A stretch of DNA of 64,000 nt from a virus (Duplodnaviria > Caudoviricetes), in the IMG/VR virus record IMGVR_UViG_3300033121_002118, positions 32,001 to 96,000 of that record. One strand, given 5' to 3'. This document shows, piece by piece, positions 1-64,000 of this stretch. Every line of letters begins with the position of its first letter. The first letter of the stretch is position 1. The notes below the pieces were generated by a model. That model ran no database searches and had not been told where the DNA came from. It saw nothing but the letters and a program-made list of their open reading frames with translations. The translations under genes were made by a program, and so were the position numbers.

Positions 1-7
1 TCAGGAC

Positions 8-490
8 GTGAACATCTTCGTCCTGAACGAGGATCCGCGGCAGGCCGCGGTCGACCAGTGCAACAGGCACGTCGTCAAGATGGGACTCGAAGCGGTGCAG
101 CTATTGTGCACGGCGCTCCAGACGCTGCATCCGGACGTGACCGTGCCCTACAGACCCACCCACGTCCACCATCCCTGCGTGCTGTGGACCATGGCGACGC
201 CCGAGAACGCGGCCTGGCTGGCGGAGCACGCCCAGGAGCTCTTCCGCGAGTACACGCGGCGCTACAGCAGACGGCACAGGTCCGAGGCCGCGCTCGACGT
301 CGTCATGGGCCTGCTCCCCCAGGCCGATTGGCGCGCGCACCAGGACTTCGTCCAGTGCATGCCCGACGAATGGAGGCACCCGGACGCCGTGACGGCATAC
401 CGCTGCTTCTACGTCGCCGAGAAGTCGCGTTTCGCGCGCTGGGCCCCGTGCTCGCGACCGCCTAAGTGGTGGCCGTTCGATGAACTGTGA
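8..490 (+). CDS. Pyrimidine-dimer DNA glycosylase/endonuclease V-like phage protein
   Basis: N-terminus MNIFVLNEDP..A...CNRHVVKM.LEAVQLL, plus YRPTH.HHPC..W and FVQCMPD motifs typical of this phage family. Confidence 0.7.
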   Translation: MNIFVLNEDPRQAAVDQCNRHVVKMGLEAVQLLCTALQTLHPDVTVPYRPTHVHHPCVLWTMATPENAAWLAEHAQELFREYTRRYSRRHRSEAALDVVMGLLPQADWRAHQDFVQCMPDEWRHPDAVTAYRCFYVAEKSRFARWAPCSRPPKWWPFDEL

Positions 491-493
491 GAG

Positions 494-727
494 TCAAAGT
501 CCGTGCTTTCGTCGTACGCTGCGCTTGATCTCATACAATGACTTGTTGAGATCGTTGAGACCCTGGTAGACGTCGCTATCGAACGTCTGCGCAGTGTCGA
601 GCGCGGCGTCCAGGGCAGACTGGACGCCCGACAGAGCGGCGAGCATGTCCTCCTTTGAGGCACCCTCGCGCAGCCTCGCCGCCTCTTCCCTGATGATCCG
701 TCCCAGCTCGCCCCTCGTGATCTGCAT
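494..727 (-). CDS. Leader-family small protein (putative head internal protein)
   Basis: Begins MQITRGELGRIIREEAARLREG; TAGCTA box 5 nt upstream of the ATG at 727. Confidence 0.75.
   Translation of the reverse strand: MQITRGELGRIIREEAARLREGASKEDMLAALSGVQSALDAALDTAQTFDSDVYQGLNDLNKSLYEIKRSVRRKHGL
670..721 (-). repeat. Leader-coding DNA repeat, 50/52 nt identical to 4607-4658
   Basis: Direct manual alignment. Confidence 0.85.
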
Positions 728-735
728 GTTGGTAG

Positions 736-1701
736 CTATGCGTTCGCCACTCGGGCCAGGCACGCGGCTGGATCCCACTTGAGCTCCAGGTCGGTGACGC
801 GCACCAGGCGCAGGCCCTGCCCCGCGAACCAGGAGTCCTGGGCACGATCGCGTTCCCGTGTGCCCAGGATGGCCTTGTCGCGCTCCTCCTGCGATTCCTG
901 CAGCACATGCAGCGGTCGATCCAGGCCGTGCCAGTAGACGCCGTCGAACTGCACATACGTGCGCAGGCTCTTCACGTAGAAGTCGATCCGCCAGCCGTTG
1001 ACCCAGACCTGGGCCTCCACGTCCTCCTGGCCGAACCGCTCGATGAGCAATTGTCCGAACCGTTCCTCAGCCATCGAGATCTGCCGACCGATCGTGCCGT
1101 TTGCCTTCATCGAGTCCAGCGCTTTTTCACGTGCTTCGGGCGTGTGCGCAGCCTCCACCCCTGCACGGTGAACCTCAGGAAGCATCAAGACATGAGGCAC
1201 ACCGTAGCGCTCCATGTTGGTAGCACGGTAGCGCTCCTGCATCACAGGGCTCTTGGCAGGATGATCGACACCGTAGTTCTCGAACCAAGTCGCCCGCGCC
1301 TTCTCGTCGAAGTTCGCTGACTGCGTGTGCCAGTCCACGCCAAACTTCTCCTGGTTCGTCGCCCGTGCCTTCTCCTTGACGCTCTCGGCCTGCGACGACA
1401 CGGGCACGCCATAGCGCTCCACGTTGGTGGCACGGACCCTGCGCCGGATCGAGGCGTCCTTCAGCGGGTTGTCGACGCCGTAGCGCTCGACGAAGCGCTC
1501 GCGCTTCTTGACGTCTAGCGCGCCGCCCTTGTGTTGTAGAGTGCCCTGGCACTTCCTCGAACAGGCGTGGACGGAGGCACCTGCGATGTGCTGGAAGAAC
1601 CGCTTCTCGAAGGTGCGCTGGCAGGCGTCGCAGCGGAGGACGAGGGTGCGCTTGGGATAGTCGACGCGACGGGAAGGTTCAGACTTGATCTCAAGGAGCA
1701 C
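736..1701 (-). CDS. Putative homing endonuclease: CxxC + (T)NxERYGV repeats + DUF559/Vsr-like PD-(D/E)XK domain
   Basis: Repeated ERYGV/EKFGV/ENYGV units; C-terminal WRIDFYV..YVQFDGVYWHG..GLRLVRVTD. Confidence 0.75.
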   Translation of the reverse strand: MLLEIKSEPSRRVDYPKRTLVLRCDACQRTFEKRFFQHIAGASVHACSRKCQGTLQHKGGALDVKKRERFVERYGVDNPLKDASIRRRVRATNVERYGVPVSSQAESVKEKARATNQEKFGVDWHTQSANFDEKARATWFENYGVDHPAKSPVMQERYRATNMERYGVPHVLMLPEVHRAGVEAAHTPEAREKALDSMKANGTIGRQISMAEERFGQLLIERFGQEDVEAQVWVNGWRIDFYVKSLRTYVQFDGVYWHGLDRPLHVLQESQEERDKAILGTRERDRAQDSWFAGQGLRLVRVTDLELKWDPAACLARVANA

Positions 1702-1745
1702 ACACCAATGTATTGTGCGGACTCCTCAAAATAATCGCTGCCGCG

Positions 1746-2024
1746 CTATAGAGGCCACGGCACGCCCAGGGTTCTCTCGAACTCCTGGGCGCTGGCGCGC
1801 TTCAGGCCCAGCTTTTGCATGACGCTCTCGACAGAGGCCCCGGGCCTGCTGATCTCGTCCTGAAAGGCGCGCGAGGCCATCATGGCGTTGGCCACGGCAC
1901 GCACCTCTTCCTCCGTGCCTCGGACCTTGACATGGGTGGCGCGACCCACCAACCACGCGGCCACGGACGCGAAGAAGATCTTGCCCAGCAGGTTCAGGTG
2001 CAGCTCGTGCAGGCGCTTTGCCAT
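1746..2024 (-). CDS. Conserved-looking hypothetical phage protein
   Basis: Clean ORF; N-terminal RLHE motif; ends LGVPWPL. Confidence 0.6.
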   Translation of the reverse strand: MAKRLHELHLNLLGKIFFASVAAWLVGRATHVKVRGTEEEVRAVANAMMASRAFQDEISRPGASVESVMQKLGLKRASAQEFERTLGVPWPL

Positions 2025-2075
2025 GTCAGACCTCGTGGACGTCGCTCCACAGCTTCTGTGCAGCCGTTCCCATCG

Positions 2076-2351
2076 TCACTCCGCCGTGTCGTCCCCGCCG
2101 CCGAGGTCGAGCACGAACGACCTGAGCTCCTCGTCGATGCGCTCGAGCTCCTCGGCGTAGGGCGCCTCGAGCGCGCCGCGTGAGGCGAGCTGGGATGCCC
2201 GTTCGATCAGCGTGATCGCCTCATTCAGGAGCCGAATGACCAGGCCCTGGTCAGGTGCCTCGGGCATGCTGGCTTCGCTCTCGTGCAGACGCCGCGCCTC
2301 TTCCTTGACGATGCGCCGCAGCTGTCCCCTCGTGATCCTCATCGTCTTCAT
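2076..2351 (-). CDS. Leader-family small acidic protein
   Basis: (MKT)MRITRGQLRRIVKEEARRLHES; start at 2351 or 2342. Confidence 0.75.
   Translation of the reverse strand: MKTMRITRGQLRRIVKEEARRLHESEASMPEAPDQGLVIRLLNEAITLIERASQLASRGALEAPYAEELERIDEELRSFVLDLGGGDDTAE
2296..2342 (-). repeat. Leader-coding DNA repeat: 2299-2336 is identical to 10143-10180, and the full span is 44/47 identical to 52562-52608
   Basis: Direct manual alignment. Confidence 0.85.
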
Positions 2352-2353
2352 CC

Positions 2354-2581
2354 TCACTCGAGCTCCGCCCGGAGCTCGTACAGTTCACCGTCGATCTTTT
2401 CGAGGCGGTTCATGAGCTTGGCGGACACGCCCGCCGCGGAACCCGTCCCGATCGCCTCGGAGCATGCCTCACGCAGGGCGTCGACGGCCGCCAGGAACGC
2501 ATGCCAGTCGCCCTGGGCCTCACGAAGCGCCGCTGCTTCCTCCAGAACCAGCCTCCGCAGGTGCCTCTTCGTGATGATCAA
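2354..2581 (-). CDS. Leader-family small protein
   Basis: MIITKRHLRRLVLEEAAALREA; GGAGG upstream of a TTG start. Confidence 0.7.
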   Translation of the reverse strand: MIITKRHLRRLVLEEAAALREAQGDWHAFLAAVDALREACSEAIGTGSAAGVSAKLMNRLEKIDGELYELRAELE

Positions 2582-2590
2582 GCGGCCTCC

Positions 2591-2872
2591 TCATGCCCAC
2601 GCATAGCGCAGGCCGTTCCTGATCCCGTCGTTGATCGAGTCGCGGAGCATGGAGGCCTCCTGGGGCTCGCCCACGACGTAGTCGACGACCAGGTCGACCA
2701 GCTCGTCCACCTTGCGTGCCACGCCCGGATCGACGATCACGTCGGTGACGTCGGAGCTCGCTCCCTGCGAGCCTGGGCCCATCGGACCCGGCCGTTCCGA
2801 CCAGGCCTCGCGGATGTGCCTGCGCACCGCGCGTCGAAGTGCGGCCGTGCCGTGCTTGGGGGAAGTCGTCAT
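2591..2872 (-). CDS. Small protein with divergent leader
   Basis: LRRAVRRHIREAW near the N-terminus; TATGTA box 6 nt upstream. Confidence 0.65.
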   Translation of the reverse strand: MTTSPKHGTAALRRAVRRHIREAWSERPGPMGPGSQGASSDVTDVIVDPGVARKVDELVDLVVDYVVGEPQEASMLRDSINDGIRNGLRYAWA

Positions 2873-2897
2873 CGGGACTACATATCGGCCTGACGGC

Positions 2898-3137
2898 TCA
2901 GCTGAAGCGCCGGAGCCTCGCGGGCACGTGGCTCCTGGCGCGGCCCTGGGCAGCCCGGACGTCGGGCGTGTTGCCGTGCAGGGCCCGGGTCGCGGTCGCG
3001 CCCTCCTCGGAGGTGCGCTGCAGCTCCCTGGAGACGCGCTCGATGAACCACCGCTTGTACGCGACGGGCAGCGTATACGCCTCTTTGTAGCAGAAGCCCC
3101 CGTAGTACATCAGCAGGAAGATGGGCTCGAGCAGCAC
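2898..3137 (-). CDS. gp51-like baseplate hub/tail assembly protein, possibly expressed as a frameshift extension of the upstream gene
   Basis: IFLLMYYGGF.Y.EAY.LPV...WFIE motif; lies directly downstream of the gp26-like gene. Confidence 0.6.
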   Translation of the reverse strand: MLLEPIFLLMYYGGFCYKEAYTLPVAYKRWFIERVSRELQRTSEEGATATRALHGNTPDVRAAQGRARSHVPARLRRFS

Positions 3138-3150
3138 CTGCGCCCTGTCG

Positions 3151-4053
3151 TCAGGCGTGAGGCCAAAGAAACTTGACGCCCATGGGCATGTCCACCTCCT
3201 CGGACGCGCCGCACTTCCTGCACTCGACCGCCTGCCGCATGCGGATGCCGGGCTCGCTCTCCTTGATGAAGGTCCTGAGGGCCAGGGAATCGCCCGCGCG
3301 CATGCCGTTCCTGACGAAGGCCGCGATCTTGGCCCTGTCGGTCACGCCTTCGATCGACACGATGGAGTGCAGCAGGTTGGTCGTGACCACCTGGTCCGCG
3401 GCGCCCACCAGGCCGTGCTTGCGCTGCTGCTCCGCGGTCGCCACGATCTCCTGCTCGTCCCTGCCTGTCAGGAACCGGAAGCACACCTTCTTGCCCGACC
3501 TCGGCAGCGTGAAGGCGAACAGGTTGCAACCCTCCTCGATGGGCCGCAGCTCCAGGGACCGCAGCGGCAGCTGCCCGAGGTTGAAGGTGGCGGGCGTGCG
3601 CTCGCCGCAGGCGGCGCAGTCGACCTCTGCCTCGTACTCAGGGCCGTAGCCCGTGATGCGGATGGCGACCACCAGCGCGTTCCTGTCGCCTGCCAGGAGC
3701 GAGGCCGGATCGACCCGGCGGTCCGCCAGGCACGACCTGATGAGCTCCGTGATGACCGTGCCCTTCTTCAGGAACGCGCGGGAGGTGAGGATGTCCTCCT
3801 CCCGCGCGGTCATGCCCTTGATCTCGACCGTGTCCACGCCCGCGAACGGGTGGCCGGGCTCATACGCGAGACCGCGTGAGGGCAGCGGCACGACCTCCGA
3901 GGGCAGCTCCAGCCCCCCGAAGTCCGCCTTCAGTTGCTCCACCGTGCTGACCGCTGGCATGCCCTGTGCCGACAGCGCCCCGGGCGGCGCGTAGGCGCCT
4001 TGAAAGACCGCGTTGCGCTGTTCCCTGTCGTCCGACATCGTCGTCCCTCCCAT
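3151..4053 (-). CDS. gp26-like baseplate hub/tail assembly protein
   Basis: VPLPSRGLAY..VEIKGMTAREEDILTS..GDRNAL..AIRITGYG; two CxxC pairs; ends FLWP. Confidence 0.7.
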   Translation of the reverse strand: MGGTTMSDDREQRNAVFQGAYAPPGALSAQGMPAVSTVEQLKADFGGLELPSEVVPLPSRGLAYEPGHPFAGVDTVEIKGMTAREEDILTSRAFLKKGTVITELIRSCLADRRVDPASLLAGDRNALVVAIRITGYGPEYEAEVDCAACGERTPATFNLGQLPLRSLELRPIEEGCNLFAFTLPRSGKKVCFRFLTGRDEQEIVATAEQQRKHGLVGAADQVVTTNLLHSIVSIEGVTDRAKIAAFVRNGMRAGDSLALRTFIKESEPGIRMRQAVECRKCGASEEVDMPMGVKFLWPHA

Positions 4054-4193
4054 GCTTCCCCTGGCCGGACCTTACCGGGCGTCCGGCGCCCGTAAAAGAC
4101 GGGGCCACGTCGCCAAGAACGCAAGGAACTCGGTCAATGTGGCCCGTTGCTGTGGTTTAGAAGAAAAGGCCTGGGTCCAGGTCAATGACAGGA

Positions 4194-4664
4194 TCAGTGC
4201 TCGTCGTCCGGTCCCAGGAGGAGCCCGTCCCATTCTTTGGCCAGCTCCCGAAGGGTCTTCATGACGGCCTCGATCTTTTTTCGCAGCGCCGCCACCTCGC
4301 GACCCGAGATGCCCCCGAGCCTGTCCCTGTGCTCCTCGAGCGCGTCGGCGAAGTTTCGCATCTCGTCGCCGCCCTGCGCGGCCTCGAAGCTGCCGACGTC
4401 CTCGAGCGTCCGGGCTCCGCCTTCGCTGGATCTGGACGACCTCGACGAGGTACCGTTGAGACGATCTGCTTCCTTCGACTGCGCCAGGCTGCTGCGCGGT
4501 GTGATCCGAGGCGCGTTTTTCGGGCCATGACGACGACGCCCTGCTCCCTGCCGACGGGCCTCTTCACGTTCCCTGGCCGCCCCGAGGCCGCCCCGAGGCG
4601 CCTCCTGCAGCCTCGCCGCCTCTTCCCTGACAATCCGTCCCAGCTCGCCCCTCGTGATGATCAC
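4194..4664 (-). CDS. Leader-family protein
   Basis: GTG at 4664 behind AGGAGG; (M)IITRGELGRIVREEAARLQEA. Confidence 0.7.
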   Translation of the reverse strand: MIITRGELGRIVREEAARLQEAPRGGLGAAREREEARRQGAGRRRHGPKNAPRITPRSSLAQSKEADRLNGTSSRSSRSSEGGARTLEDVGSFEAAQGGDEMRNFADALEEHRDRLGGISGREVAALRKKIEAVMKTLRELAKEWDGLLLGPDDEH

Positions 4665-4705
4665 AGCTGTCGTCCTCCTGCTCGCGTGCGAGCCAAAACT
4701 TCCCG

Positions 4706-5110
4706 TCATCCGTCGACGATCTCGACATAGTCGATGCTGCCGCTCCAGACGACGCGCTCACCGTGCACCAGGTACAGCTCTGTGCCCTTGCCCGTGTCGT
4801 CGGTCATGCTGTACCTGCGTCCGTCCCCGTCCACGGCCTCGAGACGGGCAGGCATGACGTTTGGACGATAAGGCGACACAGACGTCACGGTCAGACGCAG
4901 CGCGGGCTTGGGACGCTGACCCATGCGCTGCGTCGCAGGACGCACTGCGAAGGCGACGCCGGGCTGCAGCTGCGAAAATGAGCTGGCAGGACGGCCCCGC
5001 CTGCTCGTCCGCATGCGCTCACGGCCCTGGTTGGTCGGGGCACCAGCTTCCTTGATTCTCTTCGCTTCTTCGGCCACGATCACGCGCAGGGCACGCCTGG
5101 AGATCAGCAT
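4706..5110 (-). CDS. Leader-family protein with beta-rich cargo
   Basis: MLISRRALRVIVAEEAKRIKEA from the ATG at 5110. Confidence 0.65.
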   Translation of the reverse strand: MLISRRALRVIVAEEAKRIKEAGAPTNQGRERMRTSRRGRPASSFSQLQPGVAFAVRPATQRMGQRPKPALRLTVTSVSPYRPNVMPARLEAVDGDGRRYSMTDDTGKGTELYLVHGERVVWSGSIDYVEIVDG

Positions 5111-5129
5111 ACGATAGCTGCTATCCGTC

Positions 5130-5546
5130 ATGGGAACGACGATGCAGGCCGCGGCCTTGCTCAGGGAGACGGTCAGGGGCATGGTGGCCGAGGCGAGGCC
5201 CAGGCGACCCAGCAGCGACGAGCGCCAGGCCGGCCAGGACGACAGGGAGGCGCTGGTGCGGTTCACGAGGCAGGCCCGACGGGCCCTGTCGGAGGTCGCC
5301 TACGCGTGGACCCCGCCCAGCGTCGACAGAGATCCGAGCGCCTACTGGAAGGTGTCGTGCGCGATCGTGCCGGAACGGGCCGCCGAGGCGGCCCAGACGC
5401 TCCTGGGCCTGGGCCTCAAGAAGGGTTGGGGCGGCCGGGGGACCACCCACTTCGAGGGCGCCCCTGACGGGATCGACGTGCAGCTGATGGCGTGGAAGAC
5501 GGGCGCCCGACTCACGTTCTCGAAGAGCACGCGCCTGCCGAACTAG
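5130..5546 (+). CDS. Hypothetical protein with divergent leader
   Basis: LLRETVRGMVAEA near the N-terminus; transcribed divergently from the 5110 gene. Confidence 0.6.
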   Translation: MGTTMQAAALLRETVRGMVAEARPRRPSSDERQAGQDDREALVRFTRQARRALSEVAYAWTPPSVDRDPSAYWKVSCAIVPERAAEAAQTLLGLGLKKGWGGRGTTHFEGAPDGIDVQLMAWKTGARLTFSKSTRLPN

Positions 5547-5778
5547 CGAACAAGGCCTGCACGGCGCGCAGGGCGCGTCCGGCGCTGCGCCCCGCCCATG
5601 TGATCGACATGCCCTCGGTGGCCTTGACGGGCACCTGGTGCAGCTCGAGGAACGCGGCGAGCTCCCTGCCGGACGCCTCCAGCGAGAGCAGCCTCCCGTT
5701 CACGGCGGGAAACTGTCCGCCGAGCGCGCACGTCAGCACGGTACGGCGTCGGTCGATGTCTACGGTGATCTTGATCAT
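5512..5778 (-). CDS. Hypothetical protein
   Basis: Plausible ORF MIKITVDIDRRRTV... filling the gap between genes. Confidence 0.4.
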   Translation of the reverse strand: MIKITVDIDRRRTVLTCALGGQFPAVNGRLLSLEASGRELAAFLELHQVPVKATEGMSITWAGRSAGRALRAVQALFASSAGACSSRT

Positions 5779-5850
5779 GGTGGGCGTCCCGGACCAGACC
5801 ACGGTACACCGCGGCGGGGACGCCCCACACCCACCGCGTGGGTCGACGAA

Positions 5851-6153
5851 TCAGCGCTGCTTCCGCAGCGCCATCCGTGCCTTCGTGATGGCGTCCACGG
5901 CGACGTTGATGTGCTCGATCAGGCTCGTGTCAGAGCCCAGAGACTCGAGCGCCAACCCGAGCGAGTCTCGCGCATCGCCCAGGTGCTGCATCGTCGTCTG
6001 GGCCTCAGGCGTGAGGGGCGCAGATGGTCCGACCGCGGGTGTGCCGCGCTTTCGACGGCGCCCACCCATTCCAGGAGGCCTCTTTCCTGCCTCCTGCAGG
6101 CGCAGCGCTTCCTCGTGCACGACCCTTCGCAGCTCGCTCAGCCTGATCCTCAT
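5851..6153 (-). CDS. Leader-family small protein
   Basis: MRIRLSELRRVVHEEALRLQEA; TAGGTA box 6 nt upstream. Confidence 0.75.
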   Translation of the reverse strand: MRIRLSELRRVVHEEALRLQEAGKRPPGMGGRRRKRGTPAVGPSAPLTPEAQTTMQHLGDARDSLGLALESLGSDTSLIEHINVAVDAITKARMALRKQR

Positions 6154-6180
6154 GCCGTCTACCTATGCGTCCGCCGCGCC

Positions 6181-6468
6181 TTACGTCTCGGACTCGATGA
6201 GCTCACGCAGGTCGTCGACGATCGCGTCGAAGATTCCGCGGGCGAACCCGGATCCCGGATCGAGGACCTGGTCATACACGCCGGGAGGCAGGGCGTCGTT
6301 CACGTCGACCAGCTCCAAGACCCGCTGCATCATCCGAAAGAAATGGTCCTGGACGACCCTGTCGTGCATGGCCCTGTCGATCGGAACGGAGAGCGCCGCG
6401 TCGAGCGCCTGCAGACCCTCGATCTCTTCCTTGATGATCTTGACGAGCTCTGAGCGAGGAATGCGCAT
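6181..6468 (-). CDS. Leader-family small acidic protein
   Basis: MRIPRSELVKIIKEEI from the ATG at 6468; TAGCTA box 5 nt upstream. Confidence 0.7.
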   Translation of the reverse strand: MRIPRSELVKIIKEEIEGLQALDAALSVPIDRAMHDRVVQDHFFRMMQRVLELVDVNDALPPGVYDQVLDPGSGFARGIFDAIVDDLRELIESET

Positions 6469-6476
6469 GCAGGTAG

Positions 6477-7280
6477 CTATGCCTCGGCCGCGTGCTCTTG
6501 GGCATGGCACGCCGAGCACAGCACGACCCCGCTGATGTTCCGGTCCAGGTGGTAGGTCGCAACCGCCTCCGCGACCGCGTGCTTCTTCTCGTGGTCGTCA
6601 CCGGGCTCCCCCAGCACACCCACGACCGCTCGGAGCACCTGCGAGAATCGCACTTCGTCGTGATGCACGTGGAGCTCGTCCGTCGATGGGCAGCCCGGGG
6701 TCGTGCACCGGAACCCGGCCGTGACCAGCTTAGGATAGGTCCACTTGCTGTAGAGATGGGAACGACACAAGGCCTGGAGGGCAGACACGCCGCCAGCCCA
6801 TTGCGAATGGGCGGATCCTGTGAGCGGCGTAATCGCACCCGTCCGCCACGAACGGGTCATCGTCGCGCCGCGTTCCTCACGTCGCTCTGGCGTGAAGTTC
6901 GCTGACTGCGTCTGTCCATAGGCAGCGACGCGTTCATCGGTCGCCTTGGTGAGGCCGCTGTTCCAGGTGGTCGCACCCTTCTCGAAGAGTTCTCGGCGCG
7001 TCTTCTGGCTTCGAGCCTGCACCGCATCGTTGTGGCCCCAGTTGTTTTTCACGCGCGAGACATGACCACGGATCCACTCCGTGAACCCGGCCTGGATGCC
7101 CATGAACTTCACTGCACCGCCACAACCGCACCTGCACGTGGGCCGGACGCCGGCGTGAAACAGTCGGACCCGAAGGTCCTCGGCCGTGCCCTTGTGGGCC
7201 TTGCGCCAGTGGACGCTCAGCGAGATGAGGTTGGAGTTCTCGTACGTGCAGGCAGGATCAGGACAGCGATGGGACGACAC
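6477..7280 (-). CDS. HNH-type homing endonuclease with Zn finger, CxCGCG and NUMOD3-like motifs
   Basis: CPDPAC..H...H, CRCGCG, WNSGLTKATDERV, C-terminal ELHVHH..LCSACHAQEH; GTG at 7280 with GGAGG and TACAAT upstream. Confidence 0.7.
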   Translation of the reverse strand: MSSHRCPDPACTYENSNLISLSVHWRKAHKGTAEDLRVRLFHAGVRPTCRCGCGGAVKFMGIQAGFTEWIRGHVSRVKNNWGHNDAVQARSQKTRRELFEKGATTWNSGLTKATDERVAAYGQTQSANFTPERREERGATMTRSWRTGAITPLTGSAHSQWAGGVSALQALCRSHLYSKWTYPKLVTAGFRCTTPGCPSTDELHVHHDEVRFSQVLRAVVGVLGEPGDDHEKKHAVAEAVATYHLDRNISGVVLCSACHAQEHAAEA

Positions 7281-7343
7281 TTTCGACCTCCAGACACCAT
7301 TGTATGACGCCCAAAGACCGATGTATCTTGTCATACAATCGTG

Positions 7344-7835
7344 TCAGAACTGCAGCACAGCGTTGTCGTAGCGGAGAGTCAAGGAGATCTCCACCGGGGT
7401 GCCGTCCTCGTACGTCAGCTCGCCGAAGTCGCAGTCGGCGATGAGGGTGCCCTTGATGTCCCAGAGCTGCACCACCGTGCCCACCGGATCGACCAGCTTG
7501 AGCTGCATGTCGCGCTTGTAGAAGTCGGCGTAGCCCGCCCTGCCTGACACGGACTCGAAGTGCAGGCGGATCCACTCCATCACCTGCTGCGCGCCCGAGG
7601 GCGCGATCGGGTCGTGGAGCGTGATCTGCATCGTGGAGAACTTGGTCTTGCCCGCCAGGTAGCGGTGCGAGTTCATCCACGGGATCTCGACCTCCTCGGT
7701 CGTGTACTGCGGCCGCTTCGCGGTCTTCAGGAGGTAGGCGTCGATGCCCTCGACCATGAGAATCCAGCGGTTTTTTCTGAGGGGCTCGAATTTATTCGGA
7801 ATCATCGAAGCCACATCAAGGGTCTCAGCAGGCAC
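7344..7835 (-). CDS. gp19: Tail tube protein (T4 gp19-like)
   Basis: FEPLRKNRW..RP..ITLHDPI.PSGAQQVMEW.R..DFYKRD..L.YDNA; 163 aa; downstream of the sheath genes. Confidence 0.9.
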   Translation of the reverse strand: MPAETLDVASMIPNKFEPLRKNRWILMVEGIDAYLLKTAKRPQYTTEEVEIPWMNSHRYLAGKTKFSTMQITLHDPIAPSGAQQVMEWIRLHFESVSGRAGYADFYKRDMQLKLVDPVGTVVQLWDIKGTLIADCDFGELTYEDGTPVEISLTLRYDNAVLQF

Positions 7836-7944
7836 GGCAGTTCTCCTTTTTGCGACCTCAGCAATCGCACGGACTAACTACGTCCGAACGATCATTCACA
7901 TTCACACCGAAACGACCAACAGCAGACAAGCAACAATAGAACCG

Positions 7945-9672
7945 ATGGGTGCAAGAAAAGGAGTACCGCTTGAAGCGATCGAATGTCCGGCTGGCTGCGG
8001 ATTTAGCACAAAGCGCCTGACTGCGTTTGACGCTCACCTCGTGACTGCGCACGGATGCACTTCGCAGGCGCTTTGGGACCAACTCAACGGTGGGTCGACC
8101 AAGTGCGGATGCGGATGCGGTGCGACCACGCAATGGTTGAATTGGCGACATGGCTACGCGCGGTTTCTCAGGGGCCACAACGCAAACCTCGTTGCCGCGC
8201 ACGGTGCACAGGAAGCCGCAAGGATCGCTGCAGCACGAGCAGGCAAGCTACGGGGCCGCCCAGGCTGGGCAAAAGGCCTAACCAAAGACAACGACGAACG
8301 AGTCAAGCGCCGAGCGGAAAAGACAGCGATCGGTCGGCGCAGGGCGTTCACAGACGGCAAGCTGACGGCTTGGAACAAGGGACTGACCAAGGAAAAAGAT
8401 CCGCGCATCGCAGAAGCAGCAACGAAGATTCACGAGACGTATGCACGTGGCGAGCGCACTCCGTGGAATAAGGATGCCAACGCCCAGACCGATCCAAAGA
8501 TCGCTGCTGTCAATGACAGGCTTCGTGAACGCTACGCGAACGGCGAACTGACGATCTGGAGCAAAGGCAGGACGGTCATTGATGATCCCAGGATCGCCAA
8601 GACATGGGCTAAACGAGACCCGGTGCGCGAGTACGCGCATGTCAGGTTCACTGAACAGCAGATCGAGGAACGGCTATCAGGCAACACGCGTCTCCGTTTT
8701 GATTCAGTCGAAGGGTACAAGAACATCTACAGCACGTCGGTCAACGTCCACTGCGCGACGTGCGCATGGACGAGCAAGATCACGCTTGCATTGGCGATGG
8801 GCGACCGCTGTCCCAGCTGCGATGCTTCGGGTTCGAAGGCTCAGAGCGAGCTTTTAAGCTGGATCGAGAGCCTCGGTTACGTCGCCAAGAGCAACGTCGT
8901 CGGCATCGTCGGAGGCAGGCAGCAGATCGACATCTTTGTTCCAGAAAAAATGCTGGGGATCGAATATAACGGCCTGTACTGGCACAGCGAACAGGCAGGA
9001 AGGGACTCGTTCTACCACGCCCGAAAGACGGCGCGATGCACGGCCTTGGGCATCCGGCTCATGCACGTGTTCGAGGACGACTGGCGCGACCGCCGGCCCA
9101 TCGTGGAGTCGCTGATCAGGCACAGGCTGGGTCTCACGCCGAGAAAGGTCTCGGCCCGGGAGTGTGAGCTCAGGGCGCTGTCCGCCAAGGAGCGGCGTGC
9201 CTTCTTCGAGGCCAACCACCTGGACGGCGACGTGGCAGCGAACGAGTGCCTGGGGTTGGTCCTCAGCGGGGAGGTCGTCATGGCCCTCTCCCTCCGTAAG
9301 CCATTCCACCGTGCCCATTCCGATCGGCTCGAGGTCGCCCGGTCGTGTCCGGCGCTCGACACAGTGGTGCGGGGCGGACTCTCCAGGTTGATCAAGGCCG
9401 CGCTCACCCGTGCCAAGGAGCAGAGCAGAGCCGGGCTCATCACGTACGTCGACGGACGCATCGGAGACGGCGCAGGTTACATCAAGGCCGGCCTCAGAAA
9501 AACCGGAGAAACACCGCCTAGGTTCTGGTGGACAGACTTCGACCGGCGCTTCAACCGCTTCAAGTTCAAGGCGAACGCGGCGGAGGGCCTGAGCGAGCGT
9601 GAGGTCGCGGCCCAGGCTGGCGTGGTCAAGGTGTGGGGATGCTCGAACGTCGTGCTGACGATCGACGCGTGA
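7945..9672 (+). CDS. Hef-like homing endonuclease
   Basis: Zn finger, CGCGC, repeated W(N/A)KGLTK; IDIFVPE..GIEYNGLYWHSE..GIRLMHVFEDDW; C-terminal SARECE..FFEANHL.G domain; inverted relative to its neighbours. Confidence 0.75.
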   Translation: MGARKGVPLEAIECPAGCGFSTKRLTAFDAHLVTAHGCTSQALWDQLNGGSTKCGCGCGATTQWLNWRHGYARFLRGHNANLVAAHGAQEAARIAAARAGKLRGRPGWAKGLTKDNDERVKRRAEKTAIGRRRAFTDGKLTAWNKGLTKEKDPRIAEAATKIHETYARGERTPWNKDANAQTDPKIAAVNDRLRERYANGELTIWSKGRTVIDDPRIAKTWAKRDPVREYAHVRFTEQQIEERLSGNTRLRFDSVEGYKNIYSTSVNVHCATCAWTSKITLALAMGDRCPSCDASGSKAQSELLSWIESLGYVAKSNVVGIVGGRQQIDIFVPEKMLGIEYNGLYWHSEQAGRDSFYHARKTARCTALGIRLMHVFEDDWRDRRPIVESLIRHRLGLTPRKVSARECELRALSAKERRAFFEANHLDGDVAANECLGLVLSGEVVMALSLRKPFHRAHSDRLEVARSCPALDTVVRGGLSRLIKAALTRAKEQSRAGLITYVDGRIGDGAGYIKAGLRKTGETPPRFWWTDFDRRFNRFKFKANAAEGLSEREVAAQAGVVKVWGCSNVVLTIDA

Positions 9673-9684
9673 ACGTCGACGTGC

Positions 9685-9963
9685 TCAGTGCGTCTCGTTC
9701 CACGTGTCGATGATGTCGCCGACGACTCGTCCTACTTCGTCGACGGCACCCGTCCTGATCTCGTCAGCGTCTTCGTCGCCGGCGACGCCTTGCTGCACGA
9801 GCTCGTCCACGATCAGCTCAGCGACGCTCTCGATCGCCTCCGTGAGTTCGTGGCTCCACCCGCCAGCCTCCTCGTGCAGGGCGCGCCTGCCATTCTTGAT
9901 GTGCGAGAACTCTTCCTTGACCAGCTCGCGCAGGCCCCGTGCCGTCAACCTCTTTGCAGCCAT
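9685..9963 (-). CDS. Leader-family small acidic protein
   Basis: RLTARGLRELVKEEF...ALHEE. Confidence 0.7.
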   Translation of the reverse strand: MAAKRLTARGLRELVKEEFSHIKNGRRALHEEAGGWSHELTEAIESVAELIVDELVQQGVAGDEDADEIRTGAVDEVGRVVGDIIDTWNETH

Positions 9964-9979
9964 CGCATCTTCTCCTGCC

Positions 9980-10186
9980 TCATGCCTCGAACTGGCCCCG
10001 CAGTGCCTCGAGCACCTGCACGGGCGTGATTTGGTGTGCCTTCGCGGCGTCCAGGACGTCGTCCAGGAGGTTGTCGAAGTCCTCGGAGGACTCGAACGAC
10101 CCGCGCCCCGCCGGGTCAGGACCCATGCCCAGGCGGCCCGCTTCTTCCTTGACGATGCGCCGCAGCTGTCCCCTCGTGATGATCAT
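9980..10186 (-). CDS. Leader-family small acidic protein
   Basis: MIITRGQLRRIVKEEAGRLG. Confidence 0.75.
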   Translation of the reverse strand: MIITRGQLRRIVKEEAGRLGMGPDPAGRGSFESSEDFDNLLDDVLDAAKAHQITPVQVLEALRGQFEA

Positions 10187-10380
10187 GCTCTGCCCCTCGT
10201 GAGCTCCACCGCGACCCCCATCACTTCATCGATGCCGAACCCCTTGCGACGCAGGGCCTCCAGCGCGTCCAGCAGGTCGCCGAACTCGGGCTCAGACTGT
10301 GGGTTGCCCCTGGGCCCCTCTCCCAGTCGTGAGGCCTCCTCGCGGACGAGGCGCCGGAGCTGTCCCCTCGTGATCCGCAT
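10183..10380 (-). CDS. Leader-family small protein
   Basis: MRITRGQLRRLVREEASRLGEG; TGATG overlap with the sheath stop codon. Confidence 0.75.
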   Translation of the reverse strand: MRITRGQLRRLVREEASRLGEGPRGNPQSEPEFGDLLDALEALRRKGFGIDEVMGVAVELTRGRA

Positions 10381-13300
10381 CAGGGCACCTGGTTCAGGCT
10401 GTTGGCCACCACGAAGTCGAGGCTGACGAACTCGACGCTCTTCGTGGGCTGCACGAAGATCTTGCCCCGGATCGTGTTGTTCTCCACGTCTGCCTGCGTC
10501 GTCGTGGACGTGTCGATCTTGACCAGGAACCGGGTCAGGCCCTGCAGCGCCTGGATGCGCGCCAGCTTGGGCTTGACCGCGTCAGAGAACCGGGCCAGGG
10601 TCGCCTCCCTGTTGGGCTCGAACACGATCGTCTGCGCGATCAGGCGCACCTGGCGCCTGATCTCGATCAGCAGGCGCCGGACGTTGATCCGGTCCAGGGC
10701 CGAGGCGGCGGCCTGCAACGTCTTCTGGCCCCAGACCACCACGCCGCCCTTCGGGTTGGTGCCCGAGGTCGCGGTGCCCGGGAAGGCCACGATCGGGTTG
10801 ATCGAGGCGTCGTACAGGGCGTCCATGTTGTCCTTGGACAGCTTGACCCGAGCCTCCAGGGCGGTCGTGAGCGAGCCCCGGGTGTTGCCCGCAGGCGCGA
10901 ACCAGGGCTGGCCCAGGGCGTCGTTCAAGGCGATCGCGCCCAGGACAGCCACGCTGGGCGGCGCGACCACGTTGGTGCCCGTGGTCGGGTCGGGCATGAC
11001 CACGTCCGGAAAGTAGGCGGCAGAGAAGGAGTTGTCGAGCGCCCTGTCCACGAACGACGCCACGGTCGCGGTGACGCTGGGCAGCTGCTGGTCAGTCGTC
11101 ACCAGATCGCCCGCGTCGTCGTACTGCTCCGGATCCATGACGTAGAGGGCGTCGAAGCGCTCGCGCACGGCCTCTGCGGCCGCGTCTGTCACGATCGGAT
11201 GCCTGATGCCGGGCAACACCAGGAGCTGGATGTCGACGTTCACCGTGTTCTGCATGATCTCGAGCGCCTTGGCGTAGGCCCTGACGTTCGGTCCCATGTT
11301 GCGGCCCCTGTTGGTCGCGTCCATGTCGTTCGTGACGGCCGTGTTGGTGAGGGCAGCCTCCTGCGCGTCGAACACGTTGACACCGTCGAAACCACCCTGG
11401 GCGAAGAACGTGAACTTCGCGAAGCGCCGGTTGGCCTGCGTCAGGTCGGCGACCCTGAAGCCCCGGGTCTTCGCGGAATCGCTGACCACCACGTCGCCGC
11501 TCCGGACGTAGACCGCGGCGTCCCACTCCTGGGGATCGGCGTCGCCCGTGGAGGCGGTGACGACCTGCAGGTTCTCGAGCGTGAAGCCGTTGCGGCAGAA
11601 GCGGTCGGCATCCATGACGCCGTTCGCGTCTGTGTCAGCGATGCCCGCGTTGTCGCCCTCGGCAAAGTTGACCGCGTCTGTCGCGAAGCGCGGGAAGAAC
11701 GCCGCGAACGACCCCAGCGACTCGTTGGCCTGCGTCGAGGCGTTGGGCGTCGTCAGGCTCGTCACGTGCTCGAAGTGGACGCCCCAGTACAGGAGCGGGT
11801 TCACGCTCACCTTCGCGCCTGAGCCCGCCGTGATGTTGGTCCGCATGGGCACCGGAGGAGTCACGGCACGCTTGAGCACGTCCGAGGCACCCATCTGCGC
11901 GCTCGGCGGCGAGGTCATGGGTGCGGAGCCCGAGGTCACCAGGTGGGTCACGCCGCGGAAGCCCATGGGCAACGCGGTCGGGTCCACAGACTGGCCGTCC
12001 ACCTGGCTCGAGACCTCGACCCTGATGAGGTTGGAGCGGTTCGGATAGCTGCCCTCGATCACCAGCTTCTGGGCACTCTCGGTCCGATCGAAGTCGTAGA
12101 AGGCATGCAGGTCGCCGATCACCTTCGCGATGTACCTGTCGCTCGAGGGATCCAGCGACAGCTGCCGCCACTGCTCCACGGGACGCACGTCCGAGTCCCT
12201 GTCGCTCCACTCACGCACGATCAGGTCGAAGGTGCCGTAGCGGTTGGCCGGATCGCTCGAGGGTGCGATGTTCTCGACAGAGAACTTGACGGCGGTCGAG
12301 GGGCCCGCGCCCGCATCGATCGTGTGCAGCCGGAAGAGGTCGACCCGCTGGCCGCCGAAGCGCTGGGACGTGACCCAGGGCGTCACCGCGCTCGAGAACC
12401 TGTCCTCGAAGCTCTCGTAGTTGGGCACGGTGGCCCCCCCGGTGTTCCTGGCCAGCGCGCCGGTCGTCACGAACGCGGCGTGCTCGGCGCCGCCGAGAGA
12501 GGCGGAGACGCCGCCCGAGCCCGACACGGCCGCGGTCAGGCCCGAGCCCGTGAGGGCCGCGGTCGCCGGGTGTAGGTCCCAGTGGGCATACAGGTAGTGT
12601 CCCGCGCGCTGGTACAGCAGTGGATCCCTGTTGAGGGCGTTCACGAAGTAGTTGGGCGCCGTCATGTCGAACGAGGCCGTGATGGCGCTCGGGTACAGCG
12701 GGTCCGTGCCCTGGTGCCCGTTCAGCAGCAGCACGAACTCCTGCTTGGCCGTGCCTGCCTGCGACAGCACGACGGCACCAAAGTGCGAGCCCTGGGCGCT
12801 GTGCTCGGTCGCCACCAGCGTGGGCCCAGGCAGGGCAGAGGCCGTGACGGACGAGGACAGCCTGAGGATCACGCCCGAGGGTGCCATCAGGACGCCCCTG
12901 ACGATGGGCACCGAGGAGCTCACGACGGGGGTGACGCCGCCCACGCCCTGCAGCCCTGCTGAGCTGAAGACTGTGGACCCGGCGGACTCGGACATGAAGC
13001 AGCCCAGGAAGTAGGTGCGGCCCAGAGACGCGCCCGAGCCCGAGGTGGCGAACTGGTTCGCAGTCAGCTGTCCCGTCGTGCCCTGGGGCTGCTGCTCGCC
13101 CACCACGAAGCCCGCCTCGTTGACGCGGCCCGGAAAGCTCCCGTCCGTGTCACGGCGGAGCCCATCGCCCACGCCCAGCACCCGGAGGTACGTCAGGGCG
13201 GTGGCGCGGCGGAGCCACTCGTGCGCGGCCAGGGGACCGAACTTCTCGCCGTCGGTCGGACCGAACTTGGCCGTGAAGTCGTCCACCACGCCCACCGTGA

Positions 13301-13436
13301 CCGGCACGAAGGCCGGACCCTTCTTGGCGGTGCCCACCACGCCAGCTGGGACGCCCGAGGGCTCCACCTGGACGGGCCCCGAGAGGTCGATCTCCCGAGC
13401 CGAGACCCCTGCGCTCCCAAACTTAGCCTGCGCCAC
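10380..13436 (-). CDS. gp18: Tail sheath protein, copy 1
   Basis: SAGVSAREIDLS; PWFAPAG..RG; VVWGQKTLQ..SALDRINVRRLL..FEPN; QPTKSVEFVSLDF. Confidence 0.93.
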   Translation of the reverse strand: MAQAKFGSAGVSAREIDLSGPVQVEPSGVPAGVVGTAKKGPAFVPVTVGVVDDFTAKFGPTDGEKFGPLAAHEWLRRATALTYLRVLGVGDGLRRDTDGSFPGRVNEAGFVVGEQQPQGTTGQLTANQFATSGSGASLGRTYFLGCFMSESAGSTVFSSAGLQGVGGVTPVVSSSVPIVRGVLMAPSGVILRLSSSVTASALPGPTLVATEHSAQGSHFGAVVLSQAGTAKQEFVLLLNGHQGTDPLYPSAITASFDMTAPNYFVNALNRDPLLYQRAGHYLYAHWDLHPATAALTGSGLTAAVSGSGGVSASLGGAEHAAFVTTGALARNTGGATVPNYESFEDRFSSAVTPWVTSQRFGGQRVDLFRLHTIDAGAGPSTAVKFSVENIAPSSDPANRYGTFDLIVREWSDRDSDVRPVEQWRQLSLDPSSDRYIAKVIGDLHAFYDFDRTESAQKLVIEGSYPNRSNLIRVEVSSQVDGQSVDPTALPMGFRGVTHLVTSGSAPMTSPPSAQMGASDVLKRAVTPPVPMRTNITAGSGAKVSVNPLLYWGVHFEHVTSLTTPNASTQANESLGSFAAFFPRFATDAVNFAEGDNAGIADTDANGVMDADRFCRNGFTLENLQVVTASTGDADPQEWDAAVYVRSGDVVVSDSAKTRGFRVADLTQANRRFAKFTFFAQGGFDGVNVFDAQEAALTNTAVTNDMDATNRGRNMGPNVRAYAKALEIMQNTVNVDIQLLVLPGIRHPIVTDAAAEAVRERFDALYVMDPEQYDDAGDLVTTDQQLPSVTATVASFVDRALDNSFSAAYFPDVVMPDPTTGTNVVAPPSVAVLGAIALNDALGQPWFAPAGNTRGSLTTALEARVKLSKDNMDALYDASINPIVAFPGTATSGTNPKGGVVVWGQKTLQAAASALDRINVRRLLIEIRRQVRLIAQTIVFEPNREATLARFSDAVKPKLARIQALQGLTRFLVKIDTSTTTQADVENNTIRGKIFVQPTKSVEFVSLDFVVANSLNQVP

Positions 13437-13587
13437 GCCGTTCTCCTTGGTTCCTTCGTGTCAGCGAGTAACTATGCGACCCTCGCCGAGGCCGTCACTC
13501 ATGAATCGACGTCGTACAGGGCGACCTGCAAATCAGCCAGCTGGTCATCAAGCGCGTCCTGATCCTCACCGTCATTCTCCGTGTTTC

Positions 13588-16500
13588 TCAGGACGCGAAG
13601 CTGACCCCGCTCGAGGTCACGATGAAGTCCATCGCGATGAACTCGGCGGTCCGCGTGGGCACGATCACGACCCGTCCGTTGAGGCGGTTGGCCTGCTCGT
13701 CCTCGGCCGTGTTGTTGGTGGAGTCCATCGTGACCTTAAACCCCTCGATGCCCGCCTGGCCCTGGATGATGGCCAGCTGCAGGTCCACGTCGGACTTGAA
13801 CCGGGCACGCAGGGCGGGGGTGTTGTTGTCGAACACCGCACTGCGTGCGATGCCGATCACGATGCGCTTCACCTCGAGCAGCAGGCGCCGCACGTTGACC
13901 CTGTCCAGGGCCGACTTGTTGACCTGCAGGGTCTTCTGCCCGTAGATCACGAAGCCGTTGCGCGGGAACGTGGCGATCGGGTTGATGCGGCCGCTGTCGT
14001 GCAGCCTGTCGCGGTCGGCCACGTTCAGGCGCACGGTCACGTTCTTCACGGAGTCCAGCGCGGCCCTGTTGAAGCCCGCAGGCGCGTACCATGGGTAGGC
14101 GACCCTGTCGCTGAAGGCGAGCGCGCCCATCGCGGCGACCGAGGCGGGCACCTTGACCCGGCGCCTGTTCGTCAGGTCGTCGATGAAGACGTCGGGGAAG
14201 TAGGTGGCCGCGTAGCTGTTGTCCACGACCCTGGCCTCGAACGCGGCCGAGGTCCTGTCGACGTCGGGACGGGCCGTGGAGCTGTCGTACAGCCGGGTCG
14301 AGTCCTCGTCGTAGGCCGGGACGTCCATGACGTACATGGCCAGGCCGTACTCCTGGCAGCGCTTCGCCGCGTAGTCGGTCAGGAAGCTCTCGCGGACGCC
14401 GGGCACGGCCAGCAGGTTCGTGTTGACCGCGAGCGGGTCGGTCATGATGTCGACCGCGGTCACGTAGGAGGCCACCGTGCTGTTGGCCTGGCCCGCGCCT
14501 GCCATGTTCGAGGTGAAGCCCGGGGAGACGTACGTGGACTCGGCGCCGCCGCCTGCGTCGAACGAGGTGGCCTCATCGTTCATGCGCCGCGCCGCACGGT
14601 CCAGGATGTTGACGCCGTCGAAGCCGCCGGCCATGAAGGTCGTGAACTTCATGAAGGGCGAGAACCTGTTGAAGTCGGCCGGGGTCGACTGCGCCAGCAC
14701 GGTGGCCAGGGTGACGCGCTTGCCCAGGACCGGGTCAGTGATCCGGTAGTCGCTCGGATCCAGCCGGGCCCGGCGCTGGTACGCCGCCTCACGCATGTGG
14801 TCGGAGGCCGAGGCAGTCAGGTCAGCCACGGTCGCGTTCGACAGCGCCACGCGTGCGAGCGTGAACTTGTTGTTGTTCTGCAGGTCGGCGCCCGAGCCCG
14901 TCACCATGACGTCCAGCTTCCGGATGCCCGCGAACTTGGTCAGCGACGCCAGGAGGGCGTTCTTCTCGCTGGCCACGTTCGGGTTGGTCGGGTCGGTGTT
15001 GCGCTCGAACTTGACGCCCCAGCACAGCGAGGGCACGGTGAGCTCCAGGGGCCCAGGCTGCCCGTCCCACGCGGCGGTGCTCGGGATGGTGCCCTTGGTG
15101 ACCTTGAACCGGAAGGGCACGGGCGGCACGATCGAACCGGACAGGGCCGAGCCCGAGGAGACCCCCAGCACGCCCACGATCCTTGCGCTGGCGGCGGAGG
15201 GCGCCGAGTCGGTCAGGCTGTCGTTCGTCTTCAGGGTCTCCAGGCCGCGGAACCCGAAGGGCAACGCGCGCGCGGGCACGAGGCCCCGGCGCACGGGCTC
15301 ACTCACGACCACGCGGACGTGCTTGGACCTGCTCGGGTACCTGCCGAACGCGACGAGCCTGCGCTCGGCCACCACGGTGGCGTCGAAGTTGAAGGTCACG
15401 TGCCGGTCGCCCACGACCTTCGCGATGAAGTTGTCGGCGTTCGGGTCCAAGGAGCAGTTGGAGAACTGCTCCAGCACCACCGGGTTCGTGTCGGTGTCGT
15501 TCCAGTCCCTGACCTGGACCGTGAAGGTGCCATGGGGCCGGGCGTCGTCCTGTGAGGCCTTGACGTTGGTGATGCTGATCTTGTAGAGCTGGTTCGCGTG
15601 CTCGCCGTCGTCCAGGGCCTCGAACATGAACAGGTCGTGCTCGGTCGCGCCGAAGGGCTGCGAGATGAACCAGGGGGTGCCGGGCCAGGTGTACCGCGTG
15701 TCGAAGGCACCGTATGCCGCGCGCATCGTCAGGGCCGTGTCGCCTGAGGACGTGCTGGTCCTGGCCGAGCCCGACAGGACGCCCACCGCGACCGCGGTCG
15801 CGAGCTCGTCGTCGACCGCGTAGTCGGCGTACAGGAGGTGCTGCTCCGCGTCGAAGCGCTCTGGGTCCGTGTTGAGGACCTTCGCGAAGTAGTCGGAGCT
15901 GCTGGGGTCCAGGGACGCCGTCAGCACCCTGATTCCCGCGTTTCCGTCCGTGACTCCGAACCTCGACCCCATCGACGTGGACACGACCAGCTTGAACTTG
16001 CCGCCCTCCACCGAGGCCTCGTCGTTCGGGCCAGCGGCCGAGATCGCGCCCACGGTGGACTCGCTGCCGTTCAGCACCATGATCCTGGACCCCGAGGTCG
16101 TCATGATGACGCCGCGAACCAGGTGCGCGTAGCCGCCCGTGTACGAGTCGTTGTCCGTGAACACCGGCATGCCATAGGCCTCGGCGGCCTGCAGGGCATG
16201 GCGTGCGACCAGGAACTGGACCACGTTGACGTGCCTGCCCTGGCTGTCGTTGGGTGCCGCCGCGCCGTCCAGGTGGAAGCCCGCGTTCTTGACCCTGCCC
16301 TTCTGCACGGTGGTGGAGATGTCGGTCTCGGTCGAGTTCGAGCCCGCACCCAGCACGCGCAGGTACGTCAGGGCCGACCTGTGGCGCAGGAACTCATTGA
16401 CCGCGTACGGGCCGGGCCGGGCCGGGTCCAGGCCCCCGAACACCTGATCGAACTCACCGTCGAACTTCGCGACGGTGACGGGCACGAAGGCCGGGCCCTT

Positions 16501-16614
16501 CTTGGCGGTGCCCACCACGCCGGCGGGCACCCCGACAGGACCGCCCGCTGCGGGCTGGGAGAGGTCGATCTCCCTCTCGAAGAACCCGGGGCTGCGAAAC
16601 GTCTGCTCGGCCAT
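13588..16614 (-). CDS. gp18: Tail sheath protein, copy 2
   Basis: FRSPGFFEREIDLS; PWYAPAGFNRA; YGQKTLQ..SALDRVNVRRLL; PTRTAEFIAMDF. Confidence 0.93.
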   Translation of the reverse strand: MAEQTFRSPGFFEREIDLSQPAAGGPVGVPAGVVGTAKKGPAFVPVTVAKFDGEFDQVFGGLDPARPGPYAVNEFLRHRSALTYLRVLGAGSNSTETDISTTVQKGRVKNAGFHLDGAAAPNDSQGRHVNVVQFLVARHALQAAEAYGMPVFTDNDSYTGGYAHLVRGVIMTTSGSRIMVLNGSESTVGAISAAGPNDEASVEGGKFKLVVSTSMGSRFGVTDGNAGIRVLTASLDPSSSDYFAKVLNTDPERFDAEQHLLYADYAVDDELATAVAVGVLSGSARTSTSSGDTALTMRAAYGAFDTRYTWPGTPWFISQPFGATEHDLFMFEALDDGEHANQLYKISITNVKASQDDARPHGTFTVQVRDWNDTDTNPVVLEQFSNCSLDPNADNFIAKVVGDRHVTFNFDATVVAERRLVAFGRYPSRSKHVRVVVSEPVRRGLVPARALPFGFRGLETLKTNDSLTDSAPSAASARIVGVLGVSSGSALSGSIVPPVPFRFKVTKGTIPSTAAWDGQPGPLELTVPSLCWGVKFERNTDPTNPNVASEKNALLASLTKFAGIRKLDVMVTGSGADLQNNNKFTLARVALSNATVADLTASASDHMREAAYQRRARLDPSDYRITDPVLGKRVTLATVLAQSTPADFNRFSPFMKFTTFMAGGFDGVNILDRAARRMNDEATSFDAGGGAESTYVSPGFTSNMAGAGQANSTVASYVTAVDIMTDPLAVNTNLLAVPGVRESFLTDYAAKRCQEYGLAMYVMDVPAYDEDSTRLYDSSTARPDVDRTSAAFEARVVDNSYAATYFPDVFIDDLTNRRRVKVPASVAAMGALAFSDRVAYPWYAPAGFNRAALDSVKNVTVRLNVADRDRLHDSGRINPIATFPRNGFVIYGQKTLQVNKSALDRVNVRRLLLEVKRIVIGIARSAVFDNNTPALRARFKSDVDLQLAIIQGQAGIEGFKVTMDSTNNTAEDEQANRLNGRVVIVPTRTAEFIAMDFIVTSSGVSFAS

Positions 16615-16691
16615 CTACCGCACTCCTCTTGCGTCGACGTTGAATCCAGACGATAAGTAGGAGCGCAGGTCCGCGAAGGCTGCCGTGCGGG

Positions 16692-18023
16692 TCAGCCGCC
16701 CGTGACGACGACCGCGAGACCGTCCAGGCCGCCCGTGGGCGAGGACGAGTACACGGTCTCGCCTGCCGACGGATTCGAGGACGCGATCCTGATGTTTTCC
16801 ACGGTGCGCCGTCCCGTGACAGGATCGATCGAGACGTGCCTGAGGTACCTGGCCGGCGAGGCACCACGTCGCAGCTTACCCAGGGCCGGGTCCGAGGATG
16901 TCACCGCGCCCGGGGGCACCAGGCGGCCGGCGCCCGTCCTGCGGCGATCAGGTCTCCTGGTACGGTCAGGATCGAGCGGCAGCGTCGGATCGTCGGCTCC
17001 CAGGTACGGATCGTCCACCGTGTCCTCTCCCGACGCCGGCTCGGCCCCGCCAGGTTCCACGGTGAACGACACGACGGGCGAGGAGACCGTGCGCCGGACG
17101 GGCACCGGTGCGCCCGGACCGGGACCCGCGAGCAGGTAGGCAGGCACCTTGAGGGAGAGCTTGTGTCGCACCACGCGCTCGAGCTCGCCCACCTCGGAGA
17201 GGTTGCCCTCGGGCTGGTGCGAGTCCCCGTCCACCGTGCCCACGAACCAGTAGCCCTTCTCGGTCCTGAGCACGATCGAGTTGCCCTGCGGCAGCAGCGC
17301 CGACACGAGGCGCTCCCAGAGCTGGTTCATCTGCGCCAGGTGCTGTGTCCAGAACGTCACCTCGTACGTCACGGTGAAGAACTGCGGCGCAGGCACCGTG
17401 ATGGTCTCCACGACGTTCCGGGTCAGGGGAGCCGCGAGCAGGGCCCCTCGCACGACGTCGCCATCAAGGGACCGCTCACCCACGGATCCTCGGGTCGTCA
17501 GCTGGCCCGGGGCCCCCCGTCCGACTGGGACGGCCACGTTCTGCTGGTTGCGCAGGAAGAGCGCGTTCAGGCGGTTCTGATGGCCCCTGTCGGTGCGGTC
17601 CAGGCGCCGGGCGACCACGAGCTCCCCCGTCTGCTGGTTGATGCCGCGGCCCGCGATGTCCTGTGCCATGCTCTGCATCGGCGCGCCTCGGGTGATCGTG
17701 ATGATGGGCAGGATGAGGGCGCCCGTCGCCTTGTCACGCACACCGCGGTGCCTCTTGATGAGAGCCCAGCGCTCGCCCGTCGCAAACACGACCGAGGGTG
17801 CTCTGAGCTCGTCCCCCTCCACCTGCACCTGGAGCCCGAGCCCGGAGGAGAATGCCTCGTACACGGCGGCGTCGACGTCCTCGACGCCGCACGGCGGCAC
17901 GGTCAGGCCCTCAGGCGGGTCGAGCCGGCCGTCGTAGCCCGTGGGCAGGTCGCCCGCGCGCCTAGGCGTCTCTGTTCCTGCGTTGAAACGTGTGGTGGTC
18001 GTCACCTGGGTTCTCTCAGTCAT
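16692..18023 (-). CDS. Tail terminator/sheath-stabilising protein (gp15-like)
   Basis: VEDVD.AVYE..VFATGERW..RD....ILPIITITR..YEVTFWT..QMNQL; located between neck and sheath genes. Confidence 0.6.
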   Translation of the reverse strand: MTERTQVTTTTRFNAGTETPRRAGDLPTGYDGRLDPPEGLTVPPCGVEDVDAAVYEAFSSGLGLQVQVEGDELRAPSVVFATGERWALIKRHRGVRDKATGALILPIITITRGAPMQSMAQDIAGRGINQQTGELVVARRLDRTDRGHQNRLNALFLRNQQNVAVPVGRGAPGQLTTRGSVGERSLDGDVVRGALLAAPLTRNVVETITVPAPQFFTVTYEVTFWTQHLAQMNQLWERLVSALLPQGNSIVLRTEKGYWFVGTVDGDSHQPEGNLSEVGELERVVRHKLSLKVPAYLLAGPGPGAPVPVRRTVSSPVVSFTVEPGGAEPASGEDTVDDPYLGADDPTLPLDPDRTRRPDRRRTGAGRLVPPGAVTSSDPALGKLRRGASPARYLRHVSIDPVTGRRTVENIRIASSNPSAGETVYSSSPTGGLDGLAVVVTGG

Positions 18024-18673
18024 TCGTCATAGAACGCAGGCCCCCGGGCAGAGCGCCTGGAGACCTCGCGGACGCCCGTGAGCGGCGGCTCGAGCGTGCC
18101 GTTCTGCACGAGCTCACGACGGTCGTTGGTAGGCCCGTTGGCGTTCTCGCGCAGGCCTCGCTGCTGCACGAAGGTCTCCTGGACCGCGTCCGCATCGGTG
18201 CGGGCGATGTCGGTGGGCCCGTGCGGCCTGATCTTCAGCATGCCCTGGCGCGCGGTCACGCCTGAGATCTTGATCCCGTCCGTGCGCTCCACCTGCCCGT
18301 AGATCCTGCGCATGGGCAGGACCGTGACCACCTCGTATGTGACGTCGCCGTACGTGAAGAAGTCGCCCACTGTCACCTCGACGCCCTTGTCGACCAGGTC
18401 GCGCCACTGGACGTAGGCCTCCAGCTTCGCCGTGCGATCGACGCCGAAAGAATCGCCGACCTGCGCGTACTCAGGCTGGCCCACCAGGGCATCGAGCTCG
18501 ACGGGCGGATCGAACACCTTGTCGATCGCCTCGTCGTACACCGGATGCGCCCGCGTCTTGTCGACCGAGACGGCGTAATAGAACAGGCGCTGGCCCACGA
18601 CGTCCTTCACGAGCTCGCGCGTGATGTCGTCGATGAATGCCTGTTCCCTGGGTCCGATGAAAAGACGTGCCAT
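18020..18673 (-). CDS. Neck/head-closure protein (gp14-like)
   Basis: MARLF..RE..FI..I..EL..DVVGQ..YY; VY.EA..K.F.PPV; GDF..YG..YE; synteny with gp13-like gene. Confidence 0.7.
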   Translation of the reverse strand: MARLFIGPREQAFIDDITRELVKDVVGQRLFYYAVSVDKTRAHPVYDEAIDKVFDPPVELDALVGQPEYAQVGDSFGVDRTAKLEAYVQWRDLVDKGVEVTVGDFFTYGDVTYEVVTVLPMRRIYGQVERTDGIKISGVTARQGMLKIRPHGPTDIARTDADAVQETFVQQRGLRENANGPTNDRRELVQNGTLEPPLTGVREVSRRSARGPAFYDE

Positions 18674-18688
18674 CGTGCTCCTGTTCCC

Positions 18689-19348
18689 TCAGAGCATCCT
18701 GCTCGCGTACACCATGCCGGCGCGGGCCATGAATTTTTCATACGTCATCGCGGTCTTCACCTCGCCGCTGTCGACAAGGTCTTCGAACCGCTTCATCGCC
18801 TCGCTGTGCCTCGCGACAAGCGACGTCAAGTCGAGTGGATTACGCAACCGACAGGCACGATCAAGATACGCGCCACGTGGGTCCTGCTGTCTCGTGAACG
18901 TCCTGCAGCTGGGATCAAGAGGACGAAACTCGACATCGGACCGCGCTCCATACCGCTGCCACAGCATCGAAGCCGACGGCGACACGTCCTGACGATCGGG
19001 CATGATCCATGCGCCCTGCGACATCAGAATGTCATACAGCATGGGTCCATACCCATGGCGCGCGGCTGACAGCTCGACCCGACGCACGTCGTCGCCGCAG
19101 TGCGGCGCGGCCCTGTGCGCTGCAGAGGCAAAGATCGATCGCACCGTCACGTCGATGTCTGCCTGGCGACGGTCGACGATGGCGTCCATCAGCTGGTCAG
19201 GATCGTACAGGACGACCTTCTGGAGCTCGCCTTCGTCTTTGATCATGAGAGCAAGGCCCGAGGCGACGGCATGGTCGATGGCGACCGCAGCCTCGACGAG
19301 GCAAGCGCGCACGAACTGCCTGAGCACATGGTCACCGACAGACATCAT
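18689..19348 (-). CDS. GNAT-fold-like protein with leader
   Basis: LRQFVRACLVEA leader; SAARHGYGPMLYDILM..PDRQDVSPSA..LW..Y acetyl-CoA-binding-like motif. Confidence 0.55.
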   Translation of the reverse strand: MMSVGDHVLRQFVRACLVEAAVAIDHAVASGLALMIKDEGELQKVVLYDPDQLMDAIVDRRQADIDVTVRSIFASAAHRAAPHCGDDVRRVELSAARHGYGPMLYDILMSQGAWIMPDRQDVSPSASMLWQRYGARSDVEFRPLDPSCRTFTRQQDPRGAYLDRACRLRNPLDLTSLVARHSEAMKRFEDLVDSGEVKTAMTYEKFMARAGMVYASRML

Positions 19349-20010
19349 GCCTCCCTGTACCTCGAGTCAAAGTACTTGCTGCCGGCACCAGCCAGTGCCT
19401 GCGAGACCTCGGCCGCAGAAAAATCGTACGACAGCTCGCCCAGGGCGGCCTCATGGCGACGACGAAGGACGGCAAGGTCGGCCCTGTTCTCGACCGAGTA
19501 CGCGAAGTTGAGCCACGGCCTGACCTTCACGTGCTGACGACAACGGCCCGCGAGCGGAGTCTTCACGACGTCGGGCCTGTCATGGTACCTGCGCCACACC
19601 CGCTCCGCGCTGAGCGACACGGAATCGCGGCTCGGCGCGAGAGGACCGTCAGCCATGGCAGCATCATACAGCAGCGGACCAAATCCCTTCTCAGCGGCGA
19701 CGGTGTTGACGACCCTGGCACCGCACCGGGCGTCCTGCACGGCATAGAGCGCTCCCACGACCGCGCGCGCAGCGAACAAGGCAGGCACGATCACCCTGGC
19801 AGGCTCACCCGGCAGCTCGAGCATCGTTCGCACGGCGACGTCCTGGTCGTACAGCACGTAGTCGCCCGTCCCGTCCCCGCCGGGTGCCATGAGCGCCAAC
19901 CCACGGGCCGCCGCCGCCGAGGGCGCGATCGCCTCCTCGCTCAGCGCGCATGCCAACGCCTCCCTCACGAAGGCCCTTAGGATATCCCGCGAAACGTCGG
20001 CCATGGCCAC
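19345..20010 (-). CDS. GNAT-fold-like protein with leader (paralogue of the downstream gene)
   Basis: LRAFVREAL..LSEE leader; VAAEKGFGPLLYDAAM..PSRDSVS.SAERVW..Y. Confidence 0.55.
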   Translation of the reverse strand: MAMADVSRDILRAFVREALACALSEEAIAPSAAAARGLALMAPGGDGTGDYVLYDQDVAVRTMLELPGEPARVIVPALFAARAVVGALYAVQDARCGARVVNTVAAEKGFGPLLYDAAMADGPLAPSRDSVSLSAERVWRRYHDRPDVVKTPLAGRCRQHVKVRPWLNFAYSVENRADLAVLRRRHEAALGELSYDFSAAEVSQALAGAGSKYFDSRYREA

Positions 20011-20011
20011 A

Positions 20012-20977
20012 TCATCCTGCTTTCACACGTTCAATGCAGGCTGTGACATCCCTACGAAACTCCGCATCTGTCACGCGCACGAGCCGCAGACCTTGCTGCA
20101 TAAACCACGCTTCCTGCTGCCTGTCCAGATCCCACTTGCCTGCGATGGCCTTGTCCCGCGGCTTTGGGCTACTGCGGATCTGTTCGATGGGTCGATCCAG
20201 GCCATGCCAGTAAACGCCGTCGAACTGCACGTACGCGTCGATGCTCTTCACCCAGAAGTCGATGGGCCAATGCTCGTTTACGAGGACCCAACGTTCCACA
20301 TCATCTGTGCCGAATCGCTCGACCAACGCAGCATGGAACGCGTTCTCAGCCTTCGATTGACGTGCATATGCGCCAGAAGCCTTCCGCGCATCGTGCACTT
20401 TTTGGAACATCGCAGGCAGCTGCAACGCTCGCTTCACACCATACTTCGCCATGCAACCAGCTTCAAGGGCCCGCTGGACATGCTCGAGCTGCATCGGGTG
20501 CTCGACACCCCAGTGCTTCAATATGGTCTGTCGCGCTTTCTCACGCACAGCAGGAGACTGTTGAGCAAAGCGTACACCATGATTCCTGAGCGTCGACTCC
20601 TCAGCGCGCTTTCGCACGGTCGAGTCTTTTGACGGATGATCAACGCCGCGACGCTCGAGATGTCGCTGCCTGATCTTCTCCTTGACCACGGGCGCGGCAT
20701 AGACGTTCTCGACGCCATAACGTTGAATGTTAGTAGCGCCCGTGATCATCGCGACTGCTCCGCCTGCCCGATGCGAGGCCCGCTTGCATTCGTTCGAACA
20801 CGCATGCGTCTTTCGAGATTGGAGCCGCGTGCCACTTCCCCGCGTCTCCCATTCCTTTCCGCATGTGTCGCAGCGCAACAGATGCAGGTCATATTGCACC
20901 GTTCGTTTCATCGAGTCTTCATGGACAACAGCACGGGATGACAGATACATGTGCCCATAGATATGGGCATCATTCAT
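20012..20977 (-). CDS. Putative homing endonuclease (YGV repeats + DUF559/Vsr-like domain)
   Basis: QRYGVE/KHWGVEHP/KYGV repeats; WPIDFWV..YVQFDGVYWHGLDRP; exact start uncertain. Confidence 0.75.
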   Translation of the reverse strand: MNDAHIYGHMYLSSRAVVHEDSMKRTVQYDLHLLRCDTCGKEWETRGSGTRLQSRKTHACSNECKRASHRAGGAVAMITGATNIQRYGVENVYAAPVVKEKIRQRHLERRGVDHPSKDSTVRKRAEESTLRNHGVRFAQQSPAVREKARQTILKHWGVEHPMQLEHVQRALEAGCMAKYGVKRALQLPAMFQKVHDARKASGAYARQSKAENAFHAALVERFGTDDVERWVLVNEHWPIDFWVKSIDAYVQFDGVYWHGLDRPIEQIRSSPKPRDKAIAGKWDLDRQQEAWFMQQGLRLVRVTDAEFRRDVTACIERVKAG

Positions 20978-22152
20978 CCAACGTACACAAATCGGCCCAG
21001 CGGCATGGGCACGTGCTTCAGCTGTCGGGCCAAGTTGTCGGCGATGGTCGCCTCCTGCTCGATCAGCTTGGGTTGTGACACGGACTCCAGGAACTCCCGC
21101 AGCTCGGTCCTGAGCTTGTCCTTGTCCTCACGGCCCTGCTGTCGCAGCTCATCCCCATCGAGCTGCAGGTCGGCGTTGGGCACCGGGATGGTCTTCATCT
21201 TGCCCCTGACGATGCCCAGCAGCTCCCTGCACAGGGCAAAGGCATACTGGCGGATCCACTGCCTGCCCCAGGCATTGATGGTCGCGAACGGGATGTCGCT
21301 GAAGGGTGCGTTGCTGGCGCTGCTGACTCCCTGCACCGACTCGTCTGTGTACGACGGGTCGGTCGGATCCTGGGGCTGCGCCACCCTGACGTACAGCCGT
21401 GGGGTCGTGTCCGTGTTGGACGGGACCGGGAAGATCCTGATGTTCCTGCCCCTGACCTCGTAGCTGTAGTTCGAGCGCCTGATCCTGTACGCGGTGTCGA
21501 GCATGCTGCGGCGCAGGACGTCCTCGAAGACTGGCAGGACGTAGAAGACCGTGGAATTCACGTACGACTCGTAGTTGAACTCGGTGGCGAGGAAGTTCGT
21601 GACGTTCGAGGCATTGAGCAGGAAGTGCTGCGCCGCGACAGGAGAGGTGTGCATCACGTCGATGATCCTGAGCTTCCCGTTCCACCCCGCGGGTGCCGAG
21701 CCCGCGACCAGGGTGCCTGAGGCGGCGTCCTTGAGCTCCGTGTACAGGTTGTAGTCCTGCCGGCCGGGCTCGAGGTCGAAATATCCCAACACCGAGTCGT
21801 ACGAACCGCCCACGCCCGCGTACGAGGCGTACGGGTCGGCCTGCCGCATCAGGAATTCCAGGGTCTTATGCAGGTACTTGTTGGTGTAGCTGCCCGAGCT
21901 GCCCGTGGGTGTGCCCAGCATGCTGACCAGGTCGCCCTTGATCTGGGACTCATTGACCAGCTTCCCGTACTCCATGGTCGCCTCCTCGAGGCAGGCCCAG
22001 ATCTGGCGCTTGGTCAGCTCCACCGACAGGACGTCGTCTCCCAGCTTCCGCTTCGTGAACGTGACGAAGCCATCGGCCTCGGCCTGAAAATCAGGGTCAG
22101 TGTCGAAGGTCCCATAGGGCGTGGGCGCGACGGTCTGCGCGAAAGTGCTCAT
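20974..22152 (-). CDS. Neck protein (gp13-like head-tail adaptor)
   Basis: TPYG.FD.D..F..EAD..RKLG..V..VELT..QI..C.EEA; WIRQY..ALC.E.LG..RGK..IP.P..L.LDG. Confidence 0.8.
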   Translation of the reverse strand: MSTFAQTVAPTPYGTFDTDPDFQAEADGFVTFTKRKLGDDVLSVELTKRQIWACLEEATMEYGKLVNESQIKGDLVSMLGTPTGSSGSYTNKYLHKTLEFLMRQADPYASYAGVGGSYDSVLGYFDLEPGRQDYNLYTELKDAASGTLVAGSAPAGWNGKLRIIDVMHTSPVAAQHFLLNASNVTNFLATEFNYESYVNSTVFYVLPVFEDVLRRSMLDTAYRIRRSNYSYEVRGRNIRIFPVPSNTDTTPRLYVRVAQPQDPTDPSYTDESVQGVSSASNAPFSDIPFATINAWGRQWIRQYAFALCRELLGIVRGKMKTIPVPNADLQLDGDELRQQGREDKDKLRTELREFLESVSQPKLIEQEATIADNLARQLKHVPMPLGRFVYVG

Positions 22153-22165
22153 GCTTTACCTCGCA

Positions 22166-22171
22166 TAAGTA
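22166..22171. promoter_or_regulatory. TANNTA putative late-promoter box, bidirectional example (one of about 22 copies)
   Basis: TAAGTA lies 5 nt before the + strand ATG at 22177 and 13 nt before the - strand ATG at 22152. Confidence 0.6.
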
Positions 22172-22176
22172 CGGCC

Positions 22177-23322
22177 ATGCACCGTGACGCCCTGCGCGGG
22201 CTCGTGCGCGAATCGATCGTACAGGAAATGGCACGCTGGAAGAAGGAAGGCGTGCCGAGAAGACAGGCCCTGGGATCGATCGAGGAGTTCACGGGGCCCA
22301 ACTCCTACGTCCACTACAGCGACCTGAACAAGCTGGGCATCAACCCGCAGTCGAGCTTCGACACGCCCATCGGGCTGTACGGCTACCCGCTGACGCCTGC
22401 GTACGTGCAGAAACTGCGCGCAGGGCGCGGAGCTGACTTTGCGCGTGACAGGAAGTACGCGCACGTCTTCAGGTCAAGGGAATCCGACACCGTCCTCGAC
22501 CTTCGTCGTTACGATGCCGCGCGCTACTCGGAGGACGTGGAGGAGCTGCGACGCCGCATGAAAGGTGGCGTGTGGAACCTGCCGGGCAAGCGTGCGGTGT
22601 TCGACGATGTGGTGACGAGGGCTGAGGCGGACGCCCTCGTCAGGACCCCGGCCGGCATGCTGTGGAACCTCACGCGGCTGCTGGCGGACAAGGACCCACG
22701 CAGGTGGACCGTGATCCTGTCCAAGAAGCTCGCATACACAGGCGTCCGCGACGACGGCGCCGGGATCATCCACGAAAATGAACCGGCGCAAGCCGTCTTC
22801 TTCGACCCGCGCACGATCGAGCATGTGACCACGTTCGTCAACTCGATCGACACGTTCAGCACGTCGGCCCCTGCCAAGGCCCTCATGCGCTACAAGCAGG
22901 CCGAGGACAGGTTCTGGCGCATGTTGGTCGACGTGCAGAACGTAGACCAGGACATGGCACTGCGGCGCAGGCTGATCGATCCGTTCACGAAGCACCCATC
23001 GTCCGACGTCAGGCACAAGGCAGTGGAACATGCGACGCCTGAGGCACAGCGGGCGGCGCTCGAGGACGAAGACGAGGACGTGCGACGTGCTGCGCTGCAT
23101 GAGCTGCGCCGCGACAGGGCTGTGCTACGCATGATGTCGAACGATCCGTCGCCCAAGGTGGTGGACGACCTGGTCGACCACATCGCCAACGAGTTCTCGG
23201 ATCCAGACGAAGACGCGGAGCTGCTCGACGTGTTACGTCGCATCGTGCAGACGCATGAAGGCGATGGACGATGGGAACGCGTCGTCAGAAAGACACGCTC
23301 GATGCTGCAGGACCTCTCATGA
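22177..23322 (+). CDS. Leader-bearing protein with ADP-ribosyltransferase-like domain and C-terminal HEAT-like repeats
   Basis: LRGLVRESIVQE leader; YVHYS...TPIGLYGYPL...AYTGVRDDGAGIIHENEPAQAVFFDP; SSDVRHKAV and DEDEDVRRAAL repeats; TAAGTA box 5 nt upstream. Confidence 0.55.
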   Translation: MHRDALRGLVRESIVQEMARWKKEGVPRRQALGSIEEFTGPNSYVHYSDLNKLGINPQSSFDTPIGLYGYPLTPAYVQKLRAGRGADFARDRKYAHVFRSRESDTVLDLRRYDAARYSEDVEELRRRMKGGVWNLPGKRAVFDDVVTRAEADALVRTPAGMLWNLTRLLADKDPRRWTVILSKKLAYTGVRDDGAGIIHENEPAQAVFFDPRTIEHVTTFVNSIDTFSTSAPAKALMRYKQAEDRFWRMLVDVQNVDQDMALRRRLIDPFTKHPSSDVRHKAVEHATPEAQRAALEDEDEDVRRAALHELRRDRAVLRMMSNDPSPKVVDDLVDHIANEFSDPDEDAELLDVLRRIVQTHEGDGRWERVVRKTRSMLQDLS

Positions 23323-23699
23323 GAGCACGTTTCACGCACGGGCAGGCGACTTCACGGCCTGAGGCAAGGTTGCGACGCATCCTGGTCTCCTCCTTCGGGC
23401 ACGACGCCGTGAAGCAGCAGGTGCGGATGGGCCGCTGGACCGTCGACTTCTACGTGGTGCCGTTGGACGTGTACGTGGAGCTGGATGGGGTCTACTGGCA
23501 CGGCCTGGACAGGCCCATGGACGTGATCGAGCGCTGTGGCACCCTCACGGACCGAAAGATCCTCGGTACCTGGCACAAGGACCGGCTGCAGGACGCCTGG
23601 TTCGGCGACAACGGGCTCAGGCTGGTCAGGATCACGGACAAGGAGCTCAGGACCTACGACGACTCGGACGTGCTCGACCGCGTCCGCGCAGGGTCCTGA
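23319..23699 (+). CDS. Stand-alone DUF559/Vsr-like endonuclease domain
   Basis: SRPEARL..WTVDFYV..YVELDGVYWHGLDRP..GLRLVRITD; ATGA overlap with the upstream gene. Confidence 0.7.
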   Translation: MRARFTHGQATSRPEARLRRILVSSFGHDAVKQQVRMGRWTVDFYVVPLDVYVELDGVYWHGLDRPMDVIERCGTLTDRKILGTWHKDRLQDAWFGDNGLRLVRITDKELRTYDDSDVLDRVRAGS

Positions 23700-23705
23700 G
23701 CGCCG

Positions 23706-24632
23706 TCACTGCCACACGCACTGTTCAGCGGTGCACAAGGCGGAGCAGCCGTCGTGGCTCGTCAGGTTGCCGTCGTCGCAGGCCTCGACGCCTGCCTTGA
23801 CGCCGTCGCCGCACGTGGTCGAGCACTGGCTGGGCGACCCAGCGCAGGCATAGCCTGCCTCGACCGCGCAGGCGGGAGAGCAGCCGTCGCCTGCGGCCTG
23901 GCCGCCATCGTCGCAGCCCTCGGCGCCTTCCACCAGGCCGTCGCCGCACACGGTCTGCGGACCCGCACACTCATACACGAGGGCGACTGTGCCTGGCAGC
24001 ACGTTCACGTGTGCGCCTGCGTTGAATTGGGCCAGGACGCAGTCGCCCGTGACCGGGCAGCCGTTCACCAGGGCCGCGACGTCGAACGACTCGGTCCTGA
24101 CCCCGCCCGAAGCCAGCGCGCGTGAGGGGCCCGACGCGGTCCTGTCTGTGCCGTCACCGGCGGCACCGGGAATCGTCCACGCCTCAGGACCCGACCTGTA
24201 CCAGGACGCCTGCAAGGTCGAGGCACACAGGCCGGCCACGCCCATCGTGGGTTGTGTGACGGGCCGCATGATGCGCCTGATCGAGACAGAGGTGCCGCCG
24301 TTCCACAGGGAGGCCTGGTAGCTGAGAACCGCGGACGAGACCTGGCAGCCGGGCGCGGGCACATGCACCATCAGGACCTCGGTCGCCGTGTTGCACCGCG
24401 CCGCGTTGTCAGTGTAGTCAGTGCCGCACTTGCACCAGGAGTTGCTCGAGGGATCGTTGCAGGCCGTGCCCGTCGGAGGCGCGTTCTGGGCGGTCACGGT
24501 GTACGCGATCGCCTGAACAGAGAGCGGGTCGAGCGTCGTGCCCAGAGCAGCGTCGGTCTGGAGCGGGCCGCAGCCCATCGCCACCGCGAGACCCAGGATG
24601 CACATACAGATGAGATTCATCGCCAGTTTCAT
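23706..24632 (-). CDS. Putative lipoprotein with DNRLRE-like domain and myxobacterial-type Cys-rich repeats (DUF4215-like)
   Basis: Signal peptide and lipobox MKLAMNLICMCILGLAVAMG-C; two CGDG..E.CDDG...DGCS..C..E repeats; AAGGAAGGAA upstream. Confidence 0.7.
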   Translation of the reverse strand: MKLAMNLICMCILGLAVAMGCGPLQTDAALGTTLDPLSVQAIAYTVTAQNAPPTGTACNDPSSNSWCKCGTDYTDNAARCNTATEVLMVHVPAPGCQVSSAVLSYQASLWNGGTSVSIRRIMRPVTQPTMGVAGLCASTLQASWYRSGPEAWTIPGAAGDGTDRTASGPSRALASGGVRTESFDVAALVNGCPVTGDCVLAQFNAGAHVNVLPGTVALVYECAGPQTVCGDGLVEGAEGCDDGGQAAGDGCSPACAVEAGYACAGSPSQCSTTCGDGVKAGVEACDDGNLTSHDGCSALCTAEQCVWQ

Positions 24633-24694
24633 GGGAGTTCCTTCCTTCTTCTTCTTGTGGCAGTTCATGCGCACCAGACGGTGGCATGCGATGA

Positions 24695-25591
24695 TCAACC
24701 GAGGAGCGCCACCACGACGCCATTCGAGCCAGACGACGCGGCGGCAGCTGTGCCGGCCGACGCACCGGGTGCCCCGCCTGCCGCCGTGATCACGCCCGAG
24801 CCTGTGAGGGCCTGCGTCACGTACCAGATCACGCCGCCTCCGCCCCCGCCGCCGCCCCCTGCGTTGCCCGTCGCGTTGCCGCCGTGCCCGCCTTCGACCG
24901 TGATCTTGCCGTCGATCTGCATCGATTTCGCGCCGATCCACAGGCACCCGCCGCCGCCCCCGCCGCCGCCCGACACGCCTGCGGCGCCGTCGCCGCGTCC
25001 GGAGCCGCCGCCCGTGCCCCCCAGGAGCAGCGACATTGTCGTGCCTGCAAGCACGCGGCCGGGCACGCCTGATGTCGTGCGCCAACCGGTCGATCGCCCA
25101 TCCAACGCGCCCTTGCCGCCGCCTGAGCCGCCGGCGCCGTTGCTGTTGCTGCCGCCTGCGCCGCCCTGGCCGCCCACGACGTTGGACCCGAAGGTGCCAC
25201 CGCTCGAGACGAATCCGCCCGTGGCGCCGTTGCCCCCGGCGGTGCCGCCGCCCATCACGTTGTCGGACACAGCTGCGCCTGCCGTCGCGCCGGAGGCATC
25301 GTTGCCTTTTCGCGACACGGTGCCGCCTGCCTGGACGTCGAGCAGGACCGAGCAAAAGAGCTGCTCGGCGACGATGGTGGACCCGCTCGGGACCGTGAGC
25401 GTCGTGAAGTACTTGGGCACCGTGTACGTCGTCGTGCCCGCGCTGGCGGTCGAAGTGCCGTCCGACCCGTCCCCATACGCGCCCGAGGAGCCGCTCTGGC
25501 CCGCAGATCCTGCAGGACCCGTCGGCCCAGGAGGTCCGACGGAGCCGTCCGAGGAGGACCCACCCGGCGATGTCCAGCCCAGGTGTGCCAT
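24695..25591 (-). CDS. Glycine-rich tail fibre/spike protein with a short collagen-like segment
   Basis: GPPGPTGPAGSAGQSG; GGGGGGGG.I.I and I.A.GG.PG motifs. Confidence 0.7.
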   Translation of the reverse strand: MAHLGWTSPGGSSSDGSVGPPGPTGPAGSAGQSGSSGAYGDGSDGTSTASAGTTTYTVPKYFTTLTVPSGSTIVAEQLFCSVLLDVQAGGTVSRKGNDASGATAGAAVSDNVMGGGTAGGNGATGGFVSSGGTFGSNVVGGQGGAGGSNSNGAGGSGGGKGALDGRSTGWRTTSGVPGRVLAGTTMSLLLGGTGGGSGRGDGAAGVSGGGGGGGGCLWIGAKSMQIDGKITVEGGHGGNATGNAGGGGGGGGGVIWYVTQALTGSGVITAAGGAPGASAGTAAAASSGSNGVVVALLG

Positions 25592-25595
25592 GCGC

Positions 25596-25994
25596 TCACC
25601 CCACGCCTTCGAAACCGTTCGAGCCCGTGATGAAGAGGATCTGCTTCGCGGGCACGCCGGTCAAGCTCACCGCGAGCTCGTACTCGATCGACGACGTCGT
25701 CAGCGACCGCACGTAGAACTCCGTGAACTTGAAGTCGCCTGAGAACGACTCACCCGGCACCAGGGTGCCCCTGTTGCTGCCTGAGACGCCATTGGCGGTG
25801 AAGCCGTAGGCGATCCTGCATGCCATGTCGGAGCCCGTCAGCGCGTTCTTGAGCGCGAAACTGGAGGCGACGTTGGCGAACGAGTGCCTGACCGTGGTCA
25901 AGGCAGGCACGAAGGAGGCCGTGAGCCACGGCCAACCCGAGACGATGAACTCAGCGGCGAGGTTGCCGCCCGGAAGAGGGTTGTTGAGAGGCAC
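25596..25994 (-). CDS. Hypothetical virion protein
   Basis: Beta-rich ORF in the structural operon (EFIVSGWPWLTAS...ITGSNGFEGVG). Confidence 0.6.
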   Translation of the reverse strand: MPLNNPLPGGNLAAEFIVSGWPWLTASFVPALTTVRHSFANVASSFALKNALTGSDMACRIAYGFTANGVSGSNRGTLVPGESFSGDFKFTEFYVRSLTTSSIEYELAVSLTGVPAKQILFITGSNGFEGVG

Positions 25995-26024
25995 TGTCTT
26001 TCTCCTGGTGAAGCGCTCGTCGGA

Positions 26025-26327
26025 TCAACCGCCCGCGCGCGACCGGGCACGTCCGATCTTTTCGATCGCGACCTTCAGGCCCTGCAGGCAGGCCGCTAGC
26101 TCCTGGGCGATCTGTCGCGCGGCGACGTTGCTGTCCTGGGCCGCCGTGAGGGCGCGCGCGACGGTCGACGTCTTGGTCGAGGCCTGGCGCAGGTCGTCCT
26201 CGACCTGCGCCAGCACGTCCCTGACGCGCAGGCCACCGCCCTCAGCGTCCTCGTGCATGATCCGACGGGCTTCTGCCCTGATCGTCTCGCGGAGCTGGTG
26301 CTGTGTCAGTCGCCTGGGTCTGGACAT
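26025..26327 (-). CDS. Leader-family coiled-coil protein
   Basis: MSRPRRLTQHQLRETIRAEARRIMHED from the ATG at 26327. Confidence 0.7.
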   Translation of the reverse strand: MSRPRRLTQHQLRETIRAEARRIMHEDAEGGGLRVRDVLAQVEDDLRQASTKTSTVARALTAAQDSNVAARQIAQELAACLQGLKVAIEKIGRARSRAGG

Positions 26328-26332
26328 GGTGC

Positions 26333-26863
26333 TCACGCCTCGATCTGAAGGGAGCCGCTCGAGGCCTGGACGACGTAGGTGCCGCCGTCGGACCACAGGC
26401 ACACGCTGCCGCCCCGAGGAACAGTGAGCTTGTCGCCCCGAGCGAGCGAGGCGCCGAAGCCGCTCGACACGATCAGGGCGCCGCCTGCCACGGTGGAGCC
26501 GCTGACGGACCCGATGCCCGCGCCGTTGCGCGTGAAGAGGGCCCCTGCCTCGGTCCTGGCGGATCCGGACAGCATGAAGGAGAACGAGTTGTTGCACTCC
26601 TTGAACATGAAGTGCGCGCCCGGAAAGCTGCCTGGTGCGGGCAGCGTGCCCGTCGCGGCGGTGCTGCCGCTGACCCAGTAGAAGCCGGGCGACGTCAGCG
26701 CGAAGGCCGTGCCCACCTGCGACTGGCCCGTCGCCACCGTGCCAGAGGTCTCCATCTTGAAGGGCGCGAAGCCGAAGTTGTTGGAATGGCCCGCGACCTG
26801 GCAGCCGCTCGCGCCGTCGACCTGGTTGACGCCGTTCGATCCGATCCTCGTGCCGATCCCCAT
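26333..26863 (-). CDS. Hypothetical virion protein
   Basis: Ser/Gly-rich beta protein; TAGTTA box upstream. Confidence 0.6.
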   Translation of the reverse strand: MGIGTRIGSNGVNQVDGASGCQVAGHSNNFGFAPFKMETSGTVATGQSQVGTAFALTSPGFYWVSGSTAATGTLPAPGSFPGAHFMFKECNNSFSFMLSGSARTEAGALFTRNGAGIGSVSGSTVAGGALIVSSGFGASLARGDKLTVPRGGSVCLWSDGGTYVVQASSGSLQIEA

Positions 26864-26996
26864 CTCGTCCTCGCCCCCTTCCGGCCCGTGCCGTTCGACC
26901 GATAACTAGGTCGACGATCGGCGGGCCTCCACAGGATGTACCGACCCACGTCAGGGTTGGCCCATGTCCGAGTTTCTCGGAATTGACTGCGACCTC

Positions 26997-27457
26997 TCAG
27001 CCCCTCTCGATGTGGCCGAGAGCGTTGCGGTCGGCCATTCGCCGGTACGGGTTGGGGACGTCCCTGCCGTACGTGTCGACCTCGTCGTCCGGGAAGTAGT
27101 ACTTGGCCTTGCTGCCGGGCACCACGTGGTCCAGCGACACGGCCACCTCCTCGCCGTAGCCGGTCTGGGTCTCGCGGTCGGCCTGATCGAACTGTCGGAC
27201 GACCCGGACGCCCATCAGGTCCTGGAAACGGTCGCTCATGACGCCGATCCTGTCCCCGGGTTCGAGCGTCGACAGCTCCGCTGTTCCATCGAGACGCAGG
27301 AACGATGACGTCCCAGCGGCCTCGGCGTCGTCCGACAGCGCCTGATGACCTCCCGCACGAACTCGCGGAGGCCGTCGAGCTCGGCATCGCCCACGACCTG
27401 GTATTCCTGGTCTGCGCCCAGGACAGGATCGTCTGCGATGCCGCCCACTACGTTCAT
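26997..27457 (-). pseudogene. Hypothetical protein split by an apparent 1-nt deletion near 27341
   Basis: Frame A gives MNVV...LREFVREVIR and frame B continues ALSDDAEAAG...; adding one G to ATCAGG|CGCTG joins them. Confidence 0.45.
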
Positions 27458-27479
27458 GCTGGATCAACAACCAGATCAA

Positions 27480-28349
27480 TCATGCGCCTGCCTTCAGTGT
27501 CTTGGTCACGACTGCGGTGTACTCCTGCCTGGTCGTGAGCGTGGGCTTGATGACGCTGATGGCGGTGCCGCTGATGTTGTCGACGAGGTAGATGTTCCCG
27601 TCCGCGTCAGCCATCTTTTTTCTGTCACGAATGAAGTGTGCCTTCTCGCCGACGTCGAGACCCGCGCCCGGACGGGACGGAAAGAACACATACGAAAAGT
27701 CGGGCGGCTGGAACGTCTCGTAGTCCAGCGCATCCTCGCCGACGATTCCGGCGTAACGCCGGGCCCAACGGTACGTATTGGTGCGCTCAAGCTTCGCCTC
27801 GCTCGGCGACCTGGCGTCCCAGATGAGGCTCGAGGCGCTGTCGTCGTATAGCTCATGGCCCGCCGACTCGGCCGCGACGTAGAGCTGACGCTTCGTGAAC
27901 TTTGTCGCAGGCAGGACATCAAGAGCCCTGACGTCCAATGAGGCCTGCGCGCCACGCGCGGCCGAGGCCCGCTGTCTTTCCTGCTTCTTCTCGGCGTCCC
28001 TGATCTCCTCCATGCGTGCCGCTTGGAACCATGGCCCGCTGTCGTCGTGCTGCAGTGGGCCGATGCGCCACGTGGACGCGGCCTCGGGATCTGAGACGAG
28101 GAAATCGTGGATGCGTGCGTGCTCGGCTGGGCTGACGGTCGCGCCGTCGGCGTCGTGCTGGCGACCAGGCCTGACCCTCGACCACGAAGCATACGCGAGC
28201 GCCAGGCGGATCTTCCTGAGCAGCGGGAAGCGCCGTGCGATATTCTCGACAGCATCCATCTGCGCCTTCATCCGCCGCTCGGCCGCAGCGAAGTCATGCT
28301 TGACGGCCTCCTGCACAAGCCGCCTGATTCTGCCCAGCGTGATCCTCAT
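27480..28349 (-). CDS. Leader-family protein, 289 aa, unknown cargo
   Basis: MRITLGRIRRLVQEAV; TATCTA box 5 nt upstream. Confidence 0.7.
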   Translation of the reverse strand: MRITLGRIRRLVQEAVKHDFAAAERRMKAQMDAVENIARRFPLLRKIRLALAYASWSRVRPGRQHDADGATVSPAEHARIHDFLVSDPEAASTWRIGPLQHDDSGPWFQAARMEEIRDAEKKQERQRASAARGAQASLDVRALDVLPATKFTKRQLYVAAESAGHELYDDSASSLIWDARSPSEAKLERTNTYRWARRYAGIVGEDALDYETFQPPDFSYVFFPSRPGAGLDVGEKAHFIRDRKKMADADGNIYLVDNISGTAISVIKPTLTTRQEYTAVVTKTLKAGA

Positions 28350-29209
28350 GCTGGTAGATAGTCGACCAACACGGCCTCGTGCTCGTTCGTGTCGGCCCAG
28401 GTGTGCAGGGCCGCCAGCTTGCGCTCGTCGTCTTCACGCACCAGGCCCTTCACCTCGAACACCACGGGCTCGTGCAGGGCCACAAAGTCGGGCACGTACT
28501 GGTGCTGGTTCCCGTCGCCTCCGACATACGGGACCCGCAGCCCGTGCTCCTTCGTCACCGGGTAGCCCTCGCGAACGCAGCGGTCCAGGAACGCCGACTC
28601 CCAGCTCGAGTGCATGCGCTCCTCCTTGCCCGTGAACGGGTTGTGCTTCCACTTCGCCTTGAAGGGCGCACAGGGGCCGATCTTGTCCTGTTCCAGGAGC
28701 ACGATGGCTCGATCGGAGGCCTCGCGACGGCGTTGCTGGGCGAGTGGTGAGGAAGTCCAGAAGCGCCTGTTGCCCTGCGAGACCTTTTCCGCGCGATTCG
28801 TGGTCGCATACGCCTCTTTCTGTGCAGCGCGCTGCGCGTCGCGGTACGCCTGGGTCTTCATCTGCTCCCGGCGCGGGTCGTCGCCGTCCCATCGCTTCTT
28901 CGCGGCCGCCGAGTAGCGTGCCCTCTGTTCCGCCGTGCGCCGCTTGCCGAAGTTGGGCGATGCCTCGCCCTTGAGCCTGCCCATCGCGTTGTCCTCGCCG
29001 GAGGCGGCGCATGACCTCGAGCAAAAGTCGCGAAACCCTCCGTTGTGCCACTTCCTCGGGCTTCCGCACTTGCACCTGGGCCAGATGCCGCCGTGCTCGT
29101 GGCGCACCAGGTACTCGACGTACGTCGTGCCGTGTGCCTTGCGCAGGTGGTACCCGAGCGCGTTCGGTGCCGAACACTCGGTGCCGCAGTCCTTACACAC
29201 GACAGCCAT
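28346..29209 (-). CDS. Homing-endonuclease-like protein: C2H2 finger, NUMOD3, TnsA-like nuclease domain
   Basis: CKDC..HLRKAH; SPNFGKRRTAE; SSWESAF..YVPDF..EVKG. Confidence 0.7.
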   Translation of the reverse strand: MAVVCKDCGTECSAPNALGYHLRKAHGTTYVEYLVRHEHGGIWPRCKCGSPRKWHNGGFRDFCSRSCAASGEDNAMGRLKGEASPNFGKRRTAEQRARYSAAAKKRWDGDDPRREQMKTQAYRDAQRAAQKEAYATTNRAEKVSQGNRRFWTSSPLAQQRRREASDRAIVLLEQDKIGPCAPFKAKWKHNPFTGKEERMHSSWESAFLDRCVREGYPVTKEHGLRVPYVGGDGNQHQYVPDFVALHEPVVFEVKGLVREDDERKLAALHTWADTNEHEAVLVDYLPA

Positions 29210-29252
29210 GCAACGACAGTAGATGGTACGATAGGTTTTGTTTGGAAACGAC

Positions 29253-29280
29253 GAGCGCCCTGGTGTACACCAGGGCGCTC
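29253..29280 (-). terminator. Perfect 28-bp palindrome; likely intrinsic terminator after the major capsid gene
   Basis: GAGCGCCCTGGTGT|ACACCAGGGCGCTC, followed on the minus strand by GTCGTTT, about 50 nt after the capsid stop. Confidence 0.7.
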
Positions 29281-29331
29281 TAGCCGATCAGGTCCTCACA
29301 TCATCTGATCCTGCGCCAAATTCGGCGCCGA

Positions 29332-31224
29332 TCAAATGATGTTAAGATCGAGCACTGTCACAATCCCGTAAAAATCACTGCGGATCATCTTCTTCCCGTA
29401 CCGGGTCATCACGCCCTTGCGGGGCGTGAAGTCCTCGGCCTGGAAGATGGTGGGCGTCACGATCAGCGGCACGTAGGGCGCGTACACGTACCCGGTCTCG
29501 AGGTAGCTGTTGCCCTTGTAGCCGACCAAGATGCGGTTGCGCGGGAAGTACGGGTCCTTGTAGACCGTGAACCTGTTCGACAGGCTTCCCACGTTCTCGC
29601 AGCCGATCGTGAAGGGCGAGCCCACCTGACCGTCGCCGTCGATCGAGTACTTGGGCTTGTAGAACACCGACGACTCGAGGATCGTGCAGACGTCCGGGCC
29701 CGTGACCAGGAAGTTGGCGCTGCCGCGCAGGGTCTTCCTGTGGATCGTGTTGGCGCAGTCGATGATGGTCTCGACCAGCGTCTGGTACCAGTCCGCGACC
29801 GTGCCCGTGAACTGCGGGCCGATCGACAGCGAGTTGGCCAGGTTGACGGGCGCGCCCGTCAGCTTGTTGACGAAGCGGCCCGGGGCGCGCGACCAGTACA
29901 TCTGGGCGCCGTTGGCCTGCGTGAGCAGGTCCATCAGGATCTCGCGGTCGATCTCCAGGGCGATCTGCTCGCTCAGGATGGTCGTGAGCTCCACCTCGGC
30001 GTCCATCGAGTGGTACGCGTTCAGGTCCTGCGCGAGCTCGGGGCTCCACTTGGCCCTGAGCTTCCTGGAGGTCGCCGTGATCGAGATGGACTCGATCTTG
30101 ATGTCGATCTCCGGGATGACAGGCGACGGCGTCGAGCCGAAGTCGGTCTCGAACGAGGGGACGGTCAGGACCGCGCCCGTGCTGTCGCCTGCCACCAGCG
30201 CGTCGGCGATGGAGATCGACATCTTGGCCGCGGCCGTGTTCCAGGTCGGAACCGAGCCGCCGTTGCTGAGCTTCAGGGCGAACAGGACGTGGTCACCGTT
30301 GAGCGGATCGGGCGTGAAGGTCGAGCCGTTCCAGTTGCCGCGCTGGTTGAGCCTGCGCAGGTTCAGGAGGCCCTGGCCCGACTGGTACGTCTGGCCCCAC
30401 GCCGTGGTGCTGCCCGCGCCCGGGAACGAGAAGACGGCCAGCTGGTCCACGGCCAGCAGGTCGGCCTTCGGGATCGAGGACTGGATGGCCGCGGTCGAGA
30501 CCAGGCCGAAGACCACGTCCAGCTGCGCGTTCGCCAGGTCCACGTCGATCTGCGGGTCGAAGCGGAGCATCCTGGCGTTGGTGCCCGAGAAGTCGGTCGC
30601 CGCCGCGACGATGCCGCCCGCGGTCCAGGCCTCGGACGCGCCCGTCCAGGCGCCGATGTTGAGGTTCGAGCCCGACATGCTGAGGGTGCCGGAGTGCACC
30701 TTCGTGTAGCCGGTGTTCACCATGTCGTACATGCCGCCCGTGGCGAGCGAGCCCGACTGGATCCCCTTGCCCGTGGGGTTGTTGTAGATCGACTGGCCGC
30801 GCTGGTAGGTCTCGAAGGTGGGAGAGCTGGTCATGCCCGCCTCGCCGCCCACGTTGGACCCGTACGTGTAGTCGATGAAGAAGATCAGGCCTGAGGGCAG
30901 CGACATGGGCTGGATCGAGACCAGCTCGTTCGCGACCAGGCCACCGAAGACGCGGCGGATGATCGGAAACGCGATGTTGCTGAAGCCCTGGATCTGCCCG
31001 CTCGACGTGACGGCGCCGCCGCCCGTCGACAGGGAGTTCGACTCGCGCAGGACCTGCGCCGCCTGGTTCTCCAGGAGCTGGGCCATGTACTCGCGGCGGT
31101 GGCTCTCGAGCCCACGGAGCAGGCCTGTCCTGCTCCACTTCTCGATGAGGCGCCGCCTCTCGACACCGACGTGGCGCTCGCGGAAGCCCTCAGTGAGCTG
31201 CTCGAGCGTGAAAAACTTCGCCAT
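29332..31224 (-). CDS. gp23: Major capsid protein (T4 gp23-like)
   Basis: KWSRTGLL.GL..LLENQA; FP.IRRVF..L.A.ELVS.QPM.LPSGL; RKLRAKWSPELAQDLNAYH; GYVYAPYVPL..F.PRKGVMTRY. Confidence 0.97.
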   Translation of the reverse strand: MAKFFTLEQLTEGFRERHVGVERRRLIEKWSRTGLLRGLESHRREYMAQLLENQAAQVLRESNSLSTGGGAVTSSGQIQGFSNIAFPIIRRVFGGLVANELVSIQPMSLPSGLIFFIDYTYGSNVGGEAGMTSSPTFETYQRGQSIYNNPTGKGIQSGSLATGGMYDMVNTGYTKVHSGTLSMSGSNLNIGAWTGASEAWTAGGIVAAATDFSGTNARMLRFDPQIDVDLANAQLDVVFGLVSTAAIQSSIPKADLLAVDQLAVFSFPGAGSTTAWGQTYQSGQGLLNLRRLNQRGNWNGSTFTPDPLNGDHVLFALKLSNGGSVPTWNTAAAKMSISIADALVAGDSTGAVLTVPSFETDFGSTPSPVIPEIDIKIESISITATSRKLRAKWSPELAQDLNAYHSMDAEVELTTILSEQIALEIDREILMDLLTQANGAQMYWSRAPGRFVNKLTGAPVNLANSLSIGPQFTGTVADWYQTLVETIIDCANTIHRKTLRGSANFLVTGPDVCTILESSVFYKPKYSIDGDGQVGSPFTIGCENVGSLSNRFTVYKDPYFPRNRILVGYKGNSYLETGYVYAPYVPLIVTPTIFQAEDFTPRKGVMTRYGKKMIRSDFYGIVTVLDLNII

Positions 31225-31269
31225 GACGAAAAACCTTTCCTTGCCCCAATTGGGGACTTCAGCCAGTGA

Positions 31270-33069
31270 TCAGCGGATGCCTGCGAGCACCGCCCACCGG
31301 GCCGCCTCGGACGACTCGTTCAGAGTCGTGCTGGCGGGCCTGGTCGGCCGCGACGACGAGCCCCGGACCGGACGGTCCATGGACTCCGACAGCGCCCTCG
31401 AACGCTTCGTGAGCGAACCCACGAGAGCCTCGTAGACGAGCTTGACCTCCCGCGGGCTCCTCGCGGCCTCGAGCTTCTCGACGACGTCAGCGCGCTGCTG
31501 GGCCGTGAGCGACTCGTTCTGGAGCAGCTTCGTGGTTGCGGTCAGCTTGGCGTTGCGCAGATTCACCTGCACCAACTGGCTGCGGAGGTTTCTTTCGGCG
31601 ATGCCTGCCCCCGCGCGGGCTCGCCCCGGGCCGCCATTCGGGCGGACCCCTGCACGGAACCGGGTGGCGCTCTCAGCCACGCGGCCCGAAGTCTGTCGGC
31701 CGGCCGGAGCCGTCCTGCATGCGCGGCGGTAGGCCGCGGTCGCCTCGGCGATCCTGCGAGCGTCGCCCGAGCGCCGGGCCCTGCGAACGGCCTCCCGAAG
31801 CGAGGCGAGCCGTCCGCGACGGGCACCCTCCATCGGCATGTCATTGTCGCACTCGTCCATGGGGGGCTCGTCGCCCTCGCCCATGTCGATCTCCAGCACC
31901 TCGTCGTCGCCGTCGGCCTCGCCGACCACCTTGATCGAGGTGGCGCCCACCGGGACGTCGCTGTCGAGCCAGGGATCACCCTCGTCCGAGCCGCCGCCGA
32001 AGTCGTCCAGCTCGGCCCCTCGGGGCGCCTTGCCCTTGGTGGAGGGGACGGCTTCCTCGCGCAGCGAACGCGCCCTGGCGATCTCCCTGCGCAGCATGCC
32101 TTCGTCGATCTCGACGACCGTGTTGTCGCTCAGCCGCTGCCGTGACTCGCCCATCTTCTTGTCCTCGCCGTCATCGTCTCCGCCCAGGTCCAGGTCCAGG
32201 TCGTCGCCGCCCTCGCCGCCCGAGCCACCGTCCAGGTCCAGGTCGCCGACATCGTCGCCGCCCTCGCCCTCGCCCTCTTCGTCCTTGATCAGGTCGACGC
32301 CCACGTTGTCGAGGTCGATCGAGGGATCGATGCCCGTGAGCTTCAGGGTGATCTCACCCTCGCCCTCATTGACTCGCGCACCCATACCCCGCTTCGACAT
32401 CTCCGTGAGCCTCCCCAACGCCCTGTTGAAAGCCTCGAGCTTCCTCTCGAGCGCCTGCTTCTTGGAGGAGTCCTTGACCGACTCCTGCACGCGCTCATAC
32501 GTATTCTTCACCCGGGAGATCATCTCGTCGATCTTCCGACGAAAGGCCGGGCGCCGCCGTGCCTGCGGATCTGCCCGCACGGCGGCCGCAACTTCCTCAC
32601 CGAGCCGGTAGGTCCTGAGCTCAGTCTCGTCCGCAGACCACCTGCCGGTACCGACGAGCACGGGCTCCAGCACCGAGAGCGACTCGGCGTTCAGCACGAA
32701 GTCCGCCCCCGGATCGCCCGGCTGTCCAGGATCGCCTGCGGGCACAGGCATGCCGTCATCGGCGGCATCGCACGGGCCCAATCCGTCCAGGTCCAACATC
32801 ACCTTGCCGTCAGGTCCAGGCGGACTGATCGCAGCAGCGGTGGGATCTGCGCCCTGAGAAACGGGCTGCAGGGGATCAGGCACGTCGAACAGGACGTCGT
32901 CGTCCTGCTCGGGACCGAGCCCCTGGTTTTCGAGCAGGCTGCGTTCGATCGCCTCCCGGATCTTCGGGGCAACGGCGTCGATGATCGCTCGCTTCGCGTT
33001 GTCCTCCGCGACGCTCATGACCTGCTTCGCGTCTGCGATGGCCTCCTCGTATAGCTGTCTCGTCGCCAT
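31270..33069 (-). CDS. Prohead core/scaffold protein (gp22-like)
   Basis: Directly upstream of the capsid gene; LYEEAIADAK start; acidic low-complexity middle; VNL.NAKL..KL; ends RWAVLAGIR; many L/I-x-E sites. Confidence 0.8.
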   Translation of the reverse strand: MATRQLYEEAIADAKQVMSVAEDNAKRAIIDAVAPKIREAIERSLLENQGLGPEQDDDVLFDVPDPLQPVSQGADPTAAAISPPGPDGKVMLDLDGLGPCDAADDGMPVPAGDPGQPGDPGADFVLNAESLSVLEPVLVGTGRWSADETELRTYRLGEEVAAAVRADPQARRRPAFRRKIDEMISRVKNTYERVQESVKDSSKKQALERKLEAFNRALGRLTEMSKRGMGARVNEGEGEITLKLTGIDPSIDLDNVGVDLIKDEEGEGEGGDDVGDLDLDGGSGGEGGDDLDLDLGGDDDGEDKKMGESRQRLSDNTVVEIDEGMLRREIARARSLREEAVPSTKGKAPRGAELDDFGGGSDEGDPWLDSDVPVGATSIKVVGEADGDDEVLEIDMGEGDEPPMDECDNDMPMEGARRGRLASLREAVRRARRSGDARRIAEATAAYRRACRTAPAGRQTSGRVAESATRFRAGVRPNGGPGRARAGAGIAERNLRSQLVQVNLRNAKLTATTKLLQNESLTAQQRADVVEKLEAARSPREVKLVYEALVGSLTKRSRALSESMDRPVRGSSSRPTRPASTTLNESSEAARWAVLAGIR

Positions 33070-33112
33070 GCTGTCCCCCTAAGTATCGCCCGCCGCCGAA
33101 GCGCTGCCTGCG

Positions 33113-33577
33113 TCAGGCCTTGGGGCTCTGACCCATGACCAAGGGCTTGCCCAACATCGTCGCCGAGACAGCGGGCACGGCCGCCGCCGGATCCATCGTC
33201 CCGTTCTCGCCCGGCACGAAATTGGGCCTGATGTCGGTCGGGACCAGGCCCGCGTCCGGCATCTTGGTCGGATCGGCACCGTTGCCCTCGCCCGGGGACG
33301 CCAGGTTGGGCGTGTAGGGCGTGCCAGGCTTGCCGGCGTCTCCCACCTGTACGTCGGAGAACTTGGGAGCAGTCCCATAGTTCATGTCGACGGACGGGTA
33401 CAGCTGCAGGTCGCCCTGCTGCAGCGCAGGGATCAACCTCGCGTTCGCCGTGTCGACCAGCTTCGTGTGCCCATAGGAACCGTCGTACTGGGGCGAGCTC
33501 TTGAAGAGCTTCTCCAGCAGCGGCTTCTTGGCAGGCAGCTTGTCGTAGACCGTGCCGTACTTTCCTTCACCGGGCAT
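33113..33577 (-). CDS. Hypothetical head-module protein (Pro/Gly-rich)
   Basis: AGGAGG upstream; GDAGKPGTPYTPNLASPGEG motif. Confidence 0.65.
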   Translation of the reverse strand: MPGEGKYGTVYDKLPAKKPLLEKLFKSSPQYDGSYGHTKLVDTANARLIPALQQGDLQLYPSVDMNYGTAPKFSDVQVGDAGKPGTPYTPNLASPGEGNGADPTKMPDAGLVPTDIRPNFVPGENGTMDPAAAVPAVSATMLGKPLVMGQSPKA

Positions 33578-33601
33578 CGCGCAATCCTCCTGACGTGTTC
33601 C

Positions 33602-34063
33602 TCAGTCCACCAGCTCCCGCACGAGGCGCCGACGCTGCTCCCTGATGCTGGCCAGGCGACGCATCAGGCGTGCCTCCTCGGTCTTCAGGGCCTTGGCATG
33701 GTCGACCTTGCGCTCGAGCGTGCCCGCGTACTCGTCCGCGTCGACCTCGTCGGCCTTGACGCTCTCCACGTCCTTCATCTTGCCCAGGCCCTTGGCCTCG
33801 GTCCGACGCGAGCGCGTCATCTCCTCCCCCACGATCTTCCTGAGCAGCTCCGATGTCAGCCTCATGGTCCCCCGTCCTTTTCCTTCAGGCACGCTCATGG
33901 CCTGATCGACGCCTGATCCGTCGCACTTTCCACAGTTTCCGCTGCCACCGCAAGCCTTGCAGCGACCGCTGTCAGCGCGTCCCGTGGCACCGCACTCCAT
34001 GCAGCCTCCATCACCGTGGCAGGCTGTGCATCGCACCCTGGACTCTCGCACGACATTGCGCAT
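33602..34063 (-). CDS. DnaJ-type CxxCxGxG zinc-finger segment fused to a leader-family domain
   Basis: CTACHGDG, CMECGATG, CKACGGSG, CGKCDGSG, then MRLTSELLRKIVGEEM at 33865; TACTTA box 5 nt upstream of 34063. Confidence 0.6.
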   Translation of the reverse strand: MRNVVRESRVRCTACHGDGGCMECGATGRADSGRCKACGGSGNCGKCDGSGVDQAMSVPEGKGRGTMRLTSELLRKIVGEEMTRSRRTEAKGLGKMKDVESVKADEVDADEYAGTLERKVDHAKALKTEEARLMRRLASIREQRRRLVRELVD

Positions 34064-34074
34064 GCGCGTAAGTA

Positions 34075-34530
34075 TCAACCCTGTCCAGGGTCGCCGTCGT
34101 CCTCGGGCGGCAGGCCTTCGGACGCTCCCGGACGACCGGGCATGAAGGCGAGCTTGCTCCATCTGTCCACCGCGCCCGAGTCGAACATCTGCTCGGGCGC
34201 GACGCTCGCGACCGCGCGCTGGGCCGCATCGCCCGAGACGGGACCACGACGCTCGCCCTCCAGCATGGCAGGCAGCGTGGTCGCCGCCGTGTCAGCGAGG
34301 ATGCCTGCCAGCACAGGGTCACCGCCCGAGTGCCTCCTGATCGCCTCCTTGACGGGCGCGGGCACGCTCGGACGCGTGGGCGCGGTACGCGAGGGCGGCC
34401 CAGGACGCCTCTGGGTAACCGCCCGACGCTCCGCGACCTGTCCCTGCGGAATCGGGCCTAGCCCATCAGCCAGCAGCTCCAGCAGGCACTCCTTGACAAG
34501 GGCCTTGAGCTCAACACGCGAAAGCTTCAT
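34075..34530 (-). CDS. Conserved head-module protein with leader-like N-terminus
   Basis: MKLSRVELKALVKECLLE; DPVLAGILADTA.TT; W.KLAF. Confidence 0.7.
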   Translation of the reverse strand: MKLSRVELKALVKECLLELLADGLGPIPQGQVAERRAVTQRRPGPPSRTAPTRPSVPAPVKEAIRRHSGGDPVLAGILADTAATTLPAMLEGERRGPVSGDAAQRAVASVAPEQMFDSGAVDRWSKLAFMPGRPGASEGLPPEDDGDPGQG

Positions 34531-34574
34531 TGTGTCTCCATTGTCGACGTTTCCCGCGTTTTTCTGGTCGGCAC

Positions 34575-36086
34575 TCAGCGGACCAGGAGCTCAGCCAGCA
34601 GGCGGTCGATGCGCTCGACACGGGTCAACAGCCTGCCCTCGGCGATCCAAGGCGACCGCGCGCCCTCGGGCAGCATGAAGGCGCCCGGGGTGGAGGGCTC
34701 GCTCACGAAGTCCCAACAGATCAGCTGGAAGTCGTCCTGCACGACGACGTAGTCCCCCTGCTTCTGGGTCGAGCCCACGCCGCGTGAGGAGATGCCCAGC
34801 TGCACGTCGCCCTCCAGCAGGTCCTGGAGGATCTTGCCGGAGGGTGTGTTGAGGATCATGACGCGACCCCTGACCACGCCATCGTGGTCCATCGCGGCCT
34901 CGAGCACCCTGTGGGAGACGTTCTTGTAGCTCACCACGGACGAGTCGGGATGGTCGAGCTCGCCTGTCGCCCTGTGCTCGTTGATGAACTTCTGGTAGTT
35001 CCTGACCTCGCGCTCCAGGATCGCACGCGGGTAGACGCGGCCGTTCTGGTTGAGCGTGTCGGCCTTCTGAAGGATGCCGCTCACGACGATGAAGCCGTCG
35101 TTCTGCTCCCGCGACTCCTTGACCAAGGCAGGCGTCCGTGAGACGAACTCAGGCGCGGACACGAGGAGCCTGGGACCGGCCTGGGCACCAGACGGAGCGG
35201 CGCCCTCGACCAGCGGCGCGGCCGTGCCATCGACCTCGGACCGCAACCTGAGCCACGACAAGGCGCGGGCGAGGAGCGCGTCGTCCGCCTTGGTCAGGTC
35301 CTCCGCCACGACTGCCCGGCGGGCGGCACCGATCTGCTCATGCAGCACGACCAGGTCCTGCCCGGCCCGGTCGAGCCCCATGCGATCGAGCGAGGCAAGC
35401 GCGACCGCCCGGGCCTCCTCAAGGCGCCTGGTGAGCGCAGCGGGGTCAAAACCACCCGCAGACCTGAATGCGTAGGCACGCAGCAGGTCGCGCTGCGCAG
35501 GATCGAGCTGGCTCGAGTAGCGCTCGTTCAGGCGTCGGGTCATGATGTGTGCCGCGAGCCTGTTCACGCCTGGGCTCTCGTCGTTCAAGAAGCGCTCGCC
35601 CGCCGGGGTCGCCGCGGCCGACAGCCTCCGCACGAGCTCGTCCTCGTATCGAGCCAACCGGCCCAGGTCAGCATGGGCAGGATCGCGCCATTCGTTGAAC
35701 AGCGTCTGCACAGTGGCGTAGGCGCGGTAGTCCTCGACAGGGGCCTCGAAGAACGAATCGTCGTGAAAGGACCGTGCGATGGCCCGCAGCAGCTCGCCCT
35801 TCTCCTTGTCGAGCCGGACATGGTCCAGGCCCCGCGCCGCCGCCTTCGCCTCCCCCAAGATCGACGATGCGGTGGCCGGCGTGACGCCCGAGGTCTTCAT
35901 CAGCGCCCGAGCGATGCGGAGCTCCTTGTGCAGCTCCGTCCCCTGGGCAAAGTGCCGCTTCAGGAGCCGCAGTGCCGCCGCCTGGGCGCGCTTGTCGCCC
36001 TCCACGAGCGCCGCCGACATCCGGCGCACGATGAACTCCCACAGCAGCCCTGAATTCCTCTTTTTGTTGTGGCCACGGGTCGCCAT
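34575..36086 (-). CDS. gp21: Prohead protease (gp21/S77-like) fused to an N-terminal domain of about 300 aa
   Basis: C-terminal GILQKADTLNQNGRVYP..GELDHP..SH..TPSG.IL..LGISSRGVGS..DFVSEPSTPGA. Confidence 0.88.
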   Translation of the reverse strand: MATRGHNKKRNSGLLWEFIVRRMSAALVEGDKRAQAAALRLLKRHFAQGTELHKELRIARALMKTSGVTPATASSILGEAKAAARGLDHVRLDKEKGELLRAIARSFHDDSFFEAPVEDYRAYATVQTLFNEWRDPAHADLGRLARYEDELVRRLSAAATPAGERFLNDESPGVNRLAAHIMTRRLNERYSSQLDPAQRDLLRAYAFRSAGGFDPAALTRRLEEARAVALASLDRMGLDRAGQDLVVLHEQIGAARRAVVAEDLTKADDALLARALSWLRLRSEVDGTAAPLVEGAAPSGAQAGPRLLVSAPEFVSRTPALVKESREQNDGFIVVSGILQKADTLNQNGRVYPRAILEREVRNYQKFINEHRATGELDHPDSSVVSYKNVSHRVLEAAMDHDGVVRGRVMILNTPSGKILQDLLEGDVQLGISSRGVGSTQKQGDYVVVQDDFQLICWDFVSEPSTPGAFMLPEGARSPWIAEGRLLTRVERIDRLLAELLVR

Positions 36087-36087
36087 C

Positions 36088-39000
36088 TCACGTCACCTCA
36101 GCATCGATAGATAGCAGGCCCGCATCAGCACCGAGCGGAGCGCCCGCGTCGATCAGGTCCTGCACGTCTCTGCCGATATCTTCGGCAAGGACGCCGTCAT
36201 GGCTGACGGACCCCACGGGCATAGGCATGCCCAGCTTGCGTGCCATGCGCTCAAGCATGGACCGAGTGTCGGCAGAGAGCACCAGAAGGCGCCTTGAGGT
36301 CCGCTCTGAGCCCTCGCCGAACGGGTCGCTGACGACTGCCTTGAACCAGCGCGAGTCGGTCGGATCCTCGACCGCGTGGTCGACCGACACCATCCTGCCG
36401 AAATCAGGCATGTGCGTCTTGGACGCCCCGTGCGTCCGCCTGCGGGACCTGTTGTGCAAGGCGCGCGCCAGCTGGCCACCCGGCTTGATCGGTAGCTGCC
36501 GAGCGCCCAATGAGGGCAGGCCGCGCGGACCATCGTGCTCAGGATCATCGACGCCAGTCAGGAGCTCGATCCCAGGATCCTCGTCCTCCTCGGGCTCCTC
36601 TCCTGCGTTGAGGTCCTCCTCAGGCTCTTCGTCGCCGCCTGCCTCACCGCCTCCGACGTCACCTGCGCCCTCGTCGCCGCCTCCTAGGTCGCCCAGGTCG
36701 CCCCCTTCATCGCCGCCTCCGAGATCACCCAGGTCGCCGCCTGCTCCTCCGCCCCCACCGAACAGGCTTCCGCCGCCTCCGCCAGCACCGCTGCCGCCGC
36801 CCCCCTCGGCCGCGTCGATGGCATCGTCGATCTGCTTGTCCAGCAACCTGTTCTCGTCGATTTCACGGATGCGCTCCTCGCTCAGGTCCAGCACCTCACG
36901 TCGCAGGTACTTCTTGTCGAGGAGGCCCTCGGGCGCGGAACCCGCGATCTCGAACCTGGCACGCATCAGCTCCAGCTTCTGCTGCTGCGCCACCGTGCTC
37001 GGGTTGGAGAGCTTGAGCGTGAAGTTGAGCAGGTCCTCTGTCTCGAAGCCATTGGCGAACAGGTGGATGATGGCGATCTTGTTGAGCTCGGCGATCACCA
37101 TCTTCTGGATGATCGCGATCGTGCGCGAGAACCTGATGTCCTCCTGGGCCAGCGTCGCCTTGCTGCTGAGCATCTCGTCATAACCCAGATACGCGCGCGG
37201 GATCTTGATGGCCGCGAACATCTTCTTCTGGATGTACTCGACGTCCTCGACCGCCGCCGTGTTCTGTCCGCCCGCGAGCGTGTCGATCTTCGTGCCAGAC
37301 TCGTTGCCGCGGACCGGGATGTAGTAGTCCTCGTCCACCGACATCGGGTTGTACCTGAGGTCGACCCTGCCCGTGCGTGCGTCCGTGACCTGATTGGCGC
37401 GGATGTGCATCTTGAGCTCCTCGGCCGCGGCCGGGATCGCCTCGGGGGGCATGTTGCCCACGTCGAAGTAAAACACCCTCCGCTCAGGGGCACGCGTGAT
37501 CCTGTAGACCAGCATGGCGTCCTCGATCAGGATCAGCTGGCGCCAGATGCGGCGGGCCGCCTCGAGCACCGAGGTCCCATACGGCAGGAACATGTCGTTG
37601 CCCAGGAGCCTGAAGTGGGCCACCTCCCAGTTCTCGAGGCGCCTGTTGCCCGTGATCCACTTGTACCGGACCGCGAACGGATCGCGCGGGTCGTAGTTCT
37701 CCTCACGCTCGATCTCATTGATGGCGATCGGGAAGACGTTCAGCACCCCGTGCTCGGCCGACACGTCGATGTAGAGGCACATGTCGCCGTACTTGCACGC
37801 GTTCCGGACCCAGGGCCGACCATTGAAGTCGATGTTGAGCGTGTCGTAGAACAGGTCCTCGAGGATGTCCTTGATGCGCGGGTTGTCGCTGTGGATGTGG
37901 AGGACGCGACCCTTCTCGTCCTGGGCCATCGTCTCGTCCGCGTAGATGTCGAGCGCGCTCGCGAGCTCGGGCGTGTTGTGCGACACCACAGAGTCTGTGG
38001 CGAAGTTCTTGTAGCCGTCGACCGTCAGGTCGTAGAGCGGCATCACGCCCGCGTACTCCACCGAGACCACCTTGTGGTTCTGGTGCTGGGCCGTGAAGTC
38101 GCTCCACCGCGCGTATCCGTACTGCGCCAGGCGCGACAGCACCGTGTTCTTGTTGGTGCCCTTCGGCAGCGCCTCGACCAGGCGCGGCAGGGTCATGCCG
38201 GGCGCGTACGCGTCGCACACCTGCTTGAAAGTGAGGGCGCAGGCGTTGCTGCCCTTGGGACGGCCGCCCTTGCGCGGCCTTTCGTCACCGTCGGCGACGA
38301 AGCCCATCGAGCTTCGCAGCTCCTGCCACGTGGTTCGGGCCCTCCGGGCCATGAACTTGTCGAGCACGTTCACGGTACAGCCCAGCTTGATCGCGAGCGA
38401 ACGCTTCGTGTCGGCGCGCTCGATGACACCTCTGATCAGCTCGATCGTGAGGTCCCTCGTCAAAAGCCCAGGTCGCCCTGCGCGGGTGATCGACTCCCTC
38501 TGACCGTCGACGTATGCAGCGACGAACTGCTCGAAGCTCGCGAACCCGTTCGCCACGAGCCTGTCGTAGACGATGTTCCACGTCACGTCGAGGGCAGACG
38601 TGATCTTGGGCATGCTGAAGCCCACCCGCTCTGCGACCTCAAGGATCCGTGCGAACGTCACGTCACGACGCTGCGTGGGTGCATGCTCCCGCATCCAAGC
38701 CGCATGACGCGCCTTGAACGTCTCGATCCACTCCCGGTTTTCCTCGCCCCACTTCACGGCGTTGTTGAGCACGGCGTGGTACGAGTCGTGGTCCGCCTTC
38801 GCCATGATCTGCAGGTTCACGGGCCTGTTGTCGGTCTTCACGAAGTTGACGTGGTGCACCACCTCGTCCTCAGCGAGCTTTCGACCTGCGACCCACTCGG
38901 CCACCAGCTGGTGCTCCTTGGTCCAGCCGCGGAAGCGCGGGTCCATCGTGTAGACCCAGCGGTAGCCCTTCGTGCCCTGCTCCGCGTTCTCGAACAGGTC

Positions 39001-39567
39001 CTTGCGGTAGAAGGGCATCATGGAGTCGCCCGGCTGCAGGTCCTCGACTCGGCGATACGTCCCGTCGCGCATCATGAGGCGGTGCTCCGGGCTGGCGGTG
39101 ATCGTCTGCCCGTTCTCGAACGTCACCTTCCAGGCATGGTCGACGCAGGTCTGTCGTGCCTGCTTGCCCAGGGCAGGCACGATCTGCCGACGTTCATGGT
39201 CGTATGCGTAGACAGTGAACGTCCGACCAGGCTGCGCAGCACACTGCGCCGAAAGTTCATCGATCCGAAAAAAACCGGTCGGCGAATCGGGCGATGGCAC
39301 CAGAGTATCACCAGTGAGTGAATACTCCATTTCTTGAAAATCTTGGTACCGCATGAGCCGCTCGCTCATGTTGTACGCCTGGCTCGTGATGCTGGCGTAC
39401 GCGGAACCATGGGCCTTCTGGAACAGGAGCATGCCCGACGACTTTTGGTCGGGCAGGATGGCAGACGTGTTGACGGCGCGCACCTTGCGCTTCACGACCG
39501 GCCCGCTGCGGAACAACCGTGCCAAGCGGGCGAACAGGCTCTGCGACGACTCTCTCCTCTTGGGCAC
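36088..39567 (-). CDS. gp20: Portal protein (gp20-like) containing an intein
   Basis: Y.DF.EME...PELASALDIYADE; WRQL.L.EDAMLVYRITRAPERRVFY.DVGN; EDYYIPVRG..GTKIDTL.G; L.QEDIRFSRTI. Confidence 0.93.
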   Translation of the reverse strand: MPKRRESSQSLFARLARLFRSGPVVKRKVRAVNTSAILPDQKSSGMLLFQKAHGSAYASITSQAYNMSERLMRYQDFQEMEYSLTGDTLVPSPDSPTGFFRIDELSAQCAAQPGRTFTVYAYDHERRQIVPALGKQARQTCVDHAWKVTFENGQTITASPEHRLMMRDGTYRRVEDLQPGDSMMPFYRKDLFENAEQGTKGYRWVYTMDPRFRGWTKEHQLVAEWVAGRKLAEDEVVHHVNFVKTDNRPVNLQIMAKADHDSYHAVLNNAVKWGEENREWIETFKARHAAWMREHAPTQRRDVTFARILEVAERVGFSMPKITSALDVTWNIVYDRLVANGFASFEQFVAAYVDGQRESITRAGRPGLLTRDLTIELIRGVIERADTKRSLAIKLGCTVNVLDKFMARRARTTWQELRSSMGFVADGDERPRKGGRPKGSNACALTFKQVCDAYAPGMTLPRLVEALPKGTNKNTVLSRLAQYGYARWSDFTAQHQNHKVVSVEYAGVMPLYDLTVDGYKNFATDSVVSHNTPELASALDIYADETMAQDEKGRVLHIHSDNPRIKDILEDLFYDTLNIDFNGRPWVRNACKYGDMCLYIDVSAEHGVLNVFPIAINEIEREENYDPRDPFAVRYKWITGNRRLENWEVAHFRLLGNDMFLPYGTSVLEAARRIWRQLILIEDAMLVYRITRAPERRVFYFDVGNMPPEAIPAAAEELKMHIRANQVTDARTGRVDLRYNPMSVDEDYYIPVRGNESGTKIDTLAGGQNTAAVEDVEYIQKKMFAAIKIPRAYLGYDEMLSSKATLAQEDIRFSRTIAIIQKMVIAELNKIAIIHLFANGFETEDLLNFTLKLSNPSTVAQQQKLELMRARFEIAGSAPEGLLDKKYLRREVLDLSEERIREIDENRLLDKQIDDAIDAAEGGGGSGAGGGGGSLFGGGGGAGGDLGDLGGGDEGGDLGDLGGGDEGAGDVGGGEAGGDEEPEEDLNAGEEPEEDEDPGIELLTGVDDPEHDGPRGLPSLGARQLPIKPGGQLARALHNRSRRRTHGASKTHMPDFGRMVSVDHAVEDPTDSRWFKAVVSDPFGEGSERTSRRLLVLSADTRSMLERMARKLGMPMPVGSVSHDGVLAEDIGRDVQDLIDAGAPLGADAGLLSIDAEVT
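36660..36810 (-). repeat. Gly/Asp low-complexity tandem repeat (GGDLGDLGGGDEG x2) in the portal C-terminal tail
   Basis: Translation GGDLGDLGGGDEGGDLGDLGGGDEG; span is approximate. Confidence 0.7.
37975..39321 (-). mobile_element. Intein (449 aa) with HNH endonuclease, inside the portal gene
   Basis: EMEY|SLTGDTLV..ITASPEHRL (block B)..EDEVVHHVNFVKTDNRPVNL (HNH)..LYDLTVDGYKNFATDSVVSHN|TPEL. Confidence 0.9.
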
Positions 39568-39617
39568 CCGGCCCCTCCCTCTCCTGCCCTATTCTAGGGC
39601 GCGGCGGCCAATGCGCC

Positions 39618-40055
39618 TCAGAAATACGTGTCAGATCCAGCACGTGCCTCGGCGTCCCGGGCATCGAGCAGACCCAGTCCGTCCAAGACGTCTGACAGCC
39701 CATTCGACTCAAACGCGGCCAGGATCCCCTTGCGGCCCACGGCGCGCCTGATCCTCGGCAGCAGCTTGCCCACGCGAACGTACGAGACGTCAGGCCCGCT
39801 GTCGGCCATGGTCCTGTACACGGCCAGCTTCTCGAGCTCCAGCTCCGGGTTTCGCGACGTCACGACCGAGTCCCAGGTGCCGTAGTGACCAGGCTCCTGC
39901 TCCTTCGACAGCGCCACAATCCTTGGATACCGCGTGATGACGGTGGTCAGGCTCCTGTGGGTCGAGATCCTGCGCGCCTTCCTGGTAGGAGCGCGGCGCG
40001 CCTCGGCCACGAGCTCCTGCCTGACCAGGAGCCTGAGGCGCTCGACCGTCCTCAC
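39618..40055 (-). CDS. Protein with divergent leader
   Basis: LRLLVRQELVAEA. Confidence 0.6.
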   Translation of the reverse strand: MRTVERLRLLVRQELVAEARRAPTRKARRISTHRSLTTVITRYPRIVALSKEQEPGHYGTWDSVVTSRNPELELEKLAVYRTMADSGPDVSYVRVGKLLPRIRRAVGRKGILAAFESNGLSDVLDGLGLLDARDAEARAGSDTYF

Positions 40056-40408
40056 TTGTCGTCCCCGTCGTCCGCGGTGACCCTCAGCCGGACCACCTTG
40101 GGCTCCTTGGGCTTCTTGGTGTACGAGGCAGGCGCCTCGACCATGTGCCCCAGGGCCTTCTGGATCCCGCCGAGCTGCACAGCGATCGACATCGCCACGG
40201 CGGGCATGTCCTTGGTCGCGTCCTGGAACGCCGAGCAGGCCTTCAGGAGCTTGCTCGCCGCGCCCACGAGCTTCGCGGTGGCCTCGTGGTCAGGGCCGAC
40301 GGGCTCATCTGCGAACTCACGCAGCCGCGCTCGACGCAGCTCCTCACCGATGATCTGGCGCACTCGCGTGACCGAGATCCCGGGCCTCTTCTTCTGCTGG
40401 GCACTCAC
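40052..40408 (-). CDS. Protein with divergent leader
   Basis: ISVTRVRQIIGEELRRARLRE; TACCTA box 5 nt before the GTG at 40408 (alternative ATG at 40414). Confidence 0.65.
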   Translation of the reverse strand: MSAQQKKRPGISVTRVRQIIGEELRRARLREFADEPVGPDHEATAKLVGAASKLLKACSAFQDATKDMPAVAMSIAVQLGGIQKALGHMVEAPASYTKKPKEPKVVRLRVTADDGDDK

Positions 40409-40421
40409 GTCCATAGGTATC

Positions 40422-42029
40422 TCAGCCTCCTAGCCACGAAAAATCGTTGAGGGCACCGGGCTTGGGCATCCGTCGCACGCCTCCGTACACCGCGTGCTGC
40501 AGCGAGGCGACGATGCGTGGATCGACCAGCGCCGTCACGGTCGTGGAAGGCATGGTGCTGACGTCGCGCCGCGTCACGGTCACGGCAGCGAGCATCGCGG
40601 TGCGCGACGCGCCCGCGCGGACTCCGCCACCGAAGATGCAGTCGAGCAGCCACGAGCCGATCGCCAGGCTGATCACGAGGTCGTCGTGGCTGTCCTTGCC
40701 TGCCTGGGCCTTCGCGCCGGCCCAGACGAAGGCCTGCATCTGGTCACAGAACCTGCGCGAGTAGATCCTGACGATCCTGTTCCTGATCAGCTCCTCCAGC
40801 TTCGTCAGGATCTGGGGCCGGGTGTTGCCTTGGGTCGGGAAACCGGGCACCTCGTCGTCGCTGTACGGCCTGTAATCGTACGCGTCCCCCACGGCGTCCT
40901 TGTAGTACAGCCGCGGGTACTTGTGGTGATCGCGCAGGCGCGTGCACGTGGAGAAGCCGAACGTGTTGTTTTCCGGCGCGATCAGGGCCTTGTTGTACAG
41001 CAGCCCGAACTCGTTCAGCAGGTCCCCCAGCTTGTCGGGCGGCACGCGCCCCATGTACTCGGCGACCACCTCGCACTCGTCGCAGTCGATCACGTGGAAC
41101 GTGGAGTAGTCGCCCTTGTCCCCCGACGTGCCCCTGGCCACGTCGGACGAGATCACGTACCTGTGCAGCGCCTTGGGATGCGCCCACACCCAGACGCCCC
41201 TGTCGAACCCCTTCTTTTCGATCGGATCCTTGATGTGCTTGCGGAGCCAGTCCAGGTCATCGGGCTGCAGGAAGGTCTCACCCGAGCTCAGAAAGTCGCA
41301 CAGGTATTCCTGCGCGATCTTTCTCTTGCCCATGCCGCGGGTCTCCTTCTCGAACCACTCCTGGTCGTGGTCAGGCCGGACGTCCCACATGAGCTTGATG
41401 TGGTTGAAGTCGTTCAGCTCGGCGACGGCGTCGGTCCACAGCTTGTAGTACTGGCCGCCCACGCCGTTGGGGGTCGACAGCAGGATGGCGCGCCCGCCCG
41501 TCGAGATCGTGGGCTGCAGGCCCGTCCAGATGTCCTCGAAGTTCTTGATCCAGGCCGCCTCGTCGATGATCAGCAGCGACAGCGCCTCGGAGCGGCCCGC
41601 GTCCTCCGACGTGGGGGTCGCCGTGATCTCGCTGCCGTTGCTGAAGGTGAGCTGGCTCTTGGTCTCACCCGCGAGCTTCGGCAGCACCAGCCACGGAGGC
41701 AGGTTCTGGAGCGCGAACTTGACCTTCTTGATGAAGTTGATCGCGGTCGACAGCTTCGTGGCGATGACCAGGATGCTGCGGTCCTTCTGGAAGATCGCCA
41801 TCCACAGCGCATACACGGCAGTGACTGTGGAGAGGCCGAGCTGGCGCGCCTTCAGCACGATGTTGAGCCGATGGCGCATGAAGTCGTTGATGCACTCCTC
41901 CTGGAAGGGCCAGAGCCTGAACGGCGTGTTGCCTCCCACGGGGGTCCGGACCCGGCAGTACTTCTTCATGAAGTAGATGGGATCGCGACCGCATCTGACG
42001 ATCTCCAGCTTCTGCTGCGTCGTCGCCAT
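40422..42029 (-). CDS. terL: Terminase large subunit (gp17-like)
   Basis: LKARQLGLST (Walker A), LLIIDEAAW (Walker B), LSTPNG, SSDVARG..DYS, ENN, HDDLVI. Confidence 0.96.
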   Translation of the reverse strand: MATTQQKLEIVRCGRDPIYFMKKYCRVRTPVGGNTPFRLWPFQEECINDFMRHRLNIVLKARQLGLSTVTAVYALWMAIFQKDRSILVIATKLSTAINFIKKVKFALQNLPPWLVLPKLAGETKSQLTFSNGSEITATPTSEDAGRSEALSLLIIDEAAWIKNFEDIWTGLQPTISTGGRAILLSTPNGVGGQYYKLWTDAVAELNDFNHIKLMWDVRPDHDQEWFEKETRGMGKRKIAQEYLCDFLSSGETFLQPDDLDWLRKHIKDPIEKKGFDRGVWVWAHPKALHRYVISSDVARGTSGDKGDYSTFHVIDCDECEVVAEYMGRVPPDKLGDLLNEFGLLYNKALIAPENNTFGFSTCTRLRDHHKYPRLYYKDAVGDAYDYRPYSDDEVPGFPTQGNTRPQILTKLEELIRNRIVRIYSRRFCDQMQAFVWAGAKAQAGKDSHDDLVISLAIGSWLLDCIFGGGVRAGASRTAMLAAVTVTRRDVSTMPSTTVTALVDPRIVASLQHAVYGGVRRMPKPGALNDFSWLGG

Positions 42030-42032
42030 CGA

Positions 42033-42416
42033 TCAGGCGAGCTCCATGATGGAGCGGCGCCTGTACATGGCTGTCCGCCGCGGGCTGTGCGGCGACGCGC
42101 CCACCAGCTCGAGCTCGTCCCGGGACGACAGCTCCTTCAGTGACAGTGACCTGCCCGCGAGCTCCTTGTACGTCGCCTTGACGCGCTTGACCTCGGCGGC
42201 CAGCACCGCCTCGGACTCGTCCGAGCACCGGCGCCGTGTCTGGATCCTCTCATGCTCAGTGCCGAAGTTCACGATGGCGACGTAGACGGCGGTCAGCCTG
42301 CCCCCGCCCATCGTGAACTTCACCGAACTCCCCGCCGTCTTGGGCGTCGACGAGCGCCCCCAGGTGGAATCGATTGCCTGCGCGAGCGCATTGTGGTCGA
42401 TCGTGCCCTCTGCCAT
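42033..42416 (-). CDS. Hypothetical protein
   Basis: LAQAIDSTWGRSS motif; AGGAGG and TACCTA upstream. Confidence 0.65.
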   Translation of the reverse strand: MAEGTIDHNALAQAIDSTWGRSSTPKTAGSSVKFTMGGGRLTAVYVAIVNFGTEHERIQTRRRCSDESEAVLAAEVKRVKATYKELAGRSLSLKELSSRDELELVGASPHSPRRTAMYRRRSIMELA

Positions 42417-42464
42417 GTCACCAGCTCCTCCTGTAGGTAGGAGGACGGCGGGCTGGGTGCGCTG

Positions 42465-42764
42465 TCAGTCGACCTCAAGCCTCAACGTGATCGGAGGCCT
42501 CAGCGCCGCGCGAGAGGCGACCTGCGCGCGTTCGGGCCGACGTCCGGCGCTCCAGGCGGCGCGATCGGGCTGCACCCACTCGAGCTCGCACGCGTGACAG
42601 CATCCGTGCTCCAGAAACGAGGCCTCGTCGTCTGACGATGCCATCGCCCGATCGCACAGCGGACAGCACATGGGGACGGGCGTCGCCACGTCGTCGGGCA
42701 TGACCAGGACGTAACCCACGCGGTCGAGCGCCGTCCTGTTTCGAGGAAGGGCGACGGCGGTCAC
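42465..42764 (-). CDS. Small Zn-binding hypothetical protein
   Basis: CPLC..GCC.AC..WV....W..G.RP; overlaps the SbcDC stop codon. Confidence 0.6.
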   Translation of the reverse strand: MTAVALPRNRTALDRVGYVLVMPDDVATPVPMCCPLCDRAMASSDDEASFLEHGCCHACELEWVQPDRAAWSAGRRPERAQVASRAALRPPITLRLEVD

Positions 42765-45700
42765 GGCGCCACCACCCTAGAGTCCTTCTCGATCTTCGTG
42801 ATCTCGAGGACATTGTCGGCGACGTCCTTGATCTCATCCACATGCGAGATCACCAGGATGCTCCTGAAGTAGCGCTTGAGAGACTGCAGCAGCCTACCGA
42901 CGGCCTCACGGCCCGAGTCGTCGAGCGAACCGAAGCCCTCATCGATGATGAACGTGTCGGTCTTGGGCAGAGACGACACGTTCGTGAGAGCCACCCTGAT
43001 GGCGATGGAGCTCACGAACTTCTCCATGCCGCTTCCCAGCTCGAGCAGCCGGCGAGAGTCGCCGTAGTTCAGGTAGGCGTCGAGGGCGTTGGTGTCCTCG
43101 TCCGCGTCCAGCTCGACCGTGAAGTCCACGATGCCGTGCAGGATGGAAGAAATCTCGGCGTTGATCATCGGCAGCTCCGCGGCCACGATCATGCGTGGGA
43201 TCCCGCGCTTCGAGCACCCCGCCATCACGAGCTCGTACAGCCTGAGCTGGCGCTCCAGGACTGCGAGCTCCCGTGCCGATTCCTGGCACCGCTCGAGGGC
43301 CTCGTGCGTCCTGCCCCTGTCGGTCGCGAGCCTGAGGCTGGATGAGTCGATCTCGTGCAGGCGCGTCCTCAGCGCGTCGAGCCGGGCACGGAGCCCGATG
43401 ACCTCCACGTTCTCGGTGGCGTCCCTGTCGCGGACCAGCTGGTCCCGACGTGCCTGGGCTTGCGACAGGTCGTCCTCGAGCTTGGGCAGGGAAGCGGCGA
43501 GGTGCTCGCGCCTGGCCTCAGACCGCGCACCGTCGATGGCCTCCTTGGACAAGAGCTCGACGGCACGGTCATGCTTCTTCAGTCGCTCCTCGATCCTCTC
43601 GGCAGCGGCCGCAGTCAGGTCCCGCTCCTTGTCCTCAAGGCGTGCAATCAGGTCGGAGACGGCGGCGCGCTGCGAGTCGAGCTTTGACTTGTCGACATGC
43701 GCGTCCTTGATGAAGCGGCAATCAGGAAAGCTATCGCCGCAAGGAACGCCTGCCAGCGTCTTGAGGGAACGAAGCGACCGGTCCAGCTCTGCCTTGGACG
43801 ATTCGACCATGTGCCGCAAGGCGTCCGTCGCCCTTGACAGCTCCGAGACCTGCGCAAGCCTCGCGCGGAGCTCCGCAGGATCATGCTTCTGCTTGACTGC
43901 CTCGAGGCGCTCCACGTCCTGCCGGCGCCTCTCCGCTGTCTCGTCGATCTGCGCCAATTCCCGTTTGACCGAGTCAAGTCGTCCACGTGCCAGGTCAAGG
44001 GCCCGGTCCTGGTCCTGCAGCTGCGCCTCAGTGACGGGCACGAAGCCGGAATGTCGGCCCAGCTCTGCTCGAACAGACTCCTCTTCCACGGCGTTCGCGC
44101 GCTTTTCGTCCTCCAGCGCCCGCAGCCCGAGGTCGAGCTCGGCGAGCCGATCGAGGCACCGGCGCTCCTCGGCGGCATGGTCGAGGACAGGACGCCGACG
44201 CAAGACATCGCGCAGCGACCGCGCGTCCTCCTTCGCGGCATCGTGCAGACGCTCGAACACGTCGATGTCGAGGAACCTGGCCAAGATCAGGCGCCGCTGC
44301 GTCGAACCTTCCCTGATGAAGCGCTCCACGTCGCCCTGCGCGCTCAGGGACGTGAGCTGGAAGTCGCGGGCCGTGCCGATCAGACCCTTGATCACCTTCT
44401 CGGTGTCGTAACGCTGCTCACCGCACAAGTCCCTGTAGGACCCGTCGGGCATGGCCTGGAAGACGTTCAGCGACGTCACTGCCTGCTGGATCCCCTTCCG
44501 GTTCTCGTGACGAACGGTCTGGCGCTCGATCAGGTAGTCGACGTCGTTCACGCCCACGACGAACCTAGACCTGCAGTAGGACCTCCTGGCGTTGATGACG
44601 TGCAGGTTCTCGATGGGCCCACGGTCAGTCGTGTTGAAGAGGGAGTACATGAGGGTGCCGACGATCGATGACTTACCCGACCTGTTGGGCCCGAAGATCC
44701 CCGTGATGCCCTGCAGCGCGTCAAAGTCGATCGAGTTGCCCTCTCCGTATGGAAACATGTTGTCGAACGTGAGACAGCGCAGGTTCCACCTGACGTTCCG
44801 CGCTCCGTCATCATCGGCACCGATCGCGCCCAGGTACCCCGCCAGCAGACGCGAGACCTCTTCCCAGTCGGCATCTGTGACAGACGTTGCCGCCGTACCA
44901 TGATGCTCCTTGAGAAGGCGCAGCAGCACCTCAGGGCTTCGCAGGTCGGCCTTCACGAGCCTGGAGCGATCAGGCGCGGCGACCTGCCGCGCAGACTGCC
45001 GCTCGACCTTGAACGTCACCTCGGTGGGCGCGCACGTCGTCCTGAGGACCCCCGTGAGGGCGCTCATGTCGCCCTGCGTCAGGTCATCGCCTCCCTTGAC
45101 GCGGCACCTGGACCCAGGCGGCAGCGGACCGGCCTTCGCGACCGTCTCCTCCGCGGAACCGCGCCACTCGAGCGTGACGAACGGTCGCGGGTTGGGGAGC
45201 GGTCGCTCCGTGACGTCGAAGTCGTCACGGGACCGGATGTCCCACAGCAGGTAGCAGTGCTCCCGGGCCTCTGCATAGTTCTGCTGGATGGGTGTGCCAG
45301 GGTACGAGATCCAAGGCTTGTCGCCCGGGCCCCTGCGAGCAAGGTGCTGGGTCCTGTGGATGTCGCCCAGGAAGACGAAGTCGTACGCCTCGAAGAAGGT
45401 CAGGTCGAGGCCACCTTCGATCTCCCAGTCGGTCTCTGACCGCGCGCCTGCGACCCCTCCGTGGTAACATGCGATGTTCACGCCTGCCGGCGTGGGCCGG
45501 ACGTCCTTCCAGCCCTGCTGGTCGAAGATGCCGAAGACGCACCAGCTGAAACCAGGCGCGAACTCGTACGTGCCGCTAGCCTTGTAGAGCCTGACCCGCG
45601 GATCCCCCAGCGCGTCGACGACAGGCGTGACGGCGTCCTGGCGTGTGGAGTTGACGAGATTGCCGTCGTGGTTACCCAACCGTAGATGCACGGTGGGCTG

Positions 45701-45934
45701 CCCGTCAGACCTGGGCACGGTCGCGTCGGCCAACAACCTAAGCCACCATGTCAGGAACTCGATGTACTCGGGCGTGATGCCTTGGGTCTTGGTGTGGAAC
45801 ACGTCGCCTTCGACTGCGATGTGCTCGACGCCCTGTGCCCGACAGTCAGCTGCGAAGGCCCGAAAGACCTCTCTTGCCTCATCATGTCGTGAAAGACCAC
45901 GAATGTGGATGTCTGCGGTATGCGCGATCTTCAC
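42761..45934 (-). CDS. Mre11/SbcD nuclease fused to Rad50/SbcC ATPase (gp47-gp46-like)
   Basis: ADIH, GDVFH, GNHD, LGDIH; GPNRSGKSS; CxxxxxxC hook-like motif; SGMEK; IIDEGFGSLD; ISH; GTG start at 45934. Confidence 0.9.
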   Translation of the reverse strand: MKIAHTADIHIRGLSRHDEAREVFRAFAADCRAQGVEHIAVEGDVFHTKTQGITPEYIEFLTWWLRLLADATVPRSDGQPTVHLRLGNHDGNLVNSTRQDAVTPVVDALGDPRVRLYKASGTYEFAPGFSWCVFGIFDQQGWKDVRPTPAGVNIACYHGGVAGARSETDWEIEGGLDLTFFEAYDFVFLGDIHRTQHLARRGPGDKPWISYPGTPIQQNYAEAREHCYLLWDIRSRDDFDVTERPLPNPRPFVTLEWRGSAEETVAKAGPLPPGSRCRVKGGDDLTQGDMSALTGVLRTTCAPTEVTFKVERQSARQVAAPDRSRLVKADLRSPEVLLRLLKEHHGTAATSVTDADWEEVSRLLAGYLGAIGADDDGARNVRWNLRCLTFDNMFPYGEGNSIDFDALQGITGIFGPNRSGKSSIVGTLMYSLFNTTDRGPIENLHVINARRSYCRSRFVVGVNDVDYLIERQTVRHENRKGIQQAVTSLNVFQAMPDGSYRDLCGEQRYDTEKVIKGLIGTARDFQLTSLSAQGDVERFIREGSTQRRLILARFLDIDVFERLHDAAKEDARSLRDVLRRRPVLDHAAEERRCLDRLAELDLGLRALEDEKRANAVEEESVRAELGRHSGFVPVTEAQLQDQDRALDLARGRLDSVKRELAQIDETAERRRQDVERLEAVKQKHDPAELRARLAQVSELSRATDALRHMVESSKAELDRSLRSLKTLAGVPCGDSFPDCRFIKDAHVDKSKLDSQRAAVSDLIARLEDKERDLTAAAAERIEERLKKHDRAVELLSKEAIDGARSEARREHLAASLPKLEDDLSQAQARRDQLVRDRDATENVEVIGLRARLDALRTRLHEIDSSSLRLATDRGRTHEALERCQESARELAVLERQLRLYELVMAGCSKRGIPRMIVAAELPMINAEISSILHGIVDFTVELDADEDTNALDAYLNYGDSRRLLELGSGMEKFVSSIAIRVALTNVSSLPKTDTFIIDEGFGSLDDSGREAVGRLLQSLKRYFRSILVISHVDEIKDVADNVLEITKIEKDSRVVAP

Positions 45935-46692
45935 AGTGGTCGCTTTCCTTTGATGAAGTCCACATCCGTGATCCTCATCAGCCTTATGCCCTGCTCCACG
46001 AACCAGGCGTCCTGCTTCCTGTCCGTCTCCCACTTCCTGACAATCTGCTGATCTCGAGGGACCGAGCTGCCGCGGATCTCTTCGATGGGACGGTCCAGGC
46101 CATGCCAGTAGACGCCATCCAGCTGCACGTACGTGTCCAGCGATGGAACGTAGAAATCAATGGGCCAGCCATTGACGTGTTTCTGGCGCTCGACATTCCC
46201 GAAGCGCTTGACCAGGTACTCATGGAGCCCATCCTCCGGTTGTGACTTCCTGTAGGTGCCATTGCGCTTCATGGTCTCATGGCGCTTCCTGCATCCCTCA
46301 GGGGTATTACCAGGATTCTGCCAGTCGTCAGGCCGAGTGGCATGAAACCTTTTGAGCGAAGCAGAACGTCGTTTTTCAGCAGTGCTACTGTGCGACGCAG
46401 CACAGGCACGTGCGAGGACGTCTGGACGAATCAAGGCAATGTCTGCGCGATACAGGCATCCACCAACCTTGAAGGCATCCCATCGACATCTGTTGGTGCA
46501 GAAGTGATGCTGCTGCTCAGACTTCATCTGCGCGTGGTGCCTGACCTCAAACTCACGCTGGCACTGGTCACAACGCATGATCGCCACCTGCGAGATGGCA
46601 CGTTTGTCGTCAGGACGCAGACGACGAGGTCGAACGATGTCGTCCTTGAGCGGCTTTCGCTTCCTGGGTCGCGTCTCAAAGCGCAGGAACAC
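45931..46692 (-). CDS. Putative homing endonuclease (CxxC + DUF559/Vsr-like domain)
   Basis: CDQC..FCTNRC; WPIDFYVPSLDTYVQLDGVYWHGLDRP. Confidence 0.75.
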   Translation of the reverse strand: MFLRFETRPRKRKPLKDDIVRPRRLRPDDKRAISQVAIMRCDQCQREFEVRHHAQMKSEQQHHFCTNRCRWDAFKVGGCLYRADIALIRPDVLARACAASHSSTAEKRRSASLKRFHATRPDDWQNPGNTPEGCRKRHETMKRNGTYRKSQPEDGLHEYLVKRFGNVERQKHVNGWPIDFYVPSLDTYVQLDGVYWHGLDRPIEEIRGSSVPRDQQIVRKWETDRKQDAWFVEQGIRLMRITDVDFIKGKRPL

Positions 46693-46738
46693 CGAGCCAT
46701 CTTATGGCATCAAGGTGTCATGTAAAGCACACGTTGTG

Positions 46739-46999
46739 TCAGGACATGTTCGTGATCTCGTCGACCATGCCCTCGAGGGCCACCTGGATCGCCTCGCGCA
46801 CGTCCTGCTCGTTTCTCTCGTCCTGTGCCCAGGACGGCAGGAGACCATGCGACTGCAACGAGTCGAAAATCGTATCGGTCATCTCCTGTACGAACTCGAT
46901 GAGCTCCGGACGATTATCGTCGTTGAACGGACTGCCCTCACGAAGCCTGCGAGCCTCTTGGACGACGATCTACTTCAGCTGCCCACGTGTGATACGCAT
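46739..46999 (-). pseudogene. Leader-family gene with an in-frame TAG at codon 10 (absent from the ORF track)
   Basis: Manual translation MRITRGQLK*IVVQEARRLREGSPFNDD...EITNMS*; TACATA box 5 nt upstream. Confidence 0.75.
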
Positions 47000-47003
47000 G
47001 TGC

Positions 47004-47465
47004 TTATGTATGCGATACGCTGCGCGCCAGCTCAGCCTGCAGCTCGCGTAGGCCCATCGCGTCCGCCGGCGCCAGCTCGAGAGCTGTCAACCCCGGTCCA
47101 TGAAACCATGCGAAGCCGACGACGCCGTCGAGGGCACGAGGCATCCCAACGGCGTCTGACAGATCGATCCTATAACACGTCACGCGAACGGGCGCGGCGA
47201 CCAGCGGAGGCTCGACCACGACCGAGTACACGACGCTGCCGACCCTGGTCACCTGGAGCCCGAGCTCCTCGCCCAGCTCCCGGACCAGCGCCATCCCGTG
47301 GGTCTCCCCCGGCTCCACCTTGCCACCAGGCGTCGCGAAGACGTAGTCCAGCATGGGCCGGTCCGGCTTGGGCATGCGCTGGATCATGAGGACGCGTCCT
47401 GCCATGACGACGGCCGCACTAACCACTTCGATGACACAAGGCTGCTGGTTGTGATCGCTGCTCAT
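47004..47465 (-). CDS. Nudix hydrolase (MutT-like)
   Basis: PGGKVEPGETHGMALVRELGEELG Nudix box. Confidence 0.88.
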   Translation of the reverse strand: MSSDHNQQPCVIEVVSAAVVMAGRVLMIQRMPKPDRPMLDYVFATPGGKVEPGETHGMALVRELGEELGLQVTRVGSVVYSVVVEPPLVAAPVRVTCYRIDLSDAVGMPRALDGVVGFAWFHGPGLTALELAPADAMGLRELQAELARSVSHT

Positions 47466-47503
47466 GCTCTCAGTTCTAGACTATCTTGGGAGACGAAAGG
47501 AGT

Positions 47504-48490
47504 TCAGACGCTCGAGGCAACGGCTGCCGCGGCTGCTCCGGCTCCAGACCCTGCGCGGACCAGCGCTGCCACCTCCGTCGCGCCTCGGGCGAGCTCGATC
47601 CCCTTGACAGTGGTCGCAGTGCCCTCCACGAAGCCCAGCATGCTCGCGCCTGCGTGGAGCACGCCCTGCAGGCCGCTCCAGGCGAAGTAGATCAGGACCA
47701 CCTTGAAGATCAGGCCCTGGGCACGTTTCATGGCTCCCTCCTTGCCCAGCTGGAAGTCCATGAACTCGAGATGGTCCTTCGAGAGCCTCATGCCCTTCTT
47801 CCACAGGAAGCTGTACACGAAGTACGATAGCTTGTCTGGGACGACCAGGTCGATCACCTTCTCCTCGAAATGGTGCGTGACATGGTACGCGTGCTCGAAC
47901 ATCTTCGATGCCCGCTCAGCCCCCAGCACCCGGGCGAGCTTGTGCAGGCCCTTGAAGACCAGGGGCAGGCCACCCATGACCGCGAGCCCCACTCCCAGCA
48001 CAGACGTGACCGTGAGGGACTCATCCAACCGCGAGCCCGCGGGCGGCAGCTCAGTCTCGGCGAGCGTCGCGTACAGGGTCCGCGTGTACAGTCCCTCGTT
48101 CGCAGCGGCTGCCTTCTCCCTGACAGGTCCCTCCAGGTCCTGCTCGACCTGCGCCAGCGCCTGATCCTTGCCGAGCTTGCCGAGCTCCTTGGCCTGCTTC
48201 AGGGCATCGTTCATGGGCAAGGACTCGCCCGTCTGCTGCATGCCCGCCTTGATCGCCGAGAAGACCGTCTTCAGATCGTCTGGCATGGTCGCCAACGCCT
48301 GCAGGCGTTGGCCGATGGCGGAGGCCCACTTCTGGGCGACAGACCCGAATTGTTTCGTGACGTAGGCCGACAGCTTCTGGATCCCGGCCCTGACATCGTC
48401 GAAGACGCCCTCGTCCAGCGCCTGCCTGCGCCTGATCTCTGCCCTGATGGCCCGCCGCAGCTGGGCCTCCTTGATGCGCTGGGACCTCAT
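47504..48490 (-). CDS. Leader-bearing protein with hydrophobic helices
   Basis: QLRRAIRAEIRRRQALDEG; hydrophobic segments VLGVGLAVMGGLPLVF and LIFKVVLIYFAW; TACTTA box 6 nt upstream. Confidence 0.65.
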   Translation of the reverse strand: MRSQRIKEAQLRRAIRAEIRRRQALDEGVFDDVRAGIQKLSAYVTKQFGSVAQKWASAIGQRLQALATMPDDLKTVFSAIKAGMQQTGESLPMNDALKQAKELGKLGKDQALAQVEQDLEGPVREKAAAANEGLYTRTLYATLAETELPPAGSRLDESLTVTSVLGVGLAVMGGLPLVFKGLHKLARVLGAERASKMFEHAYHVTHHFEEKVIDLVVPDKLSYFVYSFLWKKGMRLSKDHLEFMDFQLGKEGAMKRAQGLIFKVVLIYFAWSGLQGVLHAGASMLGFVEGTATTVKGIELARGATEVAALVRAGSGAGAAAAAVASSV

Positions 48491-48504
48491 CGTCCCTAAG
48501 TACG

Positions 48505-48999
48505 TCAGAGGGCGTAGTAGTCCTCAGGGATCGATTCTTTCCCGCGCCAGTCGATATCGGTCTCTGCTGCGGCGGCTGTCAGGACAGCGTCCTTTATCGC
48601 AGCGATGCTCAGCCCGCAGAGCGCGGTCACGACGTCCCGAAACACCGCGTCGATCCGTCCATGCATCGACGCGATCGCCTTAGGGACGTGCGACGTCATG
48701 CGGCCCTTCGCCTGCATCTTTTTTTGGACGTGATCGAGCCAGGCCTGTTGGGCCTCCTCCTTGAGCCTGAGGTATTCGAGTCCGTCGACCTGGGCAGCGT
48801 CGCACAGGACGAAATACAGCGGCATGAAGGCACGGCCACGTGAGGGATTGACGACCGCTCCCATGAGCTCTTCGACGGTGTCGCGCCTGTCGGAGCTCCT
48901 GGGCTTCGAGCGCAGCAGGTCCCTCGTGAGCCGCTCGATGTCGATTCCTGACTCACTGAGAATGACCCGCACGGCGGCACGTAGGACGGTCTCGTTCAT
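48505..48999 (-). CDS. Protein with divergent leader
   Basis: VLRAAVRVILSES; TACGTA box 7 nt upstream. Confidence 0.65.
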   Translation of the reverse strand: MNETVLRAAVRVILSESGIDIERLTRDLLRSKPRSSDRRDTVEELMGAVVNPSRGRAFMPLYFVLCDAAQVDGLEYLRLKEEAQQAWLDHVQKKMQAKGRMTSHVPKAIASMHGRIDAVFRDVVTALCGLSIAAIKDAVLTAAAAETDIDWRGKESIPEDYYAL

Positions 49000-49018
49000 G
49001 CGTCCCTACGTATGCGTC

Positions 49019-50005
49019 CTAGAGCCGGGCCGTCGCGCGGGTCGCCCTGTCGAGCCGTGCTGACAGCATGCCGCGCCAGCTCCAGGGCCGGGCCTCGACG
49101 AGCCGGTCCCGAAACTCTGCGGGCGTCATCTCGCCCGGATCGTGCCGATCACCCAGGTCGACCACCAGGACGTCGATCCCATACTCCGACAGGCGTCGAC
49201 CCAGCTCCTGCGACCTGACCCTCATGTCCGAGTCGAGGGCGAGCGCGACAGGAGTCCTGTTGACGAGGATTGAATCCATGAGGACGCCCTCCTCAGGCAG
49301 GCTCGACCCCAGCAGGGGCGCGGCGTTCTCACCGCACTTGACCAGGTCGAACGGCCCCTCGCACAGCACCAGGCGTGAGCTCCAGTCCACGTTGATCTCG
49401 TTGAAGACCACGGAGCCCTTGTCGACGTCGCAGTTCCTGTAGGAGACCATGCCCGGCGCCAGAGCACGGCCCGTGAAGAAGCTGAGCCCGCCCTGGCCAT
49501 CGAAGGAGGGCATGATGACCCTGTCCCGCCAGCCGGGATCATCACACACGCCTGGCCGAAAGCGCCACAGCATCCGGCGGTCCAGCCCGCGCCTGTCGCA
49601 GACGTACCGCAGGGCACGCTGCGCGGCCGAGTCTGACTCGGCCGCGCACGCCAGCATCCTGAAGCCGTCTGGCAACCGCAGCTCCGCGCACTGGGCCTCC
49701 TCGGAGACCGACAGCACCCTGCCTGCGAGGAACTTTTCCCTGTAGGTCGCTGCAGCCTCACGCGAGGCATGACGCAGGAGGAGCGGCATCAGGCTGCGGG
49801 CCTTGAAGCCGCAGACCCAACAGTGGAGGCACTGGCGCTCGACATGGATCACGAGCTTGTGCTTCCTGGGATCGCGCGACGAGTCGCACTCGGATCGCGG
49901 GCACCTGATTGCGACGTTGAGTCCATCGCGCGAGGGCTTGATCGAGCCAAACACGGACGCGATGAAGGCATGCATCTCCCCCACCGTGACGAGGCTCATT
50001 CCCAT
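49019..50005 (-). CDS. DNA primase (Zn finger + Toprim)
   Basis: CPRSEC..HCWVC; RVIMPSFD..GR; LCEGPFD; PLLG; ALDSD; DPGEM. Confidence 0.85.
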   Translation of the reverse strand: MGMSLVTVGEMHAFIASVFGSIKPSRDGLNVAIRCPRSECDSSRDPRKHKLVIHVERQCLHCWVCGFKARSLMPLLLRHASREAAATYREKFLAGRVLSVSEEAQCAELRLPDGFRMLACAAESDSAAQRALRYVCDRRGLDRRMLWRFRPGVCDDPGWRDRVIMPSFDGQGGLSFFTGRALAPGMVSYRNCDVDKGSVVFNEINVDWSSRLVLCEGPFDLVKCGENAAPLLGSSLPEEGVLMDSILVNRTPVALALDSDMRVRSQELGRRLSEYGIDVLVVDLGDRHDPGEMTPAEFRDRLVEARPWSWRGMLSARLDRATRATARL

Positions 50006-50020
50006 TCTGTCCCTTGATTG

Positions 50021-50572
50021 TCAGTGCCAGCGGCCGCCCGTGTTCATGCGCACCGCACCCATGGCACCCTCCAGCCTGTCTTCCGCCTGCGTCACGAACC
50101 TGTCGTACGCGATGGGGTCCTGGACGACCACCTCGATCCTAGGGTCCTCACGGCCTAGCACTGGGTCCTGCCTGGGGGACATGAACCGGGAACGATCGAA
50201 CCACGTGCACAGGGCATGGCCCAGGCCAAGTCGGCCCACAAGCGGCTGGGTCGCAAAGTTGGGGTCGACCACGTGAAAGACGCAGCGATCGACCTGCCCA
50301 GACGTCATCCTGAAGTAGTACGTGAAGCCCGGATAAGTCCTGGGCGACTCCATCATGTGGAAGCCCACAATTGTCGCGTACAGGAAGCTGGTCTCGGCGC
50401 GCTCGGACTGGCCCAGGAGCCGCCTGTAGTCGCCCTCGACCTGCCGTCGGATCCTGATGTACTCTGGGTCCCGACCGTCGGCAGCGAGGGTCGCATAGCT
50501 GACGGGCCGCAGCACATCGTAGAAACGTGGGCTCTGGTGCCTGAACACCAGGTCGGAGACGCGCAGGAACAC
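50021..50572 (-). CDS. Hypothetical protein
   Basis: Clean ORF with protein-like composition. Confidence 0.55.
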   Translation of the reverse strand: MFLRVSDLVFRHQSPRFYDVLRPVSYATLAADGRDPEYIRIRRQVEGDYRRLLGQSERAETSFLYATIVGFHMMESPRTYPGFTYYFRMTSGQVDRCVFHVVDPNFATQPLVGRLGLGHALCTWFDRSRFMSPRQDPVLGREDPRIEVVVQDPIAYDRFVTQAEDRLEGAMGAVRMNTGGRWH

Positions 50573-50578
50573 GAGGCC

Positions 50579-50863
50579 TCAATCGAGGAAGAATGACACT
50601 GTCTGGTTCGTCTCGTCAACGTGCCAGCTCAACGAGGCGTCCTGCTCGTCATCCCCATGCTGGGCCCACTCTTCGGGTGAGATCCCGAGCTCGGCCAGGC
50701 GATGCATCGGCACGTCTTCATAGGCATAGCTGCCCTGGGCAAACTCTTCCAGCTGATCGAGCACGGCATAGATCCGATCTCTGAACTCGTCGGCGCGGGT
50801 CGCATCATGAGACTCAAGTGCTTCCCGCAGCAGACCACGCAGACGCTTGATCGTCATCTTCAT
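50579..50863 (-). CDS. Leader-family small acidic protein
   Basis: MKMTIKRLRGLLREALES; TAAGTA box 6 nt upstream. Confidence 0.7.
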   Translation of the reverse strand: MKMTIKRLRGLLREALESHDATRADEFRDRIYAVLDQLEEFAQGSYAYEDVPMHRLAELGISPEEWAQHGDDEQDASLSWHVDETNQTVSFFLD

Positions 50864-50868
50864 GCACG

Positions 50869-51267
50869 TTACTTATTCGACTGGCAGTCCTTGGAGCGTT
50901 TCTTCCAACCGCGAGGCGGCTTCCAGCCCGCGGCGAGCGCTTTCTTCTCCCACTCCTCCAGCGTGACATCCGCCTGCGCGGCACGAACCGCAGCACGTGC
51001 AAGTGCCAGGGCCGCCCTGGCACTTGCATAGGACTCGAACTCGAAACAACCCTCGCCCTGGCGCTCGTGCTTCAGCGGGGCCAAGGCGTGCTCGGCGGCC
51101 CAGGTCTCGAGATCATCATCCTTGACGAGGGCCCGGTCTTTGGTCCTACGGTTCTTGTTCCAGGCCTGGCCCAACAGCAGGCCCATCTCTCGTTCCTCAG
51201 CAAGGTACCAGCCCACGCAGTAACCCCCGTGGTGGAGCGAGTCGACGACCAACCTGTCCTTCGCCAT
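50869..51267 (-). CDS. Hypothetical protein
   Basis: ORF with TAGGTT 6 nt upstream; WEKKALAAGWKPP. Confidence 0.6.
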   Translation of the reverse strand: MAKDRLVVDSLHHGGYCVGWYLAEEREMGLLLGQAWNKNRRTKDRALVKDDDLETWAAEHALAPLKHERQGEGCFEFESYASARAALALARAAVRAAQADVTLEEWEKKALAAGWKPPRGWKKRSKDCQSNK

Positions 51268-51311
51268 GGTAGAAACCTACCATGTCCGTGCCGCTGGCAG
51301 ACACGGTGCAG

Positions 51312-51908
51312 TCAGCAGGAGACCAGGGACCGCAGCCCGGCCAGGGCGACCACGAAGCTGTCGGCCTCGTCCATCGCCCAGTCCTTCACGGCACCGCCCC
51401 TCTTGGTCGGAAACGCGACATGGGCCAGCGGGCCTCCAGGTGCCGTGAGCTGTCGGAAGGTCTGGCGCTTCGCGTCCAGCCTCTTCCCGGCCTCGTCCAC
51501 CGCGTCGCGCCTGACCACGATCCCGCACGACTTTCGGGCCGAGGTCGCGGCCAGCGGCTCCGGCGTGCAGCCCGTCAGGGACCTCACCATCGCGCACGTG
51601 ATGCCGTTGAACTTGGCCAGCGTCATCAGGGTCGCGGCAGAGGAGAGGCCGGGCCTGAAGGCCTGCAACGACTCCTCGACGAAGGCGTGCGTGAGCCCTC
51701 CCTCGACGTCAGCGTCTGCCTTGACCGTCTCCAGAAACGCCTGGAGCTCGTCCACCTTGGCCCAGAAGCCTTCGATCCTCGAGAGCTCGACATGCCGCAT
51801 GGAGACGATCTTGTGCCCGTTGGGCACGTGCTCCAGCAACGTTGCCGCCGTCACGGCGGTGCTGACGTCCATGCCCAGGACCAGACGCCTTTCCCCGTTC
51901 TCAGCCAT
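51312..51908 (-). CDS. ruvC: RuvC-like Holliday junction resolvase
   Basis: VLGMDVST, FVEE, LAKFNG, DEADSFVVA acidic catalytic pattern. Confidence 0.75.
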   Translation of the reverse strand: MAENGERRLVLGMDVSTAVTAATLLEHVPNGHKIVSMRHVELSRIEGFWAKVDELQAFLETVKADADVEGGLTHAFVEESLQAFRPGLSSAATLMTLAKFNGITCAMVRSLTGCTPEPLAATSARKSCGIVVRRDAVDEAGKRLDAKRQTFRQLTAPGGPLAHVAFPTKRGGAVKDWAMDEADSFVVALAGLRSLVSC

Positions 51909-51987
51909 GCGACGACACTAGCGCGGGTCCATGATCGGTAAACGAACAATCCCACGAAACCCGACCATGGTCCACAGCACGGAAGAT

Positions 51988-52395
51988 TCAGAGGATGCCC
52001 AGGGCCTTGAGCTCGACCTCCGTGACCACCACGAATTCGGCGCTGTTGGCCGGGCACCAGGCCCGGGCCGCCGCGAACTTCTTGACGTTGGTGGGCCGAT
52101 CCACCCGCTTGGCGGGCTTGATCTCGACCACGAGGCGCCGGCCGTCCGCGAGCTCCACCAGGAAGTCGGGCAGGTAGACCCGGACCCTGCCCGACCTGGG
52201 CGCGCTCACGTAGCGGATCTCGAGGCACTCGTAGCCCCAGGTCTTCACAGCCGGGTCTGCGTCCAGGTGAGCCATGTACCGGGCCTCCCACGACGACCTG
52301 AATCGATGGGTCTGTCCCGTTTTGGTGGACGTGTAGTCGCCCTTCTTGGCGCGTCGAGAGACCCGACGCCTCCTTGGCTTCCTCGTAGCTGCCAT
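51988..52395 (-). CDS. TnsA-N/T4 gp4-like endonuclease (head-completion nuclease candidate)
   Basis: FRSSWEARYM.HLD..V..WGYE..YLPDF..VEIKP. Confidence 0.7.
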   Translation of the reverse strand: MAATRKPRRRRVSRRAKKGDYTSTKTGQTHRFRSSWEARYMAHLDADPAVKTWGYECLEIRYVSAPRSGRVRVYLPDFLVELADGRRLVVEIKPAKRVDRPTNVKKFAAARAWCPANSAEFVVVTEVELKALGIL

Positions 52396-52401
52396 GATCT
52401 A

Positions 52402-52608
52402 TTAGGCCCTCACGTCGTCCCGCAGCCTCGACACCAGGGCCTCGAAGTCCTCGCCCGTGTCGTCCATCGCCGTCTGGAACGCGTCCACGAGCTGGTCGTA
52501 CGTCTCGGTCCGGTCCGCGAGGTCGGAGAAGTCAGGACGACCACGCTCCGAGAGCCTCTGGGCCTCTTCCTTGACGATCCTGCGCAGCTGTCCCCTCGTG
52601 ATCCTCAT
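52402..52608 (-). CDS. Leader-family small acidic protein
   Basis: MRITRGQLRRIVKEEAQRLSE; TAAGTA box 5 nt upstream. Confidence 0.78.
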   Translation of the reverse strand: MRITRGQLRRIVKEEAQRLSERGRPDFSDLADRTETYDQLVDAFQTAMDDTGEDFEALVSRLRDDVRA

Positions 52609-52623
52609 GGTCTTACTTAGGCA

Positions 52624-55077
52624 TCACCAATCGACGCGGACACGAAAGCCTAGGCGATCCCCAAACCTCTTCACGATGGGCTGTGCCAGGACGGCGCGCG
52701 CGATCACGTTCATGTTCTCGTCGTGGAAGTTGATGCCGGTCAGGTACACGAAGCCCGTGTCGGGATCGTTGGCGGCGCCGGAAGGCCGCAGCTCACGGTA
52801 GGCCGGATTGGAGGACGAGTTGAGCCTGCCCGCGGGTGCCATGACGTCGACGTGCATGACGTGGACCGGGCGCTCGCCCCTGAAGGAGACCTCGAAGCCG
52901 TCATTGCCGAAGAGCGCCAGCACCGGGTGCCGCAGCACGATGAGGCCCTCCCCGTAGAACACGGTGCCCACGCTGTTCCAGACCGCACGGCCCGACTCAC
53001 AGTCGGCGCGGTAGATGCCGCCCTGGCCGTCGTCCCTCAGCGTCATCGACATGGCCCCGCCCGAGCCCGTGGTCGCGGGCTCCGACAGCACCAGGCTGCC
53101 GGGCAGGATCCGGGTGCCGTAGAACAGGTTGCTCACGTCGAACATCACGACAGAGTTGGACGAGGCCTCGCGGGTCCGTTGGTGCACCGTCGTCGGCACC
53201 TCGCGGTGCATCGAGGGCGTGTAGGTGCCCGCCGAGATCGCGAGAAGCGTCTGCGCGAACCTAGAGGCGAGGGCCGGGCCGGGCGAGGCACCGGGCGCCT
53301 CAGGCGTGATCCCCAGCAGGGCAGCGGCCATCGTCTCCTGCGAGCCGGTCGCGTCGTCCAGGACAGGACCGAAGAGCAGGCTCGACGTGCTCAGCAGGTC
53401 GTCGAGCCTGATCATCATCGGATCAGGATGACCAGGAGCCGAGGCATGGCGTGAGCCCGTCAGGCATGAGCCGATCAGGTCGAAGTTGGGCTGCCAGGTC
53501 CCATCGTCGCACGGCAGCACGACCAGGTTCCTGCGCCGCGTGAAGCTGTCGGTGTACAGGGCCCTGTTGGCAGGCACAGTCTTGTCTGCCAGCGAGGTCA
53601 GCGGGTAGAAGGCGACCCCGGGCATGAAGGGCGTCAGGTCGTTGGCCAGGTCGCATGCGAAGTTCTCGACGTTGATGTGATGGCCGTCGACCGAGAACGC
53701 CATGAGGACGTTGAACGGATCCTCGGTCGAACCGTCGTACAGCTGGTAGGGCGAGCACGGGACGCCGCCCGCGCCCGAGACCACGCGTCGAAGCGGGGAT
53801 GCCTGCCTGAAAAAGGGCGGCAGGTAGAAGCCATACTCCGACAGTCCACCAGGGGCCTGGCTGCCGCTGGCGGCGATCTCGTCGTTCGACGTGTAGGCGC
53901 GCCTGATCGACAGGTCGTGCAGCTCCGCGTTCAAGGGGTGTGCCAGCGAAACGTCGGGACTGGCGTCGGACGCCCACAGCTGGCGCAGACCCTGCTGGAA
54001 CGCGAGCGTGGGCCCAAACATGGGCGCGATCGCCTGGCTGCCGCTGTTGCTGACGTCGACGAAGTTGCCCACCGCGAGGACCGCAGGGCCCTCGCGCCCA
54101 GTGAACACCCTGGGCATGATGGTGCCCGACGGGACCACGAACGTGCCGCGATCGACTCCGTCGATGTTGAATGACCCGGTGCCATCGTTCACGTACTGGG
54201 TGCCCCACCTGACCACGACCCGATGCCATCTGTTGAAGTCGAGCGAGTTGTCGTCCGAGAGGAAGACCAGGTCGCCAGGGGCCGTGCCGGGCACGGCTCG
54301 ACTGGGCGCGATGTCGGCGCTGTGGCTCAGCTGCAGCTGCAGCCTGAAGGCCGCCACCCGTCCGTTGTGGTCGCGTGCCGAGCCTGAGACCAACGACAGG
54401 GCATACGAGGACGACATGTGGAAGATCGTGCCTGCATGGAACGGTCGATCGGCCTGGTCGGGCCTGTACCGCGGATTGATGCTGAGGCCGAACGTGAAGC
54501 CCCCGCTCAGGGCATACACGCCCGTCACGTGGCCGTCGTGCGTGGGACCGCCCGCGACGTTGGGATACAAGAAGACCCCGCCCGTCACCACGGTGGATGA
54601 CGTGAAGAAGTTGAGGCTGTGGTAGTTGGGCACGGCCCAGTGAGCGCTCGGGCACGAGGGCCGATGCCACGGGGCCAACAGGTCCTTCGCGACCATCTTC
54701 TTCGCCATGGCTGGACCCTGGGAAGAGGAAGGCACCAGGCGCCTGACCTGCAACGCGGCAAGGTTTCGCTCGGAGGCCCCCAAGGCATCGACCCCGTCCA
54801 TGTAGGCGGCGGCCTGGGCGAAGAAGCTGCCGCTGACGAGACGTGCCTGGAACCCAGCCTCCTGCACGGCCTTGAGCAGTGAACCCGCCCCAGAATCATC
54901 GTGCACGTCGTCCACGAAGGCAGGAGACCCGCCCGCGTCCTTCTCGGACCTCGACCTGCGTGCCATCACGAAGACCGAGCCCGTGACGCCCGCCGAGGAG
55001 CTCGAGAAGCTCCTGGCAGGTTCTGCGATGAAAGTGACGGTCTGGATGTCGGACCGGGTCACGTCGAAGATCGACAC
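52624..55077 (-). CDS. Virion structural protein (baseplate/tail; LamG-like central region)
   Basis: GTG at 55077 behind GGGAGG; W.RV.VRW..FNIDG (LamG-like); C-terminal N.SSNP..YLTGINFHDEN.NVIA.A.LAQPI.K. Confidence 0.65.
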   Translation of the reverse strand: MSIFDVTRSDIQTVTFIAEPARSFSSSSAGVTGSVFVMARRSRSEKDAGGSPAFVDDVHDDSGAGSLLKAVQEAGFQARLVSGSFFAQAAAYMDGVDALGASERNLAALQVRRLVPSSSQGPAMAKKMVAKDLLAPWHRPSCPSAHWAVPNYHSLNFFTSSTVVTGGVFLYPNVAGGPTHDGHVTGVYALSGGFTFGLSINPRYRPDQADRPFHAGTIFHMSSSYALSLVSGSARDHNGRVAAFRLQLQLSHSADIAPSRAVPGTAPGDLVFLSDDNSLDFNRWHRVVVRWGTQYVNDGTGSFNIDGVDRGTFVVPSGTIMPRVFTGREGPAVLAVGNFVDVSNSGSQAIAPMFGPTLAFQQGLRQLWASDASPDVSLAHPLNAELHDLSIRRAYTSNDEIAASGSQAPGGLSEYGFYLPPFFRQASPLRRVVSGAGGVPCSPYQLYDGSTEDPFNVLMAFSVDGHHINVENFACDLANDLTPFMPGVAFYPLTSLADKTVPANRALYTDSFTRRRNLVVLPCDDGTWQPNFDLIGSCLTGSRHASAPGHPDPMMIRLDDLLSTSSLLFGPVLDDATGSQETMAAALLGITPEAPGASPGPALASRFAQTLLAISAGTYTPSMHREVPTTVHQRTREASSNSVVMFDVSNLFYGTRILPGSLVLSEPATTGSGGAMSMTLRDDGQGGIYRADCESGRAVWNSVGTVFYGEGLIVLRHPVLALFGNDGFEVSFRGERPVHVMHVDVMAPAGRLNSSSNPAYRELRPSGAANDPDTGFVYLTGINFHDENMNVIARAVLAQPIVKRFGDRLGFRVRVDW

Positions 55078-55180
55078 TGTCAGCCTCCCGACGGAGGCGA
55101 CGCGTCCCGGCGCCCCTCCAGGCAGGGGCAAGGTACGGCCCCGGCGTCCGTCGGAGCTTACGTATGACGCCGGCCCGGGT

Positions 55181-55465
55181 CTACGCGGGCTCGTCGATGA
55201 CGAGCTGGTCCCTGAACTGCTCCACAAGCCCCACGGTCTCGGGCCGAGCCTTGGGTCCGTGCACGATGAGCCACGCCTCGATCCTGCGCCTGTCCTTGGA
55301 GACCAGGGCAGGCCACAGCTCCGACTCGGAACGACGCCGGGCCTCTCGCTTGGTGGACGACAGGCCGACGAGCCAGCGCATGAGGAAGACAGCGCTGGAG
55401 GCCACCGCGATGACGTCGACGAGCTCACGGGCCAGCATGCCTCGGAAGAGATGAACGGTTCTCAT
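55181..55465 (-). CDS. Small membrane protein
   Basis: One hydrophobic helix (VIAVASSAVFLMRWLVGL); overlaps the upstream stop codon. Confidence 0.45.
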   Translation of the reverse strand: MRTVHLFRGMLARELVDVIAVASSAVFLMRWLVGLSSTKREARRRSESELWPALVSKDRRRIEAWLIVHGPKARPETVGLVEQFRDQLVIDEPA

Positions 55466-56421
55466 GTCGTCAGCCCGTCCTCCATGACAACTACGTAGGC
55501 GACACCATTTTGCTCACACCAGCGTTGGGCCGCCTCCGCCTTCGCGATGTTGGCAGGCGAGTCGACCAGCGAGGCGGGCTTCACCTCCACGAGCTCGATC
55601 CCGCCGATCCGATGCACCAGGACGTCGGGCACGTAGTTGCGTGCCCGACCCTCGTGCAGGTATGGGATCCTGAAGGGCTCCACCTCGTACCGCACGACCC
55701 CGACGTCGGCCTCCAACAGCTCCAGGTAGCGCCGTTCGTACGATGAGCGACAGTAGAACGTGCGACCGCACTTCTTCGACTCGAAGTGGGAGCCCTCGAA
55801 GCCGGGCTGATGGTCCCACTCGCCGCGCACGATCTTGTCGGCAATGATCGTTGAGATCTTCTCGCCAACGCGTGCAAGGCGCTCGTCAGTGGCAGCAGTG
55901 AGTCCTCGGTTCCATGCCGGTAATCCTACACGATATGTGTTCCCAGCCCAAGCATTGCGCTCTCCGCTGTTGGCGCAGCTCTTCGAGCAGAACCGCTGCC
56001 CGCGCAGGACAAAGGGCCGCGTGAACTCCTTGTCACAGCCCTCGCATGTCAGCGTCACCTCCCGCGGCAGGCCGCCCCGCACGTGTGCCTCGTGACACGC
56101 CCTCGAGCAGAACCGGGTCGTGCCCACCATGCGTGGCAGCAGTTCGAAGGGCTCCTCGCACCACTCGCACTCCACCGTGACGCGCTCGACCCTGAGCCGC
56201 TCCGCGGTGCCCTGCCCAGCGCACGCGGTCGAGCAGAACTTTGCGTCCCGGAAGCGGTAGGCCACCTGCTTGTCGACCCCGCAGCTCGTGCACCTGATCG
56301 TCACGGTCCCATGGCGTGATGCGTAGCACATGTGGGAGCAGTAGAGCTTGTCGGGCTTGCGGTGCTGGAAGGGCTTCTTGCAGGACTGGTTGGAGCAGAC
56401 GTGGTCGAAGAGCTTGCCCAT
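55462..56421 (-). CDS. Homing-endonuclease-like protein: four CxxC..FCS..C repeats + TnsA-like nuclease domain
   Basis: Repeated C..C...(Y/F)CS..C; WNRGLT; RSSYERRY..YVPD..EVKP. Confidence 0.72.
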   Translation of the reverse strand: MGKLFDHVCSNQSCKKPFQHRKPDKLYCSHMCYASRHGTVTIRCTSCGVDKQVAYRFRDAKFCSTACAGQGTAERLRVERVTVECEWCEEPFELLPRMVGTTRFCSRACHEAHVRGGLPREVTLTCEGCDKEFTRPFVLRGQRFCSKSCANSGERNAWAGNTYRVGLPAWNRGLTAATDERLARVGEKISTIIADKIVRGEWDHQPGFEGSHFESKKCGRTFYCRSSYERRYLELLEADVGVVRYEVEPFRIPYLHEGRARNYVPDVLVHRIGGIELVEVKPASLVDSPANIAKAEAAQRWCEQNGVAYVVVMEDGLTT

Positions 56422-56461
56422 CCGACCACTCTATCCAGTCGAGCAATGATGTAAATGCGGA

Positions 56462-57733
56462 CTAGAAATCCATGCGAAGTCGGAACAAGGGCGCGCGCTC
56501 GGGGCTGTTTTCGACCGGGCGGCTGAGCTTGCCCACGGCCAGCAGGTTGTCGTTCGCGTCGTACAGGCCCACGCTCGTGATGAAGGTGAAGGACTGCTGC
56601 GTGTCCTCCTGGCCCGGATCGATCACGACGATCCTGTTGTCGCTGTCGACGTAGGTCGGGTTTGAGGAGTAGTTGAAATCGTCCGGGTCGACGCGGCAGA
56701 AGACCAGGGTGCTGTTGATCGTGGTCTGGTTCTGGAACATGATCGCGCTCTGGGAACCCGACTGGAACCTGGCCGCGCAGATGTGGTCGATCACGTTGTC
56801 CATGCTGGCCGAAACCACGAAGTCCGGGATGAAGGCTGACTTCCGCGCCGTCTCCGTGCCCAGGGCGCCCAGCACCGTGGTGCCCTGCGCCGACATCGCG
56901 TCGATCGTGCCCGACACGAACTGGGAGCCCGACGTGATCTTCTCCAGGTCCAGCACGGCCATGCCGCGGTCGTAGAACATGAGGCCCACCGTGCGCGACG
57001 TCTGTGCGGCGTCGACGATGGAGCCCACCTGGCCCCCGAACGTCACGGTCTTGTTCTGGGCCGAGCCCACGTCAGTGAAGATGGCGACGCCGCTGGTCGA
57101 GGTGATGCTCAGGTTGGGCACCTGGTTGCCGTTGGTCGGGTTGGCGATGACGCTGGCCGACTGGGCGAACCGCAGGGCGAAGGTCTCGCGCTTGATGCCA
57201 TCGCGGGCGACCAGGCGCTTGAAGTCGATGAACAGGGCACAGTCGATCTCGTCGTCGGCCGACGTGGAGTCCAGGGGCGCCACGAACTGCGCCCCTGTGT
57301 CGCCCAGCAACGCGCCTGCATGCTGCCTGTACGCGTCGGTCTTCTCCCGCATCATCAGGGACGAGGACGGAAAGAGCGCCTTGCCAGCGGCGTCCGTGCC
57401 CGTCTGCGAGGTCGCGACGATGGAGCCGCTCGGGTACAACCCGAACGTGACGTCGAAGAGCGGGTTCGCGGTCTGCAGCGTGAAGTCCTGGTCATGCACG
57501 GTCTGGTACAGGGAGGACGTCACGCCCGGCCCCACGCCGCCCGTCACGAAGGTCTGGTACTTGCGTCTGCTGGTGGAGCCGCTGACGTCCTCCTGCAGGA
57601 CATCGATGACCTGGGAGAGGTAGCTCCTGCGCGATTTGATGTCCGCGGCCAAAATTTCCTTAAACGTTGCGACCTTCTCACCCTCCCAGGGCTGTGTTCC
57701 CAGCACACGGCTGGGCTCCCTGATGCTCACCAC
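56462..57733 (-). CDS. Virion structural protein (baseplate wedge-type); start uncertain
   Basis: C-terminal FCR..DFNYSSNPTY..FITSVGLYDANDNLLAVGKLSRPV, similar to the C-terminus of the 52624 protein. Confidence 0.7.
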   Translation of the reverse strand: MVSIREPSRVLGTQPWEGEKVATFKEILAADIKSRRSYLSQVIDVLQEDVSGSTSRRKYQTFVTGGVGPGVTSSLYQTVHDQDFTLQTANPLFDVTFGLYPSGSIVATSQTGTDAAGKALFPSSSLMMREKTDAYRQHAGALLGDTGAQFVAPLDSTSADDEIDCALFIDFKRLVARDGIKRETFALRFAQSASVIANPTNGNQVPNLSITSTSGVAIFTDVGSAQNKTVTFGGQVGSIVDAAQTSRTVGLMFYDRGMAVLDLEKITSGSQFVSGTIDAMSAQGTTVLGALGTETARKSAFIPDFVVSASMDNVIDHICAARFQSGSQSAIMFQNQTTINSTLVFCRVDPDDFNYSSNPTYVDSDNRIVVIDPGQEDTQQSFTFITSVGLYDANDNLLAVGKLSRPVENSPERAPLFRLRMDF

Positions 57734-58457
57734 GACGGAATCGAAGGCCCATGATGGGCATGTTCATCCGAATGCTTTTTCCGACCGTTGACCGAGAGAC
57801 TCCGCACGCTACAGCGGCTTCCTCGATCCATGAGAAACTACGAAGCACCTGCCCTGCATCATCGATGAGCTCAATGGGCTGTCTATTGCGCAGACCAATG
57901 AGTCGATTCGCAGCTGCGATGTTTGCTCGCGCAACATCGCCTCGTTTCTTGCCACGGTTTCCCGCGGCAATCTTGGCGACCTGCTCAGGCGTTCTCTTCT
58001 TGCCTAGCAGCTTCTGCCGTCGTCGCTCGACCACACCTGGGTCCTGTTTGCTGCCCAGCTTGGCCCGACGCATCTTCTCGAGCGTCTCAGGCGTGTGACG
58101 TCGTCCCGTGGCGGCGTCGCGCATCTTCTGGCGGCTTTCCTCGGAATGGACGTGGCCCAGCAGACCGCCATCTCCACCGAACGTCAGGTTGTAGCCACCC
58201 ATCGACACGTGGGTACCTAGGCGCTCGATCCAGCTCCGTTCGCGCTCCCCGACGCAGGAGTCGTCGCACTCCTCCAGCGCCTCGATCCTGAACGAGTCAA
58301 TACCGTGGCACCGGAGCGCCCGCGCGACAAGCATGACGTCGTCCCCGCGCTCGGCGGCACGCCTGTGCTGTGCCCACCTGCCCTCGACCGTGCCCGACGT
58401 GCGACCCACGTAGCGCTTGCCGTCGAGCGTATTGGTGATCAGGTAGACGAAGGCCAC
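57678..58457 (-). CDS. GIY-YIG homing endonuclease with NUMOD3 repeats
   Basis: FVYLITN..GKRYVG.T; RW..H; ERSWI..GYNLT.GG; HSEESRQKM/HTPETLEKM. Confidence 0.85.
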   Translation of the reverse strand: MAFVYLITNTLDGKRYVGRTSGTVEGRWAQHRRAAERGDDVMLVARALRCHGIDSFRIEALEECDDSCVGERERSWIERLGTHVSMGGYNLTFGGDGGLLGHVHSEESRQKMRDAATGRRHTPETLEKMRRAKLGSKQDPGVVERRRQKLLGKKRTPEQVAKIAAGNRGKKRGDVARANIAAANRLIGLRNRQPIELIDDAGQVLRSFSWIEEAAVACGVSRSTVGKSIRMNMPIMGLRFRRGEHQGAQPCAGNTALGG

Positions 58458-58494
58458 GGCGCCATCTTACACGCTCGGGGCCACGACGTCACGC

Positions 58495-58851
58495 TCACCG
58501 AAACTCGTCGAGCCACTCGACGTGCGGGTGCTCCCCGTCGCTGATCCAGCGCTCCACCTCGGCGACCTCGACGGGCTGCGTGTCGAACATGAGCCCGCCG
58601 TCGTTGTCGATCCACATGAGGTAGTCCTGGCCCCTGTCGGTCCGTCCGCCCACGTACACTGTGGGCGAGCGCTCGGAGTCGTCCTCGACGGGGTCCCAGC
58701 CCGGCGCGTCCTCGAACACGTACCCGAATGCGTCCGCGAACCGGCGCATGACGTCGACCTTCGCCTGCAGGTCTCTCGGGCCTGCTGACTCATGCAGGCG
58801 TTTCGCCTCTTCCCGAATGATCCGTCACAGCTGTTCCCTCGCGATCCTCAT
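58495..58851 (-). pseudogene. Leader-family gene with an in-frame TGA at codon 9
   Basis: MRIAREQL*RIIREEAKRLHESAG...VMRRFADAFG..; downstream in-frame ATG at 58749. Confidence 0.75.
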
Positions 58852-58853
58852 GA

Positions 58854-59051
58854 TCAGGCCCCCTCCTCGACGTACTCAGGGCAGATGTCACGCAGCTGCT
58901 GCGCCGTCGGACGCTCGGTCGCGCTGAAGAAGAAGTAGCCCTCCTCGGGGTACTCGGATTCCCAGCAGTACCAGCCCGGCCCCTCGACCGCGCGCTCGCC
59001 CTCCAGGAACGCGATCTTGACAGGGACGGGCTCGGGATCAGACATCATCAT
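58854..59051 (-). CDS. Small hypothetical protein
   Basis: Protein-like ORF (GPGWYCWESEYPEEG). Confidence 0.5.
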   Translation of the reverse strand: MMMSDPEPVPVKIAFLEGERAVEGPGWYCWESEYPEEGYFFFSATERPTAQQLRDICPEYVEEGA

Positions 59052-59204
59052 CGACGATCCTCTCTGCCTTTCGGCCAGGCTCTGTCAAGGCGTGCGTCAG
59101 CGCCGCACGCCGACCCGCAGGTGAGTGGTCACGCGTGATCATCTGCTGCGTCTCCTCGAGCGTCGCATCCAAGATGTCCTTGAGGAGCTGGTCTTCATGA
59201 GTCA

Positions 59205-59933
59205 TCATGTGGTCGACTCTACATAGCGCCAGCGGAAGCCTCCCGCCGACCTGATCTTTCCGCGGCACGCCTGAGACACGTTCTGCGGCAGGCACCCGGC
59301 GGCCTTCGCGCCCGCGTTCATGGACTCATGCACGGCGACAGGCTCACCCGCCAGCGTCAATTGCTCCACCCGGCGTCGCTGTGGACTCGAGGCGCTGATT
59401 CTGGCCCGCGCCTCGTCCGAGAGGACGCGTCCGGACGCAGCTGTGCTAAGCCTCTGTTTGGTCTCTTCCGAGACGGGTCGTCGCTTCGCGGCCCGTAGGT
59501 TTACCAGGTGCTCGGGCGTGAACTTCCTGCCCTTCTTCGCTGCACTCATGCGGGCCCGGGTCTCAGGCGACTTCGGACCGCGGTTCTTCCCCCTGAGTTT
59601 CGCTCCAAAACGACGTCGACACTCCTCAGTGTGCCTGTAACCGAAGACGCCCTCACCGCCCTCAGTCAGATTGTAACCAACAGGTGCGAGCGTGGAGAGC
59701 TCTCGAATCCAATGACGCTCACGCTCACGCAGGATTGCCTCATCTACGCACTCCTCGAGTTGTCGCACCGAGAACGACTCGACACCGTGCTTACGAATCG
59801 CACAGGCAAGAGCCTGCTTGCCCCCGCCCTTCGCATGGCTCACATGTCGACGCCACCGCGCATCGATGGTCGCGGTCGTGATGCCGACATACCGTTTTCC
59901 GTTAACAGCGTTCGTGATGAGGTAGACGAACAT
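59205..59933 (-). CDS. GIY-YIG homing endonuclease with NUMOD3/NUMOD1
   Basis: FVYLITN.VNGKRYVGIT; GYNLTEGG; VEQLTL.GE..SAGGFRWRY. Confidence 0.88.
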   Translation of the reverse strand: MFVYLITNAVNGKRYVGITTATIDARWRRHVSHAKGGGKQALACAIRKHGVESFSVRQLEECVDEAILRERERHWIRELSTLAPVGYNLTEGGEGVFGYRHTEECRRRFGAKLRGKNRGPKSPETRARMSAAKKGRKFTPEHLVNLRAAKRRPVSEETKQRLSTAASGRVLSDEARARISASSPQRRRVEQLTLAGEPVAVHESMNAGAKAAGCLPQNVSQACRGKIRSAGGFRWRYVESTT

Positions 59934-59942
59934 TGCTACGGC

Positions 59943-60659
59943 TCACAACGACTTATTCACCGAGACACGGAACTCGCACACCGCGCCCGACTGCACGCCC
60001 GAGACCCGGACGTACGTGTTGATGACCTGCTTGTTGAGGGTGCTGCCGTACACCGTGAAGAGCGCGTCCGTGAGGGACTTGACCGAGAGCGTGAACTGCG
60101 CCGTGGAGCCCCCGAAGCTGTTCTCCGTGGGCGACCTCTGCAGCACGTAGGTGGCGCGCTGCTGGCCGTCGATGTTCTCGGGCGTGGCCCGGAGCACCTG
60201 CAGGAACAGGTTGGAGAGCTCCACGATGAAGACCTGGTCCCGGAGCTCCACGTCGATCGACGACTCGTTCTGGATGGTCTGCTCCACCGTCAGGGTCGAG
60301 GTCTTCTGCGTGGTCCGGCCCAGGGTCACGACCAGGTCGGTGCCGTTCACGCTGGCGTCGCCGCTGAGGGACAGGCGGGGCAGGCGCAGCAGGTTCGGGT
60401 TGCTGATGCTGACCAGCCTGTACTTCTGGGCCTGCGCCTGCCCAGTCAGGGCCTCGAACACGGGCGTGTTCTTCTCGATCTTTTCCTTGCCCACGGTCCG
60501 ACCGTAGCGTGCGATGAGGCCATAGTCGACCTCGTCGTCGCCCAGGGCGAACTTGTGAATTGCGAACGACCCATCGTTGCGAGCCAGCATCTGGCGCCCT
60601 GTGTCAGTGAGCACAGTGTCGACGAGGACGTTATTCGTTGAAGAATCCAGGAATCCCAT
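59943..60659 (-). CDS. Virion structural protein (baseplate-associated)
   Basis: MGFLD..VDTVLTDTGR..LAR.DGSF.I.KFALGDDEVDY..IE..P.FEA. Confidence 0.7.
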   Translation of the reverse strand: MGFLDSSTNNVLVDTVLTDTGRQMLARNDGSFAIHKFALGDDEVDYGLIARYGRTVGKEKIEKNTPVFEALTGQAQAQKYRLVSISNPNLLRLPRLSLSGDASVNGTDLVVTLGRTTQKTSTLTVEQTIQNESSIDVELRDQVFIVELSNLFLQVLRATPENIDGQQRATYVLQRSPTENSFGGSTAQFTLSVKSLTDALFTVYGSTLNKQVINTYVRVSGVQSGAVCEFRVSVNKSL

Positions 60660-60665
60660 GCGTCG

Positions 60666-61346
60666 CTACGCCCGTTCTGCGCCATCAGCAAAGCGCCAGA
60701 TGAATCCACCCGCCGTAAAAGCTCGACCTCGACATACGGCTGACACGTTCTGCCGAAGCACACCTGTCGCCGCCTCAGCCTCGATCAACGAGCGGTACGT
60801 ATGCAGTAGCGTCCCGTCCCTCGTCAGCTGTTGCACGGGCTTCCACTGCCGCCTGCCGATCTTTGCCCGACATTCTGCGCTAAGCTTCCTTCCTCGTGAA
60901 GCCTTGCTGATCGCAGCTCTGTGCTGCACCGTGAAATGCCGCCCGCGCTTCGCTGCGCTCAGCTTTTGCTTAGTCGATTCTGGCATGGGTCCGCGCTTGA
61001 CGCCGAGCATCGCGTCACGAAGACGTTCACGTGCAGCCTCCGTGTGCTTGTACCCGATGCTGCCTTCTCCGCCCAAGGTGGAGTTATATCCAGCCGGTGC
61101 AAACGTGCCGAGCTCCTCGATCCAGTGTGTCTCACGTGCCTTCAGAAGCTCATAGTCGCTGCACTCCTCGAGAACTTCGAGGGTAAAATTCTCGGGTCCA
61201 TGCTTCCTGATCGCACGCATGAACAGCTGTGTGCCACCCATGCGTGCAAGCTTGACATGGCCTGCCCAACGGGCCTCGACCGTGCCTTTCGTGATCCCCA
61301 CGTACCGCTTGCCGTTCCTCGTGTTCGTGACCAGGTAGACCCACAC
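60666..61346 (-). CDS. GIY-YIG homing endonuclease with NUMOD3/NUMOD1
   Basis: WVYLVTN..NGKRYVGIT; GYN.TLGG; PVQQLT..TAGGFIWRF. Confidence 0.88.
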   Translation of the reverse strand: MWVYLVTNTRNGKRYVGITKGTVEARWAGHVKLARMGGTQLFMRAIRKHGPENFTLEVLEECSDYELLKARETHWIEELGTFAPAGYNSTLGGEGSIGYKHTEAARERLRDAMLGVKRGPMPESTKQKLSAAKRGRHFTVQHRAAISKASRGRKLSAECRAKIGRRQWKPVQQLTRDGTLLHTYRSLIEAEAATGVLRQNVSAVCRGRAFTAGGFIWRFADGAERA

Positions 61347-61385
61347 CGTGCCTGCACCGTATGTCGCGGCGTGGCTTGGTAAACG

Positions 61386-61721
61386 TCAGACACCGTCGAT
61401 GGCGTCGTCGAGCAGCCGATGTGCTGTCCGTCGCATCTGCTCGACGAACTCAGCATCCTGATCCAGATCATTGGGATCGAGGATGGTGACCTCCTGCACT
61501 GCCGCAGCCACGTCATCGATATCGATGCCCGCCTGCTCAAGGGCCGCGAAGGCGCCGTCTTCCTCCGCAGAGCCGAGAGGGATCCTTCCGTCGATGACGT
61601 CGTGGAGCACCTGCCGCGCGTGTTCCACCGGATCATCAGCGCCAGCTTCATGCAGCCTCGACGCCTCCTCCCTGATGATCGACCTCAGCTGCCTTCTGGT
61701 GACCCTGATCGCTCTTGCCAT
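61386..61721 (-). CDS. Leader-family small acidic protein
   Basis: MARAIRVTRRQLRSIIREEASRLHEAG; TAGGTA box 5 nt upstream. Confidence 0.75.
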   Translation of the reverse strand: MARAIRVTRRQLRSIIREEASRLHEAGADDPVEHARQVLHDVIDGRIPLGSAEEDGAFAALEQAGIDIDDVAAAVQEVTILDPNDLDQDAEFVEQMRRTAHRLLDDAIDGV

Positions 61722-61749
61722 TGTCCTACCTATCGACCTTTCGAGGGAT

Positions 61750-63717
61750 TCACTGGGGTCCCAACTGGGACCCCGCGCCTGCATCGGGTCGGGTCCTTCG
61801 GTCGTCCAGCCTGAGCTCCACCACGGCCATCTTGGCCGCGTCGGGGTTGACGAACTGCAGCCTGTACGAGCCCCCGTCCTGCGTCGTCGTGACCATGGGC
61901 ACGGTGCGTGATTCGGCGTCCCTGACCCCGTAGCACTCAGGCGTGAAGTAAACGCGCAGGCGCGACCTACCCGAGTCCCGCATCGTGTCCACGAACGTGT
62001 CGGCCTCCAGGTACATGTTCGGGTACTGCCTGGGCGCGCCCAGGTGGGACACGAGCCGCGTGACGAGCCTGTTCTTGAACTGGTCGAACCAGACCTCGTG
62101 CTGGGCCGAGTAGGCCGAGACGTTCCCGTGCGCGTCGACGCTGCCCAGGGCGTACATGAAGCACGAGGTCCTGCCGAAATCCTCGTCGATGAACCTCGTC
62201 CTGGGCCCGTCCAGGCGCTCCACCAGCTCTGGCGCGGGATGCTCGCGCTGGGGCACAGGCGCGGTGGAGTCGTCGAAGTCGTACGCCTTGAGCATGCTGT
62301 AGGGTTCCGTCACGGAGCTGCGCCTGAAGACCTGGAACCGCTTGATGTCGCGCTGCGGGTTGGGGGGGAAGGCCCAGTGGATCGCCATGCGCTCTGAGTC
62401 GTGGTCCCAGGTGAAGCCGAGGTCGGCCGGCGGAGGAGGTGCCTGTTCCTCGTGGCACCTGACGAAGGCCTTGTTGGACGGCCTGGACGAGACCAGCACG
62501 GTCGCAAGGGCCACCTGGCCCGTCTCGTCGTCCACCGCGGGCACGGTGAAGCGCGCGATGGTCCTGACCGTGTACGCGTAGGAGGCCCCGTAGCGGATCC
62601 TCAGGTCCACCGTCCGGCCCACAGCGGCGCTCTCGATCACGATGGGATCGTACCGTCGCGTCTTCCCGCCCGGCAACACCTCGGTCTTGTCGACCAGGTA
62701 GCCCACGACCTCTGCCGGGCGGGACACGGGCATGTGTGCGGCGCCGTCGAACCTGACAGAGACGTAGGGAACGTAGGCCCTGTAGTCCGCCTCCGAGACC
62801 CTGGGATTGAACCGCAGCCTCGCCTGCTGCTGCACCCTGCGTGATGAGTGATACAGCCCATGCAGGTCGGCAGCGAAGTGACCGTCGGGGTCCCGGAGCC
62901 CGCGGGCCACCACGTCGTGAAAGAGCCTGGCGTTCAGCTGCATGCTCGCGTTGACGACGGGTCTGGGCACGCGCGCCAGAAGAGGGGTTCCAAAGAACCC
63001 TGGGCGACCGCCGCGCATGTTGGGCCGGCCCAGGACCCCCTCCAGAAAACCCATGGGGACGTCGCCGCCCAGGTCGGCATGCAGCCGTGCCGCCGCCGAC
63101 CGATGGTTCACGTCAGGGTCCCCCTGGCGCTCGAGCTCGTGCTGCACGTACGACCCGGACACGAGCTCGAACAGCCGGTCATCAAGCAGCGCGTCCTGGA
63201 ACGCGAGCGAGACGAAGCGCTGGCTCGTGAACCTGTCCTCGGGCACGATCTTGTCGATGTTGTCTGCGATCAGAGAGGCCGCCGCGGCGGCCTGCGACTT
63301 CTGCTGCTCTTCCGTGGGTGCCTTGTGACCGGGCGGCATGACAGGCGTGAACGAGACGTTGACCTGCCTAGGCACGCGCGTCCTCATGAGGTCGACGGTG
63401 GCTGAGTCGAACGTCTCCCCCGACCTGAGCAGGAACCTGCTAGGCACGGCCCCGGTCTCGTTCGTCCCCTCGTCCTGCACGAAATAGTTGTACTGGAACG
63501 TGACGGTCAAGTCCGTCACCTCGGGCACGTCCACCACGTAGGCCTCGTGCGAGGGCAGGGACGAGAAGCCCTTCTTGACCGGACCCACGACGGGCTTCCC
63601 CGCCTGGACACGCGCCTCCGCCTGCGCCTGGACCGCGGTCTTTTGTCGCTGCGGCACGTTCGCAGAGGACCGCGGCCCGCCTTTCTTCATGCCTGCCATC
63701 GCATCACCTCGCACCAA
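61750..63717 (-). CDS. Large hypothetical virion protein with FN3-like C-terminal domains
   Basis: Y.YTVRT..; PPPP.DL.F.WD..W..P..FQVFRR..YALGSVDAHGN.S.YS. Confidence 0.6.
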   Translation of the reverse strand: MVRGDAMAGMKKGGPRSSANVPQRQKTAVQAQAEARVQAGKPVVGPVKKGFSSLPSHEAYVVDVPEVTDLTVTFQYNYFVQDEGTNETGAVPSRFLLRSGETFDSATVDLMRTRVPRQVNVSFTPVMPPGHKAPTEEQQKSQAAAAASLIADNIDKIVPEDRFTSQRFVSLAFQDALLDDRLFELVSGSYVQHELERQGDPDVNHRSAAARLHADLGGDVPMGFLEGVLGRPNMRGGRPGFFGTPLLARVPRPVVNASMQLNARLFHDVVARGLRDPDGHFAADLHGLYHSSRRVQQQARLRFNPRVSEADYRAYVPYVSVRFDGAAHMPVSRPAEVVGYLVDKTEVLPGGKTRRYDPIVIESAAVGRTVDLRIRYGASYAYTVRTIARFTVPAVDDETGQVALATVLVSSRPSNKAFVRCHEEQAPPPPADLGFTWDHDSERMAIHWAFPPNPQRDIKRFQVFRRSSVTEPYSMLKAYDFDDSTAPVPQREHPAPELVERLDGPRTRFIDEDFGRTSCFMYALGSVDAHGNVSAYSAQHEVWFDQFKNRLVTRLVSHLGAPRQYPNMYLEADTFVDTMRDSGRSRLRVYFTPECYGVRDAESRTVPMVTTTQDGGSYRLQFVNPDAAKMAVVELRLDDRRTRPDAGAGSQLGPQ

Positions 63718-64000
63718 ATGCAGGCTCGACAGTGACGAAGTAGCGCTCGAACGCCATGTCGCCCGCGCCCCTGTCCCTGCTTCGAAGCCGTAGAGGTTCC
63801 CGGACGCTCGAGCCCCCGTGCGTGAGGCGCTCGGCCGCCGACATGGGCACGGTCACCACCTCGCCTGACCTTCTCAGCGACTCGAGCGCCTGCCTGCCCA
63901 CCGGTGTCCTCGAGGTCGCCTCCTCGTCGACCTCGAACTCGTCAGGATCGACGACCACGCTAAAGACCCTGTCGAACTGCCTGGGGGCGAGCAGCCTCCT
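63704..64000 (-). CDS. 3' end of a gene running off the window
   Basis: Frame stays open to the window edge (..PRQFDRVFSVVVDPDEFEVD..). Confidence 0.55.
   Translation of the reverse strand, partial: RRLLAPRQFDRVFSVVVDPDEFEVDEEATSRTPVGRQALESLRRSGEVVTVPMSAAERLTHGGSSVREPLRLRSRDRGAGDMAFERYFVTVEPAFGAR

What the first reader, a model, noticed from the sequence alone, without database searches (positions are those of the whole stretch)
670..52608. Leader-coding DNA is conserved at nucleotide level, suggesting cassette-like cargo swapping
Seen in sequence: 670-721 vs 4607-4658 are 50/52 identical, 2299-2336 vs 10143-10180 are 38/38 identical, and 2296-2342 vs 52562-52608 are 44/47 identical. Synonymous positions are included, and similarity stops at the end of the leader. 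Inference: the roughly 50-nt leader module is copied or recombined in front of new cargo ORFs, or acts as a homology anchor for exchange and deletion of cargo genes. This would turn captured ORFs into virion-delivered proteins.
Basis: partly seen in the sequence, partly recalled or inferred. Interest (0 to 1): 0.75.

Follow-up and report, generated by a model that had tools for sequence, protein, structure and literature searches.

The report
Phage leader repeats that swap cargo
In an uncultured T4-like jumbo phage, about two dozen small genes start with the same roughly 20-codon leader, and comparison with close relatives shows that these leader copies are the points where cargo genes are deleted, inserted, moved and replaced.

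Summary

The stretches are the first 17-21 codons of minus-strand genes. There are 17 clear cases in the window and about 24 in the 105-kb contig. All encode M-R-I-T-R-G-Q-L-R-R-I-V-K-E-E-A-x-R-L-x-E in front of cargos with no detectable similarity to each other.

Codon bias plus protein constraint does not explain the cited pairs. In simulation the best pair gave P<2e-4, the next two 0.004 and 0.007. The family as a whole shows no excess of shared codons, and orthologous leaders are no better conserved than their cargos. The identity therefore reflects recent copying, not selection on the DNA.

Relatives at 98%, 94% and 80% nucleotide identity show the mechanism:
- three clean one-cassette indels whose junctions lie inside the leader and leave chimeric leaders;
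- one cargo replaced between two leaders;
- three cassettes sitting at different leader loci in different genomes.

The capsid-targeting role is only inferred, from the L/I-x-E ends and the presence of a T4-type prohead protease. Virion delivery and capture of foreign ORFs were not shown.

The closest known case is shuffling at the T-even internal-protein loci. This scan has reported leader-tagged cargo sets before on other phage DNA.

The parts
494..727 (-). Leader gene '721' (77 aa). Its leader is 50/52 identical to that of the gene at 4194-4664. A TA..TA box lies 11 nt before the ATG.
   Evidence: the same arrangement is seen in an independent assembly, L100
736..1701 (-). DUF7487 / restriction-endonuclease-like mobile gene. 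One of 4 copies (others at 20012-20977, 45931-46692 and 23271-23699 on the + strand). Present or absent at different sites in close relatives.
2076..2342 (-). Leader gene '2336' (88 aa). Its leader (2295-2342) is a chimera. The 5' part matches the leader of an extra 82-aa cassette present in L095. The 3' part and the cargo match the next L095 gene.
   Evidence: clean 262-bp indel, crossover within about 2295-2315
2354..2581 (-). Leader gene '2575' (75 aa, TTG start).
4194..4664 (-). Leader gene '4658' (156 aa, GTG start). It consists of leader, Arg-rich linker and cargo. In L089 the homologous cargo sits at a different locus, before the DNA-binding-protein (PHROG 624) gene at 8-490.
4706..5110 (-). 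Leader gene '5104' (134 aa). The first 63 nt of the gene are 62/63 identical to L101. The cargo (4706-5005) is replaced by an unrelated one in L101. L089 keeps the window's type.
5851..6153 (-). Leader gene '6153' (100 aa).
6181..6468 (-). Leader gene 'Z' (95 aa) with a chimeric leader. Its 5' half is that of cassette Y, which is present in L101 and L089 but absent here. The junction is at about 6432-6441, on the 9-nt repeat AGATCATCA.
   Evidence: the window arrangement is confirmed in the independent assembly L106
9685..9963 (-). Leader gene '9948' (92 aa, divergent leader).
9980..10186 (-). Leader gene '10180' (68 aa). Its leader is 38/38 identical to the 2336 leader.
10183..10380 (-). Leader gene '10374' (65 aa), starting on the sheath stop codon. 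In L101 a 311-bp extra cassette (X') lies between the sheath and this gene. The junction is inside the 17-nt ATCACGAGGGGACAGCT (10358-10374).
   Evidence: the window arrangement is confirmed in L105
10380..13436 (-). Tail sheath (1018 aa), used as the anchor to find relatives. A paralogous second sheath lies at 13588-16614.
27480..28349 (-). Leader gene '28343' (289 aa), next to the major capsid gene.
29332..31224 (-). Major capsid protein, T4 gp23 type. The N-terminal region contains V-L-R-E followed by S, a candidate maturation site.
33602..33865 (-). Leader-like small gene '33859' (87 aa) between the protease and the scaffold-like ORF.
34575..36086 (-). Prohead protease (Peptidase_S77, T4 gp21 type) with a 320-aa N-terminal extension.
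46739..46999 (-). Leader gene '46993' (86 codons) with an in-frame TAG at codon 10 (46970-46972). The frame downstream is intact.
   Evidence: homologue P0129 has Arg at that position
50579..50863 (-). Leader gene '50857' (94 aa, divergent leader).
52402..52608 (-). Leader gene '52602' (68 aa). Its leader is 44/47 identical to the 2336 leader.
58467..58851 (-). Leader gene '58851' (128 codons) with an in-frame TGA at codon 9 (58825-58827). The frame downstream is intact.
61386..61721 (-). Leader gene '61703' (111 aa).

Best explanation
The repeated 50-60 nt are the coding 5' ends of a family of small genes on the strand that carries the structural genes. The host genome is an uncultured, 65% G+C, T4-like jumbo phage. 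The encoded peptide is a basic amphipathic helix. It ends in [ILV]-[ILV]-x-E (residues 11-14) and usually also in L-x-E (residues 19-21), which is the site type cut by T4-type prohead proteases, and this phage encodes such a protease.

Shown: the leader copies behave as dispersed, in-frame direct repeats at which recombination removes, adds, moves or replaces the downstream cargo. The process leaves chimeric but intact leaders. The very high identity of particular leader pairs is the footprint of that recent copying. It is not caused by codon bias or by a constraint on the DNA or RNA.

Inferred: the crossovers use 9-24 nt of identity. They probably arise through the phage's own recombination machinery or through single-strand annealing after double-strand breaks. 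The many homing-endonuclease genes in the region are a plausible source of such breaks.

Inferred by analogy with the T4 capsid targeting sequence: the leader loads the cargo into the prohead core and is then clipped off, so cassette exchange would change the set of proteins carried in the virion.
For: Anatomy. 21 of 21 leaders have [ILVM][ILVMA]x[EDQ] at residues 11-14, and 14 of 21 have [LIVM]-x-E at 19-21, followed by G/A/S/T and often P. All lie on the minus strand. The window encodes gp23-type capsid, gp20-type portal, S77 protease and a T4-type large terminase.

The peptide, not the DNA, is what is kept. It is present in relatives with 35-66% G+C. A degenerate search with the window's leader DNA found nothing in IMG/VR outside this genome.

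Pair-specific codon excess: P<2e-4, 0.0036 and 0.0066, with no family-wide excess. Orthologous leaders are no more conserved than their cargos.

Recombination at leaders:
(1) L095, about 94% identical, has an extra 82-aa cassette. The window's 2336 leader is 5' like the first L095 leader and 3' like the second.
(2) L101, 98% identical with an identical sheath protein, has an extra 311-bp cassette after the sheath. The junction is inside 17 nt of leader.
(3) L101 and L089 carry cassette Y. The window lacks it and has a chimeric Y/Z leader.
(4) The 5104 cargo is replaced in L101 between two conserved leaders.
(5) The same cargos sit at different leader loci. The 82-aa cargo (motif S-A-T-A-H-K-I-L-D-L) is after the sheath in L089 but beside the 2336 gene in L095. 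The 4658-type cargo is before the DNA-binding-protein gene in L089. Y sits at different positions in L101 and L089.
(6) Leader and cargo have different histories. The 2336 cargo is 83.5% identical to L089 at the DNA level, but its leader is only 31/48. The 721 and 4658 leaders share a derived variant that their orthologues lack.

Independent assemblies confirm the window's arrangement and those of L095 and L089.

Literature. T4 internal proteins carry 10-19-residue propeptides that target them to the core and are removed by gp21 (PMC9026906). Internal proteins are diverse apart from the conserved targeting sequence (PMC3012670). Short conserved elements mediate shuffling in T4-type phages, and about 50 bp or less of homology suffices (PMC2839356).
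Against: No virion proteomics or cleavage data exist for this phage or for any relative carrying the leader. No cultured phage with this leader was found, and Pfam and PHROGs give no family. The leader shows no detectable sequence homology to the T4 targeting sequence.

Many leader genes sit among tail genes (sheath, tube, baseplate hub and a long 1514-aa protein without a family match), not in a head-internal-protein locus.

The direction of each event (deletion here or insertion there) is settled by parsimony only for cassette Y. One junction uses only 9 nt of identity, which is microhomology rather than homologous recombination.

The codon GAA at the first Glu of the E-E pair is used in 12 of 19 leaders against 9% genome-wide. 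Context accounts for only part of this, so some constraint at the nucleotide level cannot be excluded.
Confidence: 0.72

Rival explanations
1. The identity is only what strong codon bias plus a conserved peptide would give. No recombination is involved.
For: Codon bias is strong (ATC 97%, AAG 97%, CAG 95%, GAG 91%). Family-wide, identical codons do not exceed expectation.
Against: The cited pairs exceed every one of 5000 simulations, or all but 0.4-0.7% of them. They share rare codons (GGA 8%, GAA 9%, AGG 26%). Chimeric leaders and cassette indels are seen directly in relatives.
Confidence: 0.04
2. The leader DNA or RNA is itself a functional element, such as a translation-initiation region of leaderless mRNAs, a regulatory binding site or an RNA structure. 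Under this reading it is conserved for that reason.
For: Ten of 21 leader genes have a TA..TA box about 11 nt before the start codon, counting three genes whose upstream ATG gives an M-A-K start. This suggests very short 5' untranslated regions. The rare GAA codon is over-used at one position (12/19).
Against: There is no family-wide excess of synonymous identity. Orthologous leaders diverge as fast as their cargos. Relatives keep the peptide with entirely different codons across 35-66% G+C. The DNA pattern is absent from other IMG/VR contigs.
Confidence: 0.08
3. The genes arose by ordinary tandem duplication, after which the cargos diverged very fast. No exchange took place.
For: Many leader genes are adjacent. 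The 10180 and 10374 cargos share a short acidic pattern. A 178-bp near-exact duplication exists in the contig.
Against: Neutral sites in the leader would diverge along with the cargo, yet leader pairs are 96-100% identical beside unalignable cargos. Cargos show no pairwise similarity at E<=1e-3. A cargo is replaced outright between genomes 98% identical. The same cargos occupy different loci in different genomes.
Confidence: 0.08
4. The structural differences are artefacts of metagenome assembly, such as strain chimeras or collapse at repeats.
For: All the genomes compared are metagenomic contigs. Read-level checks could not be run.
Against: The repeats at the junctions are 9-24 nt long. This is shorter than the word lengths such assemblers generally use in their final rounds (my own knowledge; the assemblers used were not examined). 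The window's arrangement recurs in an independent Logan assembly. L095's arrangement recurs in 4 assemblies and L089's in 6. All junctions keep the reading frame.
Confidence: 0.04
5. The recombination is real, but the leader is not a capsid-targeting propeptide. It could be a recognition tag for another machine, such as a modifying enzyme, loading into the tail lumen, or an oligomerisation helix.
For: Leader genes are scattered among tail genes. An earlier finding of this scan on another phage re-read a shared N-terminal tag as a radical-SAM recognition site.
Against: No radical-SAM gene is present in the 105-kb contig, though the contig is only 28% complete. The leader ends in the L/I-x-E motif and an S77 protease is present. 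A leader-like gene lies between the protease and the scaffold-like ORF.
Confidence: 0.25

Closest known systems
T-even phage internal-protein (IP) loci: capsid targeting sequence plus flanking repeats (Repoila et al. 1994, as described in PMC2839356 and PMC3012670; review PMC9026906)
   Same: Many otherwise unrelated small proteins share a short N-terminal leader that ends at a gp21-type cleavage site. The set of cargos differs between close relatives. Short conserved sequences are thought to mediate their shuffling. The phage has the T4 head-assembly gene set.
   Different: In T-even phages the IP genes are confined to two small loci, and the proposed recombination elements are intergenic promoter and stem-loop blocks. 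Here about 24 genes are spread through the tail and head modules, and the mapped junctions lie inside the coding leader itself, producing chimeric leaders. The leader is 14-21 residues long with no detectable homology to MKTYQEFIAE. Packaging and cleavage are unproven.
PeSL-mediated modular shuffling in RB49/phi1 (Arbiol et al. 2010, PMC2839356; PMC4122927)
   Same: Dispersed repeats under 100 bp flank variable ORFans. Insertions, deletions and replacements between very close relatives have their endpoints in the repeats. Excision would give a chimeric repeat.
   Different: PeSLs are non-coding elements combining an early promoter and a terminator stem-loop, and each cassette is a separate transcription unit. 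Here the repeat is translated, many cassettes abut without an intergenic spacer, and recombination must keep the frame. Mini-circles were not tested.
Leader-tagged cargo sets in other uncultured T4-like jumbo phages reported earlier by this scan
   Same: Dozens of unrelated proteins carry a shared N-terminal tag ending in [ILV]-x-E, next to a T4-type prohead protease.
   Different: Those notes concern the protein-level system on other DNA. The present finding adds breakpoint-level evidence from close relatives that the leader DNA is the recombination site.

Membership tests
T4-type capsid targeting sequence / internal-protein system | A short N-terminal propeptide (10-19 aa in T4) shared by otherwise unrelated proteins | tested here: met
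   About 24 ORFs share a 14-21-residue leader. Their cargos show no pairwise similarity at E<=1e-3.
T4-type capsid targeting sequence / internal-protein system | The propeptide ends at a gp21-type cleavage motif (L/I-x-E followed by a small residue) | tested here: met
   21/21 have [ILV][ILV]xE at residues 11-14, and 14/21 have [LIVM]xE at 19-21 followed by G/A/S/T. This is a sequence motif only.
T4-type capsid targeting sequence / internal-protein system | The genome encodes a T4-type prohead protease and head-assembly genes | tested here: met
   Peptidase_S77 at 1.6e-21, Gp23 at 1.6e-73, Portal_T4 at 1.1e-69. PHROG matches to head maturation protease, portal and large terminase.
T4-type capsid targeting sequence / internal-protein system | The proteins are packaged in the head and the propeptide is removed | not testable with these tools
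T4-type capsid targeting sequence / internal-protein system | Sequence homology of the leader or cargo to T4 IPI-III or Alt | tested here: not met
   No Pfam or PHROG family at a meaningful E-value. No significant tblastn hit in 50,697 phage records.
PeSL / IP-locus type modular shuffling | Short dispersed repeats flank variable ORFs, and the indels or replacements between close relatives end in those repeats | tested here: met
   Three indels and one replacement have their ends in leaders.
PeSL / IP-locus type modular shuffling | The repeat is a non-coding promoter plus stem-loop terminator block | tested here: not met
   The repeat is the translated leader. Several cassettes abut or overlap the previous stop codon. 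Only 10 of 21 have a TA..TA box upstream.
PeSL / IP-locus type modular shuffling | Circular excision products (mini-circles) | not testable with these tools
Stop-codon recoding (TAG or TGA read as an amino acid) | The stop codon is not used as a terminator, occurs in-frame in many genes, and a suppressor tRNA is present | tested here: not met
   TAG ends six of the 56 minus-strand ORFs picked by a longest-first, non-overlapping selection. The large structural genes have no in-frame stops. No tRNA is present in the contig. Two different stop codons are involved.

The most novel reading that the evidence does not exclude
The coding leader works as the attachment site of an integrase-free, in-frame cassette system. 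Breaks made by the many homing endonucleases in this region are repaired by annealing between leader copies. Phage populations thereby continually reshuffle a pool of virion-loaded effector proteins across many loci. The nonsense codons found at leader codons 7-10 of three otherwise intact genes would be a way of switching single cassettes off without losing them.
Probability: 0.12. Interest if true: 0.8.

Novelty: new variant of a known kind. Interest (0 to 1): 0.55.

Why it matters
If the leader is a capsid-loading tag, this phage clade carries a large and rapidly exchangeable set of proteins that enter the host with the DNA. These are the kind of proteins that counter host defences in T4. 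More than 2000 related tail-sheath proteins (E<=1e-100) were found in metagenomes, and 326 related stretches in IMG/VR from genomes of 35-66% G+C, so the clade is large.

The breakpoint maps give a concrete, testable rule for how that set turns over. Recombination between translated repeats keeps the reading frame and the tag, so almost every product is expressible. This extends the idea of modular shuffling in T4-type phages from intergenic regulatory repeats to a coding signal peptide. It also offers a natural design for swapping payloads in phage engineering.

Tried and rejected
1. TAG recoded as Gln. One leader has TAG exactly where the others have CAG, which suggested recoding. I rejected it: TAG terminates six of the selected minus-strand ORFs, the second TAG replaces Arg, a third leader has TGA, and no tRNA is present.

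2. 'Leaderless' homologues of two cargos in L089 as evidence of leader capture. I rejected this. One has a TTG-started leader that the gene caller missed. The other has a leader in a different frame, an apparent frameshift.

3. Degenerate leader DNA pattern against IMG/VR: no match outside this genome.

4. tblastn of a leader protein against 50,697 phage records: only chance-level hits.

5. Pfam and PHROGs on 20 leader proteins: nothing meaningful.

6. Radical-SAM partner, a lead from an earlier finding: none in the contig.

8. Searching the full records behind L101, L089 and L103: not held.

10. Representative search with the 46993 gene: one true homologue (P0129) and one spurious tandem-repeat protein (P0127).

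11. Avoidance of Shine-Dalgarno-like sequence as the reason for GAA at the first Glu: context raises GAA use only to 15-19%, against 63% observed. This remains unexplained.

Full report
**What the window is**

The window is bases 32001-96000 of a 104,860-bp IMG/VR viral contig that CheckV rates 28% complete. It has about 65% G+C.

Most genes lie on the minus strand. They include:
- a gp23-type major capsid protein (29332-31224);
- a Peptidase_S77 prohead protease (34575-36086);
- a gp20-type portal carrying an intein and an HNH domain (36088-39567);
- a T4-type large terminase (40422-42029);
- two paralogous tail sheaths of about 1000 aa (10380-13436 and 13588-16614);
- a tail tube and a baseplate hub.

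The nearest cultured phages share under 50% capsid identity. Close uncultured relatives have contigs of 199-294 kb. This is therefore an uncultured T4-like jumbo phage.

**The observation**

The three identities hold exactly: 50/52, 38/38 and 44/47. Read on the minus strand, each stretch is the start of an ORF. The consensus peptide is M-R-I-T-R-G-Q-L-R-R-I-V-K-E-E-A-x-R-L-x-E.

A motif scan and a profile search find 17 clear leader genes in the window and about 24 in the contig, all on the minus strand. Two further ORFs in the window are doubtful. One 21-codon 'solo' leader has no cargo.

All 21 leaders examined have [ILV][ILV]xE at residues 11-14. Fourteen also have [LIVM]-x-E at residues 19-21, followed by a small residue.

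Leader-leader matches are the main repeats within the genome. With the first 24 residues removed, the cargos show no pairwise similarity at E<=1e-3. They also match no Pfam or PHROG family.

**Is the DNA identity more than codon bias?**

I kept the 17 peptides fixed and redrew their codons from this genome's usage 5000 times. The best simulated pair never reached the observed 16 of 17 identical codons. The second and third observed pairs were reached in 0.36% and 0.66% of runs.

The cited pairs also share rare codons: GGA 8%, GAA 9% and AGG 26%.

Over all pairs, however, identical codons are not in excess: 671 against 701+-30. Between orthologous genes of the window and L101, the leader is no better conserved than the cargo. 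Examples are 90.5% vs 96.3%, 95.2% vs 88.9% and 87.3% vs 87.8%.

More distant relatives with 35-66% G+C keep the peptide but use other codons. The window's leader DNA pattern occurs in no other IMG/VR contig.

The peptide is therefore what selection keeps. The near-identity of particular DNA copies is a sign of recent common origin.

**Close relatives show what happens at leaders**

A protein search with one leader gene and with the sheath, followed by contig look-ups, gave three useful relatives:
- L101: sheath protein 100% identical, 98-98.6% nucleotide identity in structural genes;
- L095: about 94%;
- L089: about 80%.

The comparisons gave five results.

(a) After the sheath, L101 has an extra 311-bp cassette. 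It holds a leader and a roughly 70-residue cargo not found in the window's contig. The alignment breaks inside the 17-nt ATCACGAGGGGACAGCT, which is repeated in L101.

(b) L101 and L089 both carry a 70-73-aa gene Y. The window lacks it. The window gene at 6181-6468 begins with Y's leader and continues as the next gene, Z. The junction is on a 9-nt repeat. Since both the near and the far relative have Y, loss in the window's lineage is the simpler reading.

(c) L095 has an extra 82-aa gene between the orthologues of 2354-2581 and 2076-2342. The window's 2336 leader matches the first L095 leader on its 5' side, including the sequence upstream. It matches the second on its 3' side, across a clean 262-bp gap.

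(d) The 5104 gene keeps 62/63 bases over its first 63 nt. From 5005 down to the next leader (4661-4599) its cargo has no similarity to L101's, while L089 has the window's type. This is a cargo replaced between two leaders.

(e) The same cargos sit at different leader loci in different genomes. The extra L095 cargo follows the sheath in L089. The 4658-type cargo lies before the DNA-binding-protein gene in L089. Y has different neighbours in L101 and L089.

Not all differences between the window and L101 are at leaders. By my count from the alignment pieces, four or five of about eleven have an end in a leader. Others involve homing-endonuclease-like genes.

**Leader and cargo have separate histories**

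The 2336 cargo is 83.5% identical to L089 at the DNA level, but its leader is only 31/48.

The 721 and 4658 leaders match at 46/48 over the 48 nt compared. They share the derived R-G-E-L-G. The 4658 orthologue in L101 and the genes at the 721 locus in L095 and L089 read R-E-Q-L-G or R-E-R-L-G. This fits copying or conversion within this genome.

Outside the window, a 178-bp direct repeat (176/178 identical) duplicates the 3' end of the long 1514-aa gene plus a leader start, and it brackets two leader genes. That locus holds different cargos in all three relatives.

**Artefact check**

The window's arrangement at two of the junctions and at the 721 locus recurs in an independent Logan assembly. 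L095's arrangement recurs in four assemblies and L089's in six. The junction repeats are 9-24 nt, all junctions keep the frame, and the compared contigs come from different samples.

**Function of the leader**

This part is inference. In T4, propeptides of 10-19 residues target the internal proteins to the prohead core and are removed by gp21 at L/I-x-E. The internal proteins are otherwise diverse, and the targeting sequence has been proposed as an evolutionary device for loading varied proteins (PMC9026906; PMC3012670).

Four features fit that model:
- the leader's form;
- its two candidate cut sites;
- the S77 protease;
- a capsid N-terminal region containing V-L-R-E-S, and a leader-like gene between the protease and the scaffold-like ORF.

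Four points count against confidence:
- there is no homology to T4's sequence;
- no proteome exists;
- many leader genes lie among tail genes;

No radical-SAM gene is present in this partial contig.

**Comparison with what is known**

The closest precedent is the pair of polymorphic internal-protein loci of T-even phages. There, flanking promoter and stem-loop blocks were proposed to shuffle the genes. The related PeSL cassettes of RB49/phi1 have crossovers mapped in the repeats, and about 50 bp or less of homology is enough for the T4 machinery (PMC2839356).

The present case differs in three ways. The recombining repeat is the translated leader itself. The genes are spread over many loci in the tail and head modules. 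The products are chimeric, in-frame leaders.

I class it as a new variant of a known kind. Leader-tagged cargo sets have already been reported by this scan on other phage DNA. What is added here is breakpoint-level evidence for how they turn over.

**Verdict**

The reading that leaders serve as anchors for cassette exchange and deletion is supported. Capture of foreign ORFs and virion delivery are not shown.

Noticed in passing
window 46970-46972 and 58825-58827; contig 26855-26857 (outside the window): Three leader genes have an in-frame stop at leader codon 10, 9 and 7 (TAG, TGA, TAG). The frame stays open for 76-119 further codons. One TAG replaces the conserved CAG (Gln). A 45%-identical homologue (P0129) has Arg at the position of the second. 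Three nonsense codons within a four-codon stretch of genes about 100 codons long is unexpected for random decay.
   Followed up: partly
window 736-1701, 20012-20977, 45931-46692, 23271-23699 (+): A four-copy family of DUF7487 genes with a C-terminal restriction-endonuclease-like region. The copy at 20012-20977 is absent from the 98%-identical L101. L095 has a copy at a site that is empty in the window. This looks like a mobile homing-endonuclease family.
   Followed up: partly
window 36088-39567: The portal gene (T4 gp20 type) is interrupted by an intein that carries an HNH endonuclease domain.
   Followed up: no
window 34575-36086: The prohead protease has a helical N-terminal extension of about 320 residues, absent from T4 gp21. 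Its S77 domain matches only residues 332-474.
   Followed up: no
window 42761-46033: A single 1090-aa ORF joins a Metallophos (SbcD / gp47-like) nuclease domain to an SbcC / gp46-like ATPase. These are two separate genes in T4.
   Followed up: no
window 10380-16614: Two paralogous tail sheath genes of about 1000 aa lie in tandem (35% identity to each other). This arrangement is conserved in all relatives examined.
   Followed up: no
upstream of the starts at window 727, 6153, 6468, 28349, 46999, 50863, 52608 (and 61721): A TA..TA box lies 11-12 nt before the start codon of 10 of 21 leader genes, with no Shine-Dalgarno sequence in between. This suggests a late-type promoter and near-leaderless mRNAs. 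Other leader genes have GGAGG-like sites instead.
   Followed up: partly
codon 14 of the leaders (e.g. window 2301-2303, 10145-10147, 52567-52569): The first Glu of the E-E pair uses the rare codon GAA in 12 of 19 leaders, against 9% genome-wide. The next Glu is mostly GAG. Sequence context raises GAA use only to 15-19%.
   Followed up: partly
contig 25776-25953 and 26847-27024 (outside the window; L099:1276-1453 and 2347-2524): A 178-bp direct repeat (176/178 identical) holds the 3' end of the 1514-aa gene and a leader start, and brackets two leader genes. In L089 one 407-aa gene covers the two cargos in the opposite order.
   Followed up: partly
contig 4927-4989 (outside the window): A 21-codon ORF consists of a leader start followed at once by a stop. 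It looks like a leader remnant without cargo.
   Followed up: no
L089:10720-11170: In the 80% relative, a leader (frame 1) and a 4658-type cargo (frame 2) overlap in different frames. This is an apparent frameshift, identical in L090, the one other assembly of this phage examined.
   Followed up: partly
L016:13051-13200, L021:6589-6740: In more distant G+C-rich relatives the gene after the sheath carries two leader motifs in tandem within one ORF.
   Followed up: no
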